64,000 nt of DNA from Geobacteraceae bacterium (GCA_043743795.1 JAYTVV010000020.1:2606-66605), one strand, 5' to 3'. Shown: positions 1-64,000, counted from the stretch's first letter. Notes: generated by a model not told the origin, from the sequence alone. Program-made: numbers and translations.

Positions 1-77
1 TTCCTGACAAAAACGCCCTAAAGAGACTAAATAGCACTTACCCGTGAAGAGCCGTTTTTGAAGTCTCACTGTTTATG

Positions 78-1124
78 TTACCGGACGAAGTATGTGCGCT
101 GGAACCAGAATGCAACATGTACCAACCCGATCATGACCGGCACTTCTACCAAGGGGCCGATAACCGCGGCAAAAGCTGCGCCGGAATTGAGACCGAATAC
201 GGCAATTGCCACGGCAATGGCCAGCTCAAAGTTGTTACTGGCAGCGGTAAAGGCCAGGGTAGTGGTCTTGCTGTAGTCGGCCCCCAGCTTTTTACCCATC
301 CAGAATGACACCAGGAACATGAGAATGAAGTACACACCCAAAGGGATGGCGATACGCAGCACATCCATCGGCAGCTGCACAATCAGGTTACCCTTCAGGC
401 TGAACATGACCACGATGGTAAACAGCAAGGCAATCAGTGTCATTGGGCCGATCTTCGGAACGAACTCGCGGTGATAGCGTTCTTTACCCATGACCTTGAC
501 ACCGACCAGGCGCGTCAGTGCTCCGGCGATACAGGGGATGCCAAGGTAGATAAAAACACTCTCGGCAATCTGACGAATGCTGACATCCACAACCACACCT
601 TTAAGCCCCACCAACGGGGGCAACACGGTAATGAAGAACCAGGCATAGACGCTGTAGAACAGCACCTGGAAAATGCTGTTGAAGGCCACCAGGCCGGCGG
701 CATACTCCGTATTCCCCTTGGCCAGTTCATTCCAGACAATCACCATGGCGATGCAGCGCGCCAGACCGATCATGATCAAACCCACCATGTACTCTGGCTT
801 GTCCGGCAACAGAAGTGCCGCCAACACGAACATCAGCACCGGCCCGATCAACCAGTTCTGCACCAGCGATATCCCCAGAATCTTCTTGTTCTGGAAGACC
901 TCCGGCATATCCTCGTACTTCACCTTGGCAAACGGCGGGTACATCATCAAAATCAGACCGACCGCGATGGGGATATTGGTGGTGCCGACTTGAAAAGAGT
1001 TGATAAACCCTTCCGTACCGGGAACAAAGTAGCCCAGTCCGACCCCCAGCGCCATGGCGGCGAAAATCCACAGGGTTAGCCAGCGGTCGAGAAAGGAAAG
1101 CTTGCGGGAAAGATGTTCACTCAT
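78..1124 (-). CDS. acr3: Arsenite efflux permease, ACR3 family
   Basis: ORF 78..1175 trimmed to ATG 1124 ([14 protein letters not shown] just upstream). The longer N-terminus reads through a repeat hairpin. Polytopic membrane protein with ACR3-like stretches ([24 protein letters not shown]). Directly downstream of arsC. Confidence 0.85.
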
Positions 1125-1149
1125 TGTGTGCCTCCGAGCCCTGATAAAC

Positions 1150-1217
1150 AGGATAAGTGCGTTAACGAAGTTCATTTCTGCCAGAAAAACGCAGAAATGA
1201 ACTTCTAACTTACTAAA
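1150..1217 (-). repeat. 68-nt intercistronic repeat, copy 1 of 2, containing a perfect 15-bp-stem hairpin (1167-1205)
   Basis: gaagttcatttctgc-cagaaaaac-gcagaaatgaacttc forms a perfect stem. The whole 68 nt recurs at 42425-42492 at about 85% identity, in the same orientation and the same gene context. Confidence 0.7.
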
Positions 1218-1618
1218 TATTCGATGATCCAGTTTTTGATTTCGTCACGTACCCGACGAAATTCCGGCAGAACTTCTTCTTCACTTCCTTTACGTCGTGA
1301 CGGGTCCTCAAAGCCACGGTGAATGCGCTCTACTCCCCCGAAAAAGAGGGGACATTTCTCGTTGGCATCACCACAAAGGGTGATTACGCAATCGAAAGAC
1401 TGCCCGGCGAATTCATCCATCGTCTTGGAGCGCAGGAGTGAAGTGTCGATGCCCAGTTCAGTCAGAACCTGAGCAGCCAACGGGTTGACCCGAGTAGCCT
1501 CAGTACCGGCAGAGAATGCTTGGCAGGTGTAACCCAGCAAGTGATTGGCCAGTGCTTCAGCCATCTGGGAGCGGCAGGAATTGTGGGTACAAAGGAAAGG
1601 ATTCGTTTTTTCATGCAT
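1205..1618 (-). CDS. arsC: Arsenate reductase, thioredoxin-coupled LMW-PTP type
   Basis: 137 aa. CX5R P-loop (CTHNSCRS) near the N-terminus plus the downstream Cys pair ([11 protein letters not shown]) typical of Trx-dependent ArsC. Confidence 0.9.
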
Positions 1619-1738
1619 CTAAGTATATCCGCTTTTACGGATACATCAAGCTGCAATTTGTACACTGGAAGTAATTTCTGTGGTTTTTTTGACAGAAATT
1701 ATTTCGTGAACGTACGTATCCTATGTGTCAGGACTTGA

Positions 1739-2089
1739 TTAATGGCAGGTTGGGTTGTCTTTGTTTTGCTGGAAGGCAACCAGTGCGTCGCGGTCTGACG
1801 CTGCTTCAGGGAGGTTGCTGGCATGTTGTTTAAGGGTTTGTAGCAGTTCTTTGCAGATGTCGCAGCTCTCCCGGCTCAACGAGTAATACATCCATACCCC
1901 ATCGCGGCGGATATCAACCCAGCAACTGCGTTTGAGGTAGGCCAGATGGCGTGACACCGTGGACTGGGGGGATTTGAGTACCGCCATCAGATCGCAGACG
2001 CACAGTTCTCCTTCTGCTTGTAATAAGAGGACGATGCGCAGTCGAATCGGGTCGGAGAGGGCTTTGATTGTTTGGGCAAGATGTTTCAT
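1739..2089 (-). CDS. arsR: ArsR/SmtB family As(III)-responsive repressor
   Basis: ORF 1739..2107 trimmed to MKHLAQ (ATG 2089). Has the ELCVCDL metalloid-binding motif and a winged HTH (QSTVSRHLAYLK). Its start overlaps the stop of the upstream ATPase gene (ATGA). Confidence 0.85.
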   Translation of the reverse strand: MKHLAQTIKALSDPIRLRIVLLLQAEGELCVCDLMAVLKSPQSTVSRHLAYLKRSCWVDIRRDGVWMYYSLSRESCDICKELLQTLKQHASNLPEAASDRDALVAFQQNKDNPTCH

Positions 2090-3249
2090 TTTAATAGATC
2101 TCCACATTTTTTCCAGCCGATAACTTTTATGCCGTTATGGCTGTATTCGTCATTTCCACCATAAATCAGGGTTGGGCTTACAGCAGTTTTACCCGCAAGA
2201 TTCTGCCATTTTTCAAGTCCGGCAAAGGAATCGGAAACAACCGTTTTTCCCGACTTTATCTCTATCGGCATCAGCTCGGCGCCTCGTTCAACAATCACAT
2301 CAACCTCGTTGCCGTTGCTGTCACGCCAGAAATACAAATTTGGACGTTCTCCCCGATTGAAGCAAGATTTTGCCAGCTCCGCCACTACGAATGTCTCAAA
2401 AATGCTTCCTCGGAGCGGATGAATCATCAATTGTTCGGCTGATCGGATCCCGAGCAGCCACGAGACGAGCCCGACATCATAAAAATAGAGTTTCGGCATC
2501 TTTACCAGCCGTTTGTTGAAATTTGCATGGTGCGGACGCAACAGAAAAATCAGGTAGCTTGCCTCCAGGACTGATATCCACGCTTTGGCGGTGTTGTGGG
2601 TGATGCCGCACTCTGTAGCAAGTGATGACAAGTTTAATAATTGCCCGCTTCTTCCCGCGCAAAGTTTCACGAAACGCTGGAACGTTTCCAGCTCCTGAAT
2701 TTTAAGCATCTGCCGCACGTCTCGCTCAATATACGCTGTGACATATGCACTAAACCATGCTGAAGGCAGGACTTCACGATCGTAAAGTGATGGATAACAA
2801 CCGGTCAGCAACATTGAATCTGACGTCGCTGGAAGTTTACCGGAGTTTGTAAGTTCTGAAATAGAGAAGGGTAGCAGTTCTACAAAAGCGGATCGTCCTG
2901 CCAAAGATTGGCTTATTCCTGACATCAGCCCGATTTGCTGGGAGCCGGTCAGTATAAAAAGTCCCATGCGACGGTCGTTATCAACAATTGTCTGCAGATA
3001 TGAGAGCATTTCCGGGCAGCGTTGGACTTCATCCAGCACAGCACCATCCGGAAATCGTTCCAGAAAGGAGCGTGGATCGTCCTTGGCTGCCTGGCGAATA
3101 TCCGGATCTTCCAGAGAGACGTAGGGCCGATCATCAAAAACCATTTTGGCAAGGGTCGTTTTGCCTGACTGACGTGGACCGGTAACGGTTACAATCGGAA
3201 ATCCGCGTAAAAGTGTGCGGAGAGTATCTTCTGCATTTCGCTTAATCAT
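2086..3249 (-). CDS. AAA+ ATPase (AAA_14/DUF4143-like architecture), function unknown
   Basis: 387 aa. Walker A GPRQSGKTT at the N-terminus. Overall layout resembles the widespread COG1373-type ATPases (recognised from memory, not searched). Confidence 0.7.
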   Translation of the reverse strand: MIKRNAEDTLRTLLRGFPIVTVTGPRQSGKTTLAKMVFDDRPYVSLEDPDIRQAAKDDPRSFLERFPDGAVLDEVQRCPEMLSYLQTIVDNDRRMGLFILTGSQQIGLMSGISQSLAGRSAFVELLPFSISELTNSGKLPATSDSMLLTGCYPSLYDREVLPSAWFSAYVTAYIERDVRQMLKIQELETFQRFVKLCAGRSGQLLNLSSLATECGITHNTAKAWISVLEASYLIFLLRPHHANFNKRLVKMPKLYFYDVGLVSWLLGIRSAEQLMIHPLRGSIFETFVVAELAKSCFNRGERPNLYFWRDSNGNEVDVIVERGAELMPIEIKSGKTVVSDSFAGLEKWQNLAGKTAVSPTLIYGGNDEYSHNGIKVIGWKKCGDLLK

Positions 3250-3264
3250 AACAGCAAGCTACGA

Positions 3265-3309
3265 CAATTTATGCAAATTGTCAAAAGCTTTTACAAATTG
3301 CATAAATTG
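3265..3309. promoter_or_regulatory. 45-bp near-perfect palindrome, candidate operator upstream of the ATPase-ars operon
   Basis: caatttatgcaaattgt-c-aaaagctttt-acaaattgcataaattg. Arms match 16/17 around a perfect 10-bp palindrome. Lies 16 nt upstream of ATG 3249 in the divergent intergenic region. Confidence 0.4.
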
Positions 3310-3524
3310 GGGCCAGTTAGAGAGTACCTTATGGCTTGAGATAGATGTTTTATCGCTGACAGTAAATATCTTACATGAAGAAGTGTTGTAGCAATTAAGG
3401 CATGACGATTGCTTTACTAATGAGAAGCATGTGGTATAGTCCATATCCGTTGAATTTGAATGTTATTGAACGTAGTGCTTTCAGCCGAATGGCGATTTGA
3501 CCAATAAAAGGAGGTAACATTTCA

Positions 3525-4304
3525 ATGGTACAGAAAAATGTTCTGGTATGGTGTGCAGCACTGGTTGGTATGGCAACTTTTTCCGGTATGGCGAATGCCG
3601 AAACCGTCCGCTTGAACGGTTCGACAACGGTGCAGAAGCGCATCATGGAACCGGGTAAAGAGGCACTCAAAAAAGCCACTGGCATTGACCTTGTTTTGGT
3701 CGGAAATGGCACAGGTAACGGTCTGGAAGACTTGGTGGCCGGTAAGTGCGACGCCGGCATGGCCTCGGAAGAACTGGCTGATGCGGTTGCCAGCATGAAG
3801 GATGCCTCCGGCAAAGCAGCAACCGGTGATCTCAAACCGAATGTTATTACATCGGATATTATCAAAGTTATCGTGCACCCATCCAACAATGTCACAAAGC
3901 TGGATCGTGAACAACTGAAGGGTCTGCATAACGGCAGCATCGATAACTGGAAGAAGGTCGGCGGTCCTGATCTGCCGGTAATTGTCGTTACCTCGCACCT
4001 TGGGTCTGCTACGCGAAAAGTATTTCAGAAAGTCATCATGGATGGTAGCAAATACGTTGATGGCGCTCTTGAAGCAGAAACAACCCGCAAAGAGATCGAC
4101 AACGTAGCCCAGTTTCCGGAAGGAATTGGTGCAGTCAGCATGGGCTTCATCAATCTTCCCGGCAACAAGGAGAAAGTCAAGATTGTGGACACCATTGAAA
4201 TCAGCCGTCCTCTGATGTTGATTACCAAAGGTGATGCTTCACCCGCCGTCAAGAAGATTGTGGATTTCTTTACCGGCGAAGGCAAAAAGTTCATCAAGGA
4301 TTAA
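3525..4304 (+). CDS. Periplasmic PstS/PBP-like oxyanion-binding protein
   Basis: 259 aa. Signal peptide (ends ..GMANA). Has GSTT, GNGTGNG and [11 protein letters not shown] segments, as in phosphate-binding PBP_like_2 proteins. AGGAGG RBS. Confidence 0.7.
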
Positions 4305-4321
4305 TACATTTAGCTTCTTCA

Positions 4322-4351
4322 GGGGCACCATTTTGAGTGGTGCCCTTTTTT
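4322..4351 (+). terminator. Rho-independent terminator after the binding-protein gene
   Basis: ggggcacc-attttgagt-ggtgccc followed by tttttt. Confidence 0.6.
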
Positions 4352-4401
4352 CACGCCCAATATATCCGCACACACAGATAAAGAGCCCTCTGGAGCAAAA
4401 A

Positions 4402-6870
4402 ATGACTATCAAAAGCAAGTTGTACCTGATTATGGCAGTTACCGTTATTGGCATCCTGGCAATCGGTGGTTCCAGCCTGATCGGGATGAACTTTGTTAAA
4501 GGCAAGTTGAATGTCCTCACCGAACGCTCAACCCCTTATCAGCTCAAAACCATTGAGCTGCAGCGAGCTGTTCAGGAGCACACCTCAGGGCTGATGAAGC
4601 TGGCCGTTGCCCAGACCCCTGCCGAATTCAGCGCTACAAAAGCCGAGATCGAAAAATCACAGGAGAGCGTGACAGGATTAGCTAAGGACTTGGCTTCGTT
4701 CACCGGCAGTGGTGCGATGGGAGGCGTAGAACAATTGGCAGCGATTACCAAGGATATGGTTGCCACTACTGAATCGCGGCTGAAAGCCGAAGAGGCCGGG
4801 CGCAAGGCAGACCAGCTGATGAAGCAGAAACTGCAGCAGATATCGCAAAAGCTCCGCTCACTGGACAACTCCATGCGCAAAACCCAAACAGGCTCCATGA
4901 GTCAGCTATCGGCATCCAACCAGGGGGTCAAGAAGATTACCCAGAAGATGCGCGATGTGCAGAATGCCGGCAATGCCCTGAGCGAGGTCAAGCAGGCTGT
5001 GTTAGAGGTTGCCGCAGCTGACGGAAAGACCGGGGTGGTGGTTGCATCCAGCAAGTTTAACGCTGCCACCCGCAAACTGGCCGGCAGCGATATGGTCAAG
5101 GCTGATCCCGTTGCCGCCAAACCGCTGCTGGAAGGGGTAACGGATGTCAAGGAGCGGGTAACCGGTTCAGATGGGCTGATACCACAGAAAAACGCCCTTC
5201 TGGCCACGCCTGATGATGAAAAACGCAAGAAATTCTCCCAGACCCTGGCTCAGACCATGCAGCGTATGGCCCAGATGACGGTAGTCATGGGTGACATTGT
5301 CGAGAAGGCAGGAGAGGATTTTACGAACGAGGATAGCCGTTTTGACGCATCACTGAAGGGTGCCGACACCGCTAGCAGCATTCTGGGGGTATCCAGTGAA
5401 TTGATTGCCGAAGGCTCTGAAATCAGTCGCTTGATTCGAGATATTTTCACGGTGGCAAACACCAAGGAACTGGCTGACACCAAGACATCCATGACTGCTG
5501 CTTTTGGACGAGCAGCGGCTTTGCAAGGCAAAGTTAGTGGCAAAAAGAACGGCAAGAGTGACGGTGCTGCTGCCGTAGGTGGCGTTGTAGCATCGCTGAA
5601 TGAAGTTCGTGGCCTGTTGCTTGCCAAGGATGGCGTGGCCGACACAATCGATCACTTGTTGACCGTGAAAAAGCAGTCTGCCGATCTGAGCACCAAGCTG
5701 CGAGAACATGTCAATGCCCAACGTGAAGAGGGTAAAAAAGGCATGACTACCGCCCAGGCCGAGCAGGAAAAAGCGGTAAAGTCCGTCAATTCGGTGTTTC
5801 GAACCAACATTGCAACCGTATCAATCCTGGGTTTGGCTGTACTGATTATCGGCGTATTACTGAGTGGCCTCGTGCTGCGCTCAATCAGCAACCCGATCAC
5901 CGAACTGTCACAAATGGCAGAACGCTTCGGTGGTGGCGATTTCTCAGGCCGTCTTGACGACAATCGCAAAGACGAATTTGGTGCGCTGGCCGTACATTTC
6001 AATGCTGCGACTGCCAAGCTGGCCGAAATCACCCAAGGCCTGCGTCGTGCAATATCCGATCTGAACAGGGGCGCCCAAGAACTTGCCCATTCATCCGGTG
6101 ACCTCTCAACCGGTGCTGCGCGCCAATCGAATGAGTCTACCCAGGCAGCTTCTGCCATGACAGAAATGGCACAGACCATTGATGATGTTGCCCGTAACGC
6201 GCACACAGCTGCCACCGAGTCAGGAAATGCCCTGGCACGCGCAACAACCGGTCGTGAAGTGGTCGGTCGCACGGTGTCCGGCATGGAACAGATTGCAGCC
6301 TCGGTTCGTGATGCAGCAGCTGTCATTGAAGCTCTTGGTGACAGCTCAACCAAAATCGGCGACATCATCAGCACCATCAACGACATCGCCGACCAGACCA
6401 ACCTGCTGGCCTTGAATGCAGCCATCGAGGCGGCCAGAGCTGGCGAAGCCGGGATGGGCTTTGCCGTTGTAGCTGACGAAGTGCGCAGACTTGCACAGCA
6501 AACTGCCGACGCCACCAAGGAAATTGCCGCAACCATCGGTCAGATCCAGAAAGACACGGAACGGTCGGTGAGTGCCATGCGACAAGGTACGATAAAAGTG
6601 ACTGAGGGCATCACGCTGGCCCACGAGGCCAACGATTCACTGGCGGCCATTGTAGAGGCTTCCAGTCAGAGTGTCACGGTAGTCAATCAGATTGCTGTGG
6701 CAGCCGAGGAACAATCTGCGGTTGCAGGCCAGGTTTCTCACGGGGTCGAACAAATCGCCGCTATCACCCATGATGCAGAAATTGCGGCTGATAATATCAG
6801 TAAATCGGCAGCTCACCTGAATGAATTGGCAGGAGAGCTGGACAGAATGGCGGCCTGGTTTAGAGTTTAG
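4402..6870 (+). CDS. Methyl-accepting chemotaxis protein with ~440-aa helical periplasmic domain
   Basis: ORF 4231..6870 trimmed to MTIKSKLYL (ATG 4402). Layout is TM1, long periplasmic region, TM2 ([18 protein letters not shown]), HAMP, then a conserved signalling hairpin ([35 protein letters not shown]). Confidence 0.9.
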
Positions 6871-6880
6871 ATCGTTCATG

Positions 6881-6915
6881 CCCCGCCCCCAGAAATGGGA
6901 GCGGGGCTTTTTTTG
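6881..6915 (+). terminator. Rho-independent terminator after the MCP gene
   Basis: ccccgc..gcgggg stem followed by cttttttt. Confidence 0.6.
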
Positions 6916-6983
6916 TATTTCATTTACCCGTGAAAGCGGATATAAACACGCAATTTTAATATTGCAATTGAAGGGAGGTTTGC

Positions 6984-7286
6984 ATGAGGAGCTATGTAAG
7001 TGGCGTGCTGGTGGTACTCTGGGCAACATCAGCGTTTGCATCTGTCGGCGGAGGTGACATCACCCTGAAAAGCAAGGGAGGCGATGTGGTGTTCAGCCAT
7101 GACTTACATGTGGCCGGTATGAGCCTGGCTTGTACCGATTGCCACGACAAGCTGTATCTGAGCAAGGGACAGCATAAAGCGGTCACCATGAAGCAGATGC
7201 GGTCGGGTAAATCCTGCGGCACCTGCCACAACGGTAAAAAAGCATTTTCGGTAAAAGGCGATTGCGCCAAGTGCCATAAAAAATAG
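6984..7286 (+). CDS. Small periplasmic trihaem c-type cytochrome (c3/c7-like)
   Basis: 100 aa. Signal peptide. Three CXXCH motifs (CTDCH, CGTCH, CAKCH). GGGAGG RBS. Ends 10 nt before arrA. Confidence 0.8.
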   Translation: MRSYVSGVLVVLWATSAFASVGGGDITLKSKGGDVVFSHDLHVAGMSLACTDCHDKLYLSKGQHKAVTMKQMRSGKSCGTCHNGKKAFSVKGDCAKCHKK

Positions 7287-7296
7287 GAGGATCGGA

Positions 7297-9864
7297 ATGG
7301 AAATCAAACGTAGAGATTTTCTCAAGTTGACTGCTGCCGTCGGTGCAGTGGCAACCATAGGACTGCCGAAGCTGAATGCTTTTGCAGCCGGCAATGCTCC
7401 TGAAGCCGGTGAAGCCCCAAAAGGGGAATGGATACCGTCTACCTGCCAGGGCTGCACCGCCTGGTGCCCGGTCGAGTTCCTCGTACAGGAAGGTCGTATT
7501 GTCAAGGTGCGTGGTAATCAGCTCTCCAAGGCCAATGGCGGCTACTGCTGCCCGCGTGGTCATCTGATGATCCAACAGACTTATGATCCGGATCGGATCA
7601 AGGTACCAATGAAGCGTACTAATCCGCTAAAAGGTCGCGGCATCGATCCCAAATTTGTCCCGATCAGCTGGGATGAAGCTCTGGATACCTTGGCCGATAA
7701 AATGATGGAACTGCGCAAGAACAGCGAGCCTGAGAAACTGATGTATATGCGCGGCCGCTACTCTCCGACGTCAACCGAACTGTGCTACGGCACTCTGCCC
7801 AAGATCTTAGGCACACCTAACTACTACTCCCACAGCGCTCTCTGCGCCGAGGCAGAAAAGATGGGTCCCGGTTATACTCAAGGGTTCTTCGGCTACCGCG
7901 ACTACGACCTGGCCAAAACCAAGTGTCTGGTTATCTGGGGCTGTGACCCGCTCTCTTCCAATCGCCAGGTGCCAAACGCTATCGGCAAGTTCGGTGATAT
8001 CTTCGATCGTGGCAATGTCATTGTCGTTGACCCGCGCCTCTCGGCATCGGGAGCCAAGGCAAACGAATGGCTGCCAATCAAGCCGGGTGAGGATGGCGCG
8101 CTGGCAGCAGCGCTTGCCCATGTCATCATGACCGAAGGGAAGTGGAGCAAGGAATTTGTCGGTGATTTCAAAGAGGGCAAAAATCTCTTCAAAACCGGTG
8201 CTACCGTTGATGAGGCCTCCTTTGTGGAAAAGCAGACCAACGGCGTCGTCAAGTGGTGGAATATTGAGCTGAAGGACAAGACCCCGGCCTGGGCCGCCAA
8301 AATTACCCTGATACCTGAAGAGCAGATTATTCGGACCGCCCGCGCCATGGGAAAGGCTGGATCAGCCTGTTCAGTATGGATGGGACCGGGCGTGGCCATG
8401 ACACCGCGCGGCACCTATGCCGCAATGGCTGTGTATGCACTGAACGGCATTTTGGGCTCTATTGAAACCGAAGGTGGCGTCTTCCAGAGCTCCAGCGTAC
8501 CGGAACAGAAATTTCCGGAAATTAAAAAGCCGTTTATCGACGAAATGGCAGAGCATCATGGTCACGGCAAGAAGATCGACGGGCGCGGCGCCAAGGATAT
8601 GCCGGCAATGATGGGTGCCAAACCGGGCAGTGGTGTTGTTACCAACAATGTTGCCAACGGCCTGCTCAAAAATCCGGACGCCATCAAGGTCTTCATCAGC
8701 ACCTGGAGCAACTTTGCTTTTTCCGCCACCGGTGCCCAGCGCTGGGAGAATGCTTTAGCCAAGATACCGTTCTTTGTCCATATGGTCACCAACGCCTCCG
8801 AGATGTCACAGTTTGCTGATATCATCATGCCGTCCACCTTCGGCCCTACGGAAAAGTTTTCCATCATCACCAACATGGCCAATCTGCACGGTCATATGTC
8901 GATTCAGCAGGCAGTCACAAAGCCGCTTTGGAATGTAAAAGCCGAAGAGACCGAGGTTATGTGGCTCCTGTCCGAGAAGTTGAAAGCGCGTGGCTTCTCC
9001 AACCTGAACGACTACTACGCCTCCTTCGAAGATCCCGAGACCAAGAAGAAACCGACCAATGCTGCTGAGTTTGCAGAAATCGCCGCCAAAATCACCTCCC
9101 AGAAAGTCTGGGACGGTAAAGAGAAGATGAAAGGCGATCAGATTACTGGTTGGGCTGATTTCAAGAAAAAGGGTATCTACAACACCGAGACCTATAAGTA
9201 CAAAAAGAACTGGGGCAAGGATAATCCCGAGACCAAGAAGTTCGAAGGGCACTTCAAAACCGAGACCAAGAAATTCGAGTTTTACAGTGAAACCATGAAG
9301 AAGGCCCTTGGTGAGCACGCCAAGAAGCATAACACCACTATCGATGACATCCTCAAGTCCAGCGGCTATGAAGCCCAGGGTGAACTGGCCTTTGTGCCGC
9401 ACTATGAGTCCCCCAAGCGCCACGGCAGTGATAAGGAATATCCGTTCACCTTTATCGATTACAAATCACGTCTCAACCGTGAAGGTCGTAGTGCCAACAC
9501 CGTTTGGTATCAGGAGTTCAAAAAAGTAGACGTGGGCGATGACAGTTGGGACGACGTTGTTAAGATCAACCCGATCGACGGCAAGAAGCTCGGCATCAAG
9601 ACCGGTGACACGGTGCGTCTGACTTCTACGACAGGTTCAATCGTTACCAAGGCCAAGTTGTGGGAAGGTGTCCGTCCCGGTACGATCGCCAAATGCTACG
9701 GACAGGGGCACTGGGCCTATGGCCGCGTTGCTGCCAAGGATTACGCCAAGGCACAACCACGTGGCGGCAACAACAATGAGCTCTTGGTCGATGATTATGA
9801 CCGCTTGAGCGGCGCTACAGCACGCAACGGTGGTTTCACCGGCGTCAAGATCGAGAAAGCCTAG
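7297..9864 (+). CDS. arrA: Respiratory arsenate reductase catalytic subunit (Mo-bisMGD), ArrA-like
   Basis: 855 aa. Tat leader RRDFLK. CX2CX3CX27C Fe-S motif (C50..C85). RGRYS and YSHSALCAEAEK segments match my recollection of the ArrA active-site spacing (H-S-x2-C-x4-K). Adjacent to ars genes. Confidence 0.7.
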   Translation: MEIKRRDFLKLTAAVGAVATIGLPKLNAFAAGNAPEAGEAPKGEWIPSTCQGCTAWCPVEFLVQEGRIVKVRGNQLSKANGGYCCPRGHLMIQQTYDPDRIKVPMKRTNPLKGRGIDPKFVPISWDEALDTLADKMMELRKNSEPEKLMYMRGRYSPTSTELCYGTLPKILGTPNYYSHSALCAEAEKMGPGYTQGFFGYRDYDLAKTKCLVIWGCDPLSSNRQVPNAIGKFGDIFDRGNVIVVDPRLSASGAKANEWLPIKPGEDGALAAALAHVIMTEGKWSKEFVGDFKEGKNLFKTGATVDEASFVEKQTNGVVKWWNIELKDKTPAWAAKITLIPEEQIIRTARAMGKAGSACSVWMGPGVAMTPRGTYAAMAVYALNGILGSIETEGGVFQSSSVPEQKFPEIKKPFIDEMAEHHGHGKKIDGRGAKDMPAMMGAKPGSGVVTNNVANGLLKNPDAIKVFISTWSNFAFSATGAQRWENALAKIPFFVHMVTNASEMSQFADIIMPSTFGPTEKFSIITNMANLHGHMSIQQAVTKPLWNVKAEETEVMWLLSEKLKARGFSNLNDYYASFEDPETKKKPTNAAEFAEIAAKITSQKVWDGKEKMKGDQITGWADFKKKGIYNTETYKYKKNWGKDNPETKKFEGHFKTETKKFEFYSETMKKALGEHAKKHNTTIDDILKSSGYEAQGELAFVPHYESPKRHGSDKEYPFTFIDYKSRLNREGRSANTVWYQEFKKVDVGDDSWDDVVKINPIDGKKLGIKTGDTVRLTSTTGSIVTKAKLWEGVRPGTIAKCYGQGHWAYGRVAAKDYAKAQPRGGNNNELLVDDYDRLSGATARNGGFTGVKIEKA

Positions 9865-9883
9865 GAAAGGGGGGATATACTAC

Positions 9884-10654
9884 ATGTCAAAACAATATGG
9901 AATGGTCATTGACCTTCAGAAATGTGTCGGCTGCGGCGCCTGTGCCCTGGCCTGCAAGACCGAAAATAATACCCAGGCACGCACCAACGGTCAGACCTTT
10001 AACTGGGCCGACTTTATCTACAAGGAAGAGGGAAAGTTCCCGAATCCAAGTTTCACCGCTATCCCGGTGCTCTGCAATCACTGTACAGACGCACCGTGCG
10101 TTAAAGCCTGTCCAGTTCAGCCCAAGGCGATGTTCAAAACCGCCGACGGCATCACCATGCACAATGACGAACGCTGCATCGGCTGCCGACGCTGCCAGAA
10201 AGCCTGCCCCTACAGCGCTTCAGATGTTGCCAAAGACAAAGCGGCTTACTCGGTTATCAGTGCCAATATCGGCAAGGAAGCACCCCATGCTGCATCACGT
10301 GATGCCAGCGAGATGATTAAGGGTTGTAGCGCTTCCGGTGCTGAAACCGCCAAAATGGCAGGTGGGGTAATTCCCAACCAGCACAAATATAACCACCCCG
10401 ATTACGACAGCATCCGCAAGCAGGGTGTGGTTGAGAAGTGTATCTTCTGTGCACACCGTGTCGCCAAAGGCGAACAGCCCAACTGTGTTGTGGCCTGTCC
10501 GGCCAAGGCCCGTATATTCGGCGACCTGAACGATACTGCCAGCGAACCGGCAAAGCTGTTAAAGAAGTACAAGCCAACTCGTCTCAAGGAAGAAAAGGGA
10601 ACCAAGCCGAATGTGGCCTACATCCGCGCTTTCAAGGGCGGGAATAAAGTATAA
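9884..10654 (+). CDS. arrB: Arsenate reductase Fe-S subunit, ArrB-like (four [4Fe-4S] motifs)
   Basis: ORF 9830..10654 trimmed to MSKQYGMVIDLQKCVGCGAC (ATG 9884, G-rich RBS). Four ferredoxin-type Cys clusters. Confidence 0.75.
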   Translation: MSKQYGMVIDLQKCVGCGACALACKTENNTQARTNGQTFNWADFIYKEEGKFPNPSFTAIPVLCNHCTDAPCVKACPVQPKAMFKTADGITMHNDERCIGCRRCQKACPYSASDVAKDKAAYSVISANIGKEAPHAASRDASEMIKGCSASGAETAKMAGGVIPNQHKYNHPDYDSIRKQGVVEKCIFCAHRVAKGEQPNCVVACPAKARIFGDLNDTASEPAKLLKKYKPTRLKEEKGTKPNVAYIRAFKGGNKV

Positions 10655-10667
10655 GGGATTTGTGTAG

Positions 10668-10706
10668 GGGCAAAGCAAACGTCTCATCTGCTTTGCCCTT
10701 TTTTTT
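10668..10706 (+). terminator. Rho-independent terminator between arrB and arrD
   Basis: gggcaaagca-(11 nt)-tgctttgccc followed by tttttttt. Confidence 0.65.
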
Positions 10707-10787
10707 CATGAAGATCACAAACGGGCGAAGCAGGTGAACCTTGCTTCGCCCCTACCATATTTATGCAGAATCCAGGAACCACTATCC

Positions 10788-11429
10788 ATGCCGACACCAG
10801 TCAACACCACCGCAACACGCGAAGATGCCTACCGTCTGCTGGCGGCCTGTTTTTATCCACCATCACAGGAACTGATCGAGGAGGAGTGCTGCGCAACCCT
10901 TGCGGCCCTGCTGGAGTCTGTTATACCGGAGGCCGCCCGGTATGCCGCAGAAGCGGTCATTGCAGGTAGCGACAGTTCCCTTGACGCTCTGGCGGTCGAA
11001 CACGCCCGTCTGTTCATCGGCCCCTTTCAGCTTGTTGCGCCTCCTTATGGTTCGATCTATCTTGACGACACAAAAACGGTCATGGGGGATTCCACCACCA
11101 GGGTTGCGGCTTTCTACCACAATTGCGGACTACAACTGGCTGAAGATTTTCACGAACTGCCGGACCATTTTGCCGTTGAGCTGGAGTTCATGTCCTTCCT
11201 GGCGTTCAAACAACGGGAGGCGGAGGTTTCCGGCGATACCGGGGAAGCAACACGCATCGTATCCTTGCAACAGGAATTTCTCGGCAGGTTCCTGTTGTCG
11301 TGGCTGGAACCTTTTACCACAGCGATTATCAACGATGGCGAAGCACCCTTCTACCAGGCAATCGCCAGGTGTACGGCAGCGTTCATAAATGCGGATTTTG
11401 CTGCATTGGCCAGCTTGAACAATGTCTGA
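10788..11429 (+). CDS. arrD: TorD/DmsD-family redox-enzyme maturation chaperone, ArrD-like
   Basis: ORF 10734..11429 trimmed to MPTPVNTT (ATG 10788). Has the EHARLFIGP...PPYGSIY and ELPDHFAVELEFM stretches typical of TorD-like chaperones. Confidence 0.7.
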   Translation: MPTPVNTTATREDAYRLLAACFYPPSQELIEEECCATLAALLESVIPEAARYAAEAVIAGSDSSLDALAVEHARLFIGPFQLVAPPYGSIYLDDTKTVMGDSTTRVAAFYHNCGLQLAEDFHELPDHFAVELEFMSFLAFKQREAEVSGDTGEATRIVSLQQEFLGRFLLSWLEPFTTAIINDGEAPFYQAIARCTAAFINADFAALASLNNV

Positions 11430-12381
11430 TTCCGGAACCGTTACCGGCAACAGGGATGATCTGGCGGTGGATGTCTCCCGCTGCCTGAAGATGCGTTTCA
11501 GCGAAAGCAGCTGTCGCCAGTGTGTCGATAGCTGCCCGCATGGAGCTGTCATCCTTGATGGCGGCCTCACCATCAATCCGGATCTGTGCCACGGCTGTAT
11601 GCTCTGCACTTCAGTGTGTCCGGTTGGTGCATTGGAACAGAATGGCGATTTCAACACATGTCTTGCGAAGCTCTCTAAGGTTCCGGAACCGAGCCTGGGT
11701 TGTATTCGAACAAGGGAATGTTCAAATGGAACCGTGACCTGTCTGGGCGTCCTTTCCGAAGAACACCTCGTGGCGCTCTACCATAATCTGTCAGGAAGAT
11801 TGACCCTCAACCTGTCTCTGTGTGGTGACTGCCGCAACCACTCAATTATTCGTCATCTTAGACAACGACTGGACGCCCTTTCTACGGGAAAGTTGTCCTA
11901 CAGCAATTGTCGTATCGATATTGCAGAATCTGCTCAGGACATGAATTACCAAGATGAACCAGTAGATCGCAGGAGCTTTTTTAAATCTTTTCGTACGTCT
12001 CTATTCACGAGTGCAGCTGTCATACTCTCTACCAATAATGACCAGACCGAACGTCGAACCAGTTATGCCGAAAAGCGGGTGCCGATCAGAAGAGAATTAT
12101 TGAACAGTACGAGAAGCAAGCTCTCTCAAGAGTTGGCTGTCCAGATACAGAAGCACTTTGACTCTTGTGTTTCATTTTATGAGACCTGCACAAGATGCCA
12201 AGGGTGCGTTGCAATCTGCCCTACGGGTGCATTAAAGACCGAGGTTGCCGATGAAACGCCACTATTTGAACAACTGCAGTGTACCGGATGCGGCTTGTGC
12301 CAAGAGTTCTGTCTTGATGGAGCACTAACGATCCAACACGTAATTGAACAATCTTTTTTTGTGAAGAACCAACTTGTCTGA
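11422..12381 (+). CDS. Polyferredoxin-like 4Fe-4S protein with uncharacterised central region
   Basis: 319 aa. CHGCMLCTSVCP, CTRCQGCVAICP and CTGCGLCQEFC clusters plus a variant first cluster. Start overlaps the arrD stop (ATGTCTGA). Confidence 0.65.
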   Translation: MSDSGTVTGNRDDLAVDVSRCLKMRFSESSCRQCVDSCPHGAVILDGGLTINPDLCHGCMLCTSVCPVGALEQNGDFNTCLAKLSKVPEPSLGCIRTRECSNGTVTCLGVLSEEHLVALYHNLSGRLTLNLSLCGDCRNHSIIRHLRQRLDALSTGKLSYSNCRIDIAESAQDMNYQDEPVDRRSFFKSFRTSLFTSAAVILSTNNDQTERRTSYAEKRVPIRRELLNSTRSKLSQELAVQIQKHFDSCVSFYETCTRCQGCVAICPTGALKTEVADETPLFEQLQCTGCGLCQEFCLDGALTIQHVIEQSFFVKNQLV

Positions 12382-12497
12382 TGGCATATTTTATTTCATA
12401 TGATTTCCACAGGCAATTATCATCGACAAGCTGAGCATTGAACACATTGCAGAAAAACAGTAGTTTCAATCCATATTTCAGTAAGTTAAAACAATTT

Positions 12498-12672
12498 TGT
12501 CAATCGGCTTTTAAAATTGACCCACTATCGGCGTCCAAAATTGACCCACCCTGGGTAGTTGTTTTCAGTTATTGATCCTCGTTTTTATTCTCCAGCTATC
12601 GTTTCCGGTTTCGATTATTTCGCAGTGATGCGTGACCCTGTCCAGGAGGGCTGTGGTCATTTTGTTGTCGCC
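12498..12672 (-). mobile_element. IS21-family right-end remnant (last ~30 codons of istB plus terminal repeats)
   Basis: C-terminus of ORF 12565..12831 reads [31 protein letters not shown], an IstB-type C-terminus. Followed by two AAAATTGACCCAC repeats (12513, 12537) and a terminal TG at 12498. Confidence 0.65.
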
Positions 12673-12830
12673 CAATATTGCCTCCTGAATTAGTCGGATA
12701 CGCGGAATGATGATTTGCAAAATTCGTAGTGATCCGTAAAAAATGTCTGAATCTTTGGTTCCAAGGTTTGCTGTTTCGGCGATGCTGTCAAGAGCGTGGA
12801 AAACTGCCACCAGCGTGGTGTATTCATCCA
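12673..12830 (-). pseudogene. Fragment homologous to element gene 22722..22958 (3' ~50 codons)
   Basis: About 80% nt identity between 12680-12820 and 22729-22868 ([32 protein letters not shown]). Fused in frame to the istB remnant at its end. Confidence 0.7.
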
Positions 12831-13209
12831 CGATTCATATTGATACACAGTGGAAGCGGCCAGCGGGCTCTTGCGGCTGTTTATATATTGACTGTAGAGG
12901 TCTTTGACGGTTATTATTTCACGCTTTTGTTGGTGCCTTGGGTACGGGTTTTCTCCCATGTCAAGGCGGCGCAAGTAGTCTTTTGCCGTTTGCCGGGCTT
13001 GATCCGGCGTGAAAGTTCCATAGCTACCGATCAGAATAAACGGCTTTTTTCCACTACCACGGAGTGTCGAACGTAACAAAGAAAGTCAGTGCTCCTCTGG
13101 TGGCTCTGACTCCAAAACCTGAAAGCTCGGCATCGTAATAATCAACTTGGCCGGCATCAGGTTTAATGATCTCGTTCATGTTTGCCTTAGTAATTTTTAT
13201 TCGTGGCCA
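12831..13209 (-). pseudogene. Tyrosine integrase pseudogene (N-terminal ~150 codons only; start lost, frameshifted)
   Basis: ORFs 13054..13242 and 12690..13079 together parallel residues 1-150 of the intact integrase at 28711..29973 ([45 protein letters not shown]). ATG is replaced by TGG at 13207-13209. The catalytic domain is absent. Confidence 0.8.
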
Positions 13210-13332
13210 GTGTCCTCCACAGTGGTAAATCAAGTGGCGCAATAGTGGTAAGAGTGTAACATTTTATATAACATTGCATCACATGCAGTGCGACATGAAT
13301 TGTAAAAATACAATACGTTAGGTACTGCAATG

Positions 13333-13372
13333 ACACTATGAAAATAAAACGTCTCGTATCAGGGTTCAAATC
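13333..13372 (+). repeat. Left direct repeat (att) duplicating the smc start
   Basis: acactatgaaaataaaacgtctcg+tatcagggttcaaatc matches 30097-30139 apart from a 3-nt indel. Encodes a stub MKIKRLVSGFKS-stop. Confidence 0.85.
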
Positions 13373-13425
13373 ATAATTTTGCAACAAACTGATAATGTGT
13401 GAATATTTGCGGCATGTTAATTGTG

Positions 13426-13444
13426 TAGTGACCGCATAGTGACC
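13426..13444 (+). promoter_or_regulatory. Two TAGTGACC repeats, 11-bp phasing (candidate integrase arm-type sites, left arm)
   Basis: tagtgacc at 13426 and 13437. The same octamer is repeated at the right end of the element. Confidence 0.45.
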
Positions 13445-13464
13445 AGCGTGAAAAAATAAAGGGG

Positions 13465-13500
13465 TTAAAAAAGGGTGTCTCACATTGGTAGACACCCTTT
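13465..13500 (-). terminator. Rho-independent terminator downstream of the serine recombinase gene
   Basis: aagggtgtc-(11 nt)-gacaccctt with a T-run on the minus strand. Confidence 0.6.
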
Positions 13501-13542
13501 CTCTTACTGTTTTTTTGCATACAGATTCACACCAAATATCAT

Positions 13543-14121
13543 TCAAACCGTATGCGGTCTTTCGCCGTTTTTTTTATTCTCCTGCATAATTCGGTACACG
13601 CTTGCTACACCGATCCCGACTTCATCCGCAACGGCCTGCTTGGTCTTCCCCTGGCGGATCAATTCAAGAACCTTTGCAGCCTGTCCCTTGGCGGTCGGCT
13701 TGCGGCCTTTGTAGGCTCCGGCCTCTTTGGCTATCCTGATACCCTCCCGCTGTCGTTCTAACATCATCTCTCTTTCAAACTGTCCGATTGCTGCCAGCAT
13801 GGAAAGCATAAGTTTGCCGGTCGGGGTGGTCGTGTCCAGGTTGATGTTTAGAACTTTGAAGGCAACGCCTCTCGCTTCCAGGGCGTCGACGATCTCCAAT
13901 AGGTGTTTTGTGCTGCGGGCGATACGATCCAGCTTGCAAACTATAACGGTATCGTCTTTGCGAAGATGCTCTAACATGGCTGCTAATTGTGGCCGGTCTT
14001 GCTTCACTCCGCTGGCCTTCTCTTGAAACACCTTATCGACCTCGGCAGCTTGAAGTTGTTCAAGCTGTGCGGTCAATTCCTGGCCTTCTGTGCTTACTCG
14101 TGCATATCCGATGTTTGCCAT
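13543..14121 (-). CDS. Serine recombinase (resolvase/invertase family)
   Basis: 192 aa. N-terminal catalytic motif IGYARVSTEGQ. Also VCKLDRIARS, GQFEREMMLERQREGI and a C-terminal HTH. Confidence 0.9.
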   Translation of the reverse strand: MANIGYARVSTEGQELTAQLEQLQAAEVDKVFQEKASGVKQDRPQLAAMLEHLRKDDTVIVCKLDRIARSTKHLLEIVDALEARGVAFKVLNINLDTTTPTGKLMLSMLAAIGQFEREMMLERQREGIRIAKEAGAYKGRKPTAKGQAAKVLELIRQGKTKQAVADEVGIGVASVYRIMQENKKNGERPHTV

Positions 14122-14136
14122 GTCCTTGCCCTCCTG

Positions 14137-14164
14137 ATGTATTTATCATTAGATATAAATACAT
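14137..14164. promoter_or_regulatory. 28-bp palindromic site upstream of the recombinase gene (res/crossover-like)
   Basis: atgtatttat-cattagat-ataaatacat, perfect 10-bp arms, 16 nt upstream of ATG 14121. TGATAG/CTATCA motifs recur through 14166-14324. Confidence 0.4.
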
Positions 14165-14464
14165 TATGATAGCATTGTATTGAATGTCAATATTTTCCTA
14201 TCAATAGGATTAAGTACTTTAACTTTGTATCGTCTTTGGCTGAATTCGGGGGCTGTAAGTTACTGATTTTACGTTGGCGAGTCTATCACGCAAAATCTAT
14301 CTTTAGACCAAGATCTATTGATAGCGTGAGAATAAAAGAAAACCGGGCCTCGTCATAGATTCCCGGTTTTCTTTCTGGTAGTCAGTTTGATTATTCGGTG
14401 TGTATAACTATGGCGGAAGTTTCGGGCTATTGTTGTACGTTTATCGGGCTGATTGAACCAAGCC

Positions 14465-14737
14465 TTAGACCGTTAATTGGGTTGCTTTTCTCACCAGTTT
14501 CAAATGACATGTCTTGTTGTCTCTTTTGTCTGACAATGTGTTTTGCAGGGTGTGCCACGCCAGAGGTAACAATGCTACCGCTGTTGAACAATTCATGTCT
14601 GCACGATGAATCACGGCACATAACAGGGCTTTTTTTGATTCAGGGGATAAAATTCGGTATTCGTCGTCAATCTCACTGAATGCTTGCTGGTCAGTCGTTG
14701 GGGTTGCTGCCAATCTCTTTAAGAGCCTGTCTATCAT
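14465..14737 (-). CDS. Hypothetical protein (90 aa)
   Basis: ORF only, no recognisable motif. Followed by hairpin 14338-14370 (aaaaccggg..cccggtttt). Confidence 0.4.
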   Translation of the reverse strand: MIDRLLKRLAATPTTDQQAFSEIDDEYRILSPESKKALLCAVIHRADMNCSTAVALLPLAWHTLQNTLSDKRDNKTCHLKLVRKATQLTV

Positions 14738-14893
14738 AATTCATGCCGCCTTTCGCTGGATTGGTATCACCTTGCTTTCCTGTGGGCGTTGTGCTGATGT
14801 TGTTATGTGTTCACCCCTTCCGTTAATGCGTAACAAAGTCCGTGCTGTTGGCCTTCCAAAAATCCCAGCCTGTATTCTCCTAGCTGGTTGTGG

Positions 14894-15058
14894 TTACAAT
14901 TCATCCCTGACAATCTCCTGCATACTCGCCACAAGCGCCCGTAAATCATCAGTCCGCTGCGGTATGGTGGCGGCGTCACCCGTTTCCGAAAACTCATAAA
15001 GTTCTCGATCCATAATATTCAGTAGAGCTCTAACCCGGATAAGCTTCAGTTCAATCAT
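14894..15058 (-). CDS. Hypothetical small protein (54 aa, below the ORF-track cutoff)
   Basis: My own translation: MIELKLIRVRALLNIMDRELYEFSETGDAATIPQRTDDLRALVASMQEIVRDEL. The ATG lies 2 nt after the stop of the 1703-aa gene, with AGGGGG upstream. Confidence 0.45.
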   Translation of the reverse strand: MIELKLIRVRALLNIMDRELYEFSETGDAATIPQRTDDLRALVASMQEIVRDEL

Positions 15059-15060
15059 AA

Positions 15061-18000
15061 TCAACCCCCTGCTTGTATATGCCGGAAACGCTTCTGTGCC
15101 AGCATCATGCGTAACCCCTTCTTTTCTTCATTGGTGGCAACTTCATATACCCGCTGTGCCTCGTCATATGACAACCGCTTGAATGTGATCTGTATCGGTG
15201 CAAGTCTGGTGTTCGTAAAAACATGTCGTGCCTGAAGCGGTGTTATCTTGCGTTCCTTCAACGCCTCCTGCATTTCCTGCCGTGCCTGCTGCGGGTCACG
15301 TCTGGCAAGTCCTGATAGGTGTTGAACAAGCTGGCTTCGCTCAAACTCTTCTGCAGTCTTGGTTCCTTGTGGCATTCTATCTCGTACCAGTTCCCCGGCA
15401 AGCTGTTCCGCCTTGCTCTGGTTTAATGCCGCTGGGGCGGGCATGATTCCAATTAGCGGGGCGGTCATGGTAAGGATGTTTCCACCGCGTTCAAGATCCT
15501 TGGCAGCGCCCTTCATCCAGAACGGCACAAACGCCTTGGCTGTAAATTTTCCGGCCTGTGCCAGCTGCATAATCGGGTTATCGCCTTCGTGCCGAATTTC
15601 AACTCCGTAATAATCCTTGTTGCGGATCAGGTCGCCAACAAGTGAAATCATGGGGTGTGACTTGTGAAGAAGTGTTGTCCCTGGCTTCATGGCATAGGCG
15701 TAAACGTCCTTGGCGTATGTCGGCAGCATGAAGCGTTCCGGATTGCCCTTTTCATCCTTCCTGCCGGTACGGAAAGCAAGTAGGTCTTTCCAATCATCAG
15801 GCGGTTCGCCGGTAAACATTGCGGTAAGCAGCACGTTGGCAAGGGCGGTTGTTATCAGTAGTGAAAGTGTGTACGCGCTTCGGTCGGATAGCTCCGGCTT
15901 TTTGCCGCTGGCGGTATCCTTGGTAAAGGTGATCAAGTCTTTCAGTCCGCCTCCAACTTCCAAAATGGTGCCGCCTGTCCAGCCTGGAGCCCTGATAAGC
16001 GCCTGGGTCAGGTTCTTTGCCACACTGTGAATAAACAGCCGGTCATAGACAACCTGCCCGAGACGTGAATCGATTCTGTTCCAAGCCTGTTGCATGGCGG
16101 CACGTGTTTCTCCATGGCTGGCATTGGGGTGGCGGTTGCTCCAGTCGTGCGCCATTTCTGTGAATACACCCAGCTTCTGGCGTGGTACCAGCCATTCCAT
16201 AATTGGCCGTGCCGATTGCTCCACGATAGAAGGAATCAAGCGGGCTCCGGCTCCGATCTTATTACCGTCACTCCATGCTTGCAGCATGTTCTGCGTGGTA
16301 GTGGTCTGGAACCTGCTGTCCATAATCCGCCGTGCTCCGGCCATAGTCAGCCATTCAATAACCTGCGGCATCTCCTTGGCGGCTGCTTCGTCACCCATCC
16401 ATGCTTTTAAAACCTTGTCGCCAAGTTTCGGGTTGAGATACCAGGCGGCGGGGGCATGCTTGAAATATTTACCGGCTTCGCTGAAATCGCCACGGACAAG
16501 CGCCTTGATTCCCAGGGCACCATGGCTCACGACCGCCTCAAGCGACGTAAAACCGGCATGGAAGGCGCTGAAAACTCCCAACTGGAATTGATTCAGGGTA
16601 TTGGCAGCTTTCATGTAGGCGCTGAATGGCTTGCCGACATACTTGTTCGTGTACAGGTTCTGGCTCAGATAATTGTTGAACACCTGCGCAACGTCTTCCC
16701 GTGCAATATAGCGGAAACTTTTTAGCTCTCCCGGTTGGCCGCTGTTGGCGTCCTGGTGTGCTCGCTTTGTAACCAGTCCATACTTGCCGGAAATATCGCC
16801 GTATCCGTCCGGCATCTTGTCCCCTGCCGGGACCAGCTCCACCAGTCCAGAATTCTCCATTGCCTGAAGTGCAAGGTGAGCGTTGATGTATTTGTCCATC
16901 TCCCCCATTTTCAGCATGACAAGGTCAATGGGGTTGGTTGAAACAAGTTCAAATCCGGCGTCAATGCCAGTCATGATGTCATCGAACACTCTTGCTTTGC
17001 TGAATGCCTTGCTCCCCTCTAGTGGCCTTTTTGAAAGTCTGGTGTTGATTTCCTTGGCGACGTCTTCACCCTTTTTCCAGATGTGGGGGAAATAGTTCTC
17101 TCTGACATTTTCAAGGGCCCCTGTCCCCATGTCCTGGATCGTCCTTGTCTTCTGCTCAAACATAGCCTTGATGGTATCGGCTATGTTTTGCAGCTCCGGT
17201 GTCGCCTGTTGCTGGCCGATATCGAGATTCTGCATAAAAGCGATTCTGTCAGCTTCTGCCATGCGGTTAAACACCTTATCAGCCAAGGTCACGGAAGATT
17301 GCATCAAGTCCAGGATGCGGGAGGTTTTGGTCGTAGTCATTCCGGCCTGCATGGTGGCCTTGTTCAATCCGGTAATAAACTTCTCTTTGCCGTGTTCCTG
17401 TCTCCCCATGCCTTCAATCAGGATGCGTCCAGCCTCCTCTGCCGCTGCGCTGCGGGTCATAGGTGCGGTGGCGGCCTTGATCCCGTCCCATGCTGCCGCC
17501 ATGCCTTCCCCGGCTGTTTTCAGGGCTGGCTTTATGTCGGACTTGACAAAGGTTGATTTGTCGCCGATACGGTTCAGGTGCCCTGCTACGTTTTCAGTAT
17601 TGCGGCGTATATCGGCCATGGAATATTTGACGGTGGGTGTAACATCGGTTGTGTTGGCTGTGGTTTCCCATGCCTTGCCGCTGGCTACGTCCTTCATAAT
17701 CTCCCGTGTAGGGTCAAGCATGGTGCGGATTTTGGCAAAAAAGTTGTAGACTGTTTGCAGGAACAGATGGTGTTGGCGTTTCCGCTCAAAAGCTCCGTTG
17801 TCTCTCAGGCGCTGGTATTCCGCCTCCGCTGCTTCCTCGGTACCAAACTTGGTCATGATGATGGCGCGTTGCTTACCGTTCAAAGCCATAGCCATAGCGG
17901 CGTGAAAGGTTTCGTGATGGATCTGGCCCGTGCCTTGTTCAGTCAGGGCAATTACAGCGCCATGCTCCAGCTTGCGGAATTCGGCAACCGGCTTTTCGTG

Positions 18001-20172
18001 CTGGCTGAACTTCCGGCCATAGGCGGCCTCGGCGACACCGGTATCAAAATGAATATCGCCAACAGGTGAAACCTTGATTGTGGCACCGTTCTTCAGCGCC
18101 ACATGATAGCCGTCTTCTGTCTGGCTGATGGTCTGACCGGGAAAAGCGTTTTCTACTGTCTGGCGCTGTATCTCCGGGGTGTTCTGTTCAGATCGGGCGG
18201 TTTCTCTGAACAGCTGCAAGCTGATTGGTAAATATGATTTGGTTGGTGATACGGTACCATTTTCCGTGATGCGCTTTACGACAAGTCCTGGATTGCCGGA
18301 GGCGTCCTTGTCCCTGCCGACGTACTCATATCGTAAACCATTAGCGCCGTTAATAATGACTTCACCTTTATTGATTTGCGGTATGTGTGCTTCGGCAATC
18401 TGTGCCGGTGGCAATGGCGCTGCCTGTTGCGGTGGTGCGGTGCTGGCTATGGTGTCGGCTACTGCCTGAACGGGTAAAGTGTCGGTTGCTGCCGGACTGT
18501 GATACTCAACGTGATAATTGCCGTTGTCTTCAGTGGGTGGCAAGATCCGCAAGTTTCCCTTGTCAGTCCGGACATGGTACGCGCCTTCCTGATCTTGTAA
18601 CACAAGCCCCTGCTCTGCCGCTGGTTGCAAATATTTAGCGACGGCGTAGTCGAGTCTGGGTTTGTGTGGTCTGTCCCATACCTGAACTGCTTGACCGCGT
18701 TCCTGCCCCATTTTGATAAAGGCTTGGAGCGTGCCGTGCAGGCTGCTGGTGGGGATGATTGCGGGTTGTGCCGGTGGATCTATGGCGGCACTCTCTGTCA
18801 AGCTGCCTGTCTGCGGTGAAAACATCGTCGCGCCCCGGGGTTCTTGCCGTGACGTGAAATCAGTTGGTTCCGGTGTCGCTTGATCAACCGGCGCAGCTGT
18901 ATTCAGCATGTCGGTTGCGCCCTCTGACAAAACTGGTTGCGGCATTGTGGTTGCCGCTGCCGGTATTCCTGATGAAACTGCTCTTGTCAGTGCCCCTTCC
19001 GGAATGTTTTGCTGTTCGTCCAGAGCCCGTGGTGTCAAAGGGTTCAGCACATTATCGTCAAGCGTCATGCCGTATGGGGCACTGCCGGTGTCCTGGTCGC
19101 CGTGGATGGCGTCAAAAGCATGGGCAGCGAAGTTGTCGGCTGCAACAGGGCTGCTCTTGGCGAGTTCGTCATAGACGATCTCGGCGGCGTTGCTGCGTAG
19201 TTCGGGTGCGATGGCCGGATTTTGCAAGGCGCTGGTGATGGCGTTCATCTTCACGGCGTGGGATGCGTGCGCCGGAATGCCGAACGGCAACAACAGGGCG
19301 CTCATTCCCAGGGTGGGGGCAATGGCATCCTGTGCCGCTTGCCATGGTGTTTGCCGGTCATAGCCGTAGTGCTGTTCAACGGCAGCTTCTCCGGCTCCCT
19401 GCCCCATTTCGGTCAAGGTCTCGGCTCCGGCGGTTTCCAGGGCGTTACCGGCAAAGCGGCCTATGGTTCCGGGGTTGGTGAATGATTTCAGGGTGGCTTG
19501 TGCCGCTGTCTGCTCCCCTTTGTTCAATAGCTTTCCGATGGCGCTTTTAGCCATGCCGCCGCCAATCCCCATAAAGCGCCCAGCCAGCGCTCCGCCTGCG
19601 GTTTCGCCGCCCCATTCGATAGCGCCGGTTATACGGCCCGCCTTCTGGGCTTCGATAACGCGCGGATCATCCGGCAGGGTGGCGGCTTGTTCCGGGGTGA
19701 GACCATGTCTGGCAAGGCCCTTCTCGTATGTTTCCTGTGCCTGGGCAAGGCCAGCCGGGGCAGCGGCAAGGGCACTGCCGCCAATAAGCGCCACCCCTGC
19801 CGGTGCACCGACTCCGGATAGCAGCAACCCCGCGCCAACTGCTGGCGCTACGCTCTGCGGGATCATGCGGGCACCTTTGGCGAGTGCACCGGTGATAGTG
19901 CCGTCAGACGCGGCGGATGGCTGCATTTCCGGCAGGGTTGCAATGGCGGCGGCATCTTCCGCCAAACCTTTGCCGGTTTCGTATACAGGTTGGCCGGGAG
20001 CGCTGACGTACTGCATGGCTTTGCCTGCCATGCGTGGAAAGTCGGAAAATGCTCCGGCTTTCAGCTGGCTCCAGATTTCACCAAGGGTGGAACGCTTTTC
20101 TGGAAGGACTTCAGGTGGCGAAACTGTCCTACTCATGTTTTTATCAATTTCTGTATAGAAGTCGGCGGACAT
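15061..20172 (-). CDS. Giant ORFan protein (1703 aa) with Gly/Ala-rich hydrophobic N-terminal third, one HExxH motif and C-terminal hydrophobic segments
   Basis: Uninterrupted 5.1-kb ORF. GGGAGGA RBS before ATG 20172. HETFH at aa 753-757 (nt 17902-17916). I saw no Walker A or other NTPase motif. Confidence 0.8.
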   Translation of the reverse strand: MSADFYTEIDKNMSRTVSPPEVLPEKRSTLGEIWSQLKAGAFSDFPRMAGKAMQYVSAPGQPVYETGKGLAEDAAAIATLPEMQPSAASDGTITGALAKGARMIPQSVAPAVGAGLLLSGVGAPAGVALIGGSALAAAPAGLAQAQETYEKGLARHGLTPEQAATLPDDPRVIEAQKAGRITGAIEWGGETAGGALAGRFMGIGGGMAKSAIGKLLNKGEQTAAQATLKSFTNPGTIGRFAGNALETAGAETLTEMGQGAGEAAVEQHYGYDRQTPWQAAQDAIAPTLGMSALLLPFGIPAHASHAVKMNAITSALQNPAIAPELRSNAAEIVYDELAKSSPVAADNFAAHAFDAIHGDQDTGSAPYGMTLDDNVLNPLTPRALDEQQNIPEGALTRAVSSGIPAAATTMPQPVLSEGATDMLNTAAPVDQATPEPTDFTSRQEPRGATMFSPQTGSLTESAAIDPPAQPAIIPTSSLHGTLQAFIKMGQERGQAVQVWDRPHKPRLDYAVAKYLQPAAEQGLVLQDQEGAYHVRTDKGNLRILPPTEDNGNYHVEYHSPAATDTLPVQAVADTIASTAPPQQAAPLPPAQIAEAHIPQINKGEVIINGANGLRYEYVGRDKDASGNPGLVVKRITENGTVSPTKSYLPISLQLFRETARSEQNTPEIQRQTVENAFPGQTISQTEDGYHVALKNGATIKVSPVGDIHFDTGVAEAAYGRKFSQHEKPVAEFRKLEHGAVIALTEQGTGQIHHETFHAAMAMALNGKQRAIIMTKFGTEEAAEAEYQRLRDNGAFERKRQHHLFLQTVYNFFAKIRTMLDPTREIMKDVASGKAWETTANTTDVTPTVKYSMADIRRNTENVAGHLNRIGDKSTFVKSDIKPALKTAGEGMAAAWDGIKAATAPMTRSAAAEEAGRILIEGMGRQEHGKEKFITGLNKATMQAGMTTTKTSRILDLMQSSVTLADKVFNRMAEADRIAFMQNLDIGQQQATPELQNIADTIKAMFEQKTRTIQDMGTGALENVRENYFPHIWKKGEDVAKEINTRLSKRPLEGSKAFSKARVFDDIMTGIDAGFELVSTNPIDLVMLKMGEMDKYINAHLALQAMENSGLVELVPAGDKMPDGYGDISGKYGLVTKRAHQDANSGQPGELKSFRYIAREDVAQVFNNYLSQNLYTNKYVGKPFSAYMKAANTLNQFQLGVFSAFHAGFTSLEAVVSHGALGIKALVRGDFSEAGKYFKHAPAAWYLNPKLGDKVLKAWMGDEAAAKEMPQVIEWLTMAGARRIMDSRFQTTTTQNMLQAWSDGNKIGAGARLIPSIVEQSARPIMEWLVPRQKLGVFTEMAHDWSNRHPNASHGETRAAMQQAWNRIDSRLGQVVYDRLFIHSVAKNLTQALIRAPGWTGGTILEVGGGLKDLITFTKDTASGKKPELSDRSAYTLSLLITTALANVLLTAMFTGEPPDDWKDLLAFRTGRKDEKGNPERFMLPTYAKDVYAYAMKPGTTLLHKSHPMISLVGDLIRNKDYYGVEIRHEGDNPIMQLAQAGKFTAKAFVPFWMKGAAKDLERGGNILTMTAPLIGIMPAPAALNQSKAEQLAGELVRDRMPQGTKTAEEFERSQLVQHLSGLARRDPQQARQEMQEALKERKITPLQARHVFTNTRLAPIQITFKRLSYDEAQRVYEVATNEEKKGLRMMLAQKRFRHIQAGG

Positions 20173-20273
20173 ATCATTGTCCTCCCGGTTGTGTGATGCT
20201 CTCGGTCGTCACTGGCCTCGGCTTTACCATGGCATGCTCCTTTTGAGTGATTTGTTTGTTATTTCCCGACAAG

Positions 20274-21311
20274 TTATCCATTTGCGACACCAATAAGTAT
20301 TTGTGATACAGAACTTGCCATTGATGACGCGCCTGAAACGGCGGCGGAAGCTGCGGCAATTTTGTTATGTGCATTGGCGGCGGCTGTCTCTACAGCTTTT
20401 CCCACGTCTGCGATATGTTGGTTTACTGCGGTCGTAAAATGACTTGCACTCAAGTGGTCTTTTGATTCCTGTATACTGGCATTTCCTTTCGTAATATCCA
20501 TGCGTAAAGCGAACTCCTTGATTTTCTGATTCGCTTTTTCGACTTCGGTAGAAACTTTTGAACGGTATTCTTCCAGGATTACTTTTGTAGATGTGTCAAA
20601 TACCTGGATAAGGGAGTTTGCATACCGCATGTTGAAATCAACATCCGCATTGTGCGCTGCCATTTGTTGTTGGATTGAAAATTGGTAGTTGTCTTTTGCC
20701 CACTCAAATATTAACTTTACCAAGTCCCGTGACACCTGAGAAAGTTCAAACATATATTGCTGTTGAGCAGATAGTTTTAGTGCGGTGGTCATGGAGTTGG
20801 GATAAGTAAAACCTCGTGCTCCGGTGGTAGAATGAGCGGCGCTTATTGAGTCACGTAATGTCTGTTGTTTTCGCTCTCGATCTGCGGCATAGAGTGCGAT
20901 TTGTAATTTATCCGTTTCGTTGGTTAGCTTGGAAATCACCCTTGAAACATCATCATTAGATGTTATGTTGCTGGTGAAGTTCGTCAGCAGCGTTTTTAAA
21001 TTAGTCCAGGAGCCCTCACTCCAGTTTGGTGTGGTGCAGTCGTTAAGTATTGGCACGCTTGGCATGTTTGTTGGTAGAGATATGCTCGCAAGTGAAGTAT
21101 CAAATGATTCCAGGGCTGTTTTTATAGTAGAATCGGTTTCAGGGAATCCGGTATACACTCCCAGGACAGGGGTGTTTATTGCTGACCAATTAACAGCCGA
21201 CCAGTCATTAACTGAATTATTCAGCAATGTAATTGACGTTTCTGCCTTGTCCTTCATGGAGGTTATGACGCTATTTATTATCGTTTGCATCGAGTCTGTA
21301 GTTGCGGCCAT
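20274..21311 (-). CDS. Hypothetical protein (345 aa), Ser/Thr/Asn-rich N-half, helical Ala-rich C-terminus
   Basis: ORF in a visibly AT-richer segment (hand-counted sample lines give 37-52% GC, against ~57% in the giant gene). No recognisable motif. Confidence 0.6.
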   Translation of the reverse strand: MAATTDSMQTIINSVITSMKDKAETSITLLNNSVNDWSAVNWSAINTPVLGVYTGFPETDSTIKTALESFDTSLASISLPTNMPSVPILNDCTTPNWSEGSWTNLKTLLTNFTSNITSNDDVSRVISKLTNETDKLQIALYAADRERKQQTLRDSISAAHSTTGARGFTYPNSMTTALKLSAQQQYMFELSQVSRDLVKLIFEWAKDNYQFSIQQQMAAHNADVDFNMRYANSLIQVFDTSTKVILEEYRSKVSTEVEKANQKIKEFALRMDITKGNASIQESKDHLSASHFTTAVNQHIADVGKAVETAAANAHNKIAAASAAVSGASSMASSVSQILIGVANG

Positions 21312-21347
21312 TAGTTTTGCACCTCTCTTGGTGTTTGCTTATGATAA

Positions 21348-21536
21348 CTATTTAATTTGATGCTTGAATATTGTCATTAACTTGTCGGAAAGGTTGTCAG
21401 CTTTTTGCAGATGCTCTCGGGCTGCAAAAAAATCTTGGGTTTGTATGGCTTCAGCGGCCTTTACGGATGCTTCTGCATAATCACTTGCAATTTGGGTTGC
21501 TTCTTCAATTGATTGCTTTATTTCTGAATCAGTCAT
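21348..21536 (-). CDS. Hypothetical small helical protein (62 aa)
   Basis: ORF only. Same strand and operon context. Confidence 0.45.
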   Translation of the reverse strand: MTDSEIKQSIEEATQIASDYAEASVKAAEAIQTQDFFAAREHLQKADNLSDKLMTIFKHQIK

Positions 21537-21581
21537 GACGGTATCTCCTGTATTTGTGGTTTATGTGTTGGCCTGGGGTGA

Positions 21582-22169
21582 TTACGGATGCATTTCTTTT
21601 GGTTGAATGATGTTTTCAATAGTCACGTCAAGGTTGTACAGCGCCAGCCCCTTGCTTGCGCAATACTCGGCAAAGGTCGGGGAGTCTGGCTGATAGTGAT
21701 AGCCCTTGTTGTCAAACTCGTAATGGAGTCTATCCAGTTGATCTACGTCCTGGCGGTGCCAGTGTTCCTGCGTGTTGCGTAACAACGCCCAGTCGGCAGG
21801 TGTCCGTGAGTGGGTTTCCATACATCGGTTGTAAAGCTTTCGGAATAACCGCTCCCGGTCAACTGCGGCTTGGTCTCCCATCTCTTTGGTTATCTGCCCT
21901 GATATTGTTGTTCTCCGTGTTTCAATAATGCCGATTGCCTCCCGATACGGATCTTTGCTGAGCACCCGCAACTGGCCGATTTCCTGCTGTGCCGCTTCCA
22001 GTTTGCTTATGTCGGCCTCTCCTAATGCAACGGTGGCAATCAAGCCGGGTAAAGAGGCCTCCAGTTCTTCCAGTCGGTTGATAGCGGTTTGATATTGGTT
22101 GCTGATACGATTGATAGCTGTAAATAAGCGACTTTGTTCTGTGGTCAGTTGTTCAATATGCGGTGTCAT
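21582..22169 (-). CDS. Hypothetical protein (195 aa)
   Basis: ORF only. Predicted coiled-coil N-half. Confidence 0.55.
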   Translation of the reverse strand: MTPHIEQLTTEQSRLFTAINRISNQYQTAINRLEELEASLPGLIATVALGEADISKLEAAQQEIGQLRVLSKDPYREAIGIIETRRTTISGQITKEMGDQAAVDRERLFRKLYNRCMETHSRTPADWALLRNTQEHWHRQDVDQLDRLHYEFDNKGYHYQPDSPTFAEYCASKGLALYNLDVTIENIIQPKEMHP

Positions 22170-22186
22170 TGGTAGTATCTCCTTTG

Positions 22187-22501
22187 TTAGTGGGTTGCTG
22201 TAGATTTCGTTGAAGTCAGGTAACTGTTAATCGGTGGCGCTGGTGTTGAACCAAGAGAGCCTTTGAAATAGCGCCACTCAACGGGGGGCGGCTCTTTTGA
22301 TTCGCCCTGATCGCTTGTGCCATTACCCTCTGCGGAGATGCTTTCGCCTGGCTCCATCATCGTGTCCACTCCTTCACGGATCGAAGTTGCGGCATCCTCC
22401 AGCATGTCAGCAATTGCCTCTGGGTGGGTTTGCGGGTGTACCTCAATTTGCATCACCAGACCGCCGTTAATTTTCAGTTCAAATTTTGCTTCAAGACTCA
22501 T
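22187..22501 (-). CDS. Hypothetical acidic protein (104 aa)
   Basis: ORF 22187..22540 trimmed to MSLEAKFEL. Its ATG overlaps the stop of the upstream gene (ATGA at 22498-22501). Confidence 0.5.
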   Translation of the reverse strand: MSLEAKFELKINGGLVMQIEVHPQTHPEAIADMLEDAATSIREGVDTMMEPGESISAEGNGTSDQGESKEPPPVEWRYFKGSLGSTPAPPINSYLTSTKSTATH

Positions 22502-22719
22502 AGGGTTTTCTCCTTTTTCCAGGTAATCACGCACTTGCAATCCAACGTGTCAAAAATGTTTTGTAATTTTTCTATAATGTCTTCCATGATCCAGCAGGTG
22601 CCGTTAATAAAGTCATTGCCTTCTACACAAAATGATTCCAGTGCTGTTGCTAATGTTTCCAGCTTGATTATCTGCTTCTGCATCTCGTGCGGAAGATCTT
22701 CTAATGGGATTGTGGTCAT
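22498..22719 (-). CDS. Hypothetical protein (73 aa)
   Basis: ORF only. Tightly packed in the operon. Confidence 0.45.
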   Translation of the reverse strand: MTTIPLEDLPHEMQKQIIKLETLATALESFCVEGNDFINGTCWIMEDIIEKLQNIFDTLDCKCVITWKKEKTL

Positions 22720-22721
22720 AG

Positions 22722-22958
22722 CTACATCGCCTCCTGGATTAGTCGGATACGCGGGATAATGGATTCCATAATCCGGAGTGATCCATAAAAAATTTCTGAA
22801 TGTTTGGGCTCAAGGTTTGCCGTTTCGGCGATACTGTCAAGGGCGTGAAAAACCGCAGCCAGCTTGGTGAACTCAATCTGAAGCTCGGTAGCTGGATCAG
22901 GCACGTAATTAGGTGATTCCATGTAGTCGTTGCGCTTGGGCAAGGTTGCTTTAGCCAT
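22722..22958 (-). CDS. Hypothetical protein (78 aa); a diverged partial copy lies at 12673-12830
   Basis: Conservation of its 3' half in the decayed sibling element (about 80% nt identity) argues that it is a real gene. Confidence 0.55.
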   Translation of the reverse strand: MAKATLPKRNDYMESPNYVPDPATELQIEFTKLAAVFHALDSIAETANLEPKHSEIFYGSLRIMESIIPRIRLIQEAM

Positions 22959-23031
22959 GGCCGTTTCTCCTTTCGTTGGTGGTTAAAAATCAATGCTGCC
23001 ACTTCTGCGAGCGGTGGGCGGGTCTGGACGT

Positions 23032-23364
23032 TTACTGTTGTGCATTAAACGTCTGTGTCATCTGGTGAAACGTAGCTCTGGCACGGGCTATATCGCCGTT
23101 TCGGAATGCGGTGATATGTTCCTGCCACAACTCCGGGTGATGCTTCTTAATCCAGTTCCAGCAATCTCCTTTCGGGTCTTTATCCGATATCTCCCGGCAG
23201 AGTGTCCGATACTCGTCTGCATCGGCTGTGATTGCTATGGCGTAACCGGCGGCAATCATCTTCTGAGCCTTTTCAGGCGGCAGGGTGATCGTCTCCCCTG
23301 CCTTCAGAGTTCTGACCTCGCCATTCAGGCGGACGCTACATGGTTTGGCAATCCGGATCGTCAC
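23032..23364 (-). CDS. Hypothetical protein (110 aa)
   Basis: Start overlaps the primase-helicase stop by 4 nt. Confidence 0.5.
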   Translation of the reverse strand: MTIRIAKPCSVRLNGEVRTLKAGETITLPPEKAQKMIAAGYAIAITADADEYRTLCREISDKDPKGDCWNWIKKHHPELWQEHITAFRNGDIARARATFHQMTQTFNAQQ

Positions 23365-25292
23365 GCCGCTACCTCCTCATCAAGGTCAATGTAATTGGTT
23401 TCGGCCATGTGTCCGGTTGTGCTGCCGCCTGCCTGATCGAGGATGCAGTATTCGTGTGGCTTCGAGTCGTGTCGGGAATGGTATTGAAGGCTCCACTTGT
23501 GGAAGAACAAAGCAATCTTGCCCTCTTCGTTGCGGTCGTCACGGGACTTGAAACAGGTCAACAGGGCGTCCGGCATAGCTTCAATTTCTGCCCGTGTCAG
23601 CTTTGTGGGCTCCCCGGCTTCGATCTTTGCCAAGTCAAGTTCCTTGATCTTGTTCCGCCAGATCGACCAGCCGTTAGAGGCAAGGTCGGTAATATCTCCG
23701 GTGCCTTTGGTGTCCATCTTGCCGGGTGGTGATAGTTCGTCCTGACCTTTGCGGGAATGCGCAACCAGGTGAATGTGTGCGCCGGTTTCGTTGGCGAAGT
23801 CGTTTAGTTCATCCAAAAACTTTTTCTGCTGGGTGTAATCATCGGTGGCAATGCCGCACTTCATCAGCGAATCAATCACGAACTGCTGCACACCGTAGCG
23901 TCGGTAGGCATAGCGGAATACTTCCAAAATCCGGGTCGGGCTGGATGTTCCCAGCCGGTCGAAAATCCAGAGCTTACCGACAAGCCAGTCTAATGTGGCA
24001 GTGATTTCGGTTTGCTCGGGGAGCTCTTTACCAAGTGCCTGCCGTACCATACGGAACAGGGTCTTGCGTGGGTGGATTTCGAATGAAGCGATACAGACAC
24101 GTTCCCCCTGTGCCATGGCAACCAGCGTTACCAGCAGTAACACCAGGCTTTTGCCGTGGCCGTTGTATCCCGTCCAGATTGAAACCTCACCGCGCAGAAC
24201 CTTGACCAGACGCTTCCGCATTTTCCACGGCAAGGTAAAGCCTGGCAGCTCGCCTGATGGCGGATAGAATTCATCGAGAACAGCCTGACTGAATTCGGTT
24301 GGCGCTTTCAGTTCGGAAGGGTCGTGTGACTTGGCGGCGGATATCAGTTTTTCGACGTCAGCAGCCGTCACGCCGTGCTGCTTGCACTCGTTGATGTCCT
24401 TGAAGGGTAGCGTGACAACGCGGCAGCGGTGCCGCCCCAAGCGGTTGATAATTTCTTCGGTTGCCTTCTGCCCTTCTTCGTCCTGGTCGAGACTCAAGAA
24501 GATTTCTTCAAAGCGGTCGAGGTGTGGAAACTCGGAATCAATCCACTGCTGCTTTGCGCCGGTTCCGCCGCCGAATGGCACGGAAAGTGCCGGAAAACCA
24601 TAACTGTGATAAGTGATGGCATCTATCTCACCTTCAGTCAGAATAACGCTGCGGGAGGTGTCTGGAATCGCCTGCCAGCCGAAAAGGATTGCTTCACAGT
24701 TTGGCTCAACCAGGGTGAACTTTTTGCCGTCTTTGCGCTTGATGTGGAGATATTTCACGGCAACCAGAACCGTGCCTCGGAATGATGGGAATAGAATGAA
24801 GGCGCCTTTGATGGCGTTTTGTGATTTCCAACCGGGGTAAGGGCCGATTTCGGCAATCTCGCCGATGCGATAGGCCGCCAACGACTCCGGTGTTAAACTC
24901 CGGTCAAGCAGGTATTGCTGCACCGCCCCGCCGTCAATCAGCTTCTTGGCGGCTTTCGGTGGTACCGGCTTGCGGAAACTCTTGTCAGAAAACTTCTCGA
25001 ACTTGGGCTCCTGAATGCCCAAGTACTTCTTGGCCTCTGTTATGGCTTCGGCTACCATGATGCCTTTTGCAAGCTGCCAAAGGTCGAGAAGGTCGCCGCT
25101 TTCCTCTCCGGCAAAATCTGCAAATTTGCCGCGCTTGCTGCCCTCAAGACAGACCTTGCATGACCGGCCAGCTTCACCGTTGACGCTCCCTGCAATCCAT
25201 TCGCGGCCTTCGCGCTTGCCGCCTGGCAAAAGCATGGCAGCAACATCTTCGGCGCGGTCGTTCAGTAGTTGGATGATTTCACGGATTTCCAT
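23361..25292 (-). CDS. Bifunctional primase-helicase (Toprim domain + DnaB/RecA-like ATPase)
   Basis: ORF 23361..25376 trimmed to MEIREIIQLL (ATG 25292). Toprim segment VILTEGEIDAITYH..SLDQDEEG. Walker A GYNGHGKS. Walker B-like FVIDSLMKC. Confidence 0.85.
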   Translation of the reverse strand: MEIREIIQLLNDRAEDVAAMLLPGGKREGREWIAGSVNGEAGRSCKVCLEGSKRGKFADFAGEESGDLLDLWQLAKGIMVAEAITEAKKYLGIQEPKFEKFSDKSFRKPVPPKAAKKLIDGGAVQQYLLDRSLTPESLAAYRIGEIAEIGPYPGWKSQNAIKGAFILFPSFRGTVLVAVKYLHIKRKDGKKFTLVEPNCEAILFGWQAIPDTSRSVILTEGEIDAITYHSYGFPALSVPFGGGTGAKQQWIDSEFPHLDRFEEIFLSLDQDEEGQKATEEIINRLGRHRCRVVTLPFKDINECKQHGVTAADVEKLISAAKSHDPSELKAPTEFSQAVLDEFYPPSGELPGFTLPWKMRKRLVKVLRGEVSIWTGYNGHGKSLVLLLVTLVAMAQGERVCIASFEIHPRKTLFRMVRQALGKELPEQTEITATLDWLVGKLWIFDRLGTSSPTRILEVFRYAYRRYGVQQFVIDSLMKCGIATDDYTQQKKFLDELNDFANETGAHIHLVAHSRKGQDELSPPGKMDTKGTGDITDLASNGWSIWRNKIKELDLAKIEAGEPTKLTRAEIEAMPDALLTCFKSRDDRNEEGKIALFFHKWSLQYHSRHDSKPHEYCILDQAGGSTTGHMAETNYIDLDEEVAA

Positions 25293-25294
25293 AG

Positions 25295-25969
25295 TTAAGC
25301 CCCTGCAAAGATGGCGTCGTAGCGGGTGTCGTTTGTGGCTGCTGCTGTCGGTGTTTGGTGCTCCCAGTCCAGCCAATTTTCAAACCAGCGATAACCGCTC
25401 TTTGGTTGCCTGTTGAATCCGTTTGCATGATCCCGCTTTAGTGTAGCAAGGTAGTTGTCCAGAGATGTTTTGACCCGTTGGCAGTCAGCTTCATTTTTCA
25501 CGGTGGCAGAGAAGTGTGCCTGCGCTTTCTTCTTACCGTCCTTTGCGGGATAAACTTTCCATAGCGTTTCAAAAAAATCCGACAATATATCTTCTCTCTT
25601 CTTATCTCTTATATATAGTCGTTCCGCCTCTGTTCCGTCTCTGTTCTGTCCATGTTCTATGGCTAATTGTAACTTACTGTTTTTGCGTTGCTTTGCTGTT
25701 CCGTCAATGTTCCGCTGTTGTTCCGCCTCTGTTCCACTGTTTTTGATAGGAATTGATAACGATTCATCGCTATCAATATTGAGTATTTCGGCAATAAATC
25801 TAATGACTTTGCCTGGAGACCATGACCATATTTTTGCATATTCACGCATTGAACGTTCCTTGAAATTGAACCGATCTACTTCGTACTGATAAGCTGCTTC
25901 CAGTCGAGTGAATGGTCGGTCTTTTGGTAGATCGTCTGTGAAGCAATGTGGTACTTTTGCAAACAACAT
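25295..25969 (-). CDS. Replication-associated protein (initiator/helper candidate) containing internal iterons
   Basis: 224 aa. Sits directly upstream of the primase-helicase. The central low-complexity linker (GTEAEQQRNIDGT...NRDGTEAERL) is encoded by the GTTCC repeat clusters. Confidence 0.55.
   Translation of the reverse strand: MLFAKVPHCFTDDLPKDRPFTRLEAAYQYEVDRFNFKERSMREYAKIWSWSPGKVIRFIAEILNIDSDESLSIPIKNSGTEAEQQRNIDGTAKQRKNSKLQLAIEHGQNRDGTEAERLYIRDKKREDILSDFFETLWKVYPAKDGKKKAQAHFSATVKNEADCQRVKTSLDNYLATLKRDHANGFNRQPKSGYRWFENWLDWEHQTPTAAATNDTRYDAIFAGA
25621..25735. repeat. Two clusters of four GTTC(C/T) repeats with ~11-bp phasing (iteron-like origin candidate)
   Basis: gttcc/gttct at 25621, 25632, 25643, 25654 and at 25698, 25710, 25720, 25731. 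The 16-mer gttccgcctctgttcc occurs twice. An AT-rich stretch lies at 25580-25620. Confidence 0.55.
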
Positions 25970-26376
25970 TCATGACCTGTGCAAGCTGAAATATTTTGGA
26001 GTAACTCAATGAAAAACCGGCGAAAAAAGACATACGTATTGATGAAATCTTCTGAATACCCTAACAAACCCTAACAGTTCTGGTATACAGGCTCTGCAAT
26101 TGTTGAATATAGTTAACAAATACTAACCATCCAGAGTAACATTTTAAAAAATTGGAGAAATTGAGAGAAGTATTTGGGCGTTTCTCTCTTCTTCATCGTA
26201 ATTTCTCTGGGTACAGCAACTTTTGAGATACCCGCGTTGCCGCCTCAAGCTCAATTGCGGCGGCTCTGACTTCCTCACGTGATCCGTTCTACTCTGCGCC
26301 GGTGAAGCTGATGACGGCATCCAGCAAGCGGCGGTGCGCCAGGTTTTTCGGGTATGCTTTAGCTGGCATGATGTTC

Positions 26377-26691
26377 TCAATTCGGGTTGTGCCCGCGCTG
26401 AATCGCTTCGAGCGGATACCTCTCAAACAATTCTTCAAGAAGAGCGCTTGCGGCTGCTTGCCATTTTTCGGCATTAATAGGGTCGCCGGCCTTGGTCAAT
26501 ATCTCGACACGTTTGCTTGCGTTGTCATATGCGGCGGTCAAAGTATTTGGGGTGTACACGGGCGGACAGGAACCGAAGAGGTTGTCAAGGATGATTGCCC
26601 GTGCGTCTTCTGGATCTGGTGTGCACATGGCGATTATGGCATTAAGCGCTGCTGTGGCTGTGTCGATGGTTTGTATGAGTTTCTTTTTCAT
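26377..26691 (-). CDS. Hypothetical protein (104 aa)
   Basis: ORF 26377..26844 trimmed to MKKKLIQTID (ATG 26691, AGGAG RBS). Confidence 0.55.
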   Translation of the reverse strand: MKKKLIQTIDTATAALNAIIAMCTPDPEDARAIILDNLFGSCPPVYTPNTLTAAYDNASKRVEILTKAGDPINAEKWQAAASALLEELFERYPLEAIQRGHNPN

Positions 26692-26707
26692 GGTGTCGCT
26701 CCTTTCG

Positions 26708-26974
26708 TTATGCGGCCTGTTGTGCCGATGTGTGTTGGTACTCCGTCTTACCAGTGATCCATGACTGTACGCTTGAGAACCGGTATCTGACTGATTTTGA
26801 AATTTTGATAAATGGTGGCGCGTCTGTGCCGTAAATACGGGCACGGTTCAGGGTGGCTACGGCAAGCCCCGTGATTTCTGAAACCTGCTTGACATTGAGC
26901 AGGCGGTCGCCAGAGGCCGGATCGGGCGGCGGTGTTGGCTTTGTTACATTTTCAAGATTGTGGGGCTTGGGCAT
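26708..26974 (-). CDS. AlpA/excisionase-type HTH protein
   Basis: 88 aa. LLNVKQVSEITGLAVATLNRARIYG...PFIKISKSVRYRFSSVQSWI resembles the AlpA/Xis MerR-like HTH. AGGAG RBS. Confidence 0.7.
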   Translation of the reverse strand: MPKPHNLENVTKPTPPPDPASGDRLLNVKQVSEITGLAVATLNRARIYGTDAPPFIKISKSVRYRFSSVQSWITGKTEYQHTSAQQAA

Positions 26975-27000
26975 GTGGGCTCCTTTCGTATTGCCGAACT

Positions 27001-27053
27001 ATTATTATACAAGTGTATTGTATTGCTGTTATTATTATACAGTTGTATTGTAT
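27001..27053. promoter_or_regulatory. Two 23-bp direct repeats in the divergent AlpA/XRE intergenic region (operator candidates)
   Basis: attattatacaagtgtattgtat (27001) and attattatacagttgtattgtat (27031), 30-bp centre-to-centre. Confidence 0.5.
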
Positions 27054-27081
27054 GTCAACAATATTTTTCAGGAGGTCTAAT

Positions 27082-27765
27082 GTGGGGGCAACTTACCCAA
27101 GAATTATTGAACTGCTAAAAGAAGAATTTGAAGTAAAAGCTACTTCTAAGTATACGTTTTGTAAGAAGACTGGGATAAATCCAACAAGTGTAGAGAGATA
27201 CCTGTGTGGAATTTCTGAACCTAATCAAGCCTCGCTGAAAAAACTTGCTGATTATTTCGAGGTGTCGGTTGCGTACCTGCGGGGTGAATTGCCTGTTCCG
27301 GCAATGCTGGTAGGCTGGATTAATGAAGCTATTGAAAAACTCGGTATTGATAAACTTTCTGAAGCAACCGGTGTATTGCCTGAAAGCCTTCAAGCATATT
27401 CTGATTGTGAACGTATGCCGACAGAATCAGACTTTGTTAAGTTATCAGTATATTTTAAGGAACCGGTTAATAACTTAAGGGGCGGGATTAATAAGCTGTA
27501 TATGAAAAATGAATCATCGAATGATGAGCTATTGGCTTTTGAAGGCTTAGTATCTGCATGTGGTGGTGTTTTTAGATCGGTTTTATCAGAGCAACCTGAG
27601 ATGTCATCCGAGGTATTAGAATCTTTACTTAATATTGCTACTTTTGTTCGCGAGGCGCGCACAAATAGTCAACGTAGAAATAATAAACTTGATGAAATTA
27701 GGGGAAGTGCCGAGGAGTTAATAAAGAAATATGGGGCTTTGGTGAATCAAAAAAATTTTAATTGA
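27082..27765 (+). CDS. XRE-family regulator with two HTH-like modules (repressor candidate)
   Basis: ORF 26932..27765 trimmed to GTG 27082 (AGGAGG 6 nt upstream). KYTFCKKTGINPTSVERYLCGISEPNQASLKKLADYFEVSVAYLRGE is a typical XRE HTH. Confidence 0.7.
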   Translation: MGATYPRIIELLKEEFEVKATSKYTFCKKTGINPTSVERYLCGISEPNQASLKKLADYFEVSVAYLRGELPVPAMLVGWINEAIEKLGIDKLSEATGVLPESLQAYSDCERMPTESDFVKLSVYFKEPVNNLRGGINKLYMKNESSNDELLAFEGLVSACGGVFRSVLSEQPEMSSEVLESLLNIATFVREARTNSQRRNNKLDEIRGSAEELIKKYGALVNQKNFN

Positions 27766-27799
27766 ACCATTCGTCGTAATTATGACGGATAGTAGTGAA

Positions 27800-27832
27800 A
27801 AAAAGGCGGCTTGGTGCAGGTCGCCTTTTTGT
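27800..27832. terminator. Bidirectional terminator between convergent XRE and antitoxin genes
   Basis: aaaaaggcg-(13 nt)-cgccttttt. Confidence 0.6.
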
Positions 27833-27921
27833 TTCTAGTTTTGTCGATATTATCAATCACCCGTGCCATAAAGATAGTTTCAAAGTGATAGTTTTGATGG
27901 CGGGCGGAGCCCCTGCAACCC

Positions 27922-28251
27922 TTACGCCGCCGCAACCATCAGATGCGCTTGTTGTCTGGAACGCGGTTTGGCTTTCACAACGATCTGCACGTCTCTCCCG
28001 AGTGCATTAAGAAAATGGAACAACCGTTCCATAGAAAAGCCTTTTAGTCTCCCTCTGATTAATGCTGAAACCTTAGGTTGATCTATTCCTAGCAATTCCG
28101 CTGCTTGTGCCTGAGACAGTCTGCGACTTTTTATAATTCCTTGGATCTGGATAGCCAATTCTGCTTTTGCCAACATCTCTTCAGCATCAGGCAAACCCAT
28201 ATCCGCAAATACATTGCCGCAACTTGGATAAGATTCAATTTCTTCGCTCAT
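27922..28251 (-). CDS. HigA-like XRE antitoxin
   Basis: 109 aa. NVFADMGLPDAEEML..LSQAQAAELLGIDQPKVSALIRGRLKGFSMERL pattern. Lies 2 nt after the toxin gene. Confidence 0.75.
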   Translation of the reverse strand: MSEEIESYPSCGNVFADMGLPDAEEMLAKAELAIQIQGIIKSRRLSQAQAAELLGIDQPKVSALIRGRLKGFSMERLFHFLNALGRDVQIVVKAKPRSRQQAHLMVAAA

Positions 28252-28253
28252 GT

Positions 28254-28625
28254 TTACTTTCTCCCTCTGTGCTGATGCATCTCTTCGGCCATTTTCAAAC
28301 GAACCTTGATCTTGTCTATCTCTGCCTGCGGGGTAGCGATTCCTGCTTTTGATTTCTTCTGGAATACGTGCAAAACATAGAGTGCATCCACAAAGCGAAC
28401 AGTATAAATGGCACGGTATGCATTACCGTCATAATCCTCTACGACCTCAAGTACTCCAGAACCCCCAAAACCTTTAAGCGGCTTTGCATCAACATGTTTA
28501 CCGCCAGTCTGCGCAATGTAAAGGGCAACCCCGAAAACCCGCCGAACATCCTCCGGCATTTCTTTCATGTCCTTGCGGCTGCTACTGATCCATTCCAGGG
28601 GCTTAAGTTTTGACAGTTTGTTCAT
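28254..28625 (-). CDS. HigB/RelE-superfamily toxin (Gp49/DUF891-like)
   Basis: 123 aa. AIYTVRFVDALYVLHVFQKKSKAGIATPQAEIDKIKVRL is typical of this family. Toxin-first order. Confidence 0.7.
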   Translation of the reverse strand: MNKLSKLKPLEWISSSRKDMKEMPEDVRRVFGVALYIAQTGGKHVDAKPLKGFGGSGVLEVVEDYDGNAYRAIYTVRFVDALYVLHVFQKKSKAGIATPQAEIDKIKVRLKMAEEMHQHRGRK

Positions 28626-28710
28626 GGTAACTCCATTATGCCATTTTTAGCATAAACAACAAGTATAAAAAGTGAGCTCGGTGCATAGTCAGCATGATGT
28701 CACCGCCAGT

Positions 28711-29973
28711 TTATGCCGCCTGTTGTCCCTGATCTTCAACCGGCTTAGCCGTCGCCATCTCCATAATTCTGTCAACAACTCGCTGCATCGGTTCCCGCAA
28801 GCGCTCCGTGTTCATTATGATATATCCACCGGTAACATCACTCCCGGCGCTACGGCTATCCCCGTCCTTATCTACTCCCATGCTGTGATTCAGTAGCGCC
28901 TTCAGCGTGTAGTGTCCAATATCCAAAGATTCAGCAATCGTTATAAAAGTCCGGCGGAGATCGTGAAAGCAGAACTGTACCCCGCTGGCCTGGATTATGT
29001 CACGCTTGTAGTTGTCTGGGTTGGACAGGTGAGGTGATGGGTATTTGCCAGGGAATATGTATTCATTTTCCCAACCTATTGCTTTGCGCTTCAATAGCAG
29101 TTGGTGGAGCTGCTTTGACAGCGGCATGGTTACACGGTCATCTTCGGGCTTCTCCCCCTTTTTCTTTTCCGGAATGAAAGTAAATGTTTTTGCCTTGAAA
29201 TCAATATCTGACCACTTCAGCATCGCCGCCTCGCTACGTCTCAGCCCGGTATAACATAAGGTTAAAATATAATCCCTGCCCTTGTGGTTGTAATACTCTG
29301 TAACAGCCTTGTACCACGCCGGAAAGTCTGCGGCCTTGATCATGGTCATTCGCCGCTTACGTGGTGTCCAGTCCCGCCCCCTGATCTCTCTTACAGCGTC
29401 GACGGGGTTGAATGTGATTATTTTATGATGCAATGCGATACCAAAACGGAACAGGCCACGCAGCAGCTTTATTGAATTGGCAGCTTGTACCTTTCCGTTT
29501 TCCTTCTCCATATCAGCCAGGCGATTGATTACCATTATGGCAGTGATTGTGTCAGCCGGTAGTTGTAGCCAATCTTTGAAGTGGTTATTCATCCAAGATT
29601 CATATTGGTATGTGGTCGACTTTGCCAGAGGCGTTTTGCGGCTGCTTATATATTGACTGTACAGGTCTTTTAAGGTTATTTTATCAATTTTTATGGCCTT
29701 TTTAGGGTCAGGGTTTTCACCGTGCTCCATCTGGCGGATGTAATCCTTAGCAACCGTGCGGGCCTGCTCGGGGGAAAATTCCCCGTAACGGCCAATCTTG
29801 ATAAAGGTCTTGTTCTTTTCACCGCGTATCCGCCGATGCACCATAAAAGTCAGGCTGTCTTTTGTGGCCCGTGCCCCGAATCCTGATAGTTCTGTATCCC
29901 AGTAATCAACCTGGCCGGAAACAACAGGTTCAATTTTCCCCATGTTGTTTTTGGTGATTTTCAATTTTGGCAT
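28711..29973 (-). CDS. int: Tyrosine integrase (P4-like, DUF4102-type N-terminus)
   Basis: ORF 28711..30021 trimmed to MPKLKITKNNMG (ATG 29973). Has catalytic-region motifs (TGLRRSE, FHDLRRTF, LLNHS, GGYI). Confidence 0.9.
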   Translation of the reverse strand: MPKLKITKNNMGKIEPVVSGQVDYWDTELSGFGARATKDSLTFMVHRRIRGEKNKTFIKIGRYGEFSPEQARTVAKDYIRQMEHGENPDPKKAIKIDKITLKDLYSQYISSRKTPLAKSTTYQYESWMNNHFKDWLQLPADTITAIMVINRLADMEKENGKVQAANSIKLLRGLFRFGIALHHKIITFNPVDAVREIRGRDWTPRKRRMTMIKAADFPAWYKAVTEYYNHKGRDYILTLCYTGLRRSEAAMLKWSDIDFKAKTFTFIPEKKKGEKPEDDRVTMPLSKQLHQLLLKRKAIGWENEYIFPGKYPSPHLSNPDNYKRDIIQASGVQFCFHDLRRTFITIAESLDIGHYTLKALLNHSMGVDKDGDSRSAGSDVTGGYIIMNTERLREPMQRVVDRIMEMATAKPVEDQGQQAA

Positions 29974-30014
29974 AGTGCCCCCGTAGTGACCAACAAAGTA
30001 ACCATATAGTGACC
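29973..30014 (+). promoter_or_regulatory. Four phased TAGTG(A/C)CC-type repeats (candidate arm-type sites, right arm)
   Basis: tagtgccc 29973, tagtgacc 29984, aagtaacc 29996, tagtgacc 30007. Spacing 11-12 bp. Overlaps the int start and promoter region. Confidence 0.45.
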
Positions 30015-30096
30015 AGCACAATGAAATTATAGGGATACATTAACATACATGAGTAACCGTACACAACTGATATATAACGCTTTAGCTATCATCATC

Positions 30097-30139
30097 ACAC
30101 TATGAAAATAAAACGTCTCGAATTATCAGGGTTCAAATC
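30097..30139 (+). repeat. Right direct repeat (att) overlapping the functional smc start
   Basis: Matches 13333-13372. Contains smc ATG 30102. Confidence 0.85.
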
Positions 30140-33100
30140 CTTTGCAGACAAAGTTGTTCTTGACTTTCAGCAGGGGGTGACCGGCGTGGTCGGCCCGAAT
30201 GGCTGCGGCAAGTCCAACATCGTCGATGCTATCCGCTGGTGCATGGGGGAGCAATCCGCCAAAAACCTGCGCGGTAAGGCAATGGAGGATGTTATTTTTG
30301 TCGGCAGCGACACCAGAAAACCCTTGGGAGTCGCAGAGGTTTCGCTGGTATTCTCCACCGAAGATGGCCGTGCGCCCACCAAGTATCTTGATTATGCCGA
30401 AATCCAGCTCACCCGCCGCCTCTACCGCGACGGTGAGAGCGATTATCTGATTAACAAAACCCCCTGCCGCCTGCTGGATATAACTGAACTTTTTATGGAT
30501 ACCGGTGTCGGCACCCGTGCTTATTCGATCATCGAACAGGGGAAGATCGGCCAGATTCTCCATTCACGCCCGGAGGAACGTCGTTTTTTGATCGAAGAGG
30601 CGGCCGGAGTTACCAAATTCAAGTCACGCAAACAGCTTGCTCTCAAAAAGATCGAGGGGACCCGTCAGAATCTGGCCCGACTGGCGGACGTACTGGGCGA
30701 AATCCGCCGACAGCTGGCATCATTGCAGCGTCAGGCAAAAAAAGCCGAGAAATTCCGCGAGTACCGTGATGAACTGCGTGACATCGAACTGCTCTTTACT
30801 GCGCGGGAGTATTGTGAAACCCGGCGCCAACGGGAAGCGGCAGAGCAGGAACTTTCGGCACTCAACGAGCATATTCGTGACATATTTTCCGCATCTGCAC
30901 TGGGCGAATCACAGGCCGAAGAGGCTCGGGTGACACTCCTGGAGGCTGAAAAGCAGCTGACAGCTGCCCAGGAGGAAATTTTTCGGGTCAGAAGCGATTT
31001 CAGCACAACCGGGAATGGCCTGGAGTTTCAACGCAAGGAATTGGCGGGGCTGGATGGCAGACTGATGCGGCTTGCAGCCGAAGCAGCGGAGCTTGATACC
31101 CGCCTGAAAGAGTGCAGTGAACAGCGGGGAGTAATTGAGCTTCGTCGTGACACTGGTGCGGTTGATGCAGCCGGAATACAGGCAGAGCTGGAACAGTCCG
31201 AAGAGACACTTGCCGGCCATCAGCGTGCCGAAGAGGCGCTGAACCTTGATCTGGAGAATCGCCGCCGTGAGCTGTTTACCGCTCTGGCTGAAACAGCTCA
31301 GTTCAAGAGCCGCTTTGATACCGCCCAAAAACGCACGACCGCCCTCCGCGAACGGCTCGATCGTCATACCCGCGAAGCACTGCAGCTGGGTGAACGCCGT
31401 GAACAGCTGCGTCAGCGGGCCGACGCCCTGGAGAAAGAAATCACAACGGCACAGCGGGAGCAGGAAACAGTACGAACACACATCGCGGCTCTGCGTGGCC
31501 ACGAGGACGACGTGAAACGCCGCCTCCCCGATATTGAAAAAGGGTGGCAGTCGAGCCGGGACGAATTGAATCGCAGTTCCTCGCGACTTCATTCACTTAA
31601 AGAACTGGAAGCTCAGTTTGCCGGGTTCGGCCAAGGCGTGCGCACACTCATGAAGGATGCGAGGCACGGTGCCCGTTTCAGCGGTGTGTTGGCCGACGCC
31701 ATTCAAGCGCCTCCAGAATTGGAACCTGCGCTGGAGTCGGCTTTGGCGGAACGCCTGCAATGCATCCTCTGCTCTGACGACCGGGACGCTTTTGGGGCAT
31801 TGGAGTTCTTGAAAACAAACAAGGGCGGACGGGCGGGAATTGCTCTGCCGCTGGAGCTCGCATCGGTCGCCCCGCAGAAGGTGTCCGGCGCCACTGCGCT
31901 GGCAGAGCAGATACAGGCAGACGGGCCGTATTCCGGCTTGATTATGAATCTGCTGGCCACCGTTATGCTGGTTGACAGCATCACACAGGCGCTCGAATTG
32001 GCCCGGCAGCATCCCGGATTGGTCTTTGTCACCCGTTCCGGCGATATGGTTGCACAGGGCGGAATTATCAGCGGCGGCTCAGGTGAGCAGGTGGGCAACG
32101 GGTTGATCCACAAGAAGCGCGAGATCAGAGAACTTGAACGGGTTGTGGCCCGACTGGAGGAAGAGACCGCATCACTCGGCAAGCAGCGTGATGATCTGCG
32201 ACGCCAGAGCCAGGAAGTGGCAGAGGGACTGAGAAGCAGCGGAACGCAATTGCATCAGACGGAACTCAAGCTGACCGGAATGATCAAGGATCGCCAGCAG
32301 GCGCTGGATGAAAACGCCCGTATCGATGAACGCATGGAAGTCCAGACAGTGGAAGCCGAAACTCTGATTGAGGAACGGTCCGCCCTGGAAGGTGAAGTAC
32401 GGCTGGCGGAGGAACGAATGGTTCAGACCGGCGAGGCTTCGAAAGGGCTGGAACAGGAGACAGCCCGTTTGAAAAGCGCACTCGATGCCCGCCGTACGGA
32501 GCTTGCGATTGTCCGCGAAAAAGTGACCACCATCCGGGTGCAGACGGCAACCATCAGGGAGCAGCATGACGCCGGCATCCGCGCTCTGGCAGACCTGGAG
32601 CAACGCACGGAAGAGATCGTGCGGCGCATGGCAGCGGACCGACAGGAAATTGAAGCCGGCGAAGCCGCCAGGCTGAAGCTTCAGACGGAGATTACCGCCG
32701 CCACCGGGCGACTGGAAGGGCTCATCGGGGAACAGGTAGAGTCAGAAGGGCGACTGGCCACGATACGGGGGCGGTTTGAGGAGGCGGGCACGGCACTGAA
32801 TCTGATCGAAGCGCACCTTAAAAAAACCCGGGAAGAAGGTGACGCCGCCAGACAATCACAGGCTGATCTGAACCTCCGTTTTTCGACGCTGACCATGCAG
32901 GGTGAACATCTTGAGCAGGCGTTGCAGGAGCGGAGTCGCATCGCCATGTCGGAGGCGGTGGCACGGCTGGAATCAACCGAGTTTGATGAAGCGGCGCGCC
33001 GTATCCGGCAGGTAGAACTGCAGCGGCTTCTGGACGAAATGGGTGAAGTCAACCTGATGGCAATCGAGGAGTGTGCCGGAATGGAGGAACGCTTCACGTT

Positions 33101-33632
33101 TCTGACCAGCCAGAAAGACGATCTGGAGGAATCACTGCGGGGTTTGCAGCAGGCCATTCAACGCATTAACCGCACCACACGCCAACGGTTTCTGGAGACG
33201 TATAATCTGATCAATGCCAAATTCCAGGAAGTCTTTCCGCGCCTGTTTTGCGGCGGACGTGCGGAGCTTCGCCTGACCGACGAAGAAGATCTGCTGGAAA
33301 CCGGCATTGACATCATCGTGCAGCCGCCCGGCAAGAAGTTGCAGAATGTAACGCTGCTTTCCGGCGGCGAGAAGGCGTTGACCGCCGTTGCACTGATATT
33401 TTCGATCTTTTTAATCAAGCCGACCCCCTTCTGCCTGCTTGATGAGGTCGATGCACCTCTGGACGACGCCAATATCGGCCGTTTCAACGAAATGGTCAGG
33501 GAAATGAGCGCAATTTCGCAATTCATCATCATCACCCACAATAAGGCCACCATGCAGGTAGCCGACACCCTCTACGGCATCACCATGGAGGAACCGGGAG
33601 CGTCGCGGGTTGTTTCAGTGCGGCTTCATTAG
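30102..33632 (+). CDS. smc: Chromosome partition protein SMC
   Basis: 1176 aa. MKIKRLELSGFKSF..GPNGCGKSN head, long coiled coils, hinge, C-terminal LSGGEKALTA..LLDEVDAPLD. Confidence 0.95.
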   Translation: MKIKRLELSGFKSFADKVVLDFQQGVTGVVGPNGCGKSNIVDAIRWCMGEQSAKNLRGKAMEDVIFVGSDTRKPLGVAEVSLVFSTEDGRAPTKYLDYAEIQLTRRLYRDGESDYLINKTPCRLLDITELFMDTGVGTRAYSIIEQGKIGQILHSRPEERRFLIEEAAGVTKFKSRKQLALKKIEGTRQNLARLADVLGEIRRQLASLQRQAKKAEKFREYRDELRDIELLFTAREYCETRRQREAAEQELSALNEHIRDIFSASALGESQAEEARVTLLEAEKQLTAAQEEIFRVRSDFSTTGNGLEFQRKELAGLDGRLMRLAAEAAELDTRLKECSEQRGVIELRRDTGAVDAAGIQAELEQSEETLAGHQRAEEALNLDLENRRRELFTALAETAQFKSRFDTAQKRTTALRERLDRHTREALQLGERREQLRQRADALEKEITTAQREQETVRTHIAALRGHEDDVKRRLPDIEKGWQSSRDELNRSSSRLHSLKELEAQFAGFGQGVRTLMKDARHGARFSGVLADAIQAPPELEPALESALAERLQCILCSDDRDAFGALEFLKTNKGGRAGIALPLELASVAPQKVSGATALAEQIQADGPYSGLIMNLLATVMLVDSITQALELARQHPGLVFVTRSGDMVAQGGIISGGSGEQVGNGLIHKKREIRELERVVARLEEETASLGKQRDDLRRQSQEVAEGLRSSGTQLHQTELKLTGMIKDRQQALDENARIDERMEVQTVEAETLIEERSALEGEVRLAEERMVQTGEASKGLEQETARLKSALDARRTELAIVREKVTTIRVQTATIREQHDAGIRALADLEQRTEEIVRRMAADRQEIEAGEAARLKLQTEITAATGRLEGLIGEQVESEGRLATIRGRFEEAGTALNLIEAHLKKTREEGDAARQSQADLNLRFSTLTMQGEHLEQALQERSRIAMSEAVARLESTEFDEAARRIRQVELQRLLDEMGEVNLMAIEECAGMEERFTFLTSQKDDLEESLRGLQQAIQRINRTTRQRFLETYNLINAKFQEVFPRLFCGGRAELRLTDEEDLLETGIDIIVQPPGKKLQNVTLLSGGEKALTAVALIFSIFLIKPTPFCLLDEVDAPLDDANIGRFNEMVREMSAISQFIIITHNKATMQVADTLYGITMEEPGASRVVSVRLH

Positions 33633-33728
33633 TACGAGAGAAAGAGTGTTCTGCCACACGCAGGGAGAACATAAATTTCGCACACACACGTTTCCTTTAT
33701 TCAGGGCCAGTTTTCTCAAGGAGCCAGC

Positions 33729-34085
33729 ATGTCATTCGAAGTGATATTGAAAGAACTTGTGGAGCAGGTGCCGTACTCTATCGGCGCGATCCTGGTGGAT
33801 TGGGAGGGTGAGGCGGTCATGGAACACTGTCACTGTGATCCGTATGAAATCCGCTTCATTGCTGCTCACAAGGGGATTATCCTGTCGCGCCTCAAGGAGA
33901 TGCAGAGTGCCGCACAAATTGGCGGGGTGGAGGACGTCGTTGTCACCTCCGACAAGGGGCATTTGATCATCGGCTGCATCAATGAGGATTATTCCCTTGT
34001 TATGAATATTGAACGCAACTGCCCGGTGGCACTGGCGCTGTACCACTTCCGTCGGGCAATTACCGAACTGAAAAGGGAGATCTGA
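33729..34085 (+). CDS. Roadblock/LC7 (MglB-like) domain protein
   Basis: 118 aa. Size and pattern resemble Roadblock/LC7 proteins. Stop overlaps the ftsY start. Confidence 0.5.
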   Translation: MSFEVILKELVEQVPYSIGAILVDWEGEAVMEHCHCDPYEIRFIAAHKGIILSRLKEMQSAAQIGGVEDVVVTSDKGHLIIGCINEDYSLVMNIERNCPVALALYHFRRAITELKREI

Positions 34086-35152
34086 TGGAACCACAGGAGA
34101 AAAAAGGCTTTTTCCGGGGGCTGTTTGACAAGATTTCCGGTGTTGAAACGGGAGAAACACTGCCGGAAGCGCGAGAAACAGTGCCCGAAGAATCTGTCTC
34201 TGACCATATGCCTGCCGTGCAGGAAACGACCACCAAGCCAAGTTTTTTTGAACGGCTCAAATCCGGGCTTAAGAAGACCAAGGATGGACTGGTGGGACGC
34301 ATCGATGCTCTGGTGCTGGGCAAAAAGACCATCGATGCTGATACGCTGGAGGAACTGGAAGAAATCCTGATTACCTCAGATATCGGCGTTAAAACCACGG
34401 TGGAACTGATACGCACCCTTGAACAGCGTCTGGGGCGCAACGAACTCAAAGATGGCGAGGCACTGCGGACAGCATTAAAAGATGAGATTCTCGCCCGACT
34501 GACCGCCCACCATCGTCCGCTGAATCCCAGCAGCCAGAAACTGTTTGTACTGCTGGTGATCGGCGTTAACGGCGTCGGCAAGACAACAACCATCGGTAAA
34601 CTGGCATCACGCTTCTCGGCATCAGGCAGCAAAGTGCTGCTTGCAGCTGCCGACACGTTCCGGGCGGCCGCCGCCGAACAGCTGATCGCCTGGGGAGCAC
34701 GCTCCGGCGTAGATGTCATTCGGCATAAAGAGGGGGCCGACCCGTCCGCAGTTGTGTTTGACGCCTGTAAAGCGGCTGTTGCACGCGGCGTTGATATATT
34801 GATCATTGATACCGCCGGCCGTCTGCATACCAAGGTCAACTTGCTGGAGGAGATGAAAAAAATCCGCCGGGTTATTGACCGTGAAATTCCCGGCGCACCC
34901 CACGAAACATTGTTGGTTCTTGATGCCGCTACCGGGCAGAATGCGGTTTCCCAGGCCCGGATATTCAAGGAAGCCGCCGGCGTTACCGGCCTGGCCCTGA
35001 CAAAACTGGATGGCACCGCAAAAGGCGGCATTGTTGTCGCCGTCAGCCATGAATTTGCCCTGCCGATCCGCTATATCGGCGTCGGTGAATCAATCGATGA
35101 TCTACGCGACTTTGATCCGCAGGAGTTCACGGATGCTCTTTTCCAGGCCTGA
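34085..35152 (+). CDS. ftsY: Signal recognition particle receptor FtsY
   Basis: 355 aa. GVNGVGKTTTIGKLA, DTAGRL, TKLDGTAKGG motifs. Confidence 0.95.
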   Translation: MEPQEKKGFFRGLFDKISGVETGETLPEARETVPEESVSDHMPAVQETTTKPSFFERLKSGLKKTKDGLVGRIDALVLGKKTIDADTLEELEEILITSDIGVKTTVELIRTLEQRLGRNELKDGEALRTALKDEILARLTAHHRPLNPSSQKLFVLLVIGVNGVGKTTTIGKLASRFSASGSKVLLAAADTFRAAAAEQLIAWGARSGVDVIRHKEGADPSAVVFDACKAAVARGVDILIIDTAGRLHTKVNLLEEMKKIRRVIDREIPGAPHETLLVLDAATGQNAVSQARIFKEAAGVTGLALTKLDGTAKGGIVVAVSHEFALPIRYIGVGESIDDLRDFDPQEFTDALFQA

Positions 35153-35214
35153 TAAATCACACCGTAAAGCGGGGAAGGCCGCCCCGGAACTCTGCGATTT
35201 TAATCAACTAGGGC

Positions 35215-35243
35215 TTGACTTTGTGCCTCCCCCTTCGTATAGT
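35215..35243 (+). promoter_or_regulatory. Sigma70-type promoter upstream of zapB-like gene
   Basis: TTGACT, 17-bp spacer, TATAGT. Confidence 0.6.
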
Positions 35244-35270
35244 ACACAACCTCGAAAGGAAACGGAACTC

Positions 35271-35447
35271 ATGAACCAGGAACTCATAGAAGTACTCGAA
35301 AAGAAAATTGGCGATGTCGTTGAAAAGTATGTCGTCCTTAAAGAAGAAAACGCACGTCTGAATGAAGAAATTCAGCGGCTCTCGAACGACCGTGAAGGAA
35401 TCAAGTCCCGCGTTGATGCCATACTTGGCAGGCTGGACGGGATTTAA
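35271..35447 (+). CDS. zapB: ZapB-like coiled-coil cell-division protein (58 aa)
   Basis: ORF 35010..35447 trimmed to MNQELIEVLEKKI. Short coiled coil immediately upstream of zapA. Confidence 0.55.
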   Translation: MNQELIEVLEKKIGDVVEKYVVLKEENARLNEEIQRLSNDREGIKSRVDAILGRLDGI

Positions 35448-35467
35448 CACGTGACAATGGTCATTGT

Positions 35468-35740
35468 ATGAAAACAAGCCATGCAGTGACGGTACTTGGC
35501 CGTGAACTTTCAGTACGGAGCTCTGCTCCCGAATCAAAAGTACGAGCAGTTGAGTCTTTTGTAAACGGAAAGCTTCAAGAGATCGGCAGCGCTCTGAGAA
35601 GTGGTGATGCTCAACTTGTGCTGACACTGGCCCTGCTCAACACCTCCGAAGAGCTGCTTGAGTTGCGCTCCCGGCAAGAGCAGGTTGGTCCTGCCGAAAG
35701 CAGAATAAGCTCAATGATTGCAGTGTTGGAAACAGTCTGA
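35468..35740 (+). CDS. zapA: Cell division protein ZapA
   Basis: 90 aa. VTVLGRELSVRS...LVLTLALLNTSEELLELR pattern. Conserved zapA-ssrS-5FCL neighbourhood. Confidence 0.75.
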   Translation: MKTSHAVTVLGRELSVRSSAPESKVRAVESFVNGKLQEIGSALRSGDAQLVLTLALLNTSEELLELRSRQEQVGPAESRISSMIAVLETV

Positions 35741-35749
35741 TTTTATAAT

Positions 35750-35912
35750 GGTCTCTCAGGGAGACTTGATCATATATTCGTATCATTTGTACTCCGTATC
35801 GGGCTCGTCAGGCACCGCAGTGTATCCAACTTCGATTACCCGCCTGATTGAAACAAATAGAGCGCCCGTTGAATATATCCTTACTGAAAGGAAAACCGCT
35901 TCTGAGTAGCAT
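35750..35912 (+). ncRNA. ssrS: 6S RNA (ends approximate)
   Basis: Classic position between zapA and the 5-formyl-THF cyclo-ligase gene. TATAAT at 35744. Long-range pairings: atatattc 35772/gaatatat 35871, atttgt 35785/acaaat 35863, tcaggc 35808/gcctga 35842, ctcag 35755/ctgag 35902. Confidence 0.7.
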
Positions 35913-36030
35913 GACAGTAATCCGCACGTTTACCTGACGGCACTCAAGCCTTTTCCCTCTTCAGCCTCCCTGGTCGACCTTCCCGATATCACTTCGGGCA
36001 ACTCCACGTACGCCATAACGAAAGAATTGT

Positions 36031-36612
36031 ATGCCCAAGCGTTCGCTCCGTTCGCAATTACTGGCGCAGCGTCGTGCGCTCAGCCATGAGTCATGGTATG
36101 CATCCAGTTGCGCCGCTCAGCGGAACCTGCTTTCTCTTGATGAATATGTTCGGGCTGAATGTATCGCTCTCTATGCCCCGACGCACAATGAGACCGATAC
36201 AGGGTTGATTCTGGCAGATGCATTTCAGACGGGAAAACAGGTACTGTATCCGGCTGTTTGCGGCCATCACATGGTACTTCGACGCGTTGAACGCATCGAG
36301 GAATTACAGGAGGGAGCCTTTGGAATTCTGGAACCATGCCCGACCGGCATTGATCACCAGGCAGACGAGGCCGATCTGATTGTCGTTCCGGGAGTAGCTT
36401 TTGACCTGTCCGGCCACCGGATCGGGTACGGCAAAGGCTTTTATGACCGTTTTTTGCAGCACCCCGACTGTACGGCGCATCACATAGGACTGTGCCATGA
36501 TTTTCAGCTGACAGACGGGGCTATCCCGGCGGACGTCCATGATATTCCAATGGAGATTGTTGTTTCAGACACACGCATCGTTCGCATCCCGCGATTACAG
36601 ACAGTGAAGTAA
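36031..36612 (+). CDS. 5-formyltetrahydrofolate cyclo-ligase
   Basis: 193 aa. LYPAV...[20 protein letters not shown] motif. Confidence 0.85.
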
Positions 36613-36659
36613 CCGGCGTTCGCCACGCGACCCGGATTCATATACAGGAGGTTGATAGT

Positions 36660-38219
36660 ATGGAAGTAATTATGGTTGTCATTACGCTAGTAGTCGCCGC
36701 CGGAGCCTATTTTGCCGGCAACAAGCTCAACAAAAAGGACACTGGTTCTATCTTGAAACAGGCCGAAGAGCTTGCCAGCAAAGTGCTCGACGATGCCCGC
36801 CGCGAAGCGGATACCATCACCAAGGAGGCAGAGCTTAAAGCCAAAGATGCTGCTATTCAGGCCAAAGAAGAGCATGAACACAAGACCAACGAGAAGAACA
36901 AAGATCTTCAGGCACTTGAAAAAAGGCTGACACAGAAGGAAGAAAACCTCGATAAAAAAGCCGGCTTGATTGACCAAAAAGAGATGGATATTCTCAAAAA
37001 AGAGCAGACGGTTTCGCAAAAAGAGCAAACACTGGACCTGCGGGATGCTGAACTGAAAAAATCAGCAGATGTTCAGAACGCACGACTCGAGCAAATTTCC
37101 GGCATGTCGGCTGCTGAAGCCAAAAAAGAGTTGATGAGCGCAATGGAAACCGAGGCCAAGCATGATGCCGCCAAGATCATCAGGGCAATTGAAGATGAAG
37201 CCCGTGAAACCGGAGACAAAAAAGCCAAGGAGATCATGGCACTTGCCATTCAGCGCTACGCCGGTGAGTACGTGGCAGAGCGTACCGTTTCTGTTGTGCC
37301 GTTGCCGTCAGACGAAATGAAAGGGCGTATTATCGGCCGTGAGGGGCGAAATATCCGCGCTCTCGAAGCGGCAACCGGCATCGACTTGATCATTGACGAT
37401 ACTCCCGAAGCGGTAATCCTGTCCGGCTTCAATCCGGTTCGCCGCGAAGTGGCACGGTTGTCACTGGAAAAACTCCTTGCTGACGGGCGTATCCACCCGG
37501 GCCGCATTGAAGAAGTTGTGGCAAAATCAACCGAAGAAGTTGAACTTTCTATTAAAGAGGCTGGCGAACAGGCTGCCTTTGACCTGGGAGTTCACGGTAT
37601 TCACCCGGAAGTTCTCAAATTAATCGGGCGCCTCAAATACCGTACTTCCTATACCCAGAACGTCTATCTCCACTCGCTGGAAGTAGCATTCCTCTGCGGC
37701 ATCATGGCTGCCGAACTGGGCTTGAACGTCAAGCAGGCCAAACGTGCCGGACTGCTGCATGACCTTGGCAAAGCGGTTGACCATGAAGTAGAAGGTTCAC
37801 ACGCAGTAATTGGAGCCGAGTTAGCCCGTAAATACGGTGAAACACCAAAGATTGTTCATGCCATCATGGCACATCACGAAGATGAAAAACCAAATTCCAT
37901 ACTGGCGATTCTCGTTCAGGCCGCTGACGCACTGTCCGGCGCACGCCCCGGTGCACGTCGCGAGATGATGGAAACCTACGTCAAGCGCCTGGGCGATCTG
38001 GAGCGCATTGCAACATCGTTCAGCGGTGTTCAGTCTTCCTTTGCAATTCAGGCCGGGCGCGAAATTCGCGTCATGGTTTCCAGCGAGCAGGTAACGGATG
38101 ATCAGTCGGTTGTTATGGCCCGCGAGATTGCAAAAAAGATTGAGGCTGAGATGACCTATCCAGGCCAGATTAAAGTTAATGTCATACGCGAAACAAGATC
38201 TGTCGAATATGCCCGTTAA
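36660..38219 (+). CDS. rny: Ribonuclease Y
   Basis: 519 aa. N-terminal TM, coiled coil, KH ([13 protein letters not shown]), HD domain ([11 protein letters not shown]). Confidence 0.95.
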
Positions 38220-38994
38220 AATATTATTTGTAGGCGATATAATCGGTAAACCGGGTCGTCAGGCGTTGTCGCGGGAGCTGCATCGTCTGGTGGACCGGCA
38301 TACGATCGATATGATTATTGCAAATGGCGAAAATGCAGCCGGTGGTTTCGGACTGACTGTCGAAGTTGCAAAAGAGCTGTTCAATCACGGCATTCACCTC
38401 CTGACGGGCGGCAACCACATCTGGGACAAGAAAGAACAGGTACCGCTGATCTTTACCGACAAGCGGATTCTTCGTCCAGCCAACTACCCTGCCGGTGCTC
38501 CTGGATTCGGGAGTACAATCATGACAACTCCGGGCGGGGTTAAGATTGGTGTTCTTAACCTTGAAGGTCGGGTTTTTATGAAAAGCCTTGAGTGCCCTTT
38601 TCTGGTTGCGGATCGTGAAATAAAACTTCTTAAACAGGAAACTCCCATAATTTTTGTCGATTTTCACGCCGAAGCCACCTCAGAAAAATCTGCGCTCGGG
38701 TGGTACCTTGACGGCCGGATCAGCGCTCTGATCGGCACTCATACCCACGTCCAGACCGCCGATGAACGCATTCTTCCGCAAGGAACCGCCTTTCTGACTG
38801 ATGCCGGCATGACCGGCAGTTTTGATTCGGTAATCGGGATGGGAAAAGAAGAGACCATTCATCGTTTTCTGACACAGATGCCGTCCAAATTTGAAGTGGC
38901 CAAAAAGGACATCCGCCTGAATGCCGTTGTGGTCGGTATCGATGAACAGAGCGGCAAAGCGGTAAGTATCGAACGCATAAACATCCCCTGTTGA
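38209..38994 (+). CDS. ymdB: YmdB-family metallophosphoesterase (2',3'-cyclic-nucleotide phosphodiesterase)
   Basis: ORF 38179..38994 trimmed to [26 protein letters not shown] motif. Conserved rny-ymdB pairing. Confidence 0.85.
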
Positions 38995-39017
38995 ACAATC
39001 TTCAAGGAGTTGTGTAT

Positions 39018-40229
39018 ATGTCTGTATCTGAACAGATGGCCGTTATCAAGCGCAGTACCGTTGAAGTACTCATCGAGAAGGAGCTGGAAGAGAAGCTGGC
39101 AAAGTCTGCTTCGACCGGCATTCCATTGGTGATAAAGGCAGGCTTTGACCCGACTGCGCCTGACCTGCATCTGGGGCATACGGTACTGATCCAGAAATTG
39201 CGCCAGTTTCAGCAATTGGGCCACGAAGTCAATTTTCTGATCGGTGACTTTACCGGCATGATCGGCGACCCGACCGGCAAATCCGAGACCCGCAAGGTAC
39301 TGACCCGCGAAGATGTGCTCAGAAACGCCGAAACCTACAAGGAACAGGTCTTCAAAATTCTTGATCCGGAAAAGACCAAGGTGGTGTTCAACTCTACCTG
39401 GCTGAACGATTTGGGTTCAAGCGGCATGATAGCCCTCGCCTCTAAGTGTACCATGGCCCGCATGCTGGAACGGGACGACTTTTCCAAGCGCTTCAGCAAT
39501 CAACAACCGATTGCAATTCATGAGTTTCTTTATCCCCTTATTCAGGGATATGATTCTGTTGCCATGAAAGCCGATGTGGAGCTGGGCGGCACCGATCAGA
39601 AGTTCAATCTGCTGATGGGGCGCGAACTCCAGCGGGAATGGGGACAGGCACCTCAGTGCGTTCTGACCATGCCGCTTCTGGAAGGCCTGGACGGCGTCAA
39701 CAAGATGTCCAAGTCGCTTGGCAACTATATCGGTATCAATGAGCCGGCCGACGAAATATTCGGCAAAATCATGTCGATCTCGGATGACCTGATGCTCCGC
39801 TATTATGAACTTCTTTCCGACATGACTCTTGCTGAAATCGAGGTATTGAAGCGAAATCTCAAGGAGCATTCACTCCATCCGATGGCAGCAAAAAAACAGT
39901 TGGGGCGCGAGATTGTATCCCGATTCCACGGTGCCGGTGCCGGAGATACTGCCGAGGAAAACTTCGTCAAACGCTTCAAAGACAACGAAATTCCGGAAGA
40001 CATGCCGCAGGTCAGTTTTGCCATGACTGACGGTGTGGTTCTGCTGGCCAGGGCCATGACCGAAGCCGGCCTGACAAAGTCCAACGGCGAAGGGCGACGC
40101 GCGATCGATCAGGGAGGGGTCAAGTTGAACGGTGAGAAGGTCAGCGACACCAATCTGGAACTGACTGTCAGTGGTGAGTATATTGTCCAGATCGGCAAGC
40201 GCCGCTTTGCGAGGATTGTGGTAGTGTAA
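39018..40229 (+). CDS. tyrS: Tyrosine--tRNA ligase
   Basis: ORF trimmed to MSVSEQM (AAGGAG RBS). HLGH and KMSKS motifs. C-terminal S4-like domain. Confidence 0.95.
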
Positions 40230-40253
40230 CCACAACTGATAATTCTGAGAAGA

Positions 40254-40289
40254 AAGGGGGACGGGCTTTGGTGCCTGTCCCTCTTTTTG
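40254..40289. terminator. Terminator between convergent tyrS and rnj
   Basis: gggacgggc-tttggt-gcctgtccc followed by tcttttt. Confidence 0.55.
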
Positions 40290-40323
40290 TGTGTCGCTCT
40301 TTGTGTGGGGCTGTTGACTTCTG

Positions 40324-41997
40324 TTACATCTCCATAATCACCGGCAAAATTACCGGTCGCCGCTCGATGGTCTTCTTGCAGAAGCGGCGCAACGCCTGCC
40401 GTACTACGGTCTTGACCTCGTCAGCATCACAGCGCATTTCGGTGTTTATTTCCTCCAGCGCAAACGCCACGACCTTACGGGCATCCTCGAGGTATTCCTG
40501 GCTTTCATCCTCAAACACAAAGCCGCGCGAGACGATATCGGGACCATAAATAACTGCACCGGTTGTCATGTTAAGTCCGATAATGACGACGATCATACCG
40601 TCTTCCGAGAGGTGTTTGCGGTCCCGTAACACCATCCTGCCTACGTCGCCGACCCCCTTGCCGTCTACAAACACTCTGCCGGACTCAATATGTTCGACAA
40701 TTGCGGCTGTATCGGCATAAAAGGAAACCACTTCGCCGTTGGTCGCCAAAATGCACCGTTCCTCCGGAATTCCAACCGTTTGAGCCAACTGGATGTGCTT
40801 GACCAGATGACGGTATTCGCCATGGATCGGGATGAAGAAACGCGGCCTGACGGTATTAAGCATCAGTTTCAGCTCTTCCTGACTGGCGTGCCCGGAGACA
40901 TGCACCTCTGAGACCCGTTCATGGAATACTTCGGCACCGCGGCGGTACAGGTGGTTGATCAGCTCCGAAATAGTGCGCTCATTGCCGGGGATGACACGTG
41001 AGGAGAGAATAACGGTATCGCCTTTTTCCAGCTTGATCTGTTTGTGGTCATCCATGGCAATGCGGGTCAGGGCGCTCATCGGCTCACCCTGACTGCCGGT
41101 GGATATAATACAGACCTGCTCGGGGGGGAGGTGCGGCAATTCCCGCAGATCCATCAGCTGTTCATCAGCAATGGTCAGATAACCGAGATCCCGGGCAATC
41201 TGAACGTTTTTCACCATTGATCTGCCATTCAGGAGGATTTTGCGACCGCAGCGGGTTGCGACATCGGCGACCTGCTGGACACGGTGGATGCTGCTGGAAA
41301 ACGCGGCGACGATAATACGGCCGGTGCATTTCGGAAAGATATCACCAAACGCTTCACCGACATATTTTTCAGAAAGAGTATACCCCTCGCGCTCTACGTT
41401 GGTTGAATCCGACAGCAGCGCAAGAACTCCCGCCTCACCGTAGCGCGACAGACTGGCCAGGTCAGTCAGCTGACCGTCAACCGGAGTGTGATCAATTTTA
41501 AAATCGCCGGTGTGGATAACCACACCCTCCGGGCAGGTTATCGCCAGAGCGCAGCCATCAACAATTGAATGGGCTACCCGCAGAAACTCCACCCGAAAAG
41601 CGCCGATGTGTACGGTTTCCCGAGGCAGAACGGTTATCAGTTCAACCGCGCCGTCCAGCTTATACTCTTCCAGCTTGGCAGTAACCAGGCCGAGCGTCAG
41701 AGCCGTGCCGTAGACCGGAACATTCAACTCCTGCAGAACAAAAGGGAGGGCACCGATATGATCCTCGTGACCGTGGGTCAGACAGATTGCACGGACATTT
41801 TCGGCGCGCTCACGAAGCCAGCCGATATCGGGAATTACGTAGTCGATCCCGAGCATGTCGGGGGAGGGAAACATCAGGCCGCAATCGACGATAACAATAT
41901 CGTCACCATACTGATAGGCCATCATGTTCATGCCGATTTCGCCCAGACCGCCGAGGGCGACGATCTGCAGTGCCGAGTTTGATTCTACTGCTTCCAT
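40324..41997 (-). CDS. rnj: Ribonuclease J
   Basis: 557 aa. Metallo-beta-lactamase HGHEDHIG and beta-CASP layout. Confidence 0.9.
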   Translation of the reverse strand: MEAVESNSALQIVALGGLGEIGMNMMAYQYGDDIVIVDCGLMFPSPDMLGIDYVIPDIGWLRERAENVRAICLTHGHEDHIGALPFVLQELNVPVYGTALTLGLVTAKLEEYKLDGAVELITVLPRETVHIGAFRVEFLRVAHSIVDGCALAITCPEGVVIHTGDFKIDHTPVDGQLTDLASLSRYGEAGVLALLSDSTNVEREGYTLSEKYVGEAFGDIFPKCTGRIIVAAFSSSIHRVQQVADVATRCGRKILLNGRSMVKNVQIARDLGYLTIADEQLMDLRELPHLPPEQVCIISTGSQGEPMSALTRIAMDDHKQIKLEKGDTVILSSRVIPGNERTISELINHLYRRGAEVFHERVSEVHVSGHASQEELKLMLNTVRPRFFIPIHGEYRHLVKHIQLAQTVGIPEERCILATNGEVVSFYADTAAIVEHIESGRVFVDGKGVGDVGRMVLRDRKHLSEDGMIVVIIGLNMTTGAVIYGPDIVSRGFVFEDESQEYLEDARKVVAFALEEINTEMRCDADEVKTVVRQALRRFCKKTIERRPVILPVIMEM

Positions 41998-42000
41998 AGG

Positions 42001-42402
42001 TTATCTTTCATGCTGCAGAGGTACCAGCGCGGCAATTTTTTTATCACATTTTTCAATCCAGGCAATGCCTGGTGTGGTCAGCCAATGATCGGCGTAGAAC
42101 GAACTCCGCAGAGCACGATATGCAATCAGGGCGCGGCTGACATCGCCCAGGCGTTCATTTGTTTCACCAATCTGCCATAATTTTGCAGCCGCCTGTTCAA
42201 TTGTCGGATGAGAGGGAATATACATATGAAGGGATGATTCGTAGCCGGCAACCGCACCGGCAAAGTCTCCCCTGCGAAGCGCCGCCTCACCCTGGTTGAA
42301 CTGACTGTTCATGCGCCACCATGTGCTTGCAAAAAACATCAGCAAGCTGATCAGGGTAATTACGATGCCGTTGGCTATGATGCTCTTCAATTGTTCGTTC
42401 AT
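42001..42402 (-). CDS. Membrane-anchored TPR-like hypothetical protein
   Basis: 133 aa. One N-terminal TM, then helical repeats. Confidence 0.5.
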   Translation of the reverse strand: MNEQLKSIIANGIVITLISLLMFFASTWWRMNSQFNQGEAALRRGDFAGAVAGYESSLHMYIPSHPTIEQAAAKLWQIGETNERLGDVSRALIAYRALRSSFYADHWLTTPGIAWIEKCDKKIAALVPLQHER

Positions 42403-42424
42403 CTGGTCACCTTGCCCTTAGAAA

Positions 42425-42492
42425 AGGATAAGTGCGTTAATGAAGTTAACTTTCTGCAAAAAAACACAAAAAACAACTTCTAACTTACTAAA
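42425..42492 (-). repeat. 68-nt intercistronic repeat, copy 2 (hairpin degenerate)
   Basis: aggataagtgcgttaatgaagtt...aacttctaacttactaaa aligns with 1150-1217. Confidence 0.7.
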
Positions 42493-42670
42493 AAAACCCG
42501 GGGATACATGTCAAAAGGATACCCAGCGCAAAAGCAACCACTCCGCCAAGAACGGCCAGAGCTGCAGCGATGTCAAAAGGGCTTTTCAAACGATGTGCAG
42601 CCGGCAATCCCCACACCATGCCCGCCAGCCCCGCAATAATCAGGAGAATGTACTGATAGCCGATGTTCAT
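42488..42670 (-). CDS. Small two-TM membrane protein (60 aa)
   Basis: Hydrophobic ORF abutting the plsC stop. Confidence 0.45.
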   Translation of the reverse strand: MNIGYQYILLIIAGLAGMVWGLPAAHRLKSPFDIAAALAVLGGVVAFALGILLTCIPGFF

Positions 42671-43381
42671 TTAATGCTCCAGTGCAGATTCAATCTGGCT
42701 CCGTACGGCTTCCATCGTCCAGGTTTCCACCTCGCCTTTGCGGAGCCCGGAGGGGACAACAACCGGAGGATGCAGAGTTATGGTGATCGCACCGCTATAC
42801 AGCCTGATCTGGTTGGCCGGATTAACCCTGCCGCTGCCGTTAATAGTGACCGGGACCACGGGTACATCTGCTTTGCGGGCAAGAACAAACCCCCCACGCT
42901 TAAATGGCAGCAGGTTACCATCAACTGTACGCGTCCCTTCGGGAAACAGAACAACGCTCTTGCCCTGACGAATGGAAGCTGCCGCCTCATCGATACTCTG
43001 CAACGCTTTGCGGCCATCGCCGCGATCAAGAGGTATGTAGCCGCCGCGCCGCATTGAGGGGCCGAACACCGGGATTTCGAAGAGTTCCTTCTTGGCAATC
43101 CAGTGGAACTGGCGCGGCATGGCAGCCAGCAGCGATAAAATGTCAAAATTACTCTGATGGTTGCTCATGAAGATAACCGGACCATCCGGGAGATATTCGC
43201 TTCCGGATACTGTCACCCTGACCCGATTCAGCGCGAGCATAAGCCGGGCCCAAAGGCGGGCATGCCACGCATAACCGCGGCCGCTTGAATCAACCAGCGT
43301 AGAGACAAAAGCGCTGACTGAGAAGAAAAATGTCAGAGGAATAAAAGCTGCAAGATAGAGGTATGCGCGAACCATCACCAT
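42671..43381 (-). CDS. plsC: 1-acyl-sn-glycerol-3-phosphate acyltransferase
   Basis: 236 aa. NHQSNFD and FPEGTRT motifs. Confidence 0.85.
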   Translation of the reverse strand: MVMVRAYLYLAAFIPLTFFFSVSAFVSTLVDSSGRGYAWHARLWARLMLALNRVRVTVSGSEYLPDGPVIFMSNHQSNFDILSLLAAMPRQFHWIAKKELFEIPVFGPSMRRGGYIPLDRGDGRKALQSIDEAAASIRQGKSVVLFPEGTRTVDGNLLPFKRGGFVLARKADVPVVPVTINGSGRVNPANQIRLYSGAITITLHPPVVVPSGLRKGEVETWTMEAVRSQIESALEH

Positions 43382-43464
43382 CTCCCAATAAAAACTTATG
43401 TAAATTACAGTGATATCAAGGACGAGTCAAACGAATTCTGGGAGAAGCAGGGGAAGGGGTGCAC

Positions 43465-43785
43465 CTAATCAAGGGTTGTGCGCATGCGTTTTTTTTCGGA
43501 GGTGATTCGTTTGTCGGTAAGGCGAACTTCTTTGGTCCGTTTTGGTACGTGCGTGGAAATACGCTTCTTCACCTTACGTTCACGGCGTTCCAATGCAGCA
43601 CGCAAACGTTCCATCGCTACTTCGCGATTTTGAAACTGGCTGCGATTTTCCGAAGCCTGGGCAACTATCCCGGTCGGCAGGTGGCGAATCCGCACGGCCG
43701 AGTCGGTCGTATTACGATGCTGCCCTCCCGGACCGGAGCCGCGATAGAATTCAATTTTGATGTCTGTTTCTTTTATTTCAATCAC
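43465..43785 (-). CDS. Class-I release-factor-domain protein (ArfB-like peptidyl-tRNA hydrolase)
   Basis: 106 aa. [11 protein letters not shown] motif and a basic C-terminal tail. Confidence 0.7.
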
Positions 43786-43806
43786 AGTTCCAACCTTTTC
43801 CGGTTC

Positions 43807-43977
43807 TCAGAAACTATCCCGGAACTTGACCAGCAGGTATAAACAACCAATGCCGCCTGCCGCCATCAGCAGGTCACGCCCCCATGGAATCGGCATTTCG
43901 AGCATGGAATATACTACCGGATCGAGCAGGGCTGTCGTCAGCAGACCAACACCTCCCCAGCTGAGCAGTTTTTTCAT
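43807..43977 (-). CDS. Small membrane protein (56 aa, below ORF-track cutoff)
   Basis: My own translation: MKKLLSWGGVGLLTTALLDPVVYSMLEMPIPWGRDLLMAAGGIGCLYLLVKFRDSF. Its ATG overlaps the stop of the upstream methyltransferase gene (ATGA). Confidence 0.4.
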   Translation of the reverse strand: MKKLLSWGGVGLLTTALLDPVVYSMLEMPIPWGRDLLMAAGGIGCLYLLVKFRDSF

Positions 43978-45221
43978 TGCGCACGCCTTTCTGCCGCACT
44001 GCCCGACTTCACGCAGACCGCATATTTGAGATAGCGCCCTTCCGGAAAGGTGACCGGATAAGGAAAATCTTCCGGCTGCCCAAGCAGTGAGATCACCCGC
44101 AGATCACAACCGGCCTGGAGTGCTCCCCGGCGCAGTTCTTTGAGGTATTCGGCAACATCCACCTTCTGGTGGTTGGATGATGCCACGAGCAGTCCATTGT
44201 CGCTTAGCAGCGGCAGGGCAGCGGCAACCAGATCGGAGGTACCGCCCCGAGTCGTAAAACGACTCTTGGCCGTGGTGGAAAACGATGGCGGGTCCATCAG
44301 AATGATATCAAACTTTTTTCCGTTTTGAGCCATTTTAGTCAACGCCGCGAGACAGTCGCCAACAATGAACTCGTGCTGACGCGGGTTGAGGCGGTTGGCA
44401 GCAAAGTTGTCTTTCGCCCAATCAGTATAACCTGCGGAAGCATCAACACTGGTAACCTGTGAAGCGCCGGATGCGGCAGCGGCAACCGAAAAGGCACCGG
44501 TATAGGCAAACAGATTGAGCACCCGCTTCCCGGCGGCCCGCCCCATCAGATCGCGGCGATTGCGACGCTGGTCAAGAAACAGGCCGGTATTCAACCCCTG
44601 CTCCAGACTCACCAGAAAGGTGAGACCATTTTCCCGGACTTCCAAATGTCGCGGTGCACCCTTCCCCGCCAGAAGTCGCCCGTAACTTTTACTGTCACTG
44701 ACCGCTTCAAGCTCGCGAGTCTTCTGCGGGCGGCTTTTTTCGTAAATACCAAGCGGTGACAACAGCTCCTGCAGAACCTGTGTCACCAGCTTCAGGTGCG
44801 GCCGCCAGGCAGGACTGTATACCTGCAGCATCAGGTAATCAGCGTAACGGTCAATCGTCAACCCCGGCAACCCATCCCCCTCGGCATTCACCAGTCGATA
44901 GGCGTTTGAGTCGGTCAGGTCGGCATGGTGGCTGCGCAGCTCTATGGCGCTCCGCACCTGCTTTATCAACCAGGAGCGATCAGGCTGAATCCGTTTCCGA
45001 TCCAGAACCCGGGCAACGATCCGCTCCTCCGGATCAAGCAGAGCCGTAGCAAGAAAGCGACCCTGGCTATCGCACAGCTCCACCGTCTGCCCGGAGCTGC
45101 CGGCCGGCCACTTTCGAGTATAGGCATCGGCAACAACCCACGGGTGCCCCAGCTCCACCATCCTGACTGTTTCAGGACCAACTATTCGTGCCCCATCCTT
45201 CGTTTTCACAAGATTCTCCAT
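43974..45221 (-). CDS. Class I SAM-dependent rRNA methyltransferase (RlmI-like, PUA N-terminus)
   Basis: 415 aa. VLNLFAYTGAFSVAAA SAM-binding motif. DPPSF motif. Confidence 0.75.
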   Translation of the reverse strand: MENLVKTKDGARIVGPETVRMVELGHPWVVADAYTRKWPAGSSGQTVELCDSQGRFLATALLDPEERIVARVLDRKRIQPDRSWLIKQVRSAIELRSHHADLTDSNAYRLVNAEGDGLPGLTIDRYADYLMLQVYSPAWRPHLKLVTQVLQELLSPLGIYEKSRPQKTRELEAVSDSKSYGRLLAGKGAPRHLEVRENGLTFLVSLEQGLNTGLFLDQRRNRRDLMGRAAGKRVLNLFAYTGAFSVAAAASGASQVTSVDASAGYTDWAKDNFAANRLNPRQHEFIVGDCLAALTKMAQNGKKFDIILMDPPSFSTTAKSRFTTRGGTSDLVAAALPLLSDNGLLVASSNHQKVDVAEYLKELRRGALQAGCDLRVISLLGQPEDFPYPVTFPEGRYLKYAVCVKSGSAAERRAQ

Positions 45222-45224
45222 AGG

Positions 45225-45722
45225 TTATTTTGAAAACCGATCGCCGCAATCTTCCTGGCCGCCACGGATTTTCTCGACGGCGTGACCAAGCGTTGGCCAG
45301 ACCGCTTCAAGATTTTCCCGGGCACCTTTGGGGCTGCCGGGGAGATTGAGTATCAACGACTGATGACGAATGCCGGCAACGGCACGGGACAGGGAGGCCA
45401 TCGGAGTTTTTTCCAGACTCCTGATGCGCATTAATTCACCGAGGCCGGGGATCACCCGTTCCACAACCTGCAGCGTTGCTTCAGGAGTTATGTCACGCGG
45501 CGAGACACCGGTGCCGCCGGTGGTCAGGATCAGGTCGGCCATATCGGCATCAGCCCATTCCGTCAGCACCGCCACGATCTGCTCAAATTCATCAGCAATG
45601 ATGCGGGACTGAACAATCTGAACTCCCTGTTCCGCCAACCAGGCGGCCAATGCCGGGCCGCTTTCATCAACCCGCTCGCCACGTGCCCCCTTATCGCTCA
45701 ATGTTAAAATGGCTGCTCTCAT
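45225..45722 (-). CDS. mog: Molybdenum cofactor biosynthesis protein MogA/MoaB
   Basis: ORF trimmed to MRAAILTLSDKG (GGAGGGG RBS). TTGGTG motif. Confidence 0.8.
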   Translation of the reverse strand: MRAAILTLSDKGARGERVDESGPALAAWLAEQGVQIVQSRIIADEFEQIVAVLTEWADADMADLILTTGGTGVSPRDITPEATLQVVERVIPGLGELMRIRSLEKTPMASLSRAVAGIRHQSLILNLPGSPKGARENLEAVWPTLGHAVEKIRGGQEDCGDRFSK

Positions 45723-45763
45723 GCTGTCCCCTCCACATACTTCTATCGTAGACCCGGCCTCGC

Positions 45764-46375
45764 TCATTTCCGTACGAGTGATGCACCCCATTCCATCCGG
45801 AGTACCTGGGCAATGTCGCTGCTTACCGCAGCAAGAGCGCGGTTATATGCAGCGATAACAGCTTCATACCCTTCGCCACCGGTCGGCTCATGAATCCGTA
45901 CCCGCCCGGTTTTCTGCTCACCATCCGCCGTCCGACGGATAGTCCAGAGCGCATCGACCGATACGGCAGTCCCCTCCGATTCAAAGCGTTGAAAATCGAC
46001 ATAAACCCGATAGGCAGCGGCACTGCCGGCATTCTGCGGGTACGCTGACACCCGGTCTGACTCAAGCAGCCGTGACAGATTATCCGCCAACATCCGGGAG
46101 ACACTGCTTTTCAACGGCTCGGCCCAGCGATGAAGTTCCAGTATTTCTATCCGATTGGCGCTTAGACGCTCCACCAGTTGCGGGCGATCCACCAGTTCCG
46201 GCAAAGTCGGCGTTTCAACGGAAACCACGGGCAGCTCTTTGTGGGCAATGTGCCCTGCCTCCGGCCTTGCGGCGGACTCAAGAGAATAGTAGGCTACCCG
46301 GGGAGACCTGCTGCATCCGGTCATCATTATTACAATCAGACCGCACAGAACCGCGCTACGAATGGCCTGCCTCAT
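45764..46375 (-). CDS. pqiC: PqiC/YmbA-type transport auxiliary lipoprotein
   Basis: Lipobox MMTGCS. HRWAEPL motif. Follows pqiB. Confidence 0.75.
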   Translation of the reverse strand: MRQAIRSAVLCGLIVIMMTGCSRSPRVAYYSLESAARPEAGHIAHKELPVVSVETPTLPELVDRPQLVERLSANRIEILELHRWAEPLKSSVSRMLADNLSRLLESDRVSAYPQNAGSAAAYRVYVDFQRFESEGTAVSVDALWTIRRTADGEQKTGRVRIHEPTGGEGYEAVIAAYNRALAAVSSDIAQVLRMEWGASLVRK

Positions 46376-48051
46376 CGTTGTTCCTCCTTTTTGCCCCAGA
46401 TCAGCGACTCAGGGTGACGTTCCAGATAATCCCCCAGACCCCGCAAAGACTGCGCCGCCCGGTTCATTTCGCGCATGGCTTCACGAAGATCTTTCTGGAG
46501 CGGTGCATCCGGTGAAAGCGTTTGTTTTGCGCTTCCCATGGTTTTACGGGCTTCCTCAAGCGTCGTACGGACCTCTTCGAGTGAACTGCGCACATCTGTC
46601 AGCATGGAGCGTGCCTCAGGAACGATGACGGCATCCACATTCCGAAGCAACTGGTCCGCTCCCTTCAGAGTTGCATCAAGCGTCTTGATCACCTGCCGTG
46701 CATCACCGGCAAGTTCCTCAAGCGGCAGCTTATCAATTTTCTGGACAATCTGCATAAGTGCGGTCTGAAACTGTTCCATACTCCCGGCGATGGTTGGGAA
46801 TTCGGGAATACGTTTATTCCAGTCAACTTTCTCCAGCGGTGCCTTTGGAAAAAAATCCAGGGCAACGTACATCTGCCCGGTAAGCAAATTTCCACTCCGG
46901 AGCTGAGCACGGAAACCATGTTCAACAAGAGAGTTCAATAATTCACGGGAACTCCCCGGTTTGTTCTGCTGCGATTTGTTGCGGTACCGAGCCCGCAGCC
47001 GCTCCGGATAGAACTGGATTTCAACCGGCATGGAGAATTCTTTACGCCGCGGATCAAGCTCTACATTAATTTTGCTGACTTCCCCCACAGTAACTCCCCG
47101 CAAATCGACCGGGGCACCAACCGGTAGACCACGAACCGATTCCTTGAACACCAGAACATAGTTTTCGACGACCGTGTCCGGGCGCTTCATGGCCTCTTCC
47201 TTGGTGGAAAACAGATTGAAGACACTGTTAGCTTGTGCAGCCGGGACCTCAATACCATCTTCCGGAGTTTGGAAGGAAATACCTCCCAGCAGGATCGACA
47301 GCATTGACTCCGTATTCACCTTGATACCATTGGCATCGAGGGTTACGTCAACACCGCTGGATTGCCAGAAGGTCGTCTTTGACTTGACGTACTGATCAAA
47401 GGGGGCACGGACAAACGCTTTGAGAGTCACACCATTACCATCTTTATCCAGTTCGTAGGCCACCACTTCGCCAACCTGGATGTGACGATAAAAGAGCGGC
47501 GAGGCAATGTCCAGTGAACCGATATTTTGTGCATGCAGCACAAATTGACGCCCCGGTGCATCCATGGTGACCGCCGGAGGTCGTTCAAGTCCGTTATATT
47601 TACTCTTCCGAGCAAGTGATTTACCGGCATCAACCCCTATATAGGAGCCTCCCATCAACGTTCCGAGACCGGATACATTTCCTCCAGTGATTCTGGCGCG
47701 CACAACCCAAAAACGGGTATCTTCGACCAGAAGCCCCTCGGCTTCTTTCGTAAGTTCGGCCGTCACCACCACGTGAGACCGGTCTTTGGCTATGGCTATC
47801 CCCTTGACTTCACCAATCTGGACTTCCTTATATTTAATCTTTGTCTTGCCCGGCTCCAGCCCTTCACCATTGAGAAAGGTTATGGTGATAACCGGCCCGC
47901 GCTCCAGATAGGATTTGACCGCCAGCGACGCGCCGATAATCGCAGCAATAATCGGAATTATCCAGACCAGCTGGAGACGACGGCGTCGACGGGGTTGAAA
48001 AACAGCGTCAGGGATAGTGGAAAAATCGGGGGGCTGTGACTCATCAGTCAT
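46372..48051 (-). CDS. pqiB: PqiB-like multi-MCE-domain protein
   Basis: 559 aa. N-terminal TM, repeated MCE-like segments, C-terminal helical region. Confidence 0.8.
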   Translation of the reverse strand: MTDESQPPDFSTIPDAVFQPRRRRRLQLVWIIPIIAAIIGASLAVKSYLERGPVITITFLNGEGLEPGKTKIKYKEVQIGEVKGIAIAKDRSHVVVTAELTKEAEGLLVEDTRFWVVRARITGGNVSGLGTLMGGSYIGVDAGKSLARKSKYNGLERPPAVTMDAPGRQFVLHAQNIGSLDIASPLFYRHIQVGEVVAYELDKDGNGVTLKAFVRAPFDQYVKSKTTFWQSSGVDVTLDANGIKVNTESMLSILLGGISFQTPEDGIEVPAAQANSVFNLFSTKEEAMKRPDTVVENYVLVFKESVRGLPVGAPVDLRGVTVGEVSKINVELDPRRKEFSMPVEIQFYPERLRARYRNKSQQNKPGSSRELLNSLVEHGFRAQLRSGNLLTGQMYVALDFFPKAPLEKVDWNKRIPEFPTIAGSMEQFQTALMQIVQKIDKLPLEELAGDARQVIKTLDATLKGADQLLRNVDAVIVPEARSMLTDVRSSLEEVRTTLEEARKTMGSAKQTLSPDAPLQKDLREAMREMNRAAQSLRGLGDYLERHPESLIWGKKEEQR

Positions 48052-48683
48052 ACGGTTCTCTCTTCCTGAAGTGGATCCCAGATAAGTCGTGGGTCAAACT
48101 GCATGGCACTGAACATGGTGAGAACAACGACCGCACCGAAGGCTATTGCCCCCGTTCCGGCAGTAACGGTAGCCAGAGAGCGAATCTGCACCAGTGCAGC
48201 CATAAGTGTCACTACATAGATATCCAGCATCGACCAGCGCCCGACAAACTCCACCAGGCGGTAGAGCCGTGCCCGCTGCATGGTTTGCCAGGAGGATCGG
48301 CGCTGCACCGAGATCAGCAGCAGGGTAAGTGCAATCAGCTTGAACAACGGCACCATGATACTGGCAATAAACACAATCGTTGCGATCCCCTCAAAACCGG
48401 TCTTCCACAAATGGACAACGCCGCTCATGATCGTGTCTTTGCGGTAGTTGAAGAGTGATCCTGTTTCCATAATCGTCAGCAGGTTGGCGGGGATATAAAG
48501 GATATAGGCAGAAATAAGCAGAGCCCAACTCCGTGCGACGCTGGCGGGCTTACGAACATGAAGATGGGCTCCGCACCGTGAGCAACGCCCGGTGGAATCT
48601 TTTTGCAGCAATCGGGATATCAGACCGCAGACATGACATGAACACAGGCCCTGACTTGCCGCAGTCAGCCACTGCCCATTCAT
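48048..48683 (-). CDS. pqiA: PqiA-family membrane protein (second half-size gene)
   Basis: 211 aa. CX2C..CX2C zinc-ribbon-like N-terminus plus TMs. Confidence 0.75.
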   Translation of the reverse strand: MNGQWLTAASQGLCSCHVCGLISRLLQKDSTGRCSRCGAHLHVRKPASVARSWALLISAYILYIPANLLTIMETGSLFNYRKDTIMSGVVHLWKTGFEGIATIVFIASIMVPLFKLIALTLLLISVQRRSSWQTMQRARLYRLVEFVGRWSMLDIYVVTLMAALVQIRSLATVTAGTGAIAFGAVVVLTMFSAMQFDPRLIWDPLQEERTV

Positions 48684-49312
48684 ATCGTACGCCCTTCAGT
48701 TGATCCATACTCCAATTGTTTCCAGACATCCCGCGGATTGAATGAGGAAGCGACAGCAGCAAGCATGAGCGTCAACCCCCCAAATGACCAGAGAGCCACG
48801 CCGGGTATTATTGTAGACGTTCCCTTCAGCTTTACCAGTGAGACAAGGATACCGAGCATAAAAACTTCAACCATTCCCCATGGTTTAATGCTCTGCAGTA
48901 CCCTCATGATCTGAGGAATACCAGCGGGCACCACCCGAAACCTGAGAGGCAGCAACAGGTAGATTATCATGGAGATTTCGAGAGCCGGAATCACGAGTGT
49001 CGTAATACAGACAAGGGTGGAAATAAGGTGCATGTCGTGATTCCAGAGGTAGCGCACCGCACCAAAAAGGTTGGTAGCATTGCCATTGCCCTTTATTTCA
49101 ATTCCCAGAAGGGGGTAGATATTTGCAATAACAAATAGTACCGCCGCCGCCAAAGCACTGGCAAGAGAGCTGTCAAGGCTGCCGGGAGAGCTGCGGTACA
49201 GCAGCGCACCGCACCGGAGGCAATGTGCCTCTCCTCCCCGGGGGATTGATATTTCACGTTGCAACAGGTCGCATTCGTGACAGGCGATGAGCTGGGTGGG
49301 ATACATGGGCAT
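48680..49312 (-). CDS. pqiA: PqiA-family membrane protein (first half-size gene)
   Basis: 210 aa. Same architecture as the previous gene. 4-nt overlap with the next gene. Confidence 0.75.
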   Translation of the reverse strand: MPMYPTQLIACHECDLLQREISIPRGGEAHCLRCGALLYRSSPGSLDSSLASALAAAVLFVIANIYPLLGIEIKGNGNATNLFGAVRYLWNHDMHLISTLVCITTLVIPALEISMIIYLLLPLRFRVVPAGIPQIMRVLQSIKPWGMVEVFMLGILVSLVKLKGTSTIIPGVALWSFGGLTLMLAAVASSFNPRDVWKQLEYGSTEGRTI

Positions 49313-49455
49313 AGATAATTCTGGCGATCTCTCTGGGACGATTATTTCGCGACAGAGTACGGATATGCGTAATTGGAGTCAAGTCGAAATACGAATCCTG
49401 TTTGCACATCGCATGAGCGGTCCCTCACCGATCGGGGCAATGTTGCTATTCTTAT

Positions 49456-50337
49456 CTACCATAGCAACGCACGATCAGACGTAAACGCTCTGATAACGCC
49501 GGTAACAGGGTCATTAAATCGAAGGTTTTTTGCAACGAGCTGGAGCGGAGTGTCGAAGTCATCCTCGCGTTCGGCCTGCAGCTCAGGGTAGTACCTGTCA
49601 TTCAAAATACCGAATCCGAGTCCGCTCATATGGATCCTCAACTGGTGTGTTTTGCCGGTCAGCGGATGCAGGGTAAAGCGGGCCTGCGTCCCTTTTACTT
49701 CTACCAGATTGAGGGCTGAACGGGCATTTATAATGCCAGGGGCACTTTTCATCAGGAACCACGGTTTTCCCCGCTCGATTCTGTTCTCGACATTCCACGA
49801 AGCTGTTTCCTGAGTCGGTCGGCACTCAGAAATCGCCTGATAGGTTTTTTCAACGCGGCCATTCATGAAGAGAGTGCTGTACAGCCCCCTGCTCTTTTTG
49901 TTAACGGAAAAGAGTACCAGTCCGGCTGTTTCGCGGTCTATGCGGTGAAGCGGAGCCAACTCTTCGATGCCGGTACTCTTTCGCAAACGATTGAGCAGAC
50001 ACTCGTCAACATAGCGCCCGCCAGGGGTTACCGGAAGAAAATGAGGTTTGCAGGCAACCAGAATTTCATCATCGAGAAACAGGATTTTTTCTGCAAAGGG
50101 GATAATCGGTTCACTGCTGACTTCGCGGAAATAAAAAATGCGGCACAGGGGGATGTATTCCGTATCCAGCGTTATCTGCACTCCTTTTTCGTCAAGAACC
50201 TTACCGTCAGCAATCCGCTGTGCCCACGTTTCCTCTGAAATACCGGGGAATCTTCTGCTCAGGAACGCAAGTACGGAAGGGTACGGTTTTACGGTTTCCG
50301 GCATGGTAACAATGGAAGGGTGTTTCGAAATGCCCAT
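49456..50337 (-). CDS. RluA-family pseudouridine synthase
   Basis: 293 aa. HRIDRETAGLVLF catalytic motif. Confidence 0.8.
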   Translation of the reverse strand: MGISKHPSIVTMPETVKPYPSVLAFLSRRFPGISEETWAQRIADGKVLDEKGVQITLDTEYIPLCRIFYFREVSSEPIIPFAEKILFLDDEILVACKPHFLPVTPGGRYVDECLLNRLRKSTGIEELAPLHRIDRETAGLVLFSVNKKSRGLYSTLFMNGRVEKTYQAISECRPTQETASWNVENRIERGKPWFLMKSAPGIINARSALNLVEVKGTQARFTLHPLTGKTHQLRIHMSGLGFGILNDRYYPELQAEREDDFDTPLQLVAKNLRFNDPVTGVIRAFTSDRALLW

Positions 50338-50530
50338 GAAACGTTTTCCTTATGGTTACACCAATTTCAAATCAAAGATGGATTCAAGGCGGCAAGGATC
50401 GAAGCGACGAAAGCATACCCGTCAGTATGTTGAGGAGCTGAGGACGAGTCAACGAAGAAGACGCTTTGATTTGGAACTGGAATTACATCTTCTTTGATGA
50501 CACGGCCCCGCCTGTAAGTTAATCGGGACG

Positions 50531-51148
50531 TTATTCAGCCAATTGGGCCGTTGCCAAAAACACCGGGAACGTTCTTTCTCCCTTTGTCACTGCCGTAACC
50601 GTCATAATTGAAATCGACGAGAAGCCCGCCACTACAAGCATTTCGTTGAGCGTTTCTCTGCTGAAACCGTGATGAAAAACACCGGTCGGATCTTCATGAA
50701 AGCTGCCGTCTTCAGCCTCAAGATCCGCCAGGGCTATTCTGCCGCCGGGATGCAGCAGCGTTTTAAGCGACTGGAGAAGCGCTCCGACGTCCTTGATATG
50801 ATGCAGGGTCATGGCACTCGTGATGAGATGGTACTTTCCCGAAGGCAGTATTCCTTGTGCCACATCACATACCTCGGTCTGCACGTTTGCAAAACTGAAT
50901 TGTTGTATTTTGCCATTAAGGCGCTCAAGCATTCCGCGAGAACTGTCACATCCCGTAATACTCCGGAGAGAGGGAGCAAGCTGCAAGGTGACGAGGCCGG
51001 TTCCGCACCCGAAATCAAGCGTATCCCATTCAGGTGCAAACGGCACGTTATCCCTGATGGCAGCAGCAATATCCACGGCCAGCTTGACCCGGCGCGGTTC
51101 CTCGTCCCAACTCAGAGCGGCAGCATCAAAATTTCTTTGTTGTGTCAT
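50531..51148 (-). CDS. Class I SAM-dependent methyltransferase
   Basis: ORF trimmed to MTQQRNF (GGGAG RBS). LDFGCGTG motif. Confidence 0.75.
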   Translation of the reverse strand: MTQQRNFDAAALSWDEEPRRVKLAVDIAAAIRDNVPFAPEWDTLDFGCGTGLVTLQLAPSLRSITGCDSSRGMLERLNGKIQQFSFANVQTEVCDVAQGILPSGKYHLITSAMTLHHIKDVGALLQSLKTLLHPGGRIALADLEAEDGSFHEDPTGVFHHGFSRETLNEMLVVAGFSSISIMTVTAVTKGERTFPVFLATAQLAE

Positions 51149-51824
51149 GGCGACTCCCTGTGCTGTGATGTTGATCAAAAGAGCTGATCAACTGTTCGCT
51201 TGTTATAACCCCGATCCCCTTGCGCCGATATCGTTCCAGCACGTCTTCCATGTTGTTCCGCGATGCAACGGCATCTGTGACAACCACCACCCGATAGCCC
51301 CGGTTGAGGGCGCCACAGGCGGTGTAATACACACAAAATGCAGCATCAACTCCCACCAGGTACAGCTCATCAACATGCCGGTCAATCAGCAATTGCTCAA
51401 ACGGACGACTGGAAAAGGCATCAGTCCGGTTCTTTTCAAAGTCATTGCCGTTTATGACCTTGATTCTGCGGTCGATGATCACCTTTCCAACCCGCCTGCC
51501 GCCATGCAGGCGCACAAACAGATTATTGCTGAAGACCTGCCTGATATAGGCGACTTCCATAGCCGATTCTGACGCCATATCTATCAGTCGATTGACCGTG
51601 GCGAGCATTCCGGTGGTGGGCGGTGCGGTAACCGGCTGACGGGCATTCGTTCCGGAGTATCCTTCCTGGATATCCAGCACGACGAGTGCTTTACGAGGGT
51701 GTTGGTAGCTGCCGATTTTTTTCCCTCTTGTGGCAATAAACATGCTGCGAAACATCATGGCAGCCGCCATGCAGACGAGGAGGCCGATTATCACCACACC
51801 TATGAGCAGCGTTGACATCATCAC
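51126..51824 (-). CDS. Membrane-anchored isochorismatase-family cysteine hydrolase
   Basis: 232 aa. N-terminal TM. VVLDIQEGY and GVDAAFCV motifs. Confidence 0.7.
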   Translation of the reverse strand: MMMSTLLIGVVIIGLLVCMAAAMMFRSMFIATRGKKIGSYQHPRKALVVLDIQEGYSGTNARQPVTAPPTTGMLATVNRLIDMASESAMEVAYIRQVFSNNLFVRLHGGRRVGKVIIDRRIKVINGNDFEKNRTDAFSSRPFEQLLIDRHVDELYLVGVDAAFCVYYTACGALNRGYRVVVVTDAVASRNNMEDVLERYRRKGIGVITSEQLISSFDQHHSTGSRHDTTKKF

Positions 51825-52114
51825 TGACCTCCGCCCCAGAGCGGGCTATCCATAAACTGACGTCGCATGCGTTCTTCCGGGTTCTGAATATAAAATTCTT
51901 CTTCCGAAAAGGAATAGCAATATGACTCCAGATAGTCACTCAAAATCCGATAGGCAGCATTAATCCGCTGAATCTGCTCACCATCCGCATCCCCTCCTGC
52001 ATCGGGGTGAAAACGCTTCACAAGTTCACGATGGCGGGACGTGATCTGCTTCATGGTCACTCCGTCGTGAAGGCCCAGTATTTCCAGAGATTTTTGAAGT
52101 TCCTGAAACGTCAT
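51821..52114 (-). CDS. Stand-alone J-domain protein
   Basis: 97 aa. HPD motif in LVKRFHPDAGGD. Confidence 0.7.
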   Translation of the reverse strand: MTFQELQKSLEILGLHDGVTMKQITSRHRELVKRFHPDAGGDADGEQIQRINAAYRILSDYLESYCYSFSEEEFYIQNPEERMRRQFMDSPLWGGGQ

Positions 52115-52182
52115 CGTTCAGACTCCTGTTATACATAACCGTTTGCGAACACTGTCCCGGTTGTTTTCAAGCGCACAGCCAC

Positions 52183-52491
52183 CTATTTTTCCAGCGGCAG
52201 ACCAGCCCTGCGCCACCCCGACATATGTCCGTCAAGAAGAGTCACATTCCGGTATCCGTACATACCGAGAAGTCCCTGTGCCATCTGGGCACGGGGACCG
52301 TGTTCGCAGGTTATCACCAGTTCAGCATTTTTATCCACCGGCAAAGTTGCCATTTTAAGCAGAATTTTCCATGTCGGAGTGTGGATTGCCCCCGGTATAT
52401 GACCGTTGTTAAATTCGAAACCACTGCGAACATCAACAACAGTTGGCATTTTTATTGATTTCATACGTTGTGACAATTCTTTTGCCAGCAC
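52183..52491 (-). CDS. Rhodanese-domain sulfurtransferase
   Basis: 102 aa. Active-site loop CEHGPRA. Confidence 0.75.
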   Translation of the reverse strand: MLAKELSQRMKSIKMPTVVDVRSGFEFNNGHIPGAIHTPTWKILLKMATLPVDKNAELVITCEHGPRAQMAQGLLGMYGYRNVTLLDGHMSGWRRAGLPLEK

Positions 52492-52523
52492 GGAAGCTCC
52501 TTTGAACCGGATAATGTGTCCGC

Positions 52524-53978
52524 TTACTTTGTTTTCTTACCCGCAGTTTTTGCAAAGCGACCGCCGCTCCCCATCGGGTCACCCGTGTAACCAAGCGCCT
52601 TCCAATCCATGCGTGTTCCCCCGGCATGACACTCATTGCATTGCAGCGCCTCTTCCTTGGGGGCAACTTCATGACTTATGGAAAAATATGACGCTGTTTT
52701 TACAAATTGATATTTCCCGCTGTACGGAAGCCCCGACCCTTCAGCACCGCCCATAAGTGCTTTTTCCCAATTATAGTCCACCCAGTACGACTTGTAGTGC
52801 TGAAATATGCTCAGATAGTGGAACATGGAATCCATCGGGAGATCCCCTATGAACAGTTTGTATGGATATATTTTTGCGGTTTTATCTCCAATACTGCCGA
52901 CCGGGGCGGTGATTACCACCGGTTTTGATGAATCTGTGATGACCTGACCCTTCATATAATGGTTTATGGTGCCATTGTACCAGGCATACACCGGTTTTTC
53001 ATTCATTCCCCACACGAAGCGCCCCATTTTTTTCACATAGGTATCTTTATCAAACTGCTCCCCTGTTTTGATATCCTTACCCGCCTCTGACCAGTACCAC
53101 TCCATCTTTGTAGCCTGCGAACGTGCAAAGTACGGGATGTGGCAGGTCTGACAGGCAACAGAATTGCTATGTTTTGCAATAATGGCGCCGTTCTTAGATT
53201 TCTGGTGAGGTGCTTTGAGACCGCTGTGACATGTATCGCAGTTGACTCGTTCGTCATAGTGAGCGGTCATGCTGGAAGCACCGGCAATTTTATGATTCTG
53301 TGTCGTGTGGCAGGCCTGGCAGGCCATATCCCCGCCACCACTGGCTTTAGTACCCATATGAACATCAAGCGCGCGATCTTTTTTCTCCAGAGTTGATTCA
53401 ATACCGGGAATTTTAACCGAGTCCGCCCCGCCGCCGTAATAATGGCAGGAGCCGCAGTTATTACGTGTGGGAATGCCAACACTTTGAGCCGCCAGTTCAA
53501 GGTTCATGGCCCCCTTTTCCATCGCCTGTTTATTTACATTACCGCCCACCACCTTGGAGTAATTCCCTTTTTGGGCATGACAGACAAGGCAATCGACCCT
53601 GCCGGTGTTACTGAAATCAAAGGCGGTATTTGTCCAGCCATACCCTGCGTGGCATTTGGAGCACTGCTCATGCACAATACCGTCTTTCCCCCCTTCGATA
53701 GAGGTGCAGACTGCGTTGAGCATATTTGCCTTGCCGTATTTTTCCGCACTTTTCTCTTTTCCGTTGAGATGATTAGGAGTGCCTTTCCACGTCCAATGGG
53801 TGGTCTGTATAAAATCCTTTGCCTGCTTTTCATGGCATTGAAGACACACTCTGGTAACTTCTTCGCCGGTTTTGAATGGTCCCCTGACCAACGTCGTGTG
53901 GTCGGTAGCCGCAGCAACAACCGAAGAGACAGAGAGCCCCGTCAGCAACATCATGAACAATATGCAAATTGTTTTCAT
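52524..53978 (-). CDS. Octahaem c-type cytochrome (tetrathionate-reductase/Otr-like family)
   Basis: ORF 52524..54179 trimmed to MKTICILFMM (signal peptide). Eight CXXCH motifs counted. N-terminal CLQCHEKQAKDFIQTTHWTW resembles Otr-family proteins (from memory). Confidence 0.65.
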   Translation of the reverse strand: MKTICILFMMLLTGLSVSSVVAAATDHTTLVRGPFKTGEEVTRVCLQCHEKQAKDFIQTTHWTWKGTPNHLNGKEKSAEKYGKANMLNAVCTSIEGGKDGIVHEQCSKCHAGYGWTNTAFDFSNTGRVDCLVCHAQKGNYSKVVGGNVNKQAMEKGAMNLELAAQSVGIPTRNNCGSCHYYGGGADSVKIPGIESTLEKKDRALDVHMGTKASGGGDMACQACHTTQNHKIAGASSMTAHYDERVNCDTCHSGLKAPHQKSKNGAIIAKHSNSVACQTCHIPYFARSQATKMEWYWSEAGKDIKTGEQFDKDTYVKKMGRFVWGMNEKPVYAWYNGTINHYMKGQVITDSSKPVVITAPVGSIGDKTAKIYPYKLFIGDLPMDSMFHYLSIFQHYKSYWVDYNWEKALMGGAEGSGLPYSGKYQFVKTASYFSISHEVAPKEEALQCNECHAGGTRMDWKALGYTGDPMGSGGRFAKTAGKKTK

Positions 53979-54015
53979 ACTGGTTCCTTTTCTATTTTTG
54001 TGAGTGTCCAGCATA

Positions 54016-54228
54016 TCATCTGGCATTAAAATCTCGAACAAGCCGGTACCCCAGCAATACAAACGGCCAGACGTGCCATACAAGATCAAAAATATCGATC
54101 GGGCGCTTGAGTGTCCCCGACAGCAGCATCCGAACTTTTTCCACGATGTGCGGCTGCGGAAAAAACGGGGCAAATCCAAGAAGGAGAACCAGCGGGATCA
54201 AAAATTTGTATTCCAGCAGCTCTTTCAT
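54016..54228 (-). CDS. Small membrane protein (70 aa)
   Basis: Two hydrophobic segments. Lies 37 nt upstream of the octahaem cytochrome gene. Confidence 0.45.
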   Translation of the reverse strand: MKELLEYKFLIPLVLLLGFAPFFPQPHIVEKVRMLLSGTLKRPIDIFDLVWHVWPFVLLGYRLVRDFNAR

Positions 54229-54371
54229 GGTACCTCACGGTGCTTTTCCAGATCGTGTTATCTGTGCACGAATACAATTCAATAATATGTATGTCAATAT
54301 AAATATACGCTCTTGCTGAATTTAGCGATGATGCGCACTCACCTGAGCATGCTCACGTACCGTTTCAGCAT

Positions 54372-54400
54372 AAAAAAAGCGGGGAGTTTTCACCCCCCGC
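54372..54400 (-). terminator. Rho-independent terminator (minus strand)
   Basis: gcgggg..ccccgc stem with a T7 run on the minus strand, just after the stop at 54416. Confidence 0.6.
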
Positions 54401-54415
54401 CGGTTTCACGCCTGC

Positions 54416-54967
54416 CTAGTCCCTACCGCGCCTGCGGTCGTCCCGTCGTTCATCTTTACGGTCTTCCCGATCACGGCGACGCTCGTCTTTCCACTCGTCC
54501 TTGTCTCGCCGGCGTTCATCTTTCAACTCTTCCTTCCGATCGTGATCGGGTCGAAAGTTACGCCCGCGATAGTGATCCCGATCATTGCGATACACGCGAT
54601 ATTCCCGATCACGATACGACCGGATCTGCTCGATCCGGTGTTTGCGGATGCCCGGCGGCAGTTCCCGGTACGGGATTTCTACCCAGGGACCGTTGTGATG
54701 TCCGGAACGATGCCAACTGTTGCCATAGTACAGATAAAAGAAATTTGAGCTGAAAAGGATGTCGTAGGGTGTATCAACTCCGACATAAAAACCGAGTCGA
54801 GCGGGGGCAATAAAGAGTGGTGCCACGTCAAAATGGATTCCAGGCGGAGCGGCTACCCGTACCTGCGGAACCGGGACACCAACATTAACATTGACGTTCA
54901 CTTCTGCCAGTGCGGATGATGCTGCCACCAGCATCGTAATCGAAAGAATCACTACTGATTTTTTCAT
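54416..54967 (-). CDS. Secreted protein with extreme Arg/Asp/Glu/Lys-rich C-terminal tail
   Basis: ORF trimmed to MKKSVVILSI (AGGAG RBS, signal peptide). The last ~75 aa are almost entirely R/D/E/K (KDERRRDKDEWKDERRRDREDRKDERRDDRRRGRD). Confidence 0.6.
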   Translation of the reverse strand: MKKSVVILSITMLVAASSALAEVNVNVNVGVPVPQVRVAAPPGIHFDVAPLFIAPARLGFYVGVDTPYDILFSSNFFYLYYGNSWHRSGHHNGPWVEIPYRELPPGIRKHRIEQIRSYRDREYRVYRNDRDHYRGRNFRPDHDRKEELKDERRRDKDEWKDERRRDREDRKDERRDDRRRGRD

Positions 54968-55239
54968 ACTGAATCTCCTTTTCATAGAACTTTTGACACT
55001 ATCCATGTAATCCGTCTTTCAACGTCAAGCACGTTCAGTGCCAATGTACAACATTTCAAAGCCAGGCCGCATAGCTGCCGGCTTTGAGAAACTTTGCGAA
55101 ATAAGTCTTACTGCATTATATACTTTATTTAAGGCAAAGGCGGCTTAATACAGGCAGCCACAGCAAGATTGTCTCCCCGCACCGCGGATGCTTCTCCATG
55201 CGGTACTGCGACATACGCCAACCCCTGCGTGGGTCTGCT

Positions 55240-55890
55240 TCAAAATATCGAATTAACGATGGTGGTGATCACACCCCCCTTTTTCTTTGCTTTGGGAGGA
55301 GGTTGGGATTTTGCTGTTGCCACAATACTCTTGCTGAAGACGACACGCCACTCACCATCTTCTTTAAGCAGTTCCAGATTGAGCGAGTCATGGCCATAGA
55401 GCGTGAAGGGACTTGAAATCATCGCCAACGCCTTTTTGGCATCATATTTATTGAGCGTCACCTGATCGATGGTGAAATCCTGAATTTTGATGCGATTTTT
55501 AGAGTGGTCTCCGATAAAATCAGCCAATGGGTAACTCTGCCGGGAGGCATGCGAAAGCTGCGCGTAAGCGGCCTCAAAATTTTCTGATTTTACGCCGTTT
55601 AAAAAGGTGGTTGTACTCGTGATAATGGCAGTGGTCTTGCGGGAGGGCTCTGTCACAAGAAACATGCCGACCAGCAGCACACCGGCCAGGACAGAATATG
55701 CAGCACACGCATACCGTCTCCGATTTCTGAATACATTTTCGTTCAACCATGCTCGCTCGATGAATACAATAGTGCCGATAACAAGCGCAGCAATGATTAA
55801 TGCAACAACGGCATTATCTTTCAGCAGCAGAGAAGCAACTATCCCGACAAACGAATTGATCATAGTGATGTAAATGCCCTGTTTATTCAT
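55240..55890 (-). CDS. Membrane protein with C-terminal soluble domain, function unknown
   Basis: ORF trimmed to MNKQGIYITM. Three TM segments. Confidence 0.5.
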   Translation of the reverse strand: MNKQGIYITMINSFVGIVASLLLKDNAVVALIIAALVIGTIVFIERAWLNENVFRNRRRYACAAYSVLAGVLLVGMFLVTEPSRKTTAIITSTTTFLNGVKSENFEAAYAQLSHASRQSYPLADFIGDHSKNRIKIQDFTIDQVTLNKYDAKKALAMISSPFTLYGHDSLNLELLKEDGEWRVVFSKSIVATAKSQPPPKAKKKGGVITTIVNSIF

Positions 55891-55988
55891 GTAAATCCTT
55901 TCCTCATAGATAACAAATGGCGCTTTCGAAAAGCACCGAAAGTACTGCATAGGAGAGTTAAAAAAGAGGATTGCTGAGTTGTGGGGGG

Positions 55989-56387
55989 TTATTTGAGCAG
56001 ATTGAATTGATCGATGATCCTCTGACGGTAGACGGCAATATCCTTTTCAAGCGATTGCAGCGTTGCGACCTTCTGTTTGATGCTTGTGAGATGGGTATCC
56101 AGAAGTTCAATCAGACGCGGCATAATCATCTCAGGGACGTGACGTTCTTTATCATATAACTGAGCCAGTTCCTTCATCTCTTCCAGAGAAAGCCCCAGCT
56201 CCTTGACCTTGAGGACGAACTTGAAACGCGTGATATCCGCTTTTTCATAATACCTGACTCGCCCGTCAGTTCGATTGGGTGGTTCTACCAACCCGAGTTT
56301 TTCATACAGGCGGATTGTTCTGGTAGTAATGCCCAACGCCTCGGCTAAATCACTGATCTGCATATGGTCTTCGTTACTCAGCCTCAT
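55989..56387 (-). CDS. MerR-family transcriptional regulator
   Basis: 132 aa. ISDLAEALGITTRTIRLYEKLGLV HTH. The true start may be the internal MQISD. Confidence 0.8.
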   Translation of the reverse strand: MRLSNEDHMQISDLAEALGITTRTIRLYEKLGLVEPPNRTDGRVRYYEKADITRFKFVLKVKELGLSLEEMKELAQLYDKERHVPEMIMPRLIELLDTHLTSIKQKVATLQSLEKDIAVYRQRIIDQFNLLK

Positions 56388-56601
56388 ACTTCACCTCTGC
56401 GTCAATGAAAGGTATATAGAACCGCGAGCCGTTTTTTGTCAAGATGTTTCAAATCACTGCAAACGTCGCGGCATCCGTCAAAGGCAGAAAAAACAAGCAA
56501 TTTGCACTCGTCACCAACATCGGCTAGAATGGCAATCTACAAGCAGCTCTGCTGTCGAACCTGATGAGAGTAACGATGTTCATCACACCGTAAAGCCAAA
56601 A

Positions 56602-57405
56602 ATGGCAGGGGTCACTGGTATGCTACCTGATACGCAACACTATCGTCCTCTGATTATCGGTCATCGCGGCGCATCGCGGGATGCTCCCGAAAATACGCTT
56701 GAATCATTCCGCTGTGCCTGGGAGCAGGGAGCAGACGGAATCGAAGCAGACTTTCGCCTTACCGCTGATGGGCGCATTGTCTGTATGCATGATGAAACCA
56801 CCGCGCGAACAACCGGCGTTGCCATGAACATTGCAGACACCGATCTGAAGGAGTTGCGCCGCCTTGACGCAGGGCTCTGGAAAAGTACTTCCTGGACTGG
56901 AACCATAATACCGACACTTGATGAGGTACTGGCGGCTCTGCCCGACGGTTCCTGGTTCTTTATTGAAATCAAGAGTGGACCGGAGATAATAGTCCCTCTG
57001 GAAAAGGCTCTGCAGGCATCAGGGCTTTCTCCGCAACGCATCAGACTGCTGTCCTTCAGCGCTCCGCTGATTGCAAAACTCAAGCGACAGCTGCCCGGTT
57101 GGCACGCCTGCTGGCTGTGTGACTACCGGCACACCACGCTCAACAATGCCGGGCATCCCCCTCGGACAGACATACTTGATACTCTCAACCACACTGGTGC
57201 CGACGGACTAGCCAGTGCCAACCGGTCGTTTCTTGACCGGAATATGGTAACGACGCTCCAAGAGCTCGACAAGGAAATACACGTATGGACCGTTGACCGG
57301 TTACCCGCTGCACGACGACTGTGCGCACTGGGTGTTGATTCAATCATGACCAACCGCCCCGGCTGGCTGCGAGAAAAACTATCTCTACACGAGAACGGAT
57401 CATGA
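56602..57405 (+). CDS. Glycerophosphodiester phosphodiesterase
   Basis: ORF 56275..57405 trimmed to ATG 56602. IIGHRGASRDAPENTLESF and GADGIEADF motifs. Confidence 0.8.
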   Translation: MAGVTGMLPDTQHYRPLIIGHRGASRDAPENTLESFRCAWEQGADGIEADFRLTADGRIVCMHDETTARTTGVAMNIADTDLKELRRLDAGLWKSTSWTGTIIPTLDEVLAALPDGSWFFIEIKSGPEIIVPLEKALQASGLSPQRIRLLSFSAPLIAKLKRQLPGWHACWLCDYRHTTLNNAGHPPRTDILDTLNHTGADGLASANRSFLDRNMVTTLQELDKEIHVWTVDRLPAARRLCALGVDSIMTNRPGWLREKLSLHENGS

Positions 57406-59552
57406 ATCACTCCGCGTACCTTGCAACGGGACAGATGATTGCCCTCATGGAGAGTTTTTCCAAAATCAAGGTTATGACCCACGGGCAGGAGTTGATACCT
57501 GAAGGCTCAATCATCTTTGTCGTCAACCATTTTACCCGCATTGAAACGCTGCTGCTCCCCTATCATATCTATACGCATACTCATGTGCCGGTCTGGTCCC
57601 TGGCCCATCACTCTCTTTTTGAAGGTCATTTGGGCGGTTTTCTCGAAAAAATCGGGGCCGTTTCAACCAGAAACCCTGATCGTGACCTGCTGATTGTAAA
57701 AAGCCTTTTAACCGGCGAAACCAACTGGATCATTTTCCCCGAAGGACAGATGGTAAAGAACAAGGAAGCGGTCAGCGGGCCGTCCTTCCTTGGCCTGCAC
57801 AGTGGCGGACGACGGTCGGCCCACACCGGGGCGGCGACACTGGCATTGAGAACCGAGTTTTACCGAAAACGGCTGAATCATCTGCTTGCAGAAAATCCTG
57901 CTGAAGCAGAACGGCTCCGGAATTTGTTCAAAATCGAGGACATGGCTCCGGTTCTGACCGGAAAAACGTGGATCGTCCCGATCAACCTGACCTATTATCC
58001 GCTCCGGGCACGCGAAAACGTACTGAGCACACTCGCAGACCGTTTCGCCGGCAACATCTCCAACCGGCTGCGAGAGGAGCTGCTGACCGAAGGAACGATG
58101 TTTTTTGACGGGGTGGATATTGACATCCGCTTTGGCCAGGCCATACCGGTTTCAGAGTCGCTCACCTCCGCCCGAATCAAGCATGATATGTATTCTCTGC
58201 GCCAAATCAATTTTGACGATCAGCTGCCCTCCCTGCAGGCAATGCGTCGCGAAGCAACCGATCTGATGCATCGCTTCATGTCCGACATTTACCGTATGAC
58301 CACAGTCAATCACGATCATCTTTTTGCGTCGTTACTTAGGGCGCTCCCCTTTAATACCATCTCCGAAGACGACTTCCTCCGGCGGGTTTTTCTGCTGACC
58401 GACCTGGTACCGGACAAAACGCTGGTATTCTGCCATCAAAGTCTTGAAATAGCTCAGGTTGCTCTGCTGACAGACGACCGCTACCACAAATATCGTGATT
58501 TCCTCACGCTTGCTCAGGAAACCGGGGTTGTTCGCTGTGAAAAAGGGTGCCTGCTCAAAATCTCCGCAAACTTTTCTGCCGACAGCGAATTTCATCGAAT
58601 CAGAATCGACAACCCCCTTGGTGTAGCGGCAAATGAAGTACGCCCCCTGTCAGCCTTGAAGCGCCAGGTGCGCTGGCTGGCGTGGCTCCCGGAACTGCTG
58701 ATCAGACACCGGGTTGCAGACGTTTTGATGGGCCAGGCTGTTGACCAGTTTGAAGCTGATTATTCTCGTTTTTATCGTCCGGGTGAGTCTAAAGAGCGTG
58801 ATGTCGGTGCCCCGCTCCTGCTGAAGGGGGCTTCCCGACGATTGGGCATTGTGCTTGTACACGGCTTTCTGGCAGCCCCGCGTGAGATGGTTGAGCTCGC
58901 AGCCTATCTGCATGGCAAAGGGTATTGGGTGTATTGTGTTCGACTTCGCGGGCACGGGACATCACCGGAAGACCTTGCCACACGCAATGGTAACGACTGG
59001 ATTGAGTCCGTGGACATCGGCTACGCCCTGATGAATGCGATCTGCACGCGGGTAGTGATTGGCGGATTTTCTTTTGGTGCAGGTCTGGCGCTGGACAGTG
59101 CTGTTCGTATTACCCGGCTGGCCGGGGTGTTTGCTGTTTCCCCCCCCTTTCGGCTGCAAAACAGTTCATCACGATTTGCTTCTGCAGTGACCACGTGGAA
59201 TAAATTCATGGATACACTCCATTGTCACGAAGCGGCCAAAGAATATGTTGAACATACGTCCGAACGGACACGGGTAAACTATGCACGGGTTCCGCTCGCA
59301 GCATTGTCGGAGTTGGAATACTTCATGAAAAATCTTCAGCCGCGTTTAGCTGATGTAAAAGTGCCGACTCTGATTGTGCAGGCTGACGATGACCCGGTTG
59401 TTGACTTTAAAGAGACAGCACGTATGTTTGATCATATTGGAACGGAACAGAAGCAATTTATCCCCGTCAAGTTCAGTCGTCACGGGATTCTTGCCGGCGA
59501 AGGCTCTGAAAATGTCCATGCTGCTATTGCCGGATTTGTTGAAAAGTTGTGA
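57402..59552 (+). CDS. Fusion protein: PlsC-like acyltransferase N-domain + alpha/beta-hydrolase C-domain
   Basis: 716 aa. NHFTRIE (HX4E variant) and FPEGQM in the N-domain. HGF..GFSFG nucleophile elbow in the C-domain. Start overlaps the upstream stop (ATGA). Confidence 0.65.
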   Translation: MNHSAYLATGQMIALMESFSKIKVMTHGQELIPEGSIIFVVNHFTRIETLLLPYHIYTHTHVPVWSLAHHSLFEGHLGGFLEKIGAVSTRNPDRDLLIVKSLLTGETNWIIFPEGQMVKNKEAVSGPSFLGLHSGGRRSAHTGAATLALRTEFYRKRLNHLLAENPAEAERLRNLFKIEDMAPVLTGKTWIVPINLTYYPLRARENVLSTLADRFAGNISNRLREELLTEGTMFFDGVDIDIRFGQAIPVSESLTSARIKHDMYSLRQINFDDQLPSLQAMRREATDLMHRFMSDIYRMTTVNHDHLFASLLRALPFNTISEDDFLRRVFLLTDLVPDKTLVFCHQSLEIAQVALLTDDRYHKYRDFLTLAQETGVVRCEKGCLLKISANFSADSEFHRIRIDNPLGVAANEVRPLSALKRQVRWLAWLPELLIRHRVADVLMGQAVDQFEADYSRFYRPGESKERDVGAPLLLKGASRRLGIVLVHGFLAAPREMVELAAYLHGKGYWVYCVRLRGHGTSPEDLATRNGNDWIESVDIGYALMNAICTRVVIGGFSFGAGLALDSAVRITRLAGVFAVSPPFRLQNSSSRFASAVTTWNKFMDTLHCHEAAKEYVEHTSERTRVNYARVPLAALSELEYFMKNLQPRLADVKVPTLIVQADDDPVVDFKETARMFDHIGTEQKQFIPVKFSRHGILAGEGSENVHAAIAGFVEKL

Positions 59553-59825
59553 TTCGTATCCGCGTCCCCATCTCTTCTACAGTCCAAGCCGTGGGCCTTG
59601 CGTTCTGTTCTGCCTGACTGCTTTGACCAGACGTAGTACTTTCTTTTCCTTTACAGCCAAACAACGACATAATTGTAAAAGGATATTTTCGTGCACTACT
59701 CTGTGCACACCATCTGCGCCTCTTCGAACTGACGTGCTACACAGTTTTCTTTCGACTTACCACCCTGTTTTATCATAGAATAACAGTGTTAAAATTAGCA
59801 TTCGAGCAAAGTTTGAGTACGTCAC

Positions 59826-60917
59826 GTGCAGACACGTCCCCTTACAATCAAAATAGTTGTGCCATGCCTTATTGCATCGCTGACGGCGCACGTCATGGTT
59901 GTCAAGCTAGCGACATTATTCGCTGCGTTTGACTTCACTGCGCCGGTAAGCGTACCACCCGGCATACAGGTTGATCTGACAGCGCCTCCTCAAGCTATTC
60001 AGCCAACACGACAGCGCCCGCATGTTACCCTTGCCAAACAGGTTACCGGCACATCAGCTGCTGCCCCACTCCTCCCGATTGATGTTCCAATGGTTCCCTT
60101 ACCCTCGACAGCGGCAACGCACCAGCCCCCTGACATCACCACTGGAAACTCAGTCCAGCCACCGGCTACTACGCAAACCAGCACCACAGGTGCTGACAGC
60201 CGTAACGTACCATTCAACACCGGTAATTTTTTGTCAGCGGCGCATGAAACCCTGGAGTACCGCATTCAGATGTTTGGTATTCCCGTGGGGAGCGCACAAC
60301 TTGAGGCTCATGCCAAAAACGGCGATACTTTCATTAGCTTGCATGTCCAGTCTAACAGTACATTTTCTGCCATTTATCCCGTCCATAACGTGATTGAAAC
60401 GCGTCATGTCGCTGAGCGGTATCTTATGGCATCGGTACGACAACAGGAAGGGAGTTTCAAAAGTGATGAGACACTAACTATCAACCCGGAGAAAATGCGG
60501 GTTTCCTGGAGCGACAACCTGCACGGCAAGCAGTTGAAGGTGACGGTGCCAAACCGCGAGGTGCTGGACACTCTCTCAAGCATCTACTATCTGCGTACCC
60601 GCTCACTTCAGGTTGGTACAACAGAAACGTTACATATTTTTTATGGGGAAAAGTATGCGGAAGTACCGGTGGAGATTCTCCGCCACGAGACAGTACGGCT
60701 GGTCAACCTGACTGACGTTGATACGCTGGTGGTTCGCCCATTGCAAAAGAGTGCCGGTATTTTCCGTAGAACCGGTGATATTATGCTATGGCTCACCAAC
60801 GATGCCCGAAAAGTGCCGGTCAAAATTGTAACCACCATTACGCTGGGTGAAGTGACAGCAGAGCTGGTATCCAGCAAAACCATACAACAGGAGTTTCCCC
60901 TAACCGCCACGCCATAA
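59826..60917 (+). CDS. DUF3108-like protein with N-terminal TM and Pro/Thr-rich linker
   Basis: 363 aa, GTG start. YRIQMFGIPVGSAQLE... beta-rich C-domain resembles DUF3108 (from memory). Confidence 0.5.
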   Translation: MQTRPLTIKIVVPCLIASLTAHVMVVKLATLFAAFDFTAPVSVPPGIQVDLTAPPQAIQPTRQRPHVTLAKQVTGTSAAAPLLPIDVPMVPLPSTAATHQPPDITTGNSVQPPATTQTSTTGADSRNVPFNTGNFLSAAHETLEYRIQMFGIPVGSAQLEAHAKNGDTFISLHVQSNSTFSAIYPVHNVIETRHVAERYLMASVRQQEGSFKSDETLTINPEKMRVSWSDNLHGKQLKVTVPNREVLDTLSSIYYLRTRSLQVGTTETLHIFYGEKYAEVPVEILRHETVRLVNLTDVDTLVVRPLQKSAGIFRRTGDIMLWLTNDARKVPVKIVTTITLGEVTAELVSSKTIQQEFPLTATP

Positions 60918-60922
60918 CAAAA

Positions 60923-60948
60923 AACCCCGCCTCTTGCGAGGCGGGGTT
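60923..60948. terminator. Bidirectional terminator between convergent genes
   Basis: aaccccgcctc-ttgc-gaggcggggtt, flanked by an A-run and T-rich sequence. Confidence 0.65.
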
Positions 60949-60975
60949 CCAGTTACTTCATTTCACACCAGCATG

Positions 60976-63102
60976 TTACGGACGTTCTGACGGATACCAT
61001 GCATTACCTGTACGATTATATGCTTTCAGGTATGACAGGCTGGTTGATGCTGTAGAAGCATCAGGTGTCAGGGTGTACAAGGTTCCTATTGTTGGTACAG
61101 CTGCTGCACTTGTAGTGACAGACATATCCATTGTTCCGTTATCAAGGAAGTCAATGGTATCGTACAGCAAGCGACGTACATAGGTACGGGCATGAACATA
61201 GGCTGCTGGTTCGCGGCTTAGCAAGTTAATGTTGAAACAAGCACCAACTAGTTTCTTGGCCTGAACAGTTGTCAACGCGCCACCTTTAGTCCAGTCTTTA
61301 AACTGATTTGCTGAAGCAATATGGTCTGTACTACCAGCAATCCAGAAGTAAGGGTAACTAGCTTGGTCGTAATCAATGCCATATTTCTGGTTCAGGTAGT
61401 ACTTAGCAACTGTCAGAGCATTCTGGAATGGCACTGCCTGTTCTTCTACAAAAACGGTCTTGAAGTTAGCTGCTGTCAATGTTGTTGTACCTTCAGTTGA
61501 ATGGCACTTATAGCACGCTGTATTAAACGAGTTTGCATTGATGCCCCAAGTATGATCCGCATTGCCCATATGACAGGTAACACAAGGGCCACCTTTCAGC
61601 AGGTCTCTGCCAAGAGTATGACTATCGTTAGCCATAGCAGGTGTACCAAGAATACGGTGAGTACTGCCAATTGCTCCACCATCAGCACTTGAAGTTAGGG
61701 AGTTGCCATAGGTAAAAACATACCCTTTAGGAATTGAAGTATAATTTTTGAACGCACCGGCACTGGTAAACAACGGTACATTGGTTGAAGCTGAAGTTGA
61801 TGCAGCAACTCCACTTACTTTAACAGGAGCTGAAGCACTGGTAAATGCCGTAAAACCGTTCTTTACATACATTACGCCAGCAGCAGCCATGTAATGTGAG
61901 TTGAATGAACCAAATGTTGTCGCTGCAAGATTTAGTGTTGTGTTTTCAACATTCTTGCCGCCATTCAAGCCTGCATGGCATGGGAAGCATATATTGGAGT
62001 TGCCAACAAATGCCTTGTCTGGGAATGTGTTAGATGCAACTGTTGATGCAGCGTAAGGAGTAACATATGCTGCTGACAAAGAACGCACGCTGTTCTTGAA
62101 GTCATTGCTGCTGTGACAACCATCGCAGGTCAACGGCTGCTTACCACGAGTCATCGTAGTAGAGAATGCTGCTTTGTTTGTGAAATTATTACCAACAGCC
62201 TTGGCAAAACCTTCTGCTGTATGGCATGAATTACAGACATCTCTCGTAGTAAAGTCATAATGAGCCCATGGCGGAGCAGCAATATCGCCATGCCCAGAAG
62301 CTTCCCACTGAGTCCGCTGCAACTTTCCAGCGCCGTTGATCGGGTTGTGTGGTTCGTGGCAGGCAGAACAGTTAGTACCAGTCAGATTCAGATAACGAGC
62401 AGGATTGGCTTCACCGGCAATCAGCGCAGACGTACTGGTATGCTTAAGCGAAAGGTTTGCACCATGGCACTCAAAACAACGTCCACTTGCTGAAGGGGCA
62501 AGATCCTGATGCTGTGTGCCGTGGCAACCGGCACAGCCGGTAGTGGCACTGCCATTCTTTGCATTAGCAGTCCAGCTAGTATTTGTGTAATGGCCGGATT
62601 GTTTGTAATCCGTTACCAGGTTCTGCCCGGTTATGACACGAGTTGCTTCATGGCAGCTAATGCAGTTGGTATCTGCTGCTTTGACCACAACCGGTGTCAA
62701 TTTAATTGTGCCAACATCAGTTGCCGGGCCTGCAGCAACCGTCACGCCAGTAACAAATCCTTCATAAATTCTGTTGCCAGTAGCGTCAAGCGCATACGCT
62801 GCAACGATTAAATCGTTGCCAGGATACACTTCAACCGAAGGATTGCTCCCTTTGGCGACAGGTGTGCCTTTTGCCGTAGGAATGGCAGGGCCAGTAACGA
62901 TCAACTGGACATTAACAATGTCTGCTACCAATGCGGCTGATTTAGCGCTGGTTTTTCCATCAGGCCAGGCAATTTTAGCGGTTACACTACCATTGCCGGT
63001 TAGGTCAGAACTTACTGATTTGTCATTCACGCCACATGCGGCTAATGCAAATAATGACAGGGCGAACAGTACATACTGCAACTTAATTAGACTGTTTCTC
63101 AT
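60976..63102 (-). CDS. Nine-haem c-type cytochrome lipoprotein
   Basis: 708 aa. Lipobox LFALAAC. Nine CXXCH motifs counted (CISCH, CAGCH, CFECH, CSACH, CNSCH, CDGCH, CFPCH, CVTCH, CYKCH). ~150-aa beta-rich N-domain. Confidence 0.8.
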   Translation of the reverse strand: MRNSLIKLQYVLFALSLFALAACGVNDKSVSSDLTGNGSVTAKIAWPDGKTSAKSAALVADIVNVQLIVTGPAIPTAKGTPVAKGSNPSVEVYPGNDLIVAAYALDATGNRIYEGFVTGVTVAAGPATDVGTIKLTPVVVKAADTNCISCHEATRVITGQNLVTDYKQSGHYTNTSWTANAKNGSATTGCAGCHGTQHQDLAPSASGRCFECHGANLSLKHTSTSALIAGEANPARYLNLTGTNCSACHEPHNPINGAGKLQRTQWEASGHGDIAAPPWAHYDFTTRDVCNSCHTAEGFAKAVGNNFTNKAAFSTTMTRGKQPLTCDGCHSSNDFKNSVRSLSAAYVTPYAASTVASNTFPDKAFVGNSNICFPCHAGLNGGKNVENTTLNLAATTFGSFNSHYMAAAGVMYVKNGFTAFTSASAPVKVSGVAASTSASTNVPLFTSAGAFKNYTSIPKGYVFTYGNSLTSSADGGAIGSTHRILGTPAMANDSHTLGRDLLKGGPCVTCHMGNADHTWGINANSFNTACYKCHSTEGTTTLTAANFKTVFVEEQAVPFQNALTVAKYYLNQKYGIDYDQASYPYFWIAGSTDHIASANQFKDWTKGGALTTVQAKKLVGACFNINLLSREPAAYVHARTYVRRLLYDTIDFLDNGTMDMSVTTSAAAVPTIGTLYTLTPDASTASTSLSYLKAYNRTGNAWYPSERP

Positions 63103-63294
63103 TTGTTTTCTCCTTTTGTTTTTTTCCGAACCAGGTTGGTGTTACATTAACAATAATTTCTCAACATGACTGTTACTGACAAGTAGTTTCTGAGTTATGC
63201 CTGATCACACTCCTTTCGTATTCGTAATTGCGACTTGTTCTAAGTGCATTACAGTAATGAAATAGTTAATTACTCTCCACAGCCAAACGGTACA

Positions 63295-64000
63295 TTATGG
63301 ATTCGCCGTAAACCCGGCAAGCATTATTGCGGCGGTTCCGTCAGCAACCAGCACATCCTGGAACGGCTGGGTAAATGTATAGATAGCTATCGAAGGCGTT
63401 ATTAGATACCTACTGCCGATTTTACCGGTAAACGAATAATACCCGTCAAAGTTACTGGTCACAGTAACCTGGGCTGCACTTCCCTGATCAACAACGACCA
63501 CGTCAACTCCGACGAGTGGTGCTGTTCCGGCGCTATTCAACAGGCGACCGGTGACTACCATGTAATAGTCAAGTGCTGCGCTGGCCGAACCGTTTGCCAA
63601 TGCCGCGCTACCAACCAGCGTGCCGTTTGGTGTTACTATTCCGGCGATTACCGAACCAGCAGGATACACAACTCCAGCCATTATCGTACCTGACGGGAAG
63701 GCTACCCCGCCAACCACCGTGCCTGCCGGATACTGAACGCCACCGATTACCACTCCGTTCGGATAGGTGACCCCACCAACCACGGTGCCGGTGGGATATG
63801 TAACACCACCGATTACCACACCGTTCGGATAGGTGACCCCACCGACCACAGTGCCGTTCGGATAGGTAACGCCACCGATTACCACACCGTTCGGATAGGT
63901 GACCCCACCAACCACGGTGCCGTTCGGATATGTAACACCACCGATGAGCGTGGCTGAAGGATAACTGATGCCACCTACCACAATACCGGTGGGGTAAGTA
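63295..64000 (-). CDS. Tandem 11-residue-repeat protein with C-terminal CarboxypepD_reg-like beta domain (5' end outside window)
   Basis: The reading frame stays open to the window edge (..TYPTGIVVGGISYP..). At least 11 copies of GGVTYPNG(T/V)V(V/I). The C-terminal YYMVVTGRLLNSAG..DGYYSF segment resembles carboxypeptidase-regulatory-like folds. Confidence 0.7.
   Translation of the reverse strand, partial: TYPTGIVVGGISYPSATLIGGVTYPNGTVVGGVTYPNGVVIGGVTYPNGTVVGGVTYPNGVVIGGVTYPTGTVVGGVTYPNGVVIGGVQYPAGTVVGGVAFPSGTIMAGVVYPAGSVIAGIVTPNGTLVGSAALANGSASAALDYYMVVTGRLLNSAGTAPLVGVDVVVVDQGSAAQVTVTSNFDGYYSFTGKIGSRYLITPSIAIYTFTQPFQDVLVADGTAAIMLAGFTANP
63613..64000 (-). repeat. 33-nt coding tandem repeat (alternating two subtypes, 66-nt super-period)
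   Basis: ggtgaccccaccaaccacggtgcc... and ...ccaccgattaccacaccgttcggata units are visible repeatedly in 63700-63960. Confidence 0.85.

Follow-up and report, generated by a model that had tools for sequence, protein, structure and literature searches.

The 5' end of smc in this Geobacterales chromosome is occupied by a site-specific integrative element of 16,764 bp (13333 to 30096, plus one core copy), an assignment that is strongly supported. The giant protein encoded by its largest gene is of a type known elsewhere from phages, and the element therefore probably travels in the particles of another phage. We regard a helper-dependent phage satellite as the best reading, and put its chances at about even.

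An integrative element at the start of smc

The element is bounded by two copies of the smc start, at 13333-13372 and 30097-30139, consisting of 24 + 16 identical bases with a 3-nt indel between them. The first 24 nt of both repeats, ACACTATGAAAATAAAACGTCTCG, lie at 13333-13356 and 30097-30120, the 16-nt part, TATCAGGGTTCAAATC, at 13357-13372 and 30124-30139, and an extra AAT (30121-30123) is present in the right repeat only. These repeats are exact and non-random: throughout the window, i.e. the whole 64-kb stretch of DNA analyzed, a degenerate smc-start pattern occurs at two sites only, which are the repeats themselves (0.01 expected from shuffles). The right repeat opens an ORF of 1176 aa with matches to Pfam SMC_N (2.6e-68) and SMC_hinge, the first 300 residues of which are 92-93% identical to proteins of Geobacterales/Desulfuromonadales MAGs, and the left repeat reads MKIKRLVSGFKS followed by a stop. 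A P4-type tyrosine integrase gene with Arm-DNA-bind_3 and Phage_integrase domains (28711-29973, minus strand) is separated from the right repeat by 124 nt. An earlier note on this DNA had given the same structure and coordinates for the repeats, an in-frame SMC start on the right, a stop on the left and an abutting P4-type integrase, all of which agree with the present analysis. Of the five TAGTGACC occurrences in the window, four are no more than ~115 nt away from an att repeat and share one orientation (0.92 expected). The boundary features are the following:

13333..13372, plus strand: left att repeat, serving as attL for the intact element and as attR for a decayed one; pseudo-start of smc ending in a stop
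13426..13444, plus strand: TAGTGACC in two copies within the left inner arm, putatively bound by the integrase as arm sites
29984..30014, plus strand: TAGTGACC in two copies and AAGTAACC within the right inner arm, likewise putative arm sites
30022..30101, plus strand: element-derived smc leader replacing the native promoter, with CTGATATATAAC, a possible extended -10 (41 related loci compared)
30097..30139, plus strand: right att repeat (attR), carrying the functional smc start
30102..33632, plus strand: smc, the target gene, 1176 aa (SMC_N and SMC_hinge)

Integrases 58-72% identical to this one lie head-to-head with smc in all 12 of the other loci that have enough upstream sequence (L002, L004, L015, L031 from Trichlorobacter thiogenes, L032, L035, L199, L200, L201, L203, L209 and L279). 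Among the 41 related species read of the 80 retrieved, which provide the empty sites for this comparison, most have a different smc upstream sequence and no integrase, and about 17 show a native, conserved promoter-like block, CTGGACAT-N17-CTCTGATAAAGT, immediately preceding the ATG. An element-type leader is common to the occupied or scarred sites. The constant association of integrase and smc, together with the native promoter in most related species, strongly supports the 5' end of smc as a dedicated attachment site, where the promoter and first codons of the gene appear to have been replaced by those of the element. A strict sigma-70 scan detected no plus-strand promoter for smc in the element-derived leader. 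The proposal of the earlier note that an integrative element targets the first codons of smc is thus borne out by the 12 loci, by the native promoters of most related species, by the arm repeats just inside both ends, and by the position of the junction in circular relatives. We found no report of smc as an attachment site in the searchable literature, and no excised form of the element; three other assemblies carry it integrated and 100% identical.

The dusA-specific elements, such as IMEVchUSA3, and the ICE SXT at prfC likewise use a tyrosine integrase to enter a conserved housekeeping gene at its 5' end; the reading frame is restored by N-terminal codons from the element, which also brings a new promoter (PMC8409611). 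The smc element differs from these by its target, by an unrelated cargo with no conjugation or mobilization genes, and by a leader that is a putative promoter. Its P4-type integrase would recombine the element-borne smc start (about -5 to +39, with degenerate similarity beyond) with the chromosomal one; the element would provide the functional smc at attR with a leader, a promoter and perhaps the first codons, and the displaced copy at attL would end in a stop.

A decayed tandem copy adjoins the left repeat

The similarity between the two ends reaches ~520 nt leftward beyond the left repeat (12815-13372 aligns colinearly with 29581-30139, at 66.5% over 585 nt); this is explained by a truncated integrase pseudogene that, with its upstream arm, directly adjoins this repeat on the left. 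Three remnants were identified:

12568..12681, minus strand: C-terminal fragment of an IS21-family IstB (Pfam IstB_IS21 7.6e-11, profile positions 201-236 of 238)
12676..12825, minus strand: fragment homologous to the 78-aa gene of the element (83% nt identity to 22726-22875)
12819..13236, minus strand: frameshifted integrase pseudogene from the decayed copy, reduced to codons about 8-146

The pseudogene is 56-59% identical to the intact integrase in two frames (tblastn), and the second fragment is 78% identical over 50 residues to the product of the 78-aa gene. Two IS-end-like repeats, AAAATTGACCCA, are present at ~12515-12552, just left of the IstB fragment. The left repeat is the junction with an older, decayed tandem copy of a related element (12568-13332), of which these three remnants, one of them the scrap of an IS21, are left. 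This copy is absent from the earlier note, which had named a larger segmental duplication as the result that would undo its interpretation. The similarity does extend, but it corresponds to a decayed tandem copy and not to a generic duplication, and this strengthens the att-site reading. The extension past the left repeat is also what a chance match or an ordinary segmental duplication without any mobile element could invoke; however, it is made of an integrase pseudogene and an arm region arranged as at the right end. With the integrase found at smc in 12 of 12 loci, the native promoters and the shuffles, this effectively refutes such an origin.

Gene content

All genes of the element are intact:

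13543..14121, minus strand: small serine recombinase of the resolvase/invertase type, 192 aa (Pfam Resolvase 8.6e-44, and HTH_7)
15061..20172, minus strand: 1703-aa polyvalent protein with an N block, a HExFH zincin motif and a C block
20274..21311, minus strand: 345-aa all-helical protein, with homologs in podophage structural modules near giant polyvalent-protein genes
21348..23364, minus strand: seven small genes (62, 195, 117, 73, 78, 110 aa), several common to L082 and L279
23361..25292, minus strand: primase-helicase, Toprim and RecA-like AAA_25 (Toprim_2 4.7e-11, AAA_25 1.2e-10)
25295..25969, minus strand: Rep-like initiator (PHROG 270 and 9327, replication initiation/primosomal)
26708..26974, minus strand: AlpA-like HTH protein, putative excision/activation factor (HTH_17 7.4e-4, below cut-off)
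27000..27053, plus strand: two 24-nt direct repeats between the divergent alpA and xre, putative operators
27052..27765, plus strand: XRE-family regulator, putative maintenance repressor (HTH_3 2.6e-06)
27922..28625, minus strand: HigB-like (Gp49) toxin and HTH_37 antitoxin (Gp49 2.4e-22, HTH_37 2.2e-28)
28711..29973, minus strand: P4-type tyrosine integrase of an smc-specific clade, 420 aa from the ATG (Phage_integrase 1e-12, Arm-DNA-bind_3 3.2e-08)

The translated integrase shows the catalytic-residue motifs GLRRSE, HDLRR, LNHS and GGY (R...HxxR...H...Y). The AlpA-like gene heads a long minus-strand operon and has counterparts at the same position in related elements (71% aa identity in L279, 53% in L031/L004). 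Two clusters of 11-bp iterons inside the Rep gene (25619-25741) form a putative origin, the primase-helicase is 93% identical in L082, and the serine recombinase, 79-85% identical in L081, L082 and L084, likely resolves multimers of the circular form. Nine genes have no recognizable family in Pfam or PHROGs; the seven small genes reach no curated Pfam cut-off and match neither PADLOC models nor any PHROG of known function. Pfam searches at curated cut-offs and PHROGs of known function revealed no capsid, portal, tail or large terminase among the ORFs, and Pfam searches of all of them no relaxase, T4SS or coupling protein. A profile search likewise recovered no TerS-like ORF in 13301-30150 (best E 0.5) or in L082, with E>0.4 throughout. 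The modules listed in the earlier note (XRE, AlpA-like, Rep-like, primase-helicase, TA pair) and its failure to recognize capsid, terminase, portal, tail or conjugation genes both held in the Pfam and PHROGs searches. The 1703-aa gene, which makes up 30% of the element, is absent from that note.

A giant polyvalent protein

No Pfam domain is matched by the 1703-aa protein itself. Its conserved parts are an N block spanning roughly residues 5-450 and an all-alpha C block spanning roughly residues 860-1700, with an invariant HExFH zincin motif (residue 753) between them. The N and C blocks are 55-78% identical to proteins carrying InPase, and more distant relatives carry DdrB-ParB, ART-PolyVal, LPD37 and LPD38, which would make it a polyvalent protein by homology of its scaffold blocks. 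It resembles the phage polyvalent proteins (P1 DarB/DdrB, N4 virion RNA polymerase) in being giant and multidomain with a zincin HExxH module, but differs in being encoded by a small element without virion genes. In the survey by Iyer et al. (2017; PMC5512222), InPase, DdrB-ParB and LPD38 occur only in phage-type, virion-packaged polyvalent proteins, and ~40% of the polyvalent proteins surveyed sit in conjugative elements.

The C block has 187 matches in IMG/VR viral contigs; in both contigs inspected it forms the C-terminus of a ~3100-aa protein, whose gene adjoins phage replication genes in one of them. Neither block matched cultured phages (INPHARED) or any of the 72,556 PLSDB plasmids. An AlphaFold model of the C block (pLDDT 79) was found to match solely phage polyvalent, tail and internal-virion proteins (70 BFVD matches at E<1e-3, zero PDB matches); its predicted fold resembles the C-terminal portions of phage polyvalent proteins and the 'internal virion protein D' of a Roseobacter podophage. 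The adaptor/nozzle modules of podophages contain homologs of the all-helical 345-aa protein, with DarB-like giant proteins nearby; a fold search with the 345-aa protein gave no clear match.

A family of related elements with circular members

Related elements of 14-18 kb have in common a polyvalent protein (1600-2100 aa), a resolvase and an iteron-bearing Rep gene. The layout of the family includes an integrase, a divergent XRE/AlpA-like switch, a Rep whose gene contains the iterons, a helicase that is either DnaB-type or, as in the smc element, a fused primase-helicase, the polyvalent protein and the small resolvase. This compact gene set was found in at least seven loci and at least three different att sites, with 55-73% identity between polyvalent proteins; integrase modules are exchanged between family members, hence their different att sites. 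The closest relative, L082, has an exact 24-nt flanking repeat at the groEL 3' end, and L279 is a second polyvalent-protein element at smc. The iteron layout of the Rep gene is conserved in L082 and L083. L084, L085 and L086, whose integrase differs from that of the smc element, represent one identical circle of 14,594 bp in three datasets, with permuted starts and terminal overlaps of 127, 30 and 30 nt; its junction separates the resolvase gene from the integrase gene, the position expected from the boundaries of the smc element. L083, L084 and L279 encode a full-length small terminase (Terminase_2, 54-61 bits in L083 and L084, cut-off 26), with no large terminase, portal or capsid among their precomputed Pfam annotations.

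The homologs of the polyvalent and 345-aa proteins in phage genomes, and the truly decayed copy next to the element, would also suit a non-mobile podophage leftover that kept an integrase, replication genes and one internal-protein gene. Such a decayed prophage is improbable, given the intact genes of the smc element, the recurrence of the compact gene set and the exact circle formed by one member; convergence on a single architecture is not expected from independent decay. Slightly more improbable still is an autonomous virus of an unfamiliar type with particle proteins beyond current profiles, for which there would be room in the nine genes without family and in the two large conserved blocks of the giant protein that have no assigned function. 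Against this, the minimal 14.6-kb circle gives 6 kb to the polyvalent protein and has, besides replication and regulation genes, few ORFs, all <110 aa; the predicted fold of the C block is that of C-terminal modules in tailed-phage proteins and not that of a capsid protein; and a lone small terminase implies reliance on the large terminase of another phage.

An integrative plasmid or integrative mobilizable element, alternating between chromosomal and plasmid states and moving, if at all, by a borrowed conjugative apparatus, is a more serious possibility, though clearly less probable than a satellite. The polyvalent protein would then be transferred by type IV secretion or function solely within the cell. 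A plasmid could explain the circular relatives, the Rep with iterons, the helicase, the highly conserved resolvase, the TA modules and the missing small terminase of the smc element, and is compatible with the conjugative share of the polyvalent proteins surveyed. However, precomputed Pfam annotations of L081-L086, L279 and L280 contain no relaxase, coupling protein or T4SS, any more than the smc element does; the InPase, DdrB-ParB and LPD38 of the protein's relatives are reported from the phage type only; the C block is present in viral contigs and absent from PLSDB; and the small terminase of three members has no role in a plasmid.

A proposed phage satellite with a polyvalent protein

The family resembles PICIs and other phage satellites in its size, integrase, divergent XRE-type repressor, AlpA-like gene heading a long operon, and own replication initiator with primase/helicase, as well as in its lack of capsid, portal, tail and large terminase; the smc element itself combines an integrase, a repressor/AlpA switch and an autonomous replication module within the 7-20 kb of such islands. 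The lone small terminase of satellites is shared by three members, whereas the smc element has no such packaging-hijack gene. In contrast to PICIs, a giant polyvalent protein takes up 30-40% of the genome, the small resolvase belongs to the core of the family, and no capsid-size redirection or helper-interference genes are recognizable. No paper linking polyvalent proteins with satellites was found in a literature search. P4-like satellites likewise combine an AlpA-like regulator and a primase-helicase with a P4-type integrase that has an arm-binding domain, and P4 can exist both as a plasmid and integrated. The P4 helicase is of the alpha type and differs from the Toprim + RecA-like (AAA_25) one of the smc element, whose Pfam and PHROGs matches include no P4-type Psu, Sid or Delta proteins.

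We count against a satellite that the resolvase, TA pair and iteron Rep are classic plasmid features, that the small terminase is absent from the smc element and L082, that neither block of the polyvalent protein matched cultured phages, and that the phage-only status of the domains rests on a 2017 survey. Overall, the choice that the earlier note had left between satellite, integrative plasmid and unfamiliar virus narrows toward the satellite, which is favored at about even odds.

As a satellite, the element would be held silent by the XRE repressor until derepression, probably by a helper phage, leads to excision by the AlpA-like protein and the integrase. The circle would be replicated by Rep, the iterons and the primase-helicase, its multimers being resolved by the resolvase. 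Capsids of the helper phage would take up the DNA along with the polyvalent protein of the element, and perhaps also the 345-aa protein. On infection of the next cell, these proteins would be ejected alongside the DNA and may aid entry or counter host defences.

Integration at the start of smc

The earlier note had proposed an element of ~16.8 kb at the first codons of smc, with repeat positions that were confirmed exactly: ACACTATGAAAATAAAACGTCTCG is present, in identical form, at 13333-13356 and 30097-30120, followed by TATCAGGGTTCAAATC at 13357-13372 and 30124-30139, with an additional AAT in the right repeat. The right repeat is indeed the start of SMC, opening a 1176-aa ORF with SMC_N (2.6e-68) and SMC_hinge domains, and the left repeat does end in a stop, its translation being MKIKRLVSGFKS. 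A degenerate smc-start pattern matches only these two repeats in the window (0.01 matches expected from shuffles). A 420-aa integrase harboring arm-binding and tyrosine-recombinase domains is encoded on the minus strand, its start lying 124 nt from the right repeat. Of the five copies of the octamer TAGTGACC in the 64 kb, four lie within ~115 nt of the att repeats, in a single orientation and just internal to both element ends, the pattern expected for integrase arm sites, for which they are candidates. The attP of the circular form is predicted to read ...CATCATCACACTATGAAAATAAAACGTCTCG(AAT)TATCAGGGTTCAAATCATAATTTTGC. When public assemblies were queried with the integrase and polyvalent protein, identical integrated copies only were returned, and thus neither an attP nor an empty site for the window element; looked up as exact proteins, the SMC and the resolvase were not on record in public assemblies. 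A tRNA was rejected as integration target, the tRNA scan of the window having found none.

The same arrangement recurs in related bacteria. A scan for the SMC N-terminus, with one genome per species, yielded 80 Geobacterales/Desulfuromonadales loci (best 92-93% aa identity). Integrases 58-72% identical to that of the window lie directly upstream of smc, in divergent orientation, in six of them, including the cultured Trichlorobacter thiogenes ATCC BAA-34, and a seventh locus harbors a remnant. Moreover, a metagenome scan with the integrase as query identified five more contigs with an integrase at least 63% identical and enough upstream sequence, and smc adjoins the integrase in all five, as it does in L279, a related locus that carries a polyvalent-protein homolog. 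With related integrases at smc in 12 of 12 loci (the six, the five metagenome contigs and L279), the core of the earlier interpretation, an element specific to the smc start, holds: the finding is real, and integration at this site is the work of a dedicated integrase clade. A scan of IMG/VR with the integrase retrieved distant relatives only (at most 41% identity over short segments). The left att repeat was not found in the other occupied genomes because the upstream sequence available was at most 10 kb.

A decayed tandem copy at the left end

The similarity between the two ends continues beyond the repeats, 12815-13372 being colinear with 29581-30139 (66.5% over 585 nt). Protein-level comparison identified a second, frameshifted integrase to the left of the left repeat (codons ~8-146). 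At ~12820 this pseudogene runs into the final 50 codons of a gene homologous to the 78-aa gene of the element (83% nt identity), and these are in turn joined to the C-terminus of IS21 IstB (Pfam 7.6e-11). Since the similarity continues leftward as integrase, gene and IstB fragments, the left repeat is the junction of a decayed older related element with the intact one, and the left end is a tandem array that was truncated later. The earlier note had counted it against its reading if the repeats proved to be part of a larger duplication; this applies to the letter, as the similarity extends to the left, but not in its intent, as the extension is a second integrase belonging to a decayed related element. 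A second integrase at the same site is additional evidence for the att site.

The IS21-family scrap (12515-12681), in direct fusion with the decayed copy, comprises the IstB C-terminus and two end-like repeats AAAATTGACCCA; the loss of the original left junction by deletion may be due to this scrap. A search for a displaced copy of the native smc promoter found it nowhere in the window, so the original left junction has been lost, probably along with the IS21-associated deletion. Left of the element lies what we take, by eye from the translations, to be a molybdopterin oxidoreductase operon, ending at 12381, and in the upstream synteny comparison no relative had any of the genes left of the element 5' of its smc.

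Replacement of the smc leader

The 70 nt 5' of smc were compared in 41 of the 80 loci (L001-L040 and L056). In about 17 of the 41, a promoter-like block (CTGGACAT-N17-CTCTGATAAAGT, or a sequence close to it) is conserved and stops ~10 nt short of the ATG, and about 13, together with both window copies, share another common leader, ...ATACAATAGGTTAG...CATGATACT-ATG. Wherever the integrase is present, the native smc leader is replaced by this element-type leader. Two of the ~13 loci, L016 and L033, have the element-type leader with housekeeping-type ORFs directly upstream and no integrase; from their N-terminal sequences, read by eye, these ORFs are presumably gpmI and typA/bipA. Both loci look like scars of lost elements, in which smc would still be running from element-derived sequence. 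The leader regions in the two scar loci lie at 9857-10000 (L016) and 9710-10000 (L033).

We infer that the element-type leader supplies the smc promoter. An extended -10-like CTGATATATAAC is present in it, and a strict sigma-70 scan gave no plus-strand match in the leader. The native CTGGACAT-N17-CTCTGATAAAGT lies within ~60 nt upstream of smc in L001, L003, L014, L017, L019-L023 and L025. No Shine-Dalgarno is visible with the native block in related species; the leader sequences suggest that the native smc mRNA in this group may be leaderless or near-leaderless. No description of smc as an att site was found in the searchable literature. It is a new and recurrent att site, at which the parasite would take over the smc promoter.

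Gene content of the element

The genes of the 16,764-bp element are as follows.

Genes of the element, reading the minus strand from right to left
Integrase (minus strand), first of the element
HigB-like/HTH_37 TA pair, after the integrase
XRE regulator, on the opposite strand to the rest, between the TA pair and the AlpA-like gene
AlpA-like HTH protein, then small ORFs, after the XRE regulator
Rep-like protein (PHROG replication initiation), with two clusters of 11-bp iterons inside the gene
Primase-helicase (Toprim + AAA_25), after the Rep-like protein
Seven small ORFs without assigned family, after the primase-helicase
345-aa protein (20274-21311, minus strand), 1703-aa protein (15061-20172, minus strand) and small serine recombinase (resolvase), the last three in this order

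No ORF of the element matched capsid, portal, tail, terminase, relaxase, T4SS or known defence-system families in Pfam, PHROGs and PADLOC. The few other matches are weak (Pfam below cut-off, PHROGs without known function, marginal PADLOC); no defence system was called by PADLOC, and a TerS profile found nothing among all six-frame ORFs of the element. A search near the resolvase for inverted repeats of an invertible switch gave nothing convincing, a terminator hairpin only. A 24-nt direct repeat, TATTATTATACARKTGTATTGTAT, is present twice between alpA and xre (27000-27053), and a 75% copy at 14162-14185 overlaps with the highest-ranking promoter match 5' of the resolvase gene; the alpA/xre region and the resolvase promoter may share an operator. 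The regulatory and replication layout resembles that of PICIs and P4-like satellites; Psu, Sid and Delta of P4 were not found in Pfam or PHROGs.

Phage affinities of the two largest cargo proteins

Both of these proteins show an affinity to phages. The 1703-aa protein harbors no Pfam domain and has 45 homologs. The 22 closest are 55-78% identical over an N block (~residues 5-450) and a C block (~residues 660-1700), some with an InPase domain between the two, and distant homologs (2-3 kaa) have the N block alone at the N-terminus or the C block alone at the C-terminus and carry DdrB-ParB, ART-PolyVal, LPD37 and LPD38. The homologs are 'polyvalent proteins', to which the window protein is assigned by homology of its N and C blocks; among polyvalent proteins, InPase, DdrB-ParB and LPD38 have been reported only in the phage type, whose members are considered to be carried in the phage head and to enter the cell with the DNA (Iyer et al. 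2017, PMC5512222). An HExFH zincin motif (residues 753-757; 17899-17913) is invariant in the window protein and its 22 closest homologs (23 of 23). It is probably the signature of a processing metallopeptidase module missed by all Pfam models, which fits the processing metallopeptidase described in polyvalent proteins (Iyer et al. 2017, PMC5512222).

The C block has 187 relatives among IMG/VR viral contigs. In the two contigs inspected it forms the end of a ~3100-aa protein, whose gene adjoins, in one of them, phage DNA polymerase, Erf, exonuclease, helicase and primase genes. The AlphaFold model of the C block is all-alpha (pLDDT 79, pTM 0.78), with no PDB match at E<=0.001 and 70 BFVD matches at E<1e-3; the named matches among the top 50 listed are all tailed-phage proteins, namely C-terminal parts of large polyvalent proteins, podophage 'tail protein' and 'internal virion protein D'. 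No match was found by tblastn of the N and C blocks against cultured phages and PLSDB plasmids, and profile searches with both blocks and the 345-aa family against PDB sequences gave nothing significant.

For the 345-aa protein, 52 homologs of about the same size were found. Three phage fragments have the homolog within a podophage structural module, in the order SU10-type adaptor, head-closure/virion-structural protein, 1700-2000-aa protein, 345-aa homolog and a protein of ~490 aa or larger (cut short in two of the three); in L168, the fragment profiled, the ~490-aa protein is followed by the N-terminus of a DarB-like giant protein. The model of the 345-aa protein is all-helical, with one helix of ~170 residues, and its BFVD fold search returned generic long-helix matches only, none significant, so that the link to the virion comes from gene context only.

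A family of small elements

The gene neighborhoods in which the polyvalent-protein homologs occur delineate a family of elements, 14-18 kb in size, with a circular form. A single circle of 14,594 bp was present in three datasets (L084, L085 and L086), with different start points and terminal overlaps of 127, 30 and 30 nt. It encodes, in order, integrase, XRE, AlpA-like, small terminase, a 308-aa protein, DnaB, polyvalent protein (1992 aa), RadC-HTH and resolvase, and its junction, between resolvase and integrase, matches the prediction from joining the ends of the window element. L084 (GCA_049295975.1, JBAQRP010000062.1) was deposited in a 'Minisyncoccia bacterium' MAG, probably a binning artefact since its relatives are in Desulfuromonadales genomes. 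L082 (16,860 bp) has a different integrase from that of the window and is flanked by an exact 24-nt repeat, GGCGGAATGTACTAGGCAGTACAT, at 37-60 and 16897-16920, which spans the stop codon of groEL; the end of another essential gene therefore serves the same cargo as att site. L083 is integrated elsewhere in a Desulfuromonadales MAG. L279, at smc, is 69% (integrase), 71% (AlpA-like) and 62-67% by block (polyvalent protein, 64% overall) identical to the window element. Members with integrases just 31% identical still have resolvases 79-85% identical, and the integrase is therefore a swappable module.

Inside their Rep gene, the window element (25619-25741), L082 (3715-3853) and L083 (7813-7929) have 11-bp iterons in two clusters separated by ~55 bp, a layout that is conserved in the family and is reminiscent of an origin within the gene for its initiator. 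A full-length small terminase is present in L083 and L084 (profile positions 1-137 of 141; 54-61 bits against a cut-off of 26) and in L279 (from precomputed annotation), and the precomputed Pfam annotations of the three show neither a large terminase nor a portal or capsid. The window element and L082 harbor a primase-helicase in place of DnaB, and lack the small terminase. L280/L281 represent a more distant polyvalent-protein element of ~18 kb, with Bro-N, a DnaG-type zinc-ribbon primase, BrnT/A and HicB modules, a resolvase and a different tyrosine integrase, indicating that the family is broader than the members analysed. These small replicons built around a phage-type polyvalent protein form a coherent family, apparently one not described before.

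Nature of the element and significance

That the element is a helper-dependent phage satellite is the most likely reading, though about as likely as not. It is favored by the lone small terminase of some members, by a polyvalent protein of phage-only type and by the absence of virion and conjugation genes, and weakened by the absence of the small terminase from the window copy, by the lack of any known helper phage or packaging, and by a resolvase, TA pair and iteron Rep that are plasmid-like. An integrative plasmid or mobilisable element, of which these last would be typical and the phage-only protein would not, seems rather unlikely. In a satellite, the XRE/AlpA switch would control excision, the circle would be replicated by Rep, iterons and primase-helicase, with multimers resolved by the resolvase, and transfer would occur inside helper phage capsids, the polyvalent protein being co-packaged and injected. 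Only tentatively do we propose the full scenario, a new Geobacterales satellite family that would fill helper capsids with its own DNA and polyvalent protein (for ejection or anti-defence), and whose integrase clade would have taken the smc promoter and start; host lineages that lost the element afterwards would go on expressing smc from the element-derived leader.

Elements at dusA and prfC likewise take over the 5' end and promoter of a housekeeping gene, so the principle is already known, and smc appears to join these two as a gene captured in this way by a mobile element. The element-type leader is present in about a third of the 41 related species compared, some now without the integrase, so that a parasite may repeatedly have changed how a chromosome-organisation gene is expressed. 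Should the elements be satellites, 30-40% of the genome would be spent on a protein that travels in another's capsid, a strategy that to our knowledge is undescribed for satellites; no paper linking satellites with polyvalent proteins was found in the literature searched. The polyvalent-protein idea would then extend from phages and conjugative elements to hyperparasites. With its defined att sites, its 14.6-kb circle and the lone small terminase of some members, the family offers a concrete system for testing the satellite hypothesis, in metal-reducing bacteria that are of environmental importance.
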